From positions 8,556,001 through 8,620,000 of the forward strand of contig NC_088857.1 of NCBI RefSeq assembly GCF_963853765.1: 64,000 nt of DNA. Direction: 5' to 3'. Under the pieces are notes generated by a model, which was not told the origin of the DNA, ran no database searches, and was given only the letters and a program-made list of their open reading frames with translations. The stretch is from Magallana gigas (Eukaryota). The position numbers were made by a program, and so were the translations under genes. Below, in pieces: positions 1 through 64,000 of this stretch; within the stretch, counting starts at the first letter, position 1, and the number at the start of each line of letters is the position of its first letter.

Positions 1-946
1 TATCATTTATATGAAATTCCATGTCATTCAGGTCTTTAGAATTTCAGTTCTTTAGTACGTCCGTATACCGACCCCGATATAATTACCGTCTTCCTTAAAA
101 GACGGTATAAAGAGTTGAAATAATTTACAGTCTCCGGGTTGTGCACTTCCTTTCCTTTGTGATTGGTAGAAAATACATGATGTGAAAATTTACATTTATT
201 TCATTGGTTGAAATATTGTTCGGCGCAAGGGAGATAATTTTCTGATGATCTTTTTTATGTACGACTTAACAAATTTCGTAGATTTCAAATCTTAAAAAGT
301 GAGAAAACGAAAAAGCAATACAAAATTGCTATGAATGAAATTCAGCCTTTGGTTATCAGGTCCAACTAGTTGAAAGTAACATTCTATAATATCTATTGAA
401 ATTATTTGTTTTTCTTTTAGCATTGTTTATTCTAGATAGATAAATACAGTGGGATAACAATAATACGAGTCTACGACCCTACCTAAGATCGCTTTTACCC
501 TATAGTCGATCTCAACTTACAAGCTCGGGTACGCAGTTCTCAATTTTAGACACGAAGGCTTAAACGACACATGACATAAAATGTTCCAATCGCCATGCTA
601 TGTAGAGGAATGTGACATTTATATAAAAAGAATTAAACTGTCTTTGATAACTAATTGCTGTTTAAGGTTTGTTCTAAAGAGAGTAAGCTTTTAAAAAAAA
701 GCAAAACTTGTGTTTTGAAAAGAATGAAATTACAGTCTCGATAAAAACTCGCCTAACACGACAGGCTATGATCTACTTTACATTTACGAGTAAAACAAAA
801 AATATGTAATATTTTATAAAGGCTTAAAACCTATTTCTACATGCAAATTTACTTTTAATTCATAAAAATAATTAAATATTTTAAAATTCGATAACAAACA
901 CTATCCCGCAGAAACGCAGTTACAATATCTAAATATATATCAAATA

Positions 947-979
947 ACGGACCGCCTTCCGGCGGCCCGTAATAACTAC
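947..979 (+). mobile_element. Degenerate Helitron-like 3' terminus (GC-rich hairpin followed by CTAC)
   Basis: ACGGACCGCC-TTCC-GGCGGCCCGT hairpin at 947-970, then AATAA and CTAC (976-979) where the canonical Helitron end is CTRR/CTAG. Confidence 0.4.
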
Positions 980-1841
980 ACTCTACCAAAGAAGCCGAAG
1001 TTCTTTAGGATTTCCCTAGAAGTGATCCGAAGAAAAAATATCTACACAGTCATCCTTATATACATTGTATAAATGTAAGAACTTTCACTTTTTACCTTTG
1101 AATATCTTTTAATTCACCATTCCTTCTTGATTCAAACTTATTTGAAAAAAAATACATTAAAAAATGTAATGATTACAATGCATTTATTTATCATTACACA
1201 AAATCTGTTTGCTATTAAAATAAGACTAATATGGCATACATGCAATTTTTTAAGGTACAATGGAAGAACTTTTATCAAAACATGTGACTTGATAGGTTAA
1301 TGAAAGAAATCCATTGGAATGACCATACATGTCCTCAACTTTCTTGTAATATCAATTGTATGAAATGGTAGTTGCTATGAAGTTTTTTTATTGCTAGATA
1401 ATCATTAAATGTGTATAAAAAATTGAGCCTGTTTTTTTTTAACAAATAACAACAATGAATGGTTTTACCACGGGTTTAAAACTAGTATTTTTGCTTTTCA
1501 GAATCTCTTTGACTTTTTCGTATTTTAGCAATTTGAAAAAAAATTTCGTGTATATGTTATGAAATTTCGGTTTTTACATAGAATTTATCTTAAGAATTAG
1601 AAGTTAAATAACTAAATATAACGAAAGGCATCTTGGATAAAAGCCCTTTATTGACAATTGAGAATATAGTGAACATAAATGACATATTATAGAGAAAGTC
1701 AAAAGGAAAAACATCCAAACTCTAATCAAATTTTAGTCTAATTAAAAATTTAGGAATTTCTACTGTAACGAAATTGACACGTGCTGTCTATTGGTGACCA
1801 TTTTTAGGAAAATCTGGCTGGAAGAAGTTATCAGTTACACT

Positions 1842-3482
1842 TTAGCTGTAAATTTCTGGATATTCCTCTCTGAAGTTACTGTCACGTCCTGGTGCTTTCT
1901 GACAGAGGTCTATGCACGCCTTGCAGCAGTTCCGTCCGTCTTTCAGATCGGTGCCCGGTGCAGGGTTGGTGCAGTATCTGCTGCATTTGCCACTGACTTT
2001 CTTTTCACACCGAGAATCCAGACCGGAATCTCTAATGTTGTTATAGTTTCCCCAGGGACAAACTACAAAGAGATGAACCAGTTTCTGAGTTACTATAGCT
2101 CAAAGACACTAAAGACCATCTTTCTTATAAAAATTCCTTTAAAAAATTATAAAATAAAAGTTTATACCGCATTTTTTTCACAGTGTACTGGTATACAATT
2201 TGGCACTTTGTTTGCTCAAAGGTCAATTGCTTATTCTCATGTTTAACTTTTTTCACAAAACCACTAAGAAAAGTCAAAATTAGCTATCCACTTGATTTTT
2301 TAGATTGATACGGTGGAAGGGGGTTTGTTGTTTTATAACAGCAGAAAATATATTTAGTTTAATACACTTTCCGGGGTTCGAGAGATTTTGTTTTAACCTA
2401 ATCAACACCTCATCCTTTTTAAAAAATGCCATTCAAAAGTCACCTGCACATTGCATAGTTCTTGCATCTTCGTAAAGAATTATTTTAATGCAATTGAAAT
2501 GTCAAAATTACCCCATTTTGTTAAATACCTAACATACTGTCACATGTGAAGAGGACAGACATGTATCAGGAGTTTGTTATCAATTTTGTTTGTCATTAAT
2601 TAAATGCTTACAACTTTTATAAAACTAAAATGTTCCTACTCCACACCTTCACAAACAAGGTAACCTCAGCAAACGCAAAATTGAAACTGAACTCTGCACT
2701 TTAAGCAAAAGTCAAAGGTCAAGGCAATGGCTGGAAGAGGATGAAGACTTATTGATCAGTCACCTCTGACAAGCCAAAAAATACTGTAAAGTGAAGATGA
2801 TACTCCCTATTCTTAGTGATGTTTTGTAAAACCCGCCTTAGGGAATTGAAGTAAACGGTACTACATGTAGCATGGCTGTTCGTTTTTTCATAATCTAGTC
2901 TTTATATACACATGAATTTACTTACGCATGTCTTTGTACTTTTTATTTCCGTTGTCGGCCAGAAGTAGCTTTTTGCAGGTCTGTTTACATCTACTGTACA
3001 CAGAGTTCTGGTAACACACATTTCGCATTGATTCATTCAATCTACTGCAAACTGCATCGTCTGTGAAAACATAAATTTATCTTATTTTATATTTTGTTTT
3101 ATTTCTCTGATGTAGAAAAAACAATGTAAATCCATCTATTTAACAGATAACCAATCAAACAGTTATATTTATCAAATGAGTACTCTTCAACAAAAAAATA
3201 AGCGTTTAAAAAAAAAAGGATCCCAGCTGCAGCATTGCTGATTTCAGATGAAACTGTCTCACAGCTTTAACTTTAAGTAATTGATATTTTTCCAGTACAA
3301 TTCGTTCGGACATCCTTAGCAATTTTATACGCGCCAATAAAATATGCTTATCTGATATATATGTGTGAAATAAACGAAGTTATATACTCTAACTATATAT
3401 AATTATACTTACCAGTGTATACAACATTGACTAAACAAACGACTAGAACCACACTGCAGGAAAACAGTCGTCGGTATTCCAT
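1842..3482 (-). CDS. Small secreted cysteine-rich protein, 141 aa, 3 coding exons (ShKT/PLAC-like Cys modules, family unassigned)
   Basis: Exons 3482-3413 (70 nt, ATG to GTAAGT donor), 3060-2926 (135 nt, TTTTCACAG acceptor, GTAAGT donor) and 2062-1842 (221 nt, CTCTTTGTAG acceptor, TAA). Both introns are phase 1 and the total is 426 nt. Protein: MEYRRLFSCSVVLVVCLVNVVYT-DDAVCSRLNESMRNVCYQNSVYSRCKQTCKKLLLADNGNKKYKDM-LCPWGNYNNIRDSGLDSRCEKKVSGKCSRYCTNPAPGTDLKDGRNCCKACIDLCQKAPGRDSNFREEYPEIYS. The N-terminus looks like a signal peptide. AATAAA at 1652-1647 on the minus strand. A probable 5'UTR exon ends at the donor at 3543. Confidence 0.85.
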
Positions 3483-6400
3483 GGTTGCTGTTACTGAAGA
3501 AATTCACGTTCTAACCCTTGGGAATGAAAAATACACTTCTTACCTGCTCGGGTACGACTGAATGAGTTGCCCCATCACCTGTTGAGGGATTTACATAGAT
3601 ATTGAGATCTACACTTCGCTGCACATCGTGTGCATGGACCGTAAGTAAGAATGAAGGTCTAAGGCTATGGTCTTGTCAAATTAATTTTTTTTTCAAATCT
3701 TATGAAATACATTGAATTCATGTATATTGAAATGATTTATTTAATTCAAATTGTTTAATGCGGTGGAAATTTTGAATGCAACAGCTGACTGTATTATATG
3801 TATGTATTAAACGACTTACAGTTTGTCATCCAGGTACTTAGGTAAATTAACACAAATCAATACACAAAATGTGTTACTGCTTCTAATGTTTTGTACACAT
3901 GACGACACCTTGTTTGAATCTGATACATAAAGAGAGTATGAATGTTAAAAAAAAATGTTTTATATGCTACAATTTGTGTTGCTCTATATAAAATGAAGAT
4001 CATGACAATTTATTTTACCTACCGTGAAATTAATAATGTTCATCTATTTATATACGAAGAATCTTTGGTCGCCTCACCGATTATTAGACTGATCAATCCG
4101 ATCGCCATATATGTCTGTAGCAAAACAGTAGTTGTAGTAAATACTAATAATACATTCATTTTTTAACAAGATAAAGCAAACAAGCAAATGCAATGCACAG
4201 CTTCTTGTGGAAATTTATCACGGCAAGGTAACGTTTGAGGTGAAAAAAGTTGTTTTTGAAATATCAAAAACCCAAAGGTGTACTCTATTTGTAACTAAAC
4301 ATTCGATTTTAGGAAAAAAAAACCATAAACACAAGACATTATGAATGCATATACATGTACTAAACGTTCGACGGCATGTAGGAATCATCGCCCAGAACAT
4401 TAATATTTTTTTTTGGGGGGGGGGGGGTCAATGTCCTCTTGAGTTTGCACTAGTCCAAAGTAAAAATAACAGCAAAAATGTTTTCTCCATGATGCGGCAT
4501 CAATTCAAGACGGGTGGATGGTCATGGTCAATTTAAGACTTTTTTAATCTTCTTAAAAAGAAGAGCTTGTGTAGAAAATACATGAAATAGAAAGTTCTTA
4601 TTTTTTTAAAGCTAAAATATTTCTCTTTACTTAATGATAAGTTATTGTGGAAGAAATCTTAGATATATAGGTTTAAATAGTTATTTCAACTCAAAATACA
4701 TGCATAATTATCTAATATGCTTAATTAAATGCATGACAACCTTTCCTTCTACTTGAACAGGGAATCAGAAAGTTTGTAGAATTTGTTCCCAATCCCTCCA
4801 AATTATTCATATGACGTCTTCAACAAAGTTGTACTTGACTTTGGGGATTTAATTTGCACAAAGATCCGTGAGTCACTGAAAATAGAAAATAAAACATTGT
4901 CTCTGGGATATGCGAGCTTTGTAAAATTCATGATTTTTTTTTTAATTGATCATTATCGTCTAAATGATTTTTGTGCCTTCTCTGGTATACACAGAAAAAA
5001 TCCGTATTTTCTATTGGCGTGAAACTATTGCATTTTTGTTCATCCCACTTACCGGCTTTGATCAAAATCTACATGTATATCGATACATCTATTAACCTCA
5101 ACTGTGTATTATATGTATAACGGAGCAAGCTGTACATGCCTCTTTGCATTGTTTTATCTTATCTGATCTTAACACATGGGACACCTGGTTTCATATTATA
5201 TATTGACGCTTTTTTACGAAAAAAAAATACTTGCAAATATGATCCTAGTTTTGTGTCTTTTGTATATTCAGTGAGTCATATATCAATAAATAATTTGTAG
5301 GATATTAATGTTTTGTAACTCTCAACATCCCATCAAAATCTATATCTATTTTGTTCGAATGAAAAAGCGTGTTTATAAAAATATGACACTTTAATTTATA
5401 GAGCTTCAATGTGATTAAAATATGGGCCTTTTGAGTGTAAGAAATTCCGTACTCCTTTGTTTTTAATCAAATCTTAAAATCATAAAACGTGTCAATTTTC
5501 TCCATAATAACCAATCGATGCATGTTTTAAATAGGAATGCATTTAATGGATGGCTGATGGGGTGATGCTCCGTTTGACACATTACAACACAACGCATTGT
5601 TTGAGGAATTCAAAAGCTAATAAATGATAACAATAATGCAAAAATCACATACTGTTAAACAGTCAGAGATCCAACTGACAAAAGAACATTTTGATTAAAA
5701 CCTTGGGTCCTTGAACATTGATTCTGTGGTTTCGAAAGCCTCGATCATTATATGTATCATGTCTGTCTACATATATACATGTATTAATCTTTCTTATGAC
5801 GACATCGGATTTAAGGAGTTTTTTTCTTTCTAGAAGTACTAGTAAAACACTTATCAAAGAGGGTTTAGATACAACACAATATCTTGTTACAAATCTTGAA
5901 GATGATACAAGTCAGGTAGCATACACCACTGTATCTGTGCTATTGCATTATATCTGGTCCCACGTCAATTGGCTACCGTGCAATTTACACGTTCTCTTAT
6001 CAAATTTCGATTGAAACTAAAATAAAAATTTCTGTTATTGTAAATCCTTTGCAAATAGACTAAGAAACTTTCAAAATGACAAACAAAATTATGCAAAAAA
6101 AGAGCTCAATTTCCGTTCATACTGAATGTATGTGTTTCATGTAAATAGGATAAAATCAACAACGGATATGTATTTGAGTTGATTTATTTTGATTTTTCTA
6201 AAGCTTACGCAAACCAAATTCATAAACATGCAATATTTTTTTTAAACATTTCACTTATTTTATAACGCTTTAAAACAAGACTAACGCACGAAATACATGT
6301 AGTACAAATTTTATGCCCTCGTTTAATTGATTATCTTTTTTTGTGCGTAGATGCGTCAAAATCTGATAAATTATACAAGGTGGGGACAGATTAGTTTTGG

Positions 6401-6947
6401 TGATAGGTATTTGAATATTCAAAATACATGAATAGGTTTTAAAATAAAGTGTCTAGATTTATAAAATATCAAGAAATATTTTTTTTAATTTTCATGTAAA
6501 GGGTCATGCTTTTTGTGTAACACGTTTTTAAAAAAAATCTTATCATAATTGTGAAAATGATGTTTACGGACGATGCACGATTCCATGCTTGGGCTGATGC
6601 CCATTATGTTCATAGATTCATTGAATCAGTTTTGGTACAGAAGAGCGTCAATTAAATTTCTCCATTTTTCTCCATTTTGGTAGTGCGGTCATGAAACAGT
6701 CGACCGTCTTGGCCTCGATTTGAACTTCGTCAACAATGAACAATCTCGTACCTCATCAAAGAGAACTCGAACTTTCGTGTACTTTAAGGCGTTAACGGTC
6801 AAAAAGTTTTTATTATTCATCTCATAATCAGGATAATTGTATGTTTTTAGTTATTATGCTAAATCATGACACCTCTGCATGCCTTGGCTATTTTCTATAC
6901 TATACATGAAAGGTAATTTAAGCAAAATACAAATTAAGATAAGGAAG

Positions 6948-6951
<4 letters not shown>

Positions 6952-7018
<67 letters not shown>
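6952..7018. repeat. (CT)n microsatellite
   Basis: About 33 perfect CT units read directly from the sequence. Confidence 0.98.
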
Positions 7019-7021
<3 letters not shown>

Positions 7022-7857
7022 GATGACAGTATATGGTTGAACTTTTTTTTTTCAAAGCAAACATTCAAAGATTTGAAATGAGACCAAGTGTTCGCTAAGA
7101 AAAAATAGTATGTAACTAATATCTTCATTGTAGATTACATGTAGAACTTAGCACTGCGCTAACCAACATTTTTACAATCGTATTTAAGTTCAGAGATATG
7201 GAGGGTAATCGTGTTCAAAAATCCAGACATGTAAACTTGTAAATCCGAATATGCAATCGTGTTGATGTGTGAGTCTGAGCATGAATATGTATAATTCTGA
7301 TCGTGTAACCTACAAAACTCGGGCATAAACACGTGTAAGATTTGACTCAGTTCCTTCGCATGATGCACATTTTGCAACTTTATTGTTTACATTAGTTAAT
7401 TAAACCTTCAATTTTGCACACTTTCAATCCGTAGTTTCTGCGTTTGTAACTTCAGGCTCGGCAATAGCACATCTGACATGATACAAATTGACAAATGTAA
7501 AGTCTACAAGTTTGTCGAATTTTGACATGACCTTATATGGAAACAGTGACGTCACTGATAGAAAAAGGCTAGCTGCAGGTAAAGGCATGCCGTAATCGCC
7601 GGAATAGGGACGGAATAAATAAAAAAAAATATTAGGTAAGCATATAATCATATTATCTCTGGATAACATTTCATAGAATATCATTTTTCGGAAAATTAAA
7701 TAATGAGATTGGTGTACATTTTATCAAGAGAATGTATAAAAGATGCGAGTAAAGAATTCGATCGGCTTCAGATATCCTCTTAGAACTGAAAAAAATTACA
7801 TTTAATTAATGACTTTGTTTGAATACACATGTATAAAGATATATACGCATTTTTATT

Positions 7858-8278
7858 CATAGGCGTCTGAACCGGAAGGGGGGGGGGCTAGGGGTCGGGA
7901 CTTAGCCCCCCCCCCCCCCACTTTTTTGCCAAGTTAGTCCTAACCATTAGGAACATAGCAACAGGGAGGATTCAACCCCCCTACTTTTTCCTCGCAACAA
8001 ACAAAATTGTTCCTTAAAAGACCTTAAAGAGAATGAAATATTAATAGTGATATTGAAAATTAGAGTCATAGTAGGTATACTAGCACACCCCATCACCACC
8101 ACCACCACGACGGATTAGGAATTTCATGATTTGAGGGGGGGATTGGGCAGGTAAGATTGGATTTATTTGTATACCCTCCCCCACGGATTAGAATTTTCAT
8201 GATTATGGGAATTCTTGTCAATATTTTTTTATGATTAGTTTAGCCCCCCCCCCCTTACAATTTGCTTCCGACGCCACT
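7858..8278. mobile_element. Nested short non-autonomous element with G/C homopolymer tracts
   Basis: Begins CATAGGCGTCTGAACC plus a G-run and ends GCTTCCGACGCCACTG (imperfect inverted termini). A truncated second start of the same family lies at about 10216-10245. Confidence 0.6.
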
Positions 8279-9067
8279 GTTATTAGAGTACATGCAACAA
8301 ATTGTTAAAGTATAGGCCTCGGCTGAATTAAGAAAATATCTCCAAATGCATCCTTATCGCTACCAAAAAGTTGTGACAAGACCCCCCCCCCCCCCACGTG
8401 AAAAATTACACGGGGTCCGTCAGCTGAGTTGCAAAGTTATCGATAAGAAAAACTATTTAAAGACATTGGTTTTGAGGTTGTGATTACCCCGTTATATGAG
8501 ACATAAGAAGCGACGCCCTCTTTAAAAAAATGAATAAAAATTCCAAAGATAAGGTTAACTGTCGTGAAATTAAAATGTGTATAAATTATTTTAAGAAATA
8601 TTTCTTTGCATTGTCGGCAATATATAGGGAAAAAAGCCTATCATGCAGGTAAAAATTGACATTTTTTAAAATCATTTTAAGCAATTATTACGGGATTGAG
8701 TATTACGTCCTGAATGTCGGTTCAATACAGACTCACTTTGTGAAGTTGGCTGATAAAAATTTTCTGGAGAGTTAGTATAATACAGCTTTACAGCCACTTG
8801 TGAACTACCTGCAGGTCTGTAGCTCCCTGTCTAAAAATACAGATGAACGATCTTTGAGCTACAGTGCCTCCCGTAGTAAAACTTCAATTTACGGCGCACA
8901 AAAAATATGCGCTAGTTTTTTTTTATTATTATTGAAGATTGTGTTATTATTTGTCTTTCACTTACACAACAACAAAAAGTATAAATACAGTCATGTAAAG
9001 TAACATAAATTTTTCCGCGAAAAATTACCAAATCCTTGCAGGTCGTTTATTCTAACTAATTCAGAAA

Positions 9068-9330
9068 AATAACAAGAGTAAAAATGGGGTACTCTATATG
9101 CAATGTTTTGGCCCAAAAATGACTAAGTTCAACAGCTGATATTTTTATAAATTATCAGAAATCAAAATCCTAGAAATTTGCATACTTCTGATATATACGT
9201 ATAAATGATCTGCAAAAGAACAACTTCCTATCTTGAAAACTGTTCGAGGAGTTATCGGTACAATAAGGGTATCTTTTTGACAGCCACTCGCCCATCTCCA
9301 ATTTTTACTATTTCAATAATCGGAAACCCG
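9068..9330 (+). mobile_element. Helentron-associated (HINE-like) element fragment nested in the TIR transposon
   Basis: Starts AACAAGAG, the same 5' motif as the element at 46724, with an AAAACTGTTCGAGGAGTTATC core. Family assignment is from recall. Confidence 0.4.
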
Positions 9331-10521
9331 GTTAAAAATTCACTCTCAAAATTCTTAGAATTCAGAAGCAATGGAGCTACATGGGACCTCACGGCGGTCT
9401 TCGAACCCCATGCCGCTCAAAATATATTTACCCCCTTAGGAAATTTCTTGATCCGTCTCATTTCTAGAAAAAGAGTACGCATTTACTTATATTCCAGTTT
9501 AAATTACTTGTCAATTTTTTTTAGAGATGTAAGATATTAGGCATTTCCTTTTATAATTCCATGAGAATTATATTACGGAAATTAGCGCATTCGTCACAAC
9601 GGCAACGATTTTTTTCTACATGAACCTCTTCCTGTTTGGTCCAGTTTCAATCATACCTCAATTTTTTTTCTACAAATAATACCGGTGTTTTCGATAGAAA
9701 ATGTGTCGTTCATTAAAAGCTTATTGCAACAGTTTAGCTGAATATTATGTTTATTTTTCGTTCATTCCGGTCCGGCGGTTACGGCATGCCTTTTCCCGCA
9801 GCAAGGCAGTTGCCATATAAGGTCATGTCAAAATTCGACAAACTTGTAGACTTTACATTTGTCAATTTGTATCATGTCAGATGTGCTATTGCCGAGCCTG
9901 AAGTTACAAACGCAGAAACTACGGATTGAAAGTGTGCAAAGTTGAAGGTTTAATTAACCAATGTAAACAATAAAGTTGCAAAATGTGCATCATGCGAAGG
10001 AACTGAGTCAAATCTTGTACACGTGTTTATGCCCGAGTTTTATAGGTTACACGATCAGAATTACACATATTCATGCTCAGGCTCACACATCAACACGATT
10101 GCATATTCGGATTTACAAGTTTACATGTCTGGATTTTTGAACACGATTACCCTCCATACAGAGATAGATACACTGTATATTGTAGAAGAGTGGCGTGTCT
10201 ATGAAAGTTTGTTTCCATAGGCGTCTGAAACGGGAAGGGGGCGCTATAGAATGAATGAATCAACGCCTCCCCCCACCTCACAACGGTTTTGATTTTGAGG
10301 ATAGGCGAACATGTGTTTTTCTTCTTACATGTATTTCTTTGTGCTTGTCAAAATTTCGGTCTAGTCTTGTCATCCACCCTCAGTTTGCTTCTGACCTATG
10401 GTTTTCATCTATCTTTTGTCAGTTAGTTGTAACATAAAGCAATAATTAAAGGTTAAAAGGAAAAAAAAAATATTTGTATTTATTTGTATTAAAGCCTGTT
10501 TATCTACGCCGACGCTATCTA

Positions 10522-11709
10522 CAGTGGTAGCAACGTTATTGTTGACAAACGACACGCACGATTCTGATACACGAACGAACACGCACGATACACGAACGAT
10601 CACGCACGATACAAGGACGATCACTAACTTACTGAATTTTCACGATACACGAACAAAAACGATAAAACACGCAACCGAACGATTCTACACCATTAAACAC
10701 GCAAAATCAAAATTAATTTTTAAGATTAGAATTAAGAAAACGTATTGCTTTAATTTGTATTGCTTTATGTTTGTGTTTTATTGAAAAGCGGCATGTACAG
10801 TAGCAATGCACTGTTTTATATTTTACGAGTAAACAATTTACACATCCATACAAAAAAATATATGATTCATACACAAATTAATTTTTTGTCTCCATAACGA
10901 ATAATAACTTAAGTTTAAATGAATTGAAGATAATGCATTAACTATATGAATTTATTACCTACAAGTTGACTGTTTATTTAATCAAGGTCCCTTACGTACG
11001 ATTTAATTATGCGGGATAGAGGTAAATTTGTTACCTTGTTCCATAGAATTTGGATTTTACACATAGAATATTTTCATTATTTACAGTACATAATTGATTT
11101 ATTTCTATTTATTCTAAATGTTAAAGCGTCTATAAAAAAATTATTTCAAACAAATGTTTACACAATGAACCAGATAGGAATGCGTATCGTATTCTCATTG
11201 GAAAGAAAAACGTTGGGGATAATCGTTTAGTTTAAAACGGGGAGTGGGTAAGCTTGACCGCTTTCATTCAACGTGTCGCTCTTGCTTTATATGATTAAAA
11301 TTATGTGTCAAGACACAATGGATGCTTGATATAGGCTGACATAACATTATGCAAAACTAACTCGACCGAACAAAGGATTGAATTAGCTGTGGAAATACTT
11401 GATAAATGTATTTAACCACGAAAGAGAGAATGAATGCTAAAACTGTCAATGTTTTTCTATAAAAAAAAGTTTAAAATTCACATTGTTTTACAAAAAAAAC
11501 TTGTCGTTGTTTTAAGAATAAATCCTGACATTCCGTAAAAAAAGTTACAAAACGAAAAAACCGCATGATCACGCACGAACACGCACGGTAAAAAACGCAA
11601 ACTATTTTTCCTGATACACGCACGATCCCGCACGTTACACGAACGATCACCCACGTTACACGAACTATTTAACACGATTGGCTTGTCAACAATAACGTTG
11701 TTACCACTG
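10522..11709. mobile_element. MITE-like non-autonomous transposon, 1188 bp, 27-bp TIRs, TA target-site duplication (Tc1/mariner-type ends)
   Basis: CAGTGGTAGCAACGTTATTGTTGACAA at 10522 and TTGTCAACAATAACGTTGTTACCACTG ending at 11709 (1 mismatch). TA at 10520-10521 and 11710-11711. Subterminal arrays of CACGMACGA-type motifs at both ends. Confidence 0.88.
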
Positions 11710-13329
11710 TAGTACATGTACAGGGAATTAGAGGGAACGAAATAGAGAAAAAACATTTTGTCTCTGTGTTTTGTTTGTTCAGAAACCGTACATAAGATGT
11801 CCACTCTACCATGTAACCATGCCCAATCTTTAGTTATTATTTTATGCGTTTCCAGCTATTACTGAACCATGAAAGCGCAATTCTCTCAAATGTCACTTTC
11901 TATAAATCGCATCACAATTTAAGTTTATCAAATTGAAAACATTGTTTTTTTTCTCCCGATGTCGTTTTTAGTACATTTAGGTGGTGGGTTTGCACGAGTG
12001 AATCGATCATGTTTAAATAACAAATCGTTTTAAATACAATTATGAAACATAGATAAAATGCTCAAGTTTAGATAAATACATTCCAGTATCAATTTTTCTT
12101 GTCAACTGTGTGTGAGTCATTCCGCCATATTCAATGTAGTTGATAATGTTTCTTTATTTTGCATAATTTTTCAATAAATGACTTTTACAACTTACTAAGC
12201 TTTGCTGTACTACATCGTATAAACAAACAAGCTTCTATGTTGCTTTGGTGTTCTTTTTTAATTTCGAAATAAAGTTTGAATTATCAAAACACGTTAAAGT
12301 TTCAGTTAAAAAACAAACAAACAAACAAGCTGGTGAAATAAACAACCCGATTTTTGAATTATGTACATGAATGTATTTATGGATTGAGTTAACACCCCCC
12401 AACACCCCCCCCCCCCCTACAAAATACACGTATGGGGAGGGGATAAACATGAATAATCATCCTTTCGCTCACAAAGAAAATAAATTTGAAAAGATTATCA
12501 CGTTTATATAGATAATTATTTCAATCGTGGTTGCGAACCAGTGTCTGCAAGAAATACCAGGGGACACCAGTAGCTGATTAGTGAAAGTTTGAATCAGGAA
12601 AATAATATCATTTCAAAGACATGACGTCGAAAACATATTTGAAAATGAGAAGACTTAACTTAAACATCATATTTATTCACACAAATAAACACATCTTCCC
12701 TATATGGTCACTATGGAATTATAAACGGTAACGGTGATTAAATTTCCACATGTTCATTGTTGAAGAATTCTGCAAGAGGTACCGGCATGTAATCGAAAAT
12801 TAAACGTATGTATCAGCTTTGATACAACTGAATGAAAAAAGAACTAAATTAATGAAACGTTAGAAGAGTATATTTTATTGCCAATAAAAATAAAGTGTTT
12901 GATAGTGTTTGTTGCGTTTTCAAGGAGAATTCCCAATCCAGTGGAATAAAAAGATGGAAATCGGCTTTAAAAATCCAATATATTTTACAATGAACATTTG
13001 TATTCCAATTTGAAATGAGGTTTTAGAAGCGTCTTATAAGAAAACTGAATTTGTATTAACTTACGCTGCTACATGTATACATCAGCAAAAAAGATTATTA
13101 TGTGGGTATGAATCGACCGATTTCCTCTACCTGCAAAAGGACGCAACGCGTGCACGTTTCAGCAAATTGATATTTTTGTTTTTGTGAAATAAAATTTCAA
13201 TTCCACGAATATGATTCATAGCGTTTGATTCTTAAAATATGTTACAAAAATAACAGGCTCTTAAGAAAAAAATGCAAATAAATTAAAAATATTTGTTGAT
13301 AAGACAAACATTCCTTGAATATTGCTTAA

Positions 13330-14400
13330 GGTCCTGTCACAAAAAGCTGCTTTCTCACAGCGTTTTCACAGCGATGAAAAAATCCTGGAACTGCCGTAGG
13401 ATCGCAGGAAAAAAAATCAGAAAAATATACAATCTTATTTGAAATAATTTGAAAATATGTCATGATGTCCTGGCGGCGACCGAAGCGTTTCTACGGAGCT
13501 TAACAACGTGTAACTGCGTTTCCACAGATCTAGAGTTCTAATTGGCAATTGACTGTGCTCTCGCTCAGAATCCGCCAAGCGCTCATGACGTGCTCAACAT
13601 TTTTGCCTCACGTTCACAGCGAAATAAAAATGCTCGCTGACTGCGTGCACAGGGTGTTCTTTACTAAATGGTGTGTGAATTTGCATTAGTACAATATTAT
13701 TGTAAGGAAACAATCAAGTATTTGGTAACATCAGATCAAAATGACAAAAATTCCATCTGCGTCTTTAATGTACTGAGGTTTCATCAATATTTGTTGAATA
13801 GCAATTTTCGTGGATTTTGTTGTTTAGTTGTTCCACGAAATTAAATGTTCATCGAAGTGCAATTTCTATTATCATTTTGTATTGATATGGTCATTGGCCT
13901 TGAATTAGCATCTCCTTGAAACTGTGATATTCACTTCATCCACGAAAATTGATACCCTTGAATATTAATGAAACCACAGTAATCTGGAATATTCTAAAAT
14001 GCTACTTTTTACATATACTGTAGTCATCAACATCAAGTTTGAATAATATTGTACAACAGTTATTGTTCAAATTAATGTGAACAGACTGACAACGCACTTG
14101 AGACACAGCGGGGGCGCGGTATTAACGCTAATGAACGTAGAAAAAACGCCAAAGGATAGCGATGATCGAAGCAATAGCTCTTTGGGATCGCTGTGTGAAC
14201 GCAGCAAAATGAAAAACGTTCTAACGCTGTAAAGTGAGAGAGCAATAGAGACACAGTGACGTCATAAAGTCGGTATAAGCACAATCGACTCATTACTGCG
14301 ACTTTACTGCGATTATGAGCTCTAGTGGCTCGAAAAAACACCTCGAAAGTATTTCCTAGGCGTCGATGACAACCCCCCTTTTTATAAAACTTGATATAAA
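13330..14400 (+). mobile_element. Probable PIF/Harbinger-type non-autonomous remnant(s)
   Basis: TAA followed by GGTCCTGTCACA at 13330, with CpG-rich repeat-like interiors at 13330-13660 and 14080-14400. The matching right TIR was not found. Confidence 0.3.
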
Positions 14401-14584
14401 CACAACGCATTTTACGATCTGTTGAGATGTAAGCTAGACTTCATTAAAGTAAATGAAATACCCTAAAATATAACACAGAAGCGACTTATAAGGCTGTCTA
14501 GCCGATACTTATTTTAATGGGAAGCGACTCCATTTTGTATAAAATTCTAACATCCGGTAAATAAATGTTAATACATTCGAGGTA

Positions 14585-14654
14585 TTTTTCCGAGCCTGCC
14601 GGAAAGGCCCGAGAAGTTGTTTTTCCGAGCCTGCCGGAAAGGCCCGAGAAGTTG
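14585..14654. repeat. Perfect 35-bp tandem duplication
   Basis: TTTTTCCGAGCCTGCCGGAAAGGCCCGAGAAGTTG twice (14585-14619 and 14620-14654), no spacer. Confidence 0.95.
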
Positions 14655-16869
14655 CGATTGCGATATAAGGATTAGCATTTATCAAGAAGAGCAACTCTAT
14701 ATATTACATGATAATTATGCTGATACTTTCAGAGAGTAGTCGTCCCTTACACCGTACGTTTTCTCCGGGTTATGTTTTTTCCAGGGTACGAACTATCCCG
14801 ATACCCGGCCTCTTTGCACGCGATTTATCGCTAATTCACAACAATACTGTTGGTTTTGCATCGGTGCTCGTTTGTTTTGTATCAATGTGATTTTGCGAAA
14901 GAGGCTGTTGATTTTATTCTAAGCTGGTCTGTTTCGGTTTTTTTTTTCGTTTTTAAAAACTAGTTGTTCGCTTTGCATTAACGTCTTTTTACCCTTTCCG
15001 CCGCCCATAGAGATACTCGATAGATGTACATTTTGTATGTACATATGCAAAAAAGTTGTCTGTCTTTAGACAAAATCTTGATTGAAAGTTCCATGTAAAA
15101 TAAGGATAAAACTAGAAATACTAAGGTAGGGGTGTCAATTTTACTCCGTTGGCGAAGTCGATGAATTGGAACATTTAGTCGTACGGTAGTCGAGTACTCG
15201 TTGATTTATTTTAAACTTTATGTCCTTTTCAAATCAAATAACTCTACAGTCACATACATCGTAACTTAAACCAAACTTGAGATAATACGCACTAAATGTA
15301 TTGGATTTCAAATAAATTAAAACGTATTTTATCTAAATATTCGTAAGTTAATGTCTTTGCCTTTTCTTTTTCTTATGACGCTTACACATAATTATAATTA
15401 TTAAGCTCCATAATTATCATCTTACTAGGCAAATCAAATGTTACCTGCTTACCGTTAAGCCATTGCCCCGTGCCGGGCCAAATGAACAATAACAGTTTTA
15501 GTGAGTATAAAAACAAACACATTGAGGTGATATTATTAAATTTTTTATAAATACAGAAATCTAATCCAATAAATAACTGATTAAAAGAATCAAAAATTGA
15601 TCTCTTCAAGTACATGCTTGCATAAGTACAGTTACTTCTATTCAAAAAAATAGTTTGATATACAAATTCAACAGAGATCAATTGTTAGCCGCCTAAAAAT
15701 ATACGGGGGACACCTGTTTAATGGAACAGAAAGTAACAAGACCAAAAATGCCGAGAAAAGAAAACCCTTATTTTAATTCGAAGCCCAAAAACTGCTGCGT
15801 AAAGGAAACAAAAAATATTTTGATTTTTTTTTCACTTTATTTAGAGAAATCGACTAGGAAAATTTTAGTCGATGATCGGTGTGACCGAGCTACAGTCGAG
15901 TACTCATTGTCATCTGTAGACTATGTACTTTGATTATCTGATCGGGATCGAGTTTCTCTACAGTAGTACACACAGATCAAACCACTGAGATAAACTAAGT
16001 GTAGAGATTGAACTCATCTGCATTATACACGTGTAAGATATATATGATTTTTTTTTCTATTCAGCTATACATGAATCGTGCTGATGAATGGTAATTTTCT
16101 TTGAAAATTTATCAATTCTTAGAGTATTTCAAAAAAAGATTATGTTTTATTTCACACGTAAATTCATTTCTGACTATGGTACATCTTTATTTCTCAACTT
16201 TAAAAGTCCGGGTGTTCATATTCATTTTGATGCATTAGAACTGGCACAAAATATGTTTATTTCATTTCTATATTGCATAGTGCATATTTTAAAGAGAACT
16301 TAATGGATTGTGCATTTTTTCCCATCCAGCTGAATCCCATAAATCATTAAACTAAACAGCGACGCAGCAAAAGTACATCTTTGAAGTTGGATAATTAAAC
16401 GAGAAGTACAGATTCAATATTGCTTGTCAGATACAAATAACAAAATCAAAAAAAAATATTATTTGCTGTCATTTGCACACGCTAATCAAAATTTATTGTT
16501 TGTGCACTGTGTACCTCTTGCTATGGACCACCCGGTTTTTTGCTTATCAAAATGTATAACCACGTGATGGTGATGCAGAAGTATGTATACGTAGTAGTTT
16601 TGGAATGGTCAGTGTAGACGATATATTAACAATTAAGATTATCATACTTTCATGTTAAATACTGAAATCTGAATTGTTTAGAGGCAGTTTATAATCAGTT
16701 CTATTACCCTCAGTGTTAGCAACACACTTGGCAACGGGTAACACAACGAATTGTTTCATGCGCGTAAATTATGCGCGTACGGTTCGGCGTAGAATTCAAG
16801 TCATTTCTATATAAAAGCAGAAAAAAATTCCCTAAAATTAGGACATTCAGTATAATAAAAAAAGTAGAC

Positions 16870-16972
16870 TAGTGCCTGTTTGGGAGGGTAATTTACAGTT
16901 AAAATTGACACCCCGAGGAAACCATTGTCTACCGACGCAAATTTCAACTGTTACCCTCCCAAACAGGCACTA
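16870..16972. mobile_element. Internally deleted palindromic MITE-like repeat
   Basis: Perfect 22-bp inverted repeats TAGTGCCTGTTTGGGAGGGTAA (16870-16891) and TTACCCTCCCAAACAGGCACTA (16951-16972). Confidence 0.75.
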
Positions 16973-18154
16973 TTTATATATTGTAAAATGGGCGTATCCT
17001 TCCACTCTGAGCCTCTTTCTTTACTCATATTCAACGTTTTGTTTATGATCTTTCAATTTGAACAGATTGCAACAGAAAAGGAGAATGTGCATTTATACCC
17101 AATGTATTATTTTCAAGTTTCATTCAGATGGTTAAGAATTTTTTGTTAAGAATTTAAAAGAAAGTATCGTACACCCCTTTGTGCTTCTTCTTACTCTGAC
17201 GCAAAGAGAACTTTGCAGGTAAATACTCTATTAACAATTTTAACAGAACACAGTTGGTGCTGCTAATTCAAAGTGACACATTCTCCGATTAAAAACAACT
17301 TGAGAATATGTTTACGTCAGTGAACTTTGGTACGAACAACAAAACAATAAGAAAAGATGGCAATTGAATCCCAACTTCTATTTGTTTTGAATATAAATAC
17401 GTGAACGGTTTAAAGTACATGTAAAAAAGTATTAGATTGTCTAAAAAAGAAAATATACCCATTCGGTAAGTCTTTGACATCTACAATGTTAATATTCAGG
17501 GATAAGGAACTCAAAGCGAGATGACACAGCCATCTTTACGTTTTATTTGTCATCTGAGCATGTCTTTTGAATTCGGTTCAAGGCCATCAATTGATAGTAA
17601 TACAAGCAAAATTTCATTGAAGAAAACATGAAAGAAATAAAAAATTCAAAACATACGTGATTAATGAATTATGAATGTGTTAATATCAGGTTGAGACTCT
17701 GCGTTGTGAATTACTTACGACCACCGCCAAATTCTCGTTATTCTTTTCAGAAACAACCATTTTTGCGGCATACTTTACAGAAAGACATTTAATTACCCAA
17801 GGCTTTCAATATAAACATTTCATAACGTTGTAAACATTGAAGTTTTTATGATCATATTTTGACGAGTCCCTGAGGAGGGAGAAACATATTTACGATGAAA
17901 TGAAATTTATTTTGCAGGCCATTATGCGTTTTATAGAATTAAGTAATGATTTGAGAAAAATCGTGAGTACCCCAGTACTTGACAAAACAACACACCTGAA
18001 CAACACAACCAAGTAACAGTAAGCACTAATTGTAATGGACTAGAGTAACAAAGCAAAACCGATAGAATATCAATTAAGGCAATAAAATTTACTGCAAATG
18101 CGGGAAAAATGAATAAATTTAATAACACATGGGGAAGATGGCTACCTTTTTAAC

Positions 18155-18157
<3 letters not shown>

Positions 18158-18219
<62 letters not shown>

Positions 18220-18385
18220 TACTGAACAGATGTCATAATTTGTTTTAAAAGAAAATACAGAATGTAGTAGATACCGCTTTTAAATTGGGTTTAAGTTGAT
18301 TGTGTTTAACCCCTTCTAAATTTCACAATAAGGTCATCGATTTGTTCTCATTTTGATATATCCCAAGAATCATATGTTCATTTAA
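18158..18385 (+). repeat. (CT)n microsatellite plus ~170-bp flank, copy 1 of a dispersed repeat
   Basis: The CT tract at 18158-18214 is followed by a block containing AATGTAGTAGATACCGCTTTTAAATTGGGTTT and CATCGATTTGTTCTCATT. The same block recurs at about 19830-20012. Confidence 0.8.
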
Positions 18386-19786
18386 TGTGTATGTTCTTTT
18401 CCGAATTCTTCTTCTTCTTCTTCCGATAAGATTTTCAATTTGTGTCTTTAAGCTAAAACATAAATGTTTTTTTCGGTTTAAGTGTTATATTTTTATGAAA
18501 GAAATAGATTTATAATAAAAAGAAACCCTTTTGAATAAAACTGCGACAAAAATACATTTACAAAATTTTTTTCAAAGGACATTTTGTTAAGTTAATGTTG
18601 TAACTTCAAGTATATGTGGTGATTGTATATGTAGCTAACAATTTCCAGCTCGCTTATCGGTTTTTCTAAGTTCAAACCTAAATCCGTATCGTGTTAAATC
18701 CCCTGATAATTTAACTAACCGATAAATTGTGAATATAACAGCCGTCAAAGAGTTACTAATCAAATTTTATAATAGCTTAATGGCTTTTTAACATCTCATT
18801 AAACATCTTTAAAATTTTGTAATGTATCATCTCCCTTTTTAATGAATAAATTTTAAAAAGAGAGTGAACTTAGTTTAAAAAAATATCTTAGTAAATTTCG
18901 ATTAACTAAAGGAAAGGCCGGAATCTATCGATGATTGTTACTGTTTTTTGCAATCTAAATTTTGGAAATCGGTTCTGGCTCATTTACTTTCATGTTAATT
19001 TATGTGACACACCACTTTTGCATTCAAATTCATATCACCAATTTAATTTGTTTACCTATTAAGGATATTTAAAGGTGTGATGTTTGGGCTTATATCGAAA
19101 AAAATATACTATAAAGTGCTGTTTTTTCGACGTTGGTGTGCTGAACGATATTAATATAACATTAAGAAAACATTCTAAGATGACACATGCCAAAAAAGTA
19201 CGACATACATGTAAATATTACCAAATCAAATGACAGATGAAAACATCGAGTTGCTTACAATGAAAGATAAGGCAAAAAATATCAATAGTACCCAGCGTAC
19301 TTAATCACGATCCTAAATACCCCTCAATTTCCAAGTATTCTCGGGATATGATAAGGCAGTAGCTGCTCTCTGACAATATAAAACAGGGAAGATGGAAACT
19401 TAATAAAAAGTCAATTCCAGATGTTTGAAAAAGAAAATAAAGTGATCGTGGGGTATTTTGATGAAAGTAATAAACCCTCAGCGCGGGCCATTGTACGGGG
19501 GATCGGCGCCCAGTCAGGGTTTGATTGAGGACCGGGGACAGCGTGTTATTTTTATGTTACTCCACCCTGCTTTTGAGATTAAATGTCAAACTTCAATTTT
19601 TGTCCATTATTTGTTCTTTTCATATCTCCCATAATTATTTCAGGCTTACAAGACGTGATTATGATGTGCGAAAAAGTTTGTCATGGTAGATTTTCGTTTC
19701 ATATGTGATCTACAAAAGAAGTAAGAAGTCCGTAAAAATCGTATATAAGATGTTTCTTATTAAAACACAGAGAGTGAACTCAAGTG

Positions 19787-20041
19787 CTCTCTCTCTCTCC
19801 CTCTCTCTCTCTCTCTCTCATATATATATAAACGTCGACTTACTGAACATGTATCATAGTTGGTTCGAAATAAAAATACATGTACATAATTAATGTAGTA
19901 GATACCGCTTTTAAATTGGGTTTGAGATAATTGTGTTTAACCCCTCCTATTTTTAACAATAAAGCCATCGATTTGTTCTCATTCCGATATATCCCAAGAA
20001 GCACATGTTCAATTTATTGCCTGACGTCATGACGTCAGGCA
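19787..20041 (+). repeat. (CT)n/(AT)n microsatellite plus flank, copy 2, ending in a 24-bp palindrome
   Basis: Direct, diverged copy of 18158-18385, followed by the perfect palindrome TGCCTGACGTCATGACGTCAGGCA (20018-20041). Confidence 0.8.
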
Positions 20042-23000
20042 TATCTAAGGTTTAAAAGTTGCAATCTCCGAAACAGTGCAGACAATGGGACAAGCAAAAT
20101 CATGATATCTCACAAAAAAGATTGACCGAGGCATGTTTAAAATGTCAGGATTTACGTTCATAATTGATGAAAATGTTATATGGCATGTGGTAACAACAGC
20201 GAGCAAGAGTTTTCAAGTAAAAAGGACGGTCACCATGCAGATCCTGCTTTAAAAATAGATCAGCATTCCACCAAATTTGAACGGTTAAAAAGGGGGAGGG
20301 GGTCATCGCAACAAGTTGTAACATATTGTCTATTACGGTACAATGTAAGACATAATTGGTGTTGGATTATCATTATTACAAGAGAGTCATCAGTTTGGAA
20401 TTAAAACAAATATATATTTATACAGCTGGAATGTTTACTGGAGGAACTAAATCGCCAAAGCGGGTGTGACCCCATCTTCGTTTAGTTGGGCGATTTCTTA
20501 CTAAATGTACATTACCACATTTAAAAATTACTAATCAAGTGTTTCTTAATTCGATAGATTTCTTCCAAAACATCCGATCCAAAATATAATATACATATAT
20601 GTAGCTGTTACAAAACAAATGTCAAAAAATTCATCTACCCCCCCCCCCCCCCCCCAATGGATCTCTGCCAATGGATGAGTTCATTCGTTGTGTGAACGGT
20701 AAAGCAGGATTTCGCGCCAAAATGTATCATTCATAGTTTTTGTGCGTCGATTAGTTGACGAGTCTGTTGGGATCATGCAAATACCCCAGAGCACACCATG
20801 TGTTTACATCACAGGCACGTAGCATCGGGGGTTGGGGTGGGGGAGGCTGCTTCCCCCTCCCTTCTTTTTTGACAGCTGGCACTTTCTTAACTTTATAGGA
20901 TAAATGAAAATATCATGGATTTGCCCCCCCCCCCTTCCATTTTTGTAGGAGCATGCAATAATGAAAAGTTCTGCAAATAAGAAATTATAATTGAATTGAA
21001 GTTACAGTTAGGGTTTTTTTTCATGAATTTGAGAATTCACCCTTTTTTAATTGCTTGTCAAGATGATTTTAATGAAGCTGCCCACACACATTCAGAAACA
21101 ATACGTGTTTGTGTACCCTCTCATATTTCAGAAGGTTGGAAGTTTTAAAAAATGCCTTTCAGTTGATTTTGCAATTAATATAACAAATACAATTTGAAAA
21201 AACGACTATTTACTCTCCAGCTTTCGAACTTACATGTACTTATATGATATGTGTGCATTCCTAATTATAAAAAATTGAATTAATAAAATAAATGAATTTT
21301 AAGTGATAGATATGTACATGTTCTAGATTGAAGAAAAGACTAACATTTCGTCTTAAATTTGCATGTTCCATTTATAAATTTATGATCAGCAGCGAAAATT
21401 AAAATTCATTTCTGATAAGATAGCCTAACTGATACATGCATGCTTCCATTGAATAATTTTGTTTAGTCAGGCAAGCTTTTTGGAAAGCTATTACTTTTAT
21501 ATATGTAGTTTTCCGAATTCCTGAACTTTATATATGAGCAGTAGTGGTAAATTTTGAAATGTCTTGGTGTTCTTGGAATTGTCTTCTAAAATCATTTTAA
21601 ACCCCGAATTTTTTTGTCTGATAATTACGATCATGAATGTCAGATTAAATTTCACACGTTACAGACAAATCAAGTGAATACCTGTGTTGATTCTTTAATC
21701 CAACCAATTAAGATACGTATACATCGACAGCACATTACTCTACCATTTATCTTATCCTTCATCGACAAACACATTGAAATCTAACAAAAACCGAGTTTAG
21801 AAAATCGTCAAATGGACACAAATGAGATTCTTACTTTCACATTCCGTACACCGTGCATTGTTACAGAGCACGTGATGTGATTAGTGTCCTCCATTAATCA
21901 CAAAATCAGCCATTTATGAATTATCGAAACCTTTGACACCAGGTGCATTAATTTTGACACATCGGTGATAATTACCCAGTTTAAAAACAGTATATTTGAT
22001 GCATACATAAAATAGCACAGACTGGAATAATGAATCAATAAATGTATGCGTTATAAATTATTATGTTGAAGTCGCAAAGAAGCAACAACCTTAAATAACC
22101 CAAATGCATCAGATCAAAAGAAAATTAAACGTAAAAATCGATACTAAAGTATCATATTTTTACTTTGACATGAACATAGATTCACCAGGTGTCAATCAAT
22201 TTTCCGATTATCTCATATTGAACTAAGAGATGGTAAATATATAAAAATCAACATTTTTCTTTTTTGCATGAAAACACTATCACATGTTTGAACTAAAGAG
22301 ACACACCACCTTTATTTGCAAATCCTGTTTTTTTTATCAGAAAATAATTACCACCAATCTTTAAAAAAAGTATGCAAAGGATTAAATGTTGTGCACTTTT
22401 TGTTGAAAAAATCTTTGTTCAAGGAAAGAAACAAATTGTCGAGCTTCGGGTATTTGATCCGGGCTAACTTCCGTGATCACAAAGCGAAACCAATCATGTA
22501 GTTTAGGGGGAGCAATTTGCCTCATACATGGAAAATTGTTTCGTGGCAAAAACCAATAATGGCCAATCAGCATTCATGTATTGACTTTAATTATGGAGTA
22601 TGCAGACAATTGTAATCATTCACAATTAGACCTTTTTTGAACAGTGTGATGGCTCTTTTAATAGTGTTAGTTCTCAGGTTACTTAGGTAATAAGTTAATC
22701 TTTAATTGTCTATCAAATATTTCAATGTCACTAGATTTAATGGACCTCTCTTGCTCGGTTTAGATTTACACCCACAGTACTTGCTTCCTACCTGCAAGTG
22801 TCCGTATGTACAACTTTTTCCCAGTATTACCCTTTTTTAAGGCAAACCTAACAGATAATAATCTCTATTAATCTGTAATTAATAATAGATTTTATATTAT
22901 ACTGACATCATGTTGATGTTTGTTTAGAAAGCAAATTTTGATAAACTTTTGATATGTCGTTAGTTTTTTGGTTTTTTTTTTATTAATTTATTCACAAAAA

Positions 23001-24245
23001 TTATTAAATCAAAATTGATTATGACAATAAACAAACACTGCTGTCTCAATAATTCATCGAAATAATCAATGTATTATTTCTATCAAATCCCGTTTTAAAG
23101 CGAAGTACTTTAATGTTAAATTCGCTGGATATGCTCTCTGAATTTCCGGAGTTTTAAAAAGGATTTCTAGTGCGATTAAAATCCTACAAAAATAAATCAA
23201 AATCAGTACTGTTATTAAGAACTTCGTTAAGAAATAATTCCTTGTATCTCTATCAGTAAATCAAATGTAATCGGTTGTGTAGCTATTGTTCGCAAATGGA
23301 AATGCATTGTAGAAAAAGAAAACCTTCGTTTCGCCTTTCCCTCCCATACTATTTTAATGTTAATTTTATGAGGAAGTCCTTATTTCTAAAAATATGTTAA
23401 TGTCGGAATATATTAACACAGTTTGATCAATAATAACTCGAACAGCATCTATGTGAATGGAAGGCAGCTTTGAACAGTAAAGGTAAACTCGTTAATCTCA
23501 GTACACCTGAAAAAAGGCCCCACTTTTCAACGAACGAATTTAACAGAAAAGCGATTGATTTTTATTAGAAATGGAATGTTTGATTTAAAATCAAAACTCT
23601 CATATATACTATATAAATTTGAGAAAAAAAACACTCTCAAAAAATTAATTCATCAATGGATTTGCATGATGACAAAAATAAAATCAATTTGAGCGATCGT
23701 GATATCGAGAAAATCTATCTTTTGAAATGAGAACTAAAACTGATGCTTCGAAATCATAAATATTTATGGAATCACAACGACTTCAAACATTGTGACCTTG
23801 AGTTCGTTATAATGTTTATTTAAAAATTCTTCCTGGAAATGAAAATATAAATGGAATCGCAAATAACTTCAAACATTGTATCCTTGAATTCGATTTCTAT
23901 AATATTTATTTGAATATTCTTCCTGGAATAAAAAAAAAAGAAAATTAATAACATGCAAGTTTGTCAGATACAGTAGATCCTTACATTATTTTTTTTTTTT
24001 AAATTTCGAATATATGTTGCTTATTTCATAGGGCTTCAACTTGCTACAAAATCTGTAATTATAGAGCTATCCAACCAGTTACAATAATAAACCCACACTC
24101 CACGGTGTATTCGTGTCGTGTAAGATGAACCGATCTATTATACGTATGGAAATCAACATCAAAAAGTCGAAACCCTTCTTTTCAAAAATTTCCATAACGA
24201 GGGCTTTAGAAGTGTTTTCCATCTCAGATATCCAGCAAGTGTCGA

Positions 24246-24367
24246 GTTGTCACCGGCAATCGTTCCTGTGTCAAATTCTTCCCCACTGTCTGGTGTGGCA
24301 CCTCTGACAAATTACTGTCATTGTGTAACGTTTATCGCGGACTGAATCGCCATGACAACCGGTAAGA
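24246..24367 (+). promoter_or_regulatory. Two RFX X-box-like motifs and a splice donor; candidate promoter/first exon of the FAM124 gene
   Basis: GTTGTC-ACC-GGCAAT (24246-24260) and ATCGCC-AT-GACAAC (24346-24359) fit RYYRYY-N1-3-RRNRAC (the first with one mismatch). CG|GTAAGA donor at 24362. About 1.25 kb upstream of the ATG. Confidence 0.35.
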
Positions 24368-25606
24368 TGGAGTTCACAGCCGATGACGGATTGTAATTTG
24401 TCCGAATTGTTGTAACACTGAGTGACGGATTAATCTCCTGATTTGTACCTTGTTAAATCTGTTCGGCTCGAGTGTCTCAAAGTCATGTCATCTTATGAGA
24501 ACATTTGGAGTGGTTTTCTGAAGACTTCTGATATGCTTTGTCACTGACTTTTTTCCGTACAATATACTAGGATATTATACGGTAACACTGAGTGGACAAT
24601 GATTGGATTGCAAGTAAATTACTTGTATGCAAGCAATGAGTACTGACAACCCGTTTCTTTGATATGAATTTTCTTTTGTGAGTTCTAAAGGAAAATACGA
24701 TATGTAGATATTCCGTAAAGTAAGTAATGTAAGGAGGGGACCCTCAACATTGAATGAAGAAAATGGATATTGTTGTGTGGAGAAAAGAGTAAAGACACTC
24801 AATTAATCAATCGACCAAATTAAAGAAATGACGCAAGTTATTCCATCCTAACCTAACAATCGGAATGCGACCGCAATAATGAGTTTGGAATAAATGGCCC
24901 TTCCTGTCTTGACCTCGGGGTACCACCTCGGGTATTAGAGGGAGCAGTCCATTTAAATCTATTACATGCTGAGGGAGTTATTTTGTGAACCATTTTAAAG
25001 GTTTTTCTTGTCGCAGAAGGAGCGTAACGCTCAAATTCTGATTCCGAAATGTTAATGTAAAAATTTAAAATGCCAATGAGAAGATAATATTTTAAAAAAA
25101 TCCCTATTGTCCAATCAGATCGTTGTGTTACTTGCTCTGGATCTGTGGGAAGAAATGAAACATACAACGGTAAACCACGTGCTTTGTTATAGTTTCGAAG
25201 TTGTCTTTAGACAGTAACGAGACAGGTTTAGTGCTGACTTTGCTTCAGAAGTGACAGGACTATGGCAGTAGGTGATGAATGTGTCCAAGTAAAGGCAGTC
25301 ATCACTTCAAACCGCAATCTCTAGACCCGAACGAGCGGGGACGTTTACATGCAATTTATTCATTTGAAGTTGGAGTGGTACAAGATAAACTTTTTTGTGA
25401 AAGGCTTTTTCAAGCTTACAGGAAGGAGATTTGTGCTGTTATTCTGATGAATTTACCAGATCGATATGCCTCTTACACTAATGCTCCTAATAGCATATTA
25501 AGCTTGATAGATGCTGGGACAAGTCAGCGTAAATGAGAAATTCATTGTTGAGTTTAATTTTTCATTGTGATGTTATAACTGTTTCCACGAGATAGGAATA
25601 TTTTAA

Positions 25607-39601: not shown

Positions 39602-42600
39602 TTAAAGTTGCAAATCACCAACACTGGCGTTGGCCAAATACATATCTTTTTGACAAGTATTTTCCAGAGAAGCTTCTACTGTGAAAACCACCGTCTTTTG
39701 ATTTTCTTTTGTAATTTCTTTAATTTTGTGTGCTGGTTTTGCAAATTCTGCAACTGAATGGAACAGTTAATTTAGCACAAGATATATGATATATCATAAC
39801 AATAAGAAATGCCAATATAATTCACTTTTAAATCTGAATTATACCTTTAATAATTGATAATAAAAATAAAAAAGCAGATGCAATTTCAAATTCTTTTACA
39901 ATTCTTCGACTTGAACGATAAAGTGTCATCATATCATTTCATATACAACATAAGGAACATGGTATTGTAAAATTTGTTGTTGATGTAGTTTGTTATTGAA
40001 AGCCACCATCTTACCTTTTTCTTGAGCTTCATCACAAACTCGCAAGATACCAAACAATCTGAGTACTCCAAACATAAGTCCAGAAATCACAGCTGTCCAG
40101 ACAATTATGGCCATCAAGCCAATGCACTGCCAACCAAGGATCTTCATCAAAGAAGCAGAAATATGTATTAGATATGTGTCAGTCATTATAAACGCAAACA
40201 GATTATTATAAAGGATATCTTATTTTTTACAGTAAAGTCTTTATAGGCAACATGAGGGTCGTCCGTTAAATACTATGAGGTGAAAAGTGTAATGAGTAGA
40301 TGGAAAGCTGTCTGACGAGCAACATTTCAAAATCACTTACATATGCAGATTGAAGATTCCATGCATAAAATATTCCATACTTCTCATGAAAGAAAGCAAC
40401 TGCAATCAATCCCAAGCTGCCACCGCCAAAGTGGACTAAACGACAGAAATGGTGTATTTTAGGAAACAAAGTTGTAAAGATGATTTTGTTTGTTAGCCAA
40501 CATCGAAACCAATGCATAGCCAGTAAAATACCTGCAACAACATCCAGGGGATCATCAATACCGAGTCTGGTCAAGAGGAGAGAGTAGGCTGTGTATACAA
40601 TGATGGAAATCACACCAACAGCAATTGCGACATGTGTCGAATAATTATCATATCCAGTAGACACAGCAATCTATTCAATAAGTTTCAATACATTTTAAAA
40701 ATTCCAAAATATACAGACGCTAGCATAGTTTAAGGAGTATGTATAAGCAACGTAAAGTACATGTATATTGCCCTAATAACACAATGTTAACATTATTTTA
40801 ATCAGATTGCAAAGCATTCTTTGCAAAAAAATATATTATACATAAGTCCATGTAATAACCCACAAAGAAATCAATATTATAATAATTTTTGTTCGTCTAC
40901 ACTTGAAAAAAAAACCCAAAAAGTTGTTGCTAAGCTTGTATTTAAACGGACAGGATAATAATTCAGGTGATGGCTGGTAAACTTTTAAAACATTTTAAAA
41001 AATAAACCAGTTTTTAATTTTTTTTTAGATATCTTTTAAGTTAAACACTAAGCCACTTTTGTTGTTCTAGATTCATCTCTATTCCTATGAAAACCACATT
41101 CCCTCTAACTACCTTTTTTTATTCCTCCCTACTCCCGGGGATCATGATTTTAACTTGATTTTAGCTTTGATATATAAACCTGAAAATGACTTCACACAAG
41201 TTTAAGCTTCTCTACCTGAATAATTTTCAAAAAGAAGAGTGTTAAATAAAATCTATATTAATTCCTCTGTAAAAAAAAATAAATCCCATTGAGGTCGTAC
41301 TCTACCCCCCCCCCCCCCCCTTCCCTCCTCTCCGAGCTAGTAATTTTATCAAACTTAAACCTTAAGTACCTGAATATGCCTCCACATAATTTACAGCAAA
41401 TGTGTTTTGGAGAAAAAAAAATATCTCTGTATTCCTATGTAACAATCCACCTAACCCCCGGGAAAATCTGAATCTACACTACCTGATGATGTTTTCACAC
41501 AAGATGGATGTTTTCTGCTCTATCAGTTTTTGAGAAGGATTTTAAAGATTTTTCTTTAAAAAGTGCTATTCAAAATTTCGACCCCCACCACCCAATTGTG
41601 GCTCCAACCTTACCGCGGGGATCATGATTTCAACAAAAATTGTATCTACACTAAATGCGGATGCTTCAACATAAGTTACTGCATTACTGCAGCTTGCATT
41701 TAGAGCAAGTAGTGTATATTCATTTGTAAAAATTTGATTATATGGAACTTTAATCCACACAACCTGAAAATGTTTTTTGGGGGCAAATTGTTTTTGAGCA
41801 GTAGATTTTACTAACAATTTTTTTCTAATACTTCCTTATTATCCCCCTTTCAAAGTGCGCTTTTTATTTGACAAACTTATATCCACCTCACCCAAGGATG
41901 CTTTCTGCAAAGTTTTCTTGAAATTGGTTCTGGAGAAACCAAGAAAAACAAACATTTTAATTTTATTCTAATAAAACATATCCTGCTTTTCAATTAAAGT
42001 ACTTACCATTCCAGTTAACCCTCCATTGATGGCATTTAACGCACTCCGACCTGTTCCAAAATATCTATTATCACAATTAATCAGCAAGAGTAAACAAAAA
42101 CCGGCGAAGGAACCGGAAGTGAAAACATAGATAGTGGAATCCGCATCAAGATCTCCTTGGTAATTAATAACAAATAGCAATGGAGATTCCGAAATGATGG
42201 TCAAAAGTCCGATTGCCATAACCAATCCTCCCAAAAAAGCGATCTGTTAATTGAAATGAAACATCATTATATATTTTAACTTGACATTATATATATGTGT
42301 ATCTAAAAAGCACATTGACCACATTATTTATGTTCAACATATTAGTTAAAATATATATTGTTTTAGACTGGTGTATGCGTGCCACAATCTTCAAAAAAGT
42401 GTCATTTTAAAAAATAAACTAAATTAATGCCTTGCATTCTTGAAGAGTGAGTTTAAATTGTGCTCCATATTTTTTTCATAGTAAAAATACTATTGGAAAA
42501 CGCATCAATTTAAATCAACCAGAACTTGTAATAATGACCCACTTCAGATTAGCAATTTAATTTTGTATCCCGACAATTGAATGTTTTTAAGAAAATGATA

Positions 42601-45600
42601 GAAGTTCCATAACTCTATGATAAAGTTGTATATAGCATTTAAATATCGCACTAAGTGGTGACTAAAATATTACAACAGTTAAACACCAGGCCTCAGGATC
42701 ATGAAGCAGTCTTAGACTTTAGTTAAAATTGTATACTCTCTTGATGTCTCTAGATTGAAAACACTGACAAAACTGAAATGTTACTAAAATTGGCTGGATA
42801 TAAATTTGTTATTTACAAATTTTGATCGTCATTTTGTTATAAACAAAAATTTTATGGCTGACTGAAATTTTGTCTTAAGTCTGAAATTCCTTCATAATCC
42901 TGAGGCCAGTTTGTAGATATATATTGACGTATAATGGCGTCATGGTTTTTCTGTAATCTAACACTCTACACTACCCCTATGGATTGTTCCTTTATATATA
43001 GTGAATAATTTTGAACCTATATAACTGAGAGTCATATATTTCCAATGGCATGATTCATCTACAGTTTTCTTCTATTATAGTTATAATAAAAGTGATATAT
43101 GAATTCATTGAATATGTTCTAGTGTTTAAAATCTTTCGACTTCACCTAAAATTATTCCATTATTTGATTTACTTCGTAACTGCATGTACATTTCATCTTA
43201 TTTGCGTATTACAATCCATCTTTTTGCGTATTACAACTTGTATAATTATTAAATAGGTTATTATTTCATTATTTCGTAGAAAATTCAGGTGTAGGTATTA
43301 TGGTTTAACAATTAGAATGAAAAACATCAGTCAGCATGCTTAGTGAAAGATGTATACAAGGTCGTTGTATCGACCATAGAACGTAAGAAAAGATGACTTC
43401 AACCGAAACTGTAGATAGTCATGTTCCATCAATTTGTTTGTCATGATCAGTAGCTTGTCTCGTTTTAGAGCTTGCTCATACTAGAGCATGCCCTTGCGTA
43501 TCGAATTAACTGAGAGACAAAAAATCGATATGCAGGTGGTGAAGGTATATTGCTACATAAGTAAGAAAATTTGACTGTAGAAAAATTGCAGAGATCATGT
43601 TTATCATAAAGTTTTGTTGTTACATGTAGGTTACCATCAATATCCCTTTCCAGTAAAATATCCAAATATGAAACAGATGACGCTGACTGCTAGCAATGGG
43701 GCGCAATTAGTACCACGGGAAATCCAACAGATTGTTGGAATACCTGATTTCCAAAATCTACATTTATGTTGTCTATCAGAAACTCAGGCATCTTTTTTTG
43801 TTTATTTCAGAGTATTTGTGAGCAAAATTCGAATGATTTTCTACAAAATACTTTTGTAAATGACCAATGACAAGGTAAGTAAATTTACGTGATCAATTTT
43901 TATTGAACAACTATCCACTTCAGAGTACTTGTGTGAACATTCCAAATATTTTTTAATAAAACAGTTTTGTAAATGACCGATTATAAGGTAAGAAAATTTA
44001 TATGAAATTTTGTTTATTGAAAGAGCAGCTATCAATGATGAGAATTTTTTTTAAAAAAATGATCATCAGATAAATCATCAAGATTTAAACATTGACATTT
44101 CACGGTCTTCTTTTAGAAGAGTAGATAAAAGCAACAAATTGCGTCTTCACGTAAAGAAGCAATATTTAAAGCATCTAATTTTATCATGTTTGCGTAAACG
44201 AAATAACGTTCTTTCTGTGATCACATTAAGAAAGTGAGCAAAATGTATGGAAACGTTTATATCCTTATGAAATCTCTACTTATAGATTACAAATCGGGTA
44301 CGTGTAGGTGTATTTATAACACAAGTAGGTGTTTTAAATCTCATCCTCACGCGACGAAAAGCGATTATCGAAAACATTTAAGTATCTAAAACAAATGACG
44401 ACACGATATAGGACATGTTTGTTTAGATTGAGGATTCGATACCACTTAAATTTCAAATACTTTCTTTTTTCTTAATGTTTGTTAAGAAATTTTAACTAAT
44501 AGCGTGAATTTGTTCCATTGCAAAATTGTATCATAGAATTACAAATATTTTTCTAAAAACCTGATGAAAAACGAAAACATACCAAAATAAGGAATAGTCG
44601 TACTTAAGCTTTGACTTGTTTACCATATTTCTTATAATTTTACGGTTAAATGGCTTATACTTCCTCTTGAAATTTTAGACTTAGATCTGTTGAACTTAAA
44701 GCTGAAATGAATATATAAATTAACATGCTAAATATCTGTGTATGACATTTACAACATGAATAATCAATCAAGCTCAATCAATTTCCCTTTGAAAAAAAAA
44801 AGAAGAGAGGATCGTTGTGTACATGCATGTTTTGAATTTTAGTTTTGTAAATTGTTGTGTATATTTTGAAGAATTGTAGTGTTTTAAACCAATTCTTAGT
44901 TTTTTAAATTTCAGAATATAATGTGTTTAGTTTTGATATTTTTTGTTGGTTAGATATAATTTCATAAAATTAGCACTTTTGTTAAACCTGAGTGATATAT
45001 GTTACAACACATGCAATACTTGTATAAAATTGATATTCTGAAGCGTAAAATGGATAAAAATCATGAAAATCCCTTCAAATTGCTCTGCTTCTTATGCAAT
45101 ATTATTCAAACAAGACAATTATCATAATTTTTTTATTCTACAAAAATAATTATATATATTTAATAAAGTGTCTTTAGAACCATCAATGATGACGTCACTC
45201 GAATCGGTTTACCTTAGGTAAATTAACCAAGTAAGACCTGATAAATATTTAGAGTCCTGCTTTGGTGAGTGGTTATGATAAGTGTAATCGTCTAAAGAAT
45301 AACGTGATAAAACTCGCGCATTCCTTGCATAGGTTTGTTGACAGTATTTGACACATTATTAACATATATTTTTGTGAAAAAGTAGAATATTTATTTATAT
45401 TATATACTATATATATGTCTTCTTATCTAGATTGTATTATTGTATGATAAAGTACATTGTCGACTCGAATTTTGTCAACATTGACATTTACATCGTAATT
45501 TACATCGTCGACATTGTCGACGATGTAAATTAGATGTAAGAGGTACATGTTTGATATTAACACGATGTCGACTTGACTTCGATCGACACTGCAATGTCGA

Positions 45601-48423
45601 CGATGTAAAAAAGAAAGAAGAAGGCACACAATGTAGCCCAATGTGTCCAGCCACTGTTGGTCAACATCATGATGTCGAAAATGTTGACGATGTAAACAGG
45701 ATATAGGAGGTACGCTGCACATGCTAATTGTCGAGTCAATGTTGGTCAACACTGCGATGTAGACAATATCAATCAAACATCTTACATTGGACTTACCTCC
45801 TGTTTATTTACTTAACCACGATCACATCCAAGAAAAAGAACAATTTGTTGTGTTTCTTATTTAGCATAGATATAATTATCTGGTAACTTTGTTTTCAAGT
45901 CCTAACTTCTTAAAGAAAAAATTCTCTAAAGAAATATTCAATATTATTTTTCATTTTTCTTCAACCTTAGTAAATGAAACCCTTTTGTCTAGAATGCTTT
46001 CCACTACGTTTGTTGTTGGAATTTGTTCAGCGGTTCTTTAAAAGATAATAAGAATATAGTAAAAATATGAAAACTTTATGGGGACGGCGTTTATCTTTCT
46101 TAGCCATTTGGCTTAGATGAGTTACAAAGCAAAAATTAAGTATTACTCCTTTATTAATGTTTCACCGAATATCACCTTCAAAATATATTAATGATCTAAT
46201 TTATTTTCATTTTAGACAATAAAAATACGTTTTATAAATTAAATAACATACAATGAATTAAAACCTTCGATTAAAATATCAAAACATTTAATACCAATGA
46301 AAAAGCGTTCAAACTTTTGGACTTACTCGCGTTGAGTAGCAGCTTTCGGTGAAGTCTTTTTTAAGGGTGGGATCAAATCGACCGGTTCTAGGACCAATCA
46401 TCATGGCTCCCATAAGTGCTGCGATTCCTCCAATGACATGGACAGCCCCGCTACCGACATCATCCTGTACAAGTAATTTGGCACGAACTGTTATTGGTTT
46501 CATGCACGAGAGTATAAACTTATTTAGTATTAGAGTTGTTTTACCAGAACTGGTACCATTTGGTTCAGTCGAAAAGGTGTTATTTTCAAAACGCATCAAA
46601 AGAACTGATCCTTATGTTGCGAGTTCGAATCTTGATGGTGGATTTGTTTTTTTAGATTAGGAGTTCCGTTCGTTAGAAACCCTTACATTAACAATAAAAT
46701 GTTTTTTATGGATCCGAACTTAAAACAAGAGGCCCAGGGGCCACATCGCTCACCTGAGCAACACTTGCCTTAATTCTGATCAAATTAGCATCACAGTATC
46801 AAAATATCTTGACAACTAAGTACAGTAGATCTTGCTAAAAAAATAAAAAACCTTCCAATTTTTATCCAACTCTTTTTTTATGGTAAATACCAAGCCCCTT
46901 TTGTTGTTTTACCTGCAAGAAGATTTTTCTTTATTCCTATGTAAACCCCCCCCCCCCCATTTCGTTGCCCCAATTTTCTCTAAGGAATCATGGTTACATC
47001 AAACTTAAATCTGCATAACCTGTGCTTTCACACTAAGTACTGAATTTTGGACCGAAAACTTTCCCAGAATATTTTTAAAGATTGTCTCTATTAATTCCTA
47101 TGTAAAAATTCAAACCGCCATCATGGCCCCGCCATACCACTAGGGACTGGGATTTTGCAAACTTGAATTTATTTACACTACCCGAGGATGCATCTAAACA
47201 AGTTTAAGTTTTTCTGGTCAACTAGTCTTTAAAAAGAAGATTTTTAAAGATTTTCTCTACATATCTATGTAAAAATTCATCCCCCATTGTGGCCTCCCCC
47301 TACCCCTGGACTATTAATTAAACGAACAAATCTATACGATCTGGGGATGCTTCCACTCAAATTTGGGATTTCCTGGCCTAAAAGTTTTGAGAAGATTTTT
47401 AAAGATTTTTTCTATATATAAAAATTTATCCCCCAATTGTGGCCCCACCCTACCCCCGGGGACCATGATTTGAACAAACTTGAATTTACACTATCTGAGG
47501 ATGTTTCCACTTAAATTTGAGCTTTCCTGGCCTAAAAGTTTTTGAGAAGAAGATTTTAAAGATGTTTCCTATATATTCCTATGTAAAACATGATCCCCCT
47601 ATTGTGGCCCCACCCTTCCCCCGGGGACTATGATTTAAACAAATTTAAACTTGAATCTACACTACCTGAGGATGCTTCCACTCAAATTTGAGCTTTCCTG
47701 GCCAAATAGTTTTCGAGAAGATGATTTTTAAATATTTTCTCAATATATTCCTATGTAAAACTTGATCCCCCCATTGTGGCCCTATCCTACCCCCAGGGAC
47801 TATGATTTGAACAGACTTGAATCTACACTATCTAAGGATGCTTCCATTTTAATTTGAGCTTTCCTGGCCTAAAAGCTTTTGAGAAGAAGATTTTTAAAGA
47901 TATTCTCTATATATTCCTATGTAAAACATGATCCCCCTATTGGTGGCCCCACCCTTCCCCCGGGGACCATGATTTGGACAATCCTGAATCTATACTACCT
48001 GAAGATGCTTCTATTTTAATTTGAGCTTTTCTTGCCTAATAGTTTTTGAGAAGATTTTTAAAGATTTTCTCTATATATTCCTATGTAAAACTTGATCCTC
48101 CTTTTGTGGCCAAATCCTACCCACAGGGACCATGATTTGAATAAACTTGAATTTACACTACCTGAGGATACTTCCATTTTAATTTGAGCTTTCCTGGCCT
48201 AATATTTTTTGAGAAGAAGATTTTAAAAGATTTTCTCTATATATTCATATGTTAAACTTGATCCCCCTTTTGTGGCCCCTCCATACCCTTGGGGACCATG
48301 ATTTGAACAAACTTGCATCTACACTACCTGAGGATGCCTCCACACAAGTTAAAGCTTTTCAGGCCGCATAGTTTTTGAGATTTACCAACAAATTTTCAAT
48401 ATTTCTCAATTATCTCCCCTTCA

Positions 48424-48468
<45 letters not shown>

Positions 48469-48517
48469 ATAGTGGTGCTCTGTGATAAATTTAGTTGAAA
48501 TCTGCTTGGCGGTTCTT

Positions 48518-48548
<31 letters not shown>

Positions 48549-48585
48549 ACGACGACTACAACGACGACAACGACAGACAACGGAC

Positions 48586-48617
<32 letters not shown>

Positions 48618-51600
48618 TGGCTCAGGTGAGCTAAAAAAACCAACATAAAATTTTGTTTATGAAAGGAAAAACCAACTTTCATATTATAATAAGATTTCAA
48701 AGGGTTGTTGTTTTAACGTAAGAACATTGTTCCTTATATTTTGTTCAATAAGGAAATTTGAAACAAAACAGCAAATGGTGGGTTATATGGAAATTTAGCT
48801 TGTTTGATTAAGCGCTAGTTGTTGAATAATAATAACTCCTATNNNNNNNNNNNNNNNNNNNNNNNNNNNNNNNNNNNNNNNNNNNNNNNNNNNNNNNNNN
48901 NNNNNNNNNNNNNNNNNNNNNNNNNNNNNNNNNNNNNNNNNNNNNNNNNNNNNNNNNNNNNNNNNNNNNNTAAATATTACAAAACGGGGATATGTGATTG
49001 TTTATATATCATCATGACTTGTATTCATTGTTGTTTAATTACGTGAAAACCGATGCGAGCGTAGTCCAAAGTTGAATACTCGTCTCCATTGTATAACCAT
49101 CCCCTATTGTATAAGGTCCAGTGTCGAACAACGGGGTGGATCAAGCCTGCAAAAGTTTAATAAATACTGTCGTCATGTAGATCACACAAAAAAATGTTAT
49201 GTTAATCTTTTTTTTTCGTTTTAAATATATAATTAAATCCAATGACACGTGTATCCGAAAGATAGATTTATCTTTAAGCAATTATAATACTTTTTCATAG
49301 GTAGAATAATCAGATTTTGATCCAAACAGCATTTTGTTTTTCCATGTGATATATAATAGTGATTAGATGATAAATTTTTAGCGGGTTTGTTCGAGAATGT
49401 TTTATTTTTTTCCGATGAGTCAATTTTCAAATTTATGTTCTTGGGCTTAGTAAATATTGCATTCCGTTGGTAGCTTTTAAAAAGCAATAATGATTTAAAA
49501 AACAACGATGGTACAACATTTCCCTGGATGGTCAATGGGGGATTTTTACCTTTAAAAAAAATAAACATGGTAGTCACATACCTGTTATAAAGACAGTATA
49601 AACGAAGTGTGCAATAAACTTGCAGCGCTCCGCAACAGCACCAGACACAATTGATGCTGTCATTGATGCAAAAATGCACTGAAGAAGAATGTATTTGTAT
49701 GCAAGAATCTCGTCAGAAAAGTCCAATTTCATGCCAATGAACTTGTCTGCAGTTCCACCATCACTGAAGGCGAAGGCGTAACCAATAAGACAATAAACAA
49801 CTCCAGAGAGAACTAAAGAGGAGAAAAATTAAGTTACATGTTTTAAATGTGGCGGAAAATACAGAATTATTTTATTCGTTGTTTAAATTTAATAAAAAAG
49901 AAAGAACAATGCAAAGATAAAATCACAGCAAATCTTCACTGAAGTTACAGTAGACTAACTAAGATTGAAGACATGTCTGAGAAGTATTCTTTTTGTGTCT
50001 CCCAACCGGACTGCACCAACCTCACGTACAACGAATCCAATTTGGATAACTATAGAAAGACAAAACATCACATACAGATCAAATACTCTATACGATATAA
50101 ACGTGAAGTATATTCAAAATGATTCCATAAAGTTTAAGTTCTATTTTATTAAACTCAACTCATCAACTTCCTTCACATCTACAGAAAACAAACTGCATAA
50201 TGTACCTGTATATATAAAGTACTTTGAAAAAGTACTAGTATGAAGATCTGTCTTAAAAAACGATTAGATTTAAAGATCTTGGAAGGTATGCAAATGTCCG
50301 TACAAATTACATCTAGATTGTTGAATAAAGTGATATCTATTTCTCAATTTATACTCTTTAGGTAGTCTTAGTACTTTTCCGGGCATGTTTATCAAGTGTA
50401 AATATTCCCTATTTTTACGTTTCCTAGACATTGACCCGTGCGAGCACGGGTTGGCTTTGCATATCGGACATTTACGAAATAGGTACATCGACACACCTTA
50501 TTATTGACATTTACATAACAAAGCTAGAATTAAGCCTACAATAATGCTATTAATTTCACTACACTTTCCTTAGTTTGAATAATCTAACTGTGTTTCGGGA
50601 AAGGCCCTCACCACAGTTTGAATGCCTCCCTTATACCCGTAGTGTAGCAGAAAATTGCAAAATCGCTCCAAAACGAGAAAGTTAAGGAAGTTGCCTTGAA
50701 AATGACAGTCAAATTCATCACAACAAACCTTTTTGAGACTGCAAATACCTTTAAACAAAATTTTTTAATCCATTGAATGGAAGAATTCAACACCTTTTCA
50801 CCAACGTACACGTATTTTCTTTGTAAAACTGGGTCGTAGGATATTATTCATTTCTACGATAAAACATATTCTATTTTCACTCTCCTTACAAATATAATGT
50901 AACTTTTTTGCATGTTATCAAAGATTTTTTGTCATCACGAAGACAAAAGTAAGTACCTAGTTGAAATGTATATTTGTTATTTTATACTTTTTCTCATAAG
51001 AAATCATTAATATGGATAGCAAAAATCCAATGAAAATTTACACGTATTTGTATTATTACATGCAGATGTGATATTGTGGAAGCATAAACTAAAGATCCCG
51101 TTAGCGTGAATATATTACGCAAGCGCTAGATTGTAAAATCCAAAAAATCCAGGTGATTTCCGGTATTTTTAAAGAAATTTTCGCTGACAATAAGTTAGCG
51201 AAGCTTAACTGAGAAAAAATAAAAACAAATTGGTAATCATCAAGTACCAATGATGTTTAAAATATATAAAACAAAAGACAGTTTTCTTCCGATTTATTAA
51301 AGACCAAAAATTTGAGTCTATTATTTTAAAAAAGTAGTAGAGATGTGGGTTTCTCCAACCCTGGAATCCATCATTGCTTTATTCTGTTTTCTTCAGAACC
51401 AAATTAATGCGTTCACCTAATTTCCTTCTTTCGTTTGCTGCATAATAACCTGCTCCTAATACATGCATTTAGGCATTTGCAGTGTAATGAAATTTCAGAG
51501 AAAGCTTCACATATACACATTACATGAACACCTGTTATCACATGATCTCTATGATGCAAAGTGAAAATAATGTCAAAAACTTACAAATAAAGCCAATTAT

Positions 51601-51648
51601 AAAAGACCAAAATCCAGCTTCAGAACTAAAATTCCTAACGGACGTCAT
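39602..51648 (-). CDS. amt: Ammonium transporter (Amt family) paralogue A, divergent, 10 coding exons, 456 aa
   Basis: Exons: 51648-51585, 50049-49960, 49812-49582, 49146-49043, 46464-46327, 42243-42007, 40670-40532, 40435-40341, 40141-40015, 39747-39602. They sum to 1371 nt, all introns are GT-AG, phases are compatible and there is no internal stop. Amt motifs: QIGF..EVGAVR, SIVSGAVAER, HPVVRHW..GWL, GSGAVH.IGG...GPRTGRF, NGGLTGM, IDDPLDVVAVH. AATAAA at 39540-39535. An additional upstream exon is possible. Confidence 0.93.
40960..41945 (+). repeat. Degenerate Cg170-like satellite/Helentron remnant in Amt-A intron 6
   Basis: Decayed monomer motifs (TTGTGGCTCCAACC..GGGGATCATGATTT..TCTACACTA..GATGCTTC) and a 3' core (ATTATCCCCCTTT..CAAACTT..TCCACCTCACCCAAGGATGC) similar to 47280-48560. 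Confidence 0.7.
42690..42906. mobile_element. Harbinger-like MITE, 217 bp, CAG target-site duplication
   Basis: TIRs GCCTCAGGATCATGAAG and CTTCATAATCCTGAGGC (1 mismatch), with CAG immediately outside both ends. Confidence 0.8.
43297..43682 (-). mobile_element. Penelope-like retroelement RT C-terminal fragment (decayed)
   Basis: Translation SVSYLDILLERDIDGNL..TKLYDK..NF..V.F..LCSNIPSPPAY.FFVSQLIRYARAC...KLM..DY...RLKSSF..FYGRYNDLV matches the recalled RT-thumb region of mollusc Penelope-like elements. Frameshifted. Confidence 0.75.
45440..45770. repeat. GTCGAC/ACGATGTAAA-rich internally repetitive element with a 37-bp palindrome
   Basis: TAATTTACATCGTCGACA-T-TGTCGACGATGTAAATTA at 45496-45532, plus repeated TGTCGAC and GACGATGTAAA motifs in both orientations. 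Confidence 0.7.
46724..48637 (+). mobile_element. Non-autonomous Helentron (HINE-type) carrying a ~166-bp Cg170/HindIII-like satellite array
   Basis: 5' AACAAGAGGCCC with sub-TIR GCTCACCTGAGC (46748-46759). 3' hairpin GCTCACTTGAGCC-TTT-GGCTCAGGTGAGC (46748 partner at 48603-48631) then an A-run. ACAACG/ACG microsatellite at about 48546-48588. The monomer anchor TTGTGGCC recurs at 47287, 47437, 47602, 47774, 47940, 48104 and 48270 (spacing 150-172), with two decayed monomers upstream. AAGCTT at 47873. The family name is from recall of oyster literature. Confidence 0.85.
48843..48970. other. Assembly gap (128 N) in Amt-A intron 4
   Basis: Run of N read directly. Confidence 1.
50424..50451 (-). 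mobile_element. Helitron 3' terminus (hairpin + CTAG)
   Basis: The minus strand reads ACCCGTGC-TC-GCACGGGT-CAATGT-CTAG, the canonical hairpin a few nt upstream of CTAG. The next base is G rather than the usual T. The 5' end was not located. Confidence 0.6.
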
Positions 51649-52247
51649 ATTGTAATACTTGAAATAACGAATCAGAGTCCTACTATGTCTTAGTTGAACT
51701 TAAACAAGATTTTGCACCGTGTCGTCAAAGTGACAGCCAACTTCCTAGTTGAGTTCTTAAAAAGATATGTTAGTCGATGCAGGCCGTCAAGCGGTTTAAA
51801 TGCCTCAAATTACCTGGGGTTCTTTTTACATGTGTATTAAAATGTTAATGTTGTGCGGTTTCTATGTAACAAAAAGGTGTGCTGAAAAAATAATGAAAAT
51901 GGTTGTAAATGTTAATGTATCACTGATAAACACTTTATAAAATGTACATGTACACATACTTTTTACATGGAGAGCATCATTTAACGACAGCCTAAAGAAG
52001 AACATCCACAACAGAGAACTTACAACAGAGAGCACCATCGTTACCAGACGCCGATGGAGATAAAAAGGATAGGTTCTTTGAAATAGAAAATTCATCAAAA
52101 CGCCAGTCAATCACAAGAAAAGCTTTCAATTTCATTCCAAAGAACAAGATATATAGAGAATGACCAAGAACATCATGAAGAATACATGTAACAGAATAAC
52201 AAGGAAGCATTTAATCACTGAAGGGGATGGTTGGTTCGGCTGACTAT

Positions 52248-52445
52248 GCTCCGATTTCACAAAAAAAAAACAAAAGTCAAATCTCAGACTTAAGTCTGAG
52301 TTTTTTCTCAAATATTTGATTTTTTTTCTCAATCTTGAGAAAACTCAAATCTCTGCATTTCACAAAAAAATCTTAGTCGTGTTTTTTACTCAGTTTGAGA
52401 AAAATCTTAAGTTACCTCCATAGCAGACTTAAGTCAAATCTCAAA
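52248..52445. mobile_element. MITE fragment with GCTCCGATTTCACAAAAA terminus
   Basis: Internal palindrome CTCAGACTTAAGTCTGAG. Its terminal motif is the reverse complement of the end at 53674-53692. Confidence 0.5.
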
Positions 52446-52611
52446 TGTGAATATGTCATTAACATCATTAATACAGTATTATATTGTCTGCAATGTTCAT
52501 TTCTTAGATATATTCCACTCAATAATCAGCGTATATGCAATATTTTATGCAGGTTTAATAAATATTTTTTTCATTAAAAAGTAATAATTTTGGCGGATTT
52601 ATCTCCCTTAA

Positions 52612-53224
52612 AGCTGCTTGGTCCGATTTTTTTGTAATTACAGTATCAACATTTTTTTCATACAAATCATTTATCTTAGAAAGTTATGGACTTTCCCCCT
52701 ATTTACACCAGCAGAATCAGTCTCCTTTCAAAGTTAGAAATATTCAAAGTAAATAAAAATAATTTCTCTTTGGGCAAACGAAAAAACAAACCAAAATGCA
52801 TCACGGGAATGTTTAGAAAAGGAAACTGCATAATTTCGTCCCCCGAATGATTGGGGCTATGTGACCCACATGCTATGCATCGATTGTAAAGAAAGCAGAC
52901 TTTAGAAATATTGGCTAACAAAACGTACACATGTTTATTTGTAATTTGTCTGATTATTTCGACCTTTATTTAAAGCGATGTCAAATTCGTAATACAACCA
53001 TACCCGTCTCGTAGTCAGGGGTGAAATTTAACATGAGGCGAAATAACGCGGCACCTTTTAATGTCGTTTTGTTTTGTTAGCAAATTTTGTACGTATTTTT
53101 CTTCATTGAAATTTGGCATAATTGACGGGTAAAACTACTGTAATGTCTATTTTTATAAATATACAGGCATAGCCATCGTTTAAAAGCGAGTATAAAATTT
53201 GATATAAAATCGGACCAAGCAGCT
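52612..53224. mobile_element. Kolobok-type non-autonomous transposon, 613 bp, TTAA target-site duplication
   Basis: Perfect 19-bp TIRs AGCTGCTTGGTCCGATTTT and AAAATCGGACCAAGCAGCT, with TTAA at 52608-52611 and 53225-53228. A 5'-AG (RR) terminus with a TTAA TSD fits Kolobok rather than piggyBac (5'-CC). Confidence 0.85.
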
Positions 53225-53544
53225 TTAACAAAAATGTAAACAACGGTAACTAATTCATTTGTTTGTGTTAAATGGAATAACTGTGCAGTGATTCTACTTT
53301 CTAATGATTTTAAGGTAACCATGATGTATTTAATGTGGTCTTATGTTAGCTATATAATATATAAGATCATGTAGATATGCCATCTATACTTAGCATAACA
53401 AAGTGTACATTTCATGAATGATTAAAATTTTATGACTCTTGTTAATTTAATTCCTCTGTTGAAAACATAAGCAGACGATTGTTTTTATTAAGTATATATT
53501 TAAAAAAAACAGGAGATGTTATAAGGGGCCACTTGTGACAATGA

Positions 53545-53692
53545 AAATTCTTGACTAAAAAAATTCAACTCAGCTGAGAAATGACTAAGTTTGATTTGTG
53601 AAATGCAATTTGAGAAAAATTTCAGCTGAGTAAATTCTCAGGATTTGAAATCAAACTTAGGTAAAATCTTAAGTTTTTTGTGAAATCGGAGC
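53545..53692. mobile_element. Harbinger-like MITE right half
   Basis: Ends CTTAAGTTTTTTGTGAAATCGGAGC followed by CAG, with internal CTCAGCTGAG palindromes. Confidence 0.55.
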
Positions 53693-55507
53693 CAGGATTG
53701 TCTTGCCGGGAATAAAATAAAACGTTCATTGAAGCCCTATACATCACCATTTGTAAAGGACAATGATATTGAAAGCTGTCAAAAGTTGTCACATTATTCT
53801 GACATTCTAATAGACACTCCGATGTAGCACAGCATATACCATAAAAACGAGATATTTTCAGAAATTAATAATCTTAAAACAAGTGAATATAAAGAAACGC
53901 AAGTCGAACTCGATGAGTGTTAAACGCTGTTTTTGATGGAATGGTACAATAGAATATGCACAAAAAAGTATCGTCTTTTTCTTTCTCACCTTCATTTATT
54001 TAAAAACGACTTTAACCCGATCGTAGATTAGAGCCATTTTTAAAATTTATCAAATAAATATCTGTTGATCAAAAGTAAACTTTTTATACTGCATCTGTAA
54101 GGCATCGTTATAAAGCTACACAGAAGTTTGAAATTCGCCAAAAAATAACGAAAAAAGTCTGGAAAACAAAGTGGGGACAGAAGGACAGACAGATAACGAT
54201 AAAAACAATAGACCCAACGGTGTTATGGGTAAGGGACTAATACATATGGTAACAGTGTTTCAATTTTACAACATAATGCAATAGCCAGTCATAGGTTCGT
54301 GCGAACACCATCACACACACCTCCACAAACACACACATGCACATTATGTACGGTACGATCTTTGGTTTGCCGCCTATTTACTTTGATTTCCTTATGAAGG
54401 AACCTGATAAAAAAGTAATTTCGATTTTTATCACCGAAAACGTTGATATTGCATATGTATTGCATCTTACTGCACCTCTCAAATTAATTGGTTAAAAAAA
54501 TAACAAAAAAACCCAAAATGCAAATGAAATTTAATAATATAGTAAATGCAAACAAGCTACAAGAAAAAGCCTATTACATACAACGTGATTGGTCACTGTT
54601 GTAAACATTATTGAGCACGGTAAGGGATTTAAAAAGGTGGCCAACACACGAGCAGATTTTAATAAATAAATACATCAAAACATCTTACTTAACTAATGGA
54701 AAAAACAAATTAAAACAATTCCTCAAACCAAACAATATGCATGTATATAAAACAGAATGAATTACAACTTAAATGTTTGCATAGCTTCATGATAAAAAAA
54801 AAATAAAGACAAACAAAAGCATTACAAAACATATGGAACGATTTTTTGTTACATGTAGTCTTAATTATGTTGCTTTAAAAGCCTATTTATATACTTTACC
54901 AATTTAACCAAAATTACATCATTGGCGTCTTGTACAAAACTGATCTGATATATACTACGTAAAAGTAACGTTTTGTTCCACAAAAATCTTTTCTTAATGA
55001 ATGTCAAAATGTGAATCAGTTTTATATAAACGGGTTTTATTAGATTTGAAACTTTCAACGTTATTTTTTTGAATAACCAACGTGTCATTAAAAATTCACT
55101 TACCTACGTCATAAACAAGGGACGTAAGCCACAGAAGTCGATATTTATACTTACATGTAATAACACGATCGTTTTACAGCCTGAGATAAAAAAATTCACT
55201 ATGATCAATCAAACCAGCTTAATTTCAAATTTAGAATTATATTAAGAGGATACTAACTTTTACGTAGGTTCATGTCCCCGCTATACCTGATTTACAAAGC
55301 TAAATCATTCTGATTTATCTTTACAATAAAGTGAGTAAAGTAGTACAAAATGATCTTCTGATGCAGATTGATGTTGTGTCTGACATATTCTTAATAATCA
55401 ATCATAGTCTGCTAATTAGATGTACCTGATATTAGTATAAATGTTACAAGAGGACATTTCGTCTCCAGTTGTCTGTGTATTTGACTGACTATTCATTCCG
55501 TGAAGCA

Positions 55508-58500
55508 TCAAAGATGGAAGTCACTAGCTTTGTCGCCGGCAAAGTATGTGTCCTTTTGGCAAATCTTCTCTGGAGAAGCATTAAAGGTGATATCCACTGT
55601 CTCTTCGTTTTCTTTTTTAATGTCCATAAATTCGTATGCTGGGTGTGCAAATTCTGCAATTGAATTGAAAAGTAATAATACAGCAAACTAGATCGTTTCA
55701 TTTAATATGTGAAAAAGTACACTCTCAGAAATTAAAATGAGCATTTGACATCTACACATTTTTTATCTGGTCAGGAACAATCTATGGACATTTTCTTTTA
55801 AAACGATACGTTTTACCAGTATCAAGTTGGAAAATATGAAGGTTTGCTACGCGATTGCGGCTCAACAGAAAAAAACTTTTCATGTAAGCAAAACGTGTGT
55901 CTTTTTTTCTATAGCGCTATTAACATGATTGCCGATGTATAAGTTGATATTTGTGTTTTATAAAGTTGTACGTGATAAATAAAACAAAAATTATAAGGAA
56001 TATTTATTTGATAAACAGTAATGCAAATATTGCTTATTGTAAAGGAACTGTGGGTCTAATTTAAAAGTGTTTGTATGCTGCTACTTCACCTTTTTCCTGA
56101 ACTTCGTCGCATACTCTCAGTATACCAAAACATCTAAGGATCCCAAACATGAGTCCAGAAAGCACAGCCGTCCACACAGTTATTGCAACCAATCCTAACA
56201 ACTGATAGCCAAGTATCTAAATCATGGAAGCATATATCAGAATTATATATTTTGAGTCTTATTTCAAAAGAGAAGTTAGGATTACTATGAAGGATAGTGA
56301 TTTTAATCCTCGCTCATTATTTGCATAATTTATGTTTTTAAAAAAAATGTCAAACGTTTAATCACTATATATATGATTGTACGTGGTCTCAGATTAAGCA
56401 TGATCTGAATATTGTGGTGTGTTAAGCAATCAAACCAAATAGAATTACTTACAGATGCTGCAGATTCGGTCTGCCATGCATAAAGTATCCCTTTGGTCTT
56501 GTGAAAGATTGCTACAGCAATCAAACCCCAGCTTCCTCCGACAAAGTGGACTAAAAAACAAAAATTATGTATATTTTCAAACAAACGTTGAACAAAATTT
56601 AACTATTTTGTACCAATTTAAATCGCTTATCAGATACCTGCCACAACATCCAGAGGATCATCTATACGGAGTCTAACCAAGAGGACAGAGAAGGTTCTGT
56701 ATACAATGGCGGCAATAAGTCCAACTACGGCTGCGGCATACGGTTCAAAATGATCACTTCCGGCGGAAATGGCAACCTATACAATATGTTTATATCAATT
56801 TAAATAATCTAATGAATTAAAAATCTTTTAAGAATCTTAAGCAAGTGCAACTGAATAAAAATGGTATTTAGAAAAAATCAAAACCATCACTGAATGTAAA
56901 AAAAATAATGTATGTTCGTTTTAGAATGCAATTCTTAGTTATGCCTTGTGTATCTAACTGACAGTAGATAAAAGATTAAAACTATTGTGTAGGAAGAACG
57001 ACATTTGAATTTGCCAGAAGGGAGTACGTTATAACTTGTCACATGTTTCTTTCTCTTGATGCGTATATCCTTTTAAGAATATTAGACAACACAGATGTTA
57101 GTTTGATACTGCAAGAGCAATCAGATATTAATTTGTAAAATAAATGTGTTTCAAAAAGCTTTTTGAGTTTCAAACATCAATGTTTTGTTTAAAATCAATT
57201 TTAATAAGTTTTAGTATATTTGGTCTTTTAACTAACGAAATATTTTGGAAAATGTCTGTTGTTCCTTGTTCCTGTTGGTCCCAAGAATGTAAAAGTTTTG
57301 TAATATTTGTGATAAGGTAGGCTTTTCTTTTATCTGGAGTTGAAATTTATCATCCGTAATGCGACATTTTTTGCTATTTTAATTATTAACTTTCAAAATT
57401 TTTCAATATATTGTCCCGTGAAATAACGAATAATTTAATAATCAGTACCATAATCTAAATTTGATTCAACACAAGCTTTAAAAGAATAATTGTTACTATT
57501 GCCAAAAAAATTTCATTATATGTCTCTTATGTAAAACATCATTTTTTTTTACAATGACTGGTAAATGTACATGCACATGTATGTCTTGCAATCGGACAAC
57601 TTACCATTCCAGCCAAACCTCCATTGATGGCAACAAAAAGACTCCATTTTTTCCCAAAATACCTATTGATAAAGAGTGAAGTGATAGCAGCAATAAAGCA
57701 GGATGCGGAAGGATTGACCTTGGAAAGAGCTATTGGATCATATGAAGATTCAAAGACAAAGAGTTCCCGACATCCCCAGATGAAGGCTAAGAACCCAATC
57801 AGCAGAATAAATCCTCCTACAGCAGCTACCTGTTTATTGAAATGAGACATTATTACATAAGGTTATTTGTAAAAGAAATTAAGGTAAATATTTAACTGTA
57901 AAAAAAACTAAAACAAGAGATCTACAGACCACATTTTTTTTCTTTAATTTCAATGCATAATTTTGTTAGAAATTGCGTTACCATTCTTGCCTCCATACTG
58001 TCCACACACCATACACTCAACAAAACTTTTAAGTGTTCACCCAGTATAATGTATTTTATATATAAAAAAGCACATGTCGAGGTCAAATCAAACAGCAAAT
58101 TTAAAGTGAATACGATCTGTTGTGGAAATAATGCTGACACCAATTTTCCAACGGCTCTGGCTGTGTTTGCAGTGATCACTTTGGTCATGTTAATTGGTTT
58201 TCTTTTAAAACAATAACCAAAGACTTAAATCAATCACAAAATATTAAATATATTATATCATATTAAGCATGCACAGAACAATATCAACTTCATGTTTTAA
58301 CGTTTTGTCACGGGTAAATGATTTCGATCGCTGTTGTTTTTTATCTGTGCTATTGAAGAGAAGACATATCAGTTCTGAAATGTTGAAAATTTAACATCAT
58401 TTTATTTTGTCATTTCAAAATTATTCTATATATATTATGGTGAACACTTAGAAGTATTGTTGAATGTATACTCTTTAGAAATGTTTTATCTAATTTACAT

Positions 58501-61500
58501 TTCTTTACTTTTGAATTTCAACTGCAAACCCTGTGAGATACGGTTTATGAATCAAATATTAATGTTACTTTTTGCTGTTGTAAAACTTCAAGTTATATAC
58601 TATTTTCGTTGTACTCTATGTCAACACTTAAATTCTTTTCTTACATCGTTGCCTTTATTTTCACAAAACATGGCCTTCATTTTCTATAAATTATTTGTTT
58701 TGTTAAATTGTTTCCCCATTCGATAGTGATGGACCCTACGGGTCAAGAAAACATTGCTAGAAACATCAATACATGAGCTCGACAACCTTCAGTTTTTTTA
58801 AACAGATAGACAAAATATTTGGGTTATTTGGTGAGGGTGAACTATATAAAGTTGATTTTGAACAATGATTATTTTTTCTTCTTAAAATAACAATGATTAG
58901 TAGTGAAAATTAGACAAATTTCGTTGGTTTAAACATCATGCATTTATAAATTCTGATATATTGGTTTTATTATAGATCAAAAGTACAACGAGGCCTTACT
59001 CGTGCTGAGTAGCATCTTTCTGTGAAGTCTTTTTTAAGGCTGGAATCAAATCGACCAGTTCTAGGACCAAGCATCGCGGCTCCAACAAGCGCTGCGATTC
59101 CTGACACAACGTGAATCGTACCGCTACCAGCATTATCCTGTAGAAGTAAACAAAGGACACATTATTATGTTTTATGACATGACAGAAGCTGTAATCAGTT
59201 ACTTGTGTGTGAGCATATACTTGTGTGGTATTTTTATTTACTGTTTACAATAAATTCGAATTAGGATATGTCAGCAATGTGACCATGGGGCATACCATTT
59301 TCCGTAAAACAGAGATGAGTCTATTTTTGTAAACAAACGAATTTATTCATAATGTTATGGTTTTTGTCGATTGCTTCTGTATTTTTTTTCATATGATCAT
59401 CATATACAGTATACCTATTTATTGGCTATGAGGCCGATAGCAAGTTATTGACCCCCGAGACAGCACTTATTTTTCGAGACGAAACCGAAGGAAAAAGTTG
59501 CTGTTGAGGGGGACCAAAAACATGCTATCGTCCGAAAAGTCGGTAAATAGGTATTATAAAATCCCAAAGAAAACTTGTACTGTCTGTGATGCAAATTGTC
59601 TTGATGGTAAACTTTGTTAACCTTCCAACTCGGAATTCAACAAAGGTATTTCGAGTATAAAAACTCGGAAGGTGAACCCTAAAATATATTCACAGGGTAT
59701 AAGAAATGCTATTATTTCATGCAATGAAACCAAACTGTGATGATTGTGATGGGTGATGATCATCGTCATCATTATGATGATCATGATAATGATGATGATA
59801 AAATCGGTATGAAATTTTACCATGCACGGTCAAACAACCTGACAAGCTGTTTGTGGATGATAGTGTTTTTTCTCGCATTATACAAGGTGCAAAATCGGTT
59901 TTCCGTTCTGAGGCAGCAATGTAAGAGGTTTTTTTGTCCGGCACACTTTTTATTGTTTAATTACCTGATAAACGATGGGTTCGATGTTCAACCATCCCCT
60001 ACCATATATAGTCCAATGCCTTGCCACCGGGTGAATAAAACCTGAAAATAATTACATATGTTTGAAAAATTCCTAATTTAAGTCGTTCTGGCTTTGTTAA
60101 TATAAAACGTCGTCTGGCGTAGCTTTATCATTGGATACATAAAACAGCAGTATCTGTAAAAATTTTACACAAAACATTCACAAGTTGTAAAAAAGTACGT
60201 TTAAAGATAAAAGAAAAGAAACTAAAATAATGGTTTCATACCTGATATAAACACAGTGGTTATAAAATATGCGATTAACTTGCAACGCTCTGCAATAGCA
60301 CCAGTCACTATTGACGTGGTAATGGATGCAAAAGCGGACTGGGTGAGAATGAAAACGTATGCAATCAACTCGTAAAGAACGACAAATGTTGTGCCAATAA
60401 ACTTGTCTGCGACACCACCATCGCTTAAGGCGAGTACGACACCAAACAGGCAATAAACAACTCCGGAGAGAACTAAAAAAGGAAATAAAAAACATTTCAT
60501 TTCATTGAAAAATAAGATTTAATTGTCTAAAGTACGTTCTACCTTCTTCAATTTTAAAATCTTGAAACATAAAAGTTTTCAGGTATAGATCAAAGTAAAG
60601 GTTGTTTTTTTTACGTACTGAGGCAGATACGTTTGATAATTGGTTGAATGCAAGAAAGTAATGGGTACCTCCATTATGAAAGCTTTTAACCTTATAGGCC
60701 TTAACGGTCACCTGAACGAGTTATAATTACATGTAAATATAACCCTTGCAATATAAAAACAAGCATGAGCAACAGGAGGGCGAGATAAATGGTAAAAAGT
60801 ACTGACTTCTCAACAATTGTTTTCTTATATACAAAAGTTTATAAACAGAGAAAAAAGGTTAAAGGAAACCAGTTCAAGCACTCTCTTTAAAAGAGAAGAA
60901 TTCATATCTCCAAATATGGTAAGGTCGCAGACTGTAAGAGTTTGACGGGCACCCCCCCCCCCAACCCCCTCACGAAAAAAAATGTGGAACATTTTGTTAA
61001 ATGATTGTTAAGATAGCCCCAAGTGACTGTTTTATTCAATTCCAGATTGTTCGTAATGCCTAAATTAAAATATATTGGTTGAAGTGTTTGCAATGTCAAG
61101 TTGCTTAACACTTACAGAATATAAAGTGTTATGGAAATATGGAAAACTGCGCTTGCTGATACGCCAATGCTTGTAAAAAGTTGTTCTGAACTCTACTAAG
61201 ATATTTTTCACACGGATTTAAGATTAGAGAAAACAAATATGTGTACATTCTTTTTTACACTTAATTCTTAATAATCACCCCTCACTTTCAAACCATATAA
61301 ACAAGGATCAGCTTATCAAATGTTTGACACTGCCTTTTTTATCTAGCCATGTACTTAATGTCCTTATGCTTGACGTCTAGCATTAGGAAGTGTATTTTTA
61401 GAGAAATAAAATGCAGTTTTTCATAATATGATCAAAACAATATTAACATGAGAACCACTGACGCTGCAAGACCGTCAATTTCACTATTTTGGTAGGTGCT

Positions 61501-61832
61501 CATTCGCATCATCATAACAACAGTGAATCGAAAACTAAATGAAAAGATTTTGAATTAATTTAATAGAATTTAAAACGAGTGTACTACTGTAACCAGCACC
61601 ACTTAACCTGGGGCAGGCAATTTTACTATTTTGTTGAGCACAACTTATGAAAGTTGATTAAGTTTAACTTAATGTATGTTAATGGTTTAGAATAAGACAA
61701 CGAAACAAAGCAAAGATAACATCAATTTTAAAGCAGACTCACGTAGATTGACGACGTGCCTGATGATTATTCTTTTCGTGTCTTTAATCCGGACAGCACC
61801 AACTTCACGTATGACAAATCCAAATTGTAATA
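55508..61832 (-). CDS. amt: Ammonium transporter (Amt family) paralogue B, divergent; 9 exons visible, 5'-incomplete in this window
   Basis: Exons: 61832-61743, 60472-60242, 60041-59965, 59137-59000, 57829-57605, 56776-56638, 56550-56453, 56216-56090, 55653-55508. They sum to 1271 nt with the same phases as paralogue A and no internal stop. Motifs: QFGF..EVGAVR, SIVTGAIAER, HPVARHW..GWL, DNAGSGTIH, GPRTGRF, GFLAF, NGGLAGMVAISAG, IDDPLDVVAVHFVGGSWG. The first coding exon was not found between 61833 and 64000. Confidence 0.92.
59420..59550. repeat. Dispersed repeat fragment with imperfect internal inverted symmetry
   Basis: GATAGCAAG..CCCCCGAGACAGCACTT versus AAGTTGCTGTTGAGGGGG..CATGCTATC arms, inside an Amt-B intron. 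Confidence 0.45.
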
Positions 61833-61849
61833 CTAAAGAATACAAAACA

Positions 61850-62244
61850 TCATCTGTTTCATATTTGGATATTTTATTGGAAATGGACATTGATGGTAAC
61901 CTAACAACAAATATTTTTGATAACCGTGATGACTTCATTTTTTCTATAATTAACTTTACAATGTGAACTTTATGAAGCAATGTACCTTCATCACCCTCAT
62001 ATGGAGTTTTTGTCTGTCATCAAACTCGATACGCAAGGGCATGGTTGTCATATTAACAGTTTCTTAGGCAAGGCAAGCTACTGACTAACAAGTTGATAAA
62101 ACAGGACTATCAAAAGTCTCGAGTGAAGTAATCTTTTTGTAAGTTCTAAGGTCGATACAACGACCTTGTCAGCAAATACTATCTTCCAGTAGATCGCATG
62201 CTGACTGACGTTTTTTTTTCTCAAACAAATTGTTACACCATAAT
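61850..62244 (+). mobile_element. Penelope-like retroelement RT C-terminal fragment (decayed), antisense in the intron upstream of Amt-B exon 2
   Basis: Translation SVSYLDILLEMDIDGNLTTNIFDNRDDFIFSIINF..PSSPSYGVFV..IRYARA..LLTNKLIKQDYQKSRVK.SFCKF.GRYNDLV. The nucleotide sequence is homologous to 43297-43682. Confidence 0.78.
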
Positions 62245-62308
62245 TAATCAAAGTACTGAAAGCCGGGCTCTTTTTGGTGTCTTTATGCATATTGTGTAGT
62301 AAAGACTG

Positions 62309-62310
<2 letters not shown>

Positions 62311-62350
<40 letters not shown>

Positions 62351-62356
62351 TCTCTC
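62311..62356. repeat. (TC)n microsatellite
   Basis: About 22 TC units with one interruption. Confidence 0.97.
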
Positions 62357-64000
62357 ATGCTTTTAATGTCGGCAAAGCGTCAGAGAGCGACTAAATTTTG
62401 TACGCGGCTATAAGCAAAAATATGTCTGTCTAGTAGAAAAAAGTTCAACAGTTGCTGCCTTGAATTTTGTAAGAAGCGTTATATATTCAATCCCCATTTC
62501 TTCAACGCGCAGCAAAGTAGTTCATGGAAATTCATGCGCATTATATGTGTCCAATATGCATAGTATTGTTTTTAAAACACGTTATTTATAAGAAAACTAA
62601 AAAAGATAGACAATTCTCTCGAAATTAAATAAAAGAAACAAAATGCCAACACTTTTGACAAAACGTGGCTCTTTATGTAACTATTTGGTATAGCGGAAGC
62701 TTTTACTTTGACGCTGTTTGGTTTTTTGTTTACTTTTGACGTTTTGCTATTTATAGTAACATTGGCGATTTGCCTGCCTACAGTCAGGACTCTGCTGTCA
62801 GCAGGGCCCGGCTAAAAACCTAATTGCCGACGGACTTTTCCGTTTTTTCCCCAATTAAGACAAAGAGCACACGGCGGATGTGACCTGTCAGCAGAGGATG
62901 TTCACTCCTCTATGGCACCTAATCCTACCGCTAGTTTTTTTTTAGATCAGTGCTTTTTCTGCTCCTGTTTTGTATTTTCCTTTGGACTTTTCAATTTAAA
63001 CAATAACAATTACTTAAAAAGATAGGAGGTAAATGTAGCATTGAGAAAAAGGCGTGAAAGATGTATATATTTAACACATTCTTTGACCAAAACCAACTTT
63101 CGACAAAGTTAAAGAACTAAAATTTTTCATGAAAGGTGCAGTTAGGCAAATGGTTTTCTATGAGCAGAGGATAAGAAAGACAAAATAGCAAGGTCAAGGT
63201 TTCACTTTACCTCCTAGACCAAAAAATAAAATTAAAAAAGAAAACAAAAATTCAAATCAGAATTATACTCGAGTACTATATGATAACCATGGATTGATAT
63301 GAAGAATATTAAGATTAGACTGAATTTGTAACAATCATAAAACGGTTATTTCTGTTCTTCAGAAGCATGCAATTTCAGTGTGAACATCTATTCAAACATT
63401 GAAAGCTCATGAGTCAACAAATTGACCAAATGCCTAATGATGTGTTTGACAAATGCAATTTCAATTCAAAACATAATACATTAATTGAATAATAGAAAAA
63501 ATCAAGTATGAGTGAAATGGTGTAACTCACTGGGATGTTTACAAAGAAGAAAATAAAAAACGTTTTTGTTGGGATTCAAGTCTTACCACAAAAGATCACC
63601 ACTTGTTAAAAATGCTAAATGCAAATTTAAGTATACAAATATAAAATAGGTATGACTTAAATTCAATCCTTAATCTATTTACTCAGAGAGACCTGGTGAA
63701 ATTCTTTTTCTAAGATAATTAATTTGTATGAAAAACGATATGAAACTGTAAAAGCCATAACTTGGAGTACTTAACTTTAATTTTTAATTCTTATTTTTTT
63801 CTTTACTAAGTTATGTAATTGCACTTCACCCGCCTTATCTACAAATGTTCTGTATCCTATTATTTTATTGTTAATCTCCCAAATTCACCAGGCATAGAGT
63901 TAATTTCCCCACCCCAAAATTCACCAGATCATCCTCCTGTCCCAATGAACCACGCTAAACGCGGTCCTCAAACCCCTTGCTCTAGTTTAATTCATGCCTA

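Follow-up and report, generated by a model that had tools for sequence, protein, structure and literature searches.

Genes A and B, found in a 64,000-nt window of the Magallana (Crassostrea) gigas genome (chromosome piece C5; all coordinates are those of this whole stretch), belong to a tandem array of five Amt genes, A-B-C-D-E, all adjacent and all on the minus strand. Paralogues C, D and E follow A and B within 45 kb on the same strand, and copy E, which lies ~30-45 kb farther on, is the canonical bivalve AMT1. An earlier note had described a tandem pair; the tandem arrangement stands, but the array holds five genes. Its statement that both genes keep open frames and identical intron phases is borne out by the spliced gene models, each with 10 coding exons, GT-AG borders at all introns, an uninterrupted reading frame and the phases 1,1,1,0,0,0,1,0,1. 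The exon pattern of A and B is common to their tandem neighbour E. The features of gene A are:

39602-51648, minus strand: whole coding span of gene A (10 coding exons, 458 aa)
51585-51648, minus strand: exon 1, with the start codon, the N-terminal residues and the first half of TM1 (placed with the N-terminal peptide of P0025; GT donor in phase 1)
49960-50049, minus strand: exon 2, remaining TM1 and loop 1 (GFVVREVG, LGD..R...RH), carrying the N1/N2 pocket positions R30, E31, R46, H47 and N50 (alignment to Ks-Amt5, 6eu6; signature test)
49582-49812, minus strand: exon 3, TM2-TM3, including the retained F107 equivalent and the AERC motif (PF00909, E 6.8e-12)
49043-49146, minus strand: exon 4, IHPVVRHWTL (Y140 to H, W148 to L) and a long loop (residue mapping to AmtB)
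48843-48970, no strand: assembly gap (N run) in intron 4, flanked by exons 49146-49043 and 46464-46327
46327-46464, minus strand: exon 5, DDVGSGAVH through CYS, with D160 and H168 kept, F161 to D, G195 to C and H196 to Y (residue mapping to AmtB)
42007-42243, minus strand: exon 6, TM6-TM7, with S219 kept, W212 to L, F215 to I and N216 to I (residue mapping; no Pfam match on its own)
40532-40670, minus strand: exon 7, TM8-TM9, IDDPLDVVA at its end
40341-40435, minus strand: exon 8, VHFGGGS (H318 kept), TM10
40015-40141, minus strand: exon 9, TM11
39602-39753, minus strand: exon 10, C-terminal tail lacking GLD..HGE.AYP, and stop codon (acceptor set by exact P0025 match)

The spliced model of gene A is the exact translation of P0025, named by NCBI 'putative ammonium transporter 1 isoform X1 [Magallana gigas]'. 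The N gap conceals no coding sequence of A, because it lies inside intron 4, where both flanking exon edges are in phase 0 and the junction ..ARIGFH|DDVGSG.. is continuous in P0025, in the Logan transcript protein P0026 and in the orthologue P0024. The features of gene B are:

55508-64000, minus strand: in-window coding span of gene B (441 aa; first coding exon outside)
G000:C5:8620088-8620142 (L031:88-142; extended coordinates 64142-64088), minus strand: exon 1, 88-142 nt past the window end
61743-61832, minus strand: exon 2, TM1 and loop 1 (GFVIREVG, IKD..R...RH; loose end of RNA contigs)
60242-60472, minus strand: exon 3, TM2-TM3 (junction 60041|60242 in reads)
59965-60041, minus strand: exon 4, IHPVARHWTI, W148 to I (junctions in reads)
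59000-59137, minus strand: exon 5, DNAGSGTIH through CYS (reads and residue mapping)
57605-57829, minus strand: exon 6, W212 to F, F215 kept, N216 to I, S219 to C (reads and residue mapping)
56638-56776, minus strand: exon 7 (reads)
56453-56550, minus strand: exon 8, VHFVGGS, H318 kept (reads and residue mapping)
56090-56216, minus strand: exon 9, TM11 (reads)
55508-55653, minus strand: exon 10, tail and stop codon (junction 55653|56090 in reads)
55000-55507, minus strand: 3' UTR, reaching at least this far (stranded polyA depth 10-29x, run X22)

Since the first coding exon of B lies past the window end, position 61832 is not the start of the gene. Transcription was checked in raw reads for gene B, where all seven splice junctions tested (7/7) fell at the predicted bases on the minus strand in stranded polyA reads, with an exon depth of ~10x at 1% sampling. 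The loose end of the RNA contigs at 60472 runs on into the last 30 bases of exon 2. Many variants occur in the reads over this gene, and its assembly model shows six allelic residue differences from P0020, a Logan transcript protein whose cluster has 131 members. Spliced mRNA contigs of relatives were present in further runs.

Both proteins match PF00909 in Pfam (A 206.5 bits, B 244.6 bits), but fall below the cut-off of NCBIfam TIGR00836, where they score 216 and 258 bits and E scores 408. The monomer model from AF2, which carries no information on conductance, has 11 TM helices (pLDDT 82.8, pTM 0.87) and a low-confidence tail of ~45 residues, with no fused transducer domain; its best Foldseek matches are Amt structures (TM-score up to 0.84). 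Residues were numbered as in mature E. coli AmtB, mapped by MAFFT, with the numbering checked on the K-12 amtB gene. Each replacement listed in the earlier note is present in the two sequences. In TM1, canonical GFAFLEAG becomes GFVVREVG (A) or GFVIREVG (B), and in loop 1 SKN..N...KN becomes LGD..R...RH (A) or IKD..R...RH (B). IYP is changed to IHP and GHS to CYS in both, DFAG to DDVG (A) or DNAG (B), and FN to II (A) or FI (B). The twin His is retained in GAVH (A) or GTIH (B) and in VAVHF in both. The most telling change, which the earlier note did not spell out, is that of W148 to Leu in A and Ile in B.

That these positions are near-invariant in the family, as had been proposed, holds up: 174 canonical animal Amts show practically none of the replacements, with W148 kept in 173/173, F161 in 168/174, N216 in 172/174, and F215 and G195 each in 174/174. 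The replacements of A and B are far from chance or common variation. The A/B/C clade, whose eight sequences come from three or more oyster species, has replacements at W148, N216, G195, F161, the inner N1/N2 residues and the C-terminal GLD..HGE.AYP motif (absent from A-D), whereas 8/8 members retain D160, G163 and the two pore histidines. F107 is mostly kept in the clade, and F215 additionally in B. Around the outer site S1, W148 gives way to Leu, Ile, Val or Phe, F161 to Asp, Asn or Tyr and N216 to Ile or Leu, and S219 is variable. Close to the cytoplasmic end of TM1-TM3, the inner N1/N2 cation pocket shows a new Arg beside Glu, with Lys to Arg, Asn to His, Asp to Asn and Thr to Ser. A set of 119 canonical animal Amts has 88 columns with conservation of 97% or more. 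Of these, E keeps 88/88, while A/B/C keep 38 in all members, have 17 fixed to one new residue and vary at 33. The residues W212, F215, N216 and S219, which line the S2 site and the pore entrance, vary within the clade, and such variation would be unusual in a tuned pore.

A change of substrate or of ion selectivity (e.g. toward methylamines, a leak of K+ or H+, or some other small solute), with the entrance rebuilt to suit another ligand, might be read from these data, as the 17 type-II sites are concerted and clade-fixed around the vestibule and pocket, not random, and a polar or charged residue now stands beside D160 (F161 to Asp or Asn) and an Arg/His pair in the inner pocket. Nevertheless, selectivity depends strongly on the His pair (PMC11152129), which is intact, and the evidence here points to no candidate ligand, which makes this reading very unlikely.

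The closest known system is canonical AMT1 (M. gigas E, P0138; Tridacna squamosa, P0152; Sinonovacula constricta, P0160, PMC10215384), the direct evolutionary parent of the A/B clade, with which A and B share PF00909, the 11-TM fold, the exon pattern, D160, G163, the twin His, AERC and IDDPLD..VHFGGG. They differ from it in lacking W148, F161, N216, G195, Y140, the N1/N2 ligands and GLD..HGE.AYP, and from copy E in being only 47-50% identical, with 50/88 near-invariant columns changed or variable. In the tree, the oyster AMT1 clade (100*) includes an A-D clade (99*) whose stems are very long (0.73, 1.26 and 1.34), and the AU test rejected placement of A-D outside the bivalve AMT1 clade (p = 0.038). 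By sequence phylogeny, then, A-D lie inside, or as sister to, the oyster AMT1 clade; they arose by tandem duplication of E, the conserved bivalve AMT1 gene, and all four evolve fast and are restricted to oysters. The suggested bivalve Amt subfamily is thus upheld as a constrained, atypical subfamily (ω 0.52, intact ORFs) but not as a bivalve-wide one, as relatives of A and B were found in oyster transcriptomes and M. gigas only.

The maximum-likelihood ω for A/B/C is 0.52, and pairwise values are 0.37-0.73 against 0.09-0.12 for E; purifying selection on A and B is therefore ~5x weaker than on the parent gene. A value of ~0.5 is also compatible with substantial relaxation of constraint. Redundant duplicates drifting to loss under relaxed selection, with no distinct function, would agree with this ~5x higher ω, with the 33/88 canonical invariant columns that vary within the clade, with the high allelic polymorphism (6 aa between assembly and P0020; many read variants) and with the TIGR00836 scores of both proteins. 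Such drift is nonetheless quite unlikely, given that ω = 1 is rejected (2ΔlnL = 83.6), that 17 sites are fixed clade-wide to a new residue and that transcripts are polyadenylated and correctly spliced. ORFs and splice sites are also intact in A, B, C and five transcripts of other species at dS up to ~0.6-0.7, whereas at most 1.3% of simulated neutral ORFs were still open at 0.1 substitutions per site. The earlier view that both genes are constrained is accordingly confirmed by an ω well below 1, intact ORFs in eight sequences, fixed derived residues, transcription and correct splicing; the replacements are not common variants, and expression is present.

The best PDB matches of A and B, in sequence (E 6.6e-35) as in fold (TM-score 0.84), are the sensor Amts Ks-Amt5 (6eu6) and Sd-Amt1 (8qj3/8qj4). 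The TM1 and loop-1 replacements listed in the earlier note coincide with positions of the N1/N2 ligands of these two proteins (Glu31, Arg46, Asn47, Asp50 and Thr109; PMC11152129), as mapped in A and B through the 6eu6 alignment and a signature test. A pore core retained while flux-related sites changed would likewise suit ammonium sensors or transceptors that signal in place of transport. However, copy E matches the same PDB entries far better (1e-62 vs 7e-35), and the likeness is therefore a trait of the whole animal Amt clade. The signature Q-x6-E-x15-N-x2-D, whose core occurs in 114/119 canonical animal Amts, is broken in A/B/C (N47 to His, D50 to Asn); the S1 Trp/Ser pair that sensor Amts retain is lost, and A and B carry no histidine-kinase or GGDEF module. 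The sensory role once suggested for them finds no support here and is highly improbable.

Alternatively, A and B may be non-conducting or poorly conducting modulatory subunits that form heterotrimers with canonical AMT1 (E) and tune its activity. This would resemble the non-transporting RhD and RhCE, which assemble with RhAG, or the hetero-oligomers of plant AMT1. The five array genes are adjacent, the binding sites of A and B are lost, and A-D lack the C-terminal motif that may mediate subunit cooperativity (PMC10433425). In sister copy D both pore histidines are replaced by tyrosine, yet its ω is 0.23-0.31 and it has many transcript records. This arrangement is unlikely for A and B all the same, since D160, G163 and the pore histidines are unchanged in 8/8 A/B/C sequences despite heavy divergence, which is hard to reconcile with an idle pore.

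We tentatively favor, at somewhat less than even chances, the reading of A and B as Amt-fold paralogues that selection maintains but that lack both high-affinity binding and the usual regulation, possibly acting as low-affinity Rh-like conduits. The conduction core is retained (D160, G163, the pore histidines and F107, with F215 also in B), and three other functional surfaces are rebuilt in every A/B/C member: the outer S1 site, the inner N1/N2 pocket and the C-terminal motif, which is lost. NH3/NH4+ conduction would persist through the twin-His pore, and high-affinity capture and the usual C-terminal allosteric control would be gone. With core pore residues kept and ammonium-binding sites lost, A and B are predicted to move or handle ammonia differently, and an altered affinity, direction or regulation may reasonably be proposed. 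If so, they would suit the disposal of ammonia or acid-base handling, not scavenging. Gene A also lacks F215, the inner gate Phe that is invariant in 174 canonical sequences, and this may impair or alter its conduction. The lost C-terminal motif could equally mean lost activity.

The likeness to Rh proteins (Nitrosomonas europaea Rh50 and human RhCG) is one of possible working only, as A and B are not members of the Rh family. S1 is formed by S219, W148 and F107, and NeRh50 keeps only the Phe and lacks the ammonium site; the likeness lies in this absence of a Trp-based site together with a retained Phe gate and twin His (PMC10433425). In contrast, phylogeny puts A and B inside animal AMT1, and Foldseek ranks Rh structures well under Amt (TM-score ~0.6, 14-17% identity). 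Two E. coli AmtB variants, W148L and S219A, concern positions that are naturally altered here (W148 to Leu in A, S219 to Cys in B). The two variants are reported to raise flux (Fong et al. 2007, whose title, as cited in PMC11152129, says so for W148L in AmtB; Javelle, following the account in PMC10433425). Each is a lone substitution in a scavenger of bacterial origin, whereas the changes in A and B stand among dozens of others.

The Amt/Mep/Rh family is a textbook example of proteins whose recruitment, gating, selectivity and signalling are attributed to a handful of residues, namely the Trp/Ser of S1, the Phe gate, D160, the twin His and the N1/N2 pocket (canonical positions follow E. coli AmtB mature numbering). 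The window spans G000:C5:8556001-8620000 of Magallana gigas. Its two atypical Amt paralogues, genes A and B, are expressed, maintained by selection and of Amt fold, and they derive from oyster AMT1; their conduction core is conserved, and the two cation-binding sites as well as the C-terminal motif have been rebuilt. They had been described in the earlier note as a tandem pair. Scanning the entire 564-Mb assembly with Pfam in six frames, and 60 kb past the window with tblastn, revealed three extra Amt genes on the same strand (copies C, D and E); the tandem arrangement thus stands, and the pair gives way to a five-gene array. Four more Amt loci are found elsewhere in the genome, at C6:11.38 Mb, C6:35.79 Mb, C5:33.97 Mb and C2:27.09 Mb. 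The members of the array are the following, with extended positions counting on past the window end.

Gene A: window 51648 down to 39602, minus strand; 10 coding exons, 458 aa
Gene B: coding exon 1 at extended 64142-64088, 88-142 nt past the window end, minus strand; 10 coding exons, 441 aa
Copy C: extended 72942-83111 (G000:C5 about 8628942-8639111), minus strand; intact model of 439 aa with the same intron phases
Copy D: extended about 86889-91957 (G000:C5 about 8642889-8647957; loci L032/L033), minus strand; protein P0010
Copy E: extended about 93606-108090 (G000:C5 8649606-8664090), minus strand; protein P0138

The models of A and B were built by comparing stop-to-stop translations and reading the splice sites, and their short first exons were placed using full-length database proteins. 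All 18 introns of the two genes are GT-AG, and the phase series 1,1,1,0,0,0,1,0,1 is common to both. The NCBI protein P0025 is an exact translation of the A model. P0020, representing a cluster of 131 transcript-derived sequences, differs from the B model at six residues, and the UniRef entry for B (P0002, 418 aa) omits part of one exon. The sole gap in the window is an N run at 48843-48970, located in intron 4 of A between the exons 49146-49043 and 46464-46327, whose edges are both in phase 0. No coding sequence is concealed by it: the junction ..ARIGFH/DDVGSG.. is unbroken in P0025, in P0026 (an independent, polymorphic transcript protein of the same species) and in P0024 (the orthologue from another species), it aligns gap-free to the D160 motif of canonical Amts, and no exon was found in the equivalent intron of gene B.

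Transcription of gene B was investigated by mapping RNA on 55000-60999. The material comprised raw stranded polyA reads of two runs dated 2026, together with RNA-library contigs of two earlier runs. At ~1% sampling, run X22 yielded 239 reads, with a depth of about 10-13x in exons and about 26-29x in the 3' UTR. The predicted introns of this stretch were joined base-exact by reads in 7/7 cases (55653/56090, 56216/56453, 56550/56638, 56776/57605, 57829/59000, 59137/59965 and 60041/60242, with CT..AC ends on the plus strand), and first mates were essentially all plus-strand, which fits a minus-strand RNA. Only 15 reads from run X21 fell on the gene B stretch, indicating that expression is sample-dependent. 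Raw reads were mapped on gene B only, and the RNA evidence for gene A is indirect, coming from the transcript proteins P0025 and P0026. Relatives from other runs lie on contigs of 1.7-2.6 kb without introns, indicating spliced mRNAs.

Genes A to E and five transcript relatives were aligned with E. coli amtB and with canonical animal Amts, a set enlarged from 119 to 174 that spans molluscs, annelids, brachiopods, nemerteans, flatworms, cnidarians, echinoderms, hemichordates, amphioxus, crustaceans, insects, a myriapod and Limulus. Numbering follows the amtB record of E. coli K-12; with 22 subtracted from the precursor position, 11 landmark sites carry the residues expected there. All replacements listed in the earlier note were found in the sequence, and they are far from common in animal Amts, the canonical residues being near-invariant in up to 174 sequences.

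Table. Canonical residues in animal Amts (occurrence) and the residues of A/B/C at the same positions
W148 (173/173): L/I/F
F161 (168/174): D/N/D
N216 (172/174): I/I/I
F215 (174/174): I/F/F (I also in the orthologue of A)
G195 (174/174): C/C/C
Y140 (171/174): H/H/H
N40 (172/174): D/D/D
N43 (171/174): R/R/R
K47 (173/174): R/R/R
N48 (171/174): H/H/H
D51 (170/174): N/N/N
H399 (172/174): F/F/F

D160, H168 and H318, as well as G163, are retained in A, B and C, and the first three also in all five transcript relatives. The Phe gate is mixed: A and B have F107, where copy C, a member of the atypical clade, has I, and B and C have F215, which A lacks. Across the eight sequences of the A/B/C clade, 38 of 88 near-invariant canonical columns are kept in all, 17 have changed to a single new residue, or almost so, and the other 33 vary. 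That A and B have an altered substrate, a reading to be weighed between these replacements and the retained twin His, is highly unlikely. A separate natural variant of the twin His, H318N, occurs in five otherwise canonical bivalve Amts, mainly of freshwater mussels (P0182 and P0189 of Potamilus, P0185 and P0191 of Sinanodonta, P0228 of Ruditapes), with H168 and W148 kept.

The fold is that of the Amt family. The Pfam profile PF00909 (Ammonium_transp; cut-off 23.2) matches A with 206.5 bits and B with 244.6 over profile positions 5-387/399, compared with 380.9 for E and 357.1 for Tridacna AMT1. On the NCBIfam model TIGR00836 'amt' (cut-off 343.3), a prokaryote-annotation model that is indicative only, A (216.3), B (258.2) and D (255.3) fall short and E (408.3) passes. 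The AF2 model of A, from an alignment of 100 sequences, has a pLDDT of 82.8, a pTM of 0.87 and 11 long helices. Its top 44 Foldseek matches are all Amt/Mep structures at probability 1.00, led by Ks-Amt5 (6eu6) and Sd-Amt1, then Af-Amt1, AmtB and Mep2. A phmmer search of the PDB with a single B exon gave no matches; the whole proteins did match.

The S1 recruitment site is formed by S219/W148/F107, the Phe gate by F107/F215 and S2 by F215/W212/H168 (PMC10433425). In A and B, S1 is incomplete, W148 being replaced and S219 being S in A and C in B. With the Phe kept, the Trp lost and the Ser variable, the outer vestibule is Rh-like; NeRh50 likewise keeps only the Phe of S1, and no ammonium-binding site was seen there (PMC10433425). 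In the tree, A and B fall within animal AMT1 and not in the branch of the Rh glycoproteins, and Rh structures rank 45th or lower, at 14-17% identity. The cytoplasmic GLD..HGE.AYP motif after TM11 is also missing from the A/B/C clade and D, with GLD deleted or replaced, H399 changed to F and P405 to K or E. This C-terminal region has been tied to cooperativity between subunits (review PMC10433425). Modulatory heterotrimer subunits are one reading of A and B to be set beside this loss and beside the intact D160 and twin His; it is unlikely.

In sensor Amts, the inner N1/N2 cation pocket is made up of Glu31, Arg46, Asn47, Asp50, Thr109 and Thr112 (Ks-Amt5), with the signature Q-x6-E-x15-N-x2-D..T-x2-S/T, carried also by transporters such as plant AMT1 (PMC11152129). 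HMMER alignment of A to 6eu6 puts R30-E31, R46, H47, N50 and S105 on Tyr30-Glu31, Arg46, Asn47, Asp50 and Thr109, and the replacements noted earlier in TM1 (Arg) and in SKN..N...KN thus coincide with this pocket. As the full published regular expression matches just 2/119 canonical animal Amts, owing to the F/T position and spacing, the core Q-x6-E-x15-N-x2-D was used, which 114/119 of them and copy E carry. None of A to D has it: A, B and C retain the Glu but show His for Asn and Asn for Asp, and copy D has Leu in place of the Asp. In A and B, the pocket has lost the Asp charge, exchanged Asn for His and gained an Arg beside the Glu.

A sensory role had been suggested for A and B in the earlier note, and the resemblance to 6eu6 and Sd-Amt1 might seem to favour it. 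Sensor Amts are indeed also the best sequence matches of A (6.6e-35); nevertheless, canonical E matches them far better (1.1e-62), indicating a property of the whole clade rather than a sensor signature. This resemblance was rejected as support for such a role, the signature being broken in A and B. No fused transducer module (HK, GGDEF and the like) was found, PF00909 being the sole Pfam match, and the C-terminal tail of A comprises ~45 residues with pLDDT <50 (AF2). Sensors are thus very improbable. Judged from their residues, A and B may instead still pass NH3/NH4+ through the twin-His pore, at low affinity and without the usual regulation, and would then be functionally Rh-like; this is put at a little under an even chance.

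Of the columns conserved at 97% or more across the 119 canonical animal Amts, copy E retains 88/88; its identity is 66% with Pinctada and Mytilus AMT1 and 64% with Tridacna AMT1. It is the canonical AMT1 orthologue and apparently the parent of the entire array. In an IQ-TREE analysis of 48 proteins (LG+C20+F+G4 PMSF, quick search), the A-D clade (99*) is nested in the oyster AMT1 clade (100*), with very long stems of 0.73 (A-D), 1.26 (A/B/C) and 1.34 (D) against a median tip length of 0.4. A position of A-D outside the canonical bivalve AMT1 clade was rejected by the AU test (p = 0.038). The placements "sister to all oyster AMT1" and "nested in Crassostrea/Magallana" were not distinguished (p = 0.61), so the duplication may date back as far as the oyster family itself. 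M. gigas records and transcriptome runs were the only sources of A-D relatives, and a word-indexed search revealed none among the C. virginica, Saccostrea cucullata and Ostrea edulis proteins of the same database. The full-length protein ids came from 19 matches of a representative search with a 76-aa exon query. The count of at least three species for the clade rests on dS values and on transcripts sharing a run or having adjacent accession numbers (Logan runs). Public annotation of A reads just "putative ammonium transporter 1", and no description of the A/B/C/D clade was found in the literature, of which coverage is incomplete.

Pairwise dN/dS (ω) is 0.09-0.12 for E against its orthologue, 0.23-0.31 for D against a relative from another species, 0.37-0.56 for B-type pairs and 0.54-0.73 for A against its orthologue. 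A value of ~0.9 for copy C was discarded as an artefact of non-homologous ends in the transcript P0028; in their homologous core the two are 96.4% identical, with changes too few for an estimate of ω. A codon model of seven A/B/C coding sequences (410 codons) gave ω = 0.52, and fixing ω = 1 costs 2ΔlnL = 83.6. Among A, B and C, dS is about 0.65-0.69. In simulations at 0.1 neutral substitutions per site, 1.3% of runs left the B ORF open; at 0.2, no run did. An ω below 1 and the rapid closing of a neutral ORF indicate that A and B are selectively maintained, although the constraint on A/B/C is much weaker or shifting compared with the parent. That A and B are drifting duplicates, as this loosened constraint might suggest, is decidedly unlikely. 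If the proteins were inactive, the finding would shrink to ordinary relaxed duplicates.

In copy D, both pore histidines are tyrosine (H168Y, H318Y), and F107, F215 and S219 are replaced by Y, I and P, with W148 and N216 retained. Its transcript records are numerous (a 105-member cluster), and together with its residues and its ω they suggest a maintained Amt-fold protein that is probably non-conducting. A/B/C have kept the twin His and D160 and given up the Trp of S1, the ligands of N1/N2 and the C-terminal motif, D has instead given up the twin His, and the unmodified parent E adjoins them as a built-in control. These contrasting losses make the array a natural mutagenesis series for asking on which sites an animal Amt depends in its conduction, affinity and regulation, which may bear on the handling of ammonia and acid-base stress in intertidal oysters.

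A highly speculative extension is that one ammonium transporter has here been turned stepwise into new Amt-fold kinds. The Arg beside the N1 glutamate in A/B/C, with His/Asn for the Asn/Asp ligands, could be a tethered cation permanently filling the N1/N2 pocket and fixing the protein in the ligand-bound form known from sensor Amts, and entry would become Rh-like with the outer Trp site gone. The Tyr/Tyr that copy D has for the twin His would make it a plugged, non-conducting partner like RhD/RhCE. Heterotrimers of the array products with AMT1 could then form a tunable ammonia valve in oysters.

Gene B is highly allelic, Ser163 of the assembly (site 59104) being Ala in 11/11 X22 reads and in P0020. 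In B intron 5, at about 58011-58056, reads and contigs from three runs break and their loose ends continue into other sequence, which suggests a polymorphic insertion/deletion or a repeat relative to the assembly. For gene A, P0026 represents a 379-aa isoform in transcriptome assemblies that skips coding exon 6 (TM6-TM7, 42243-42007) and would be without the F215/N216/S219 region. Elsewhere in the window, a single ORF of 351 aa at 25607-26662 on the plus strand, apparently intron-less, encodes a full FAM124 domain (PF15067, E 1.2e-48).
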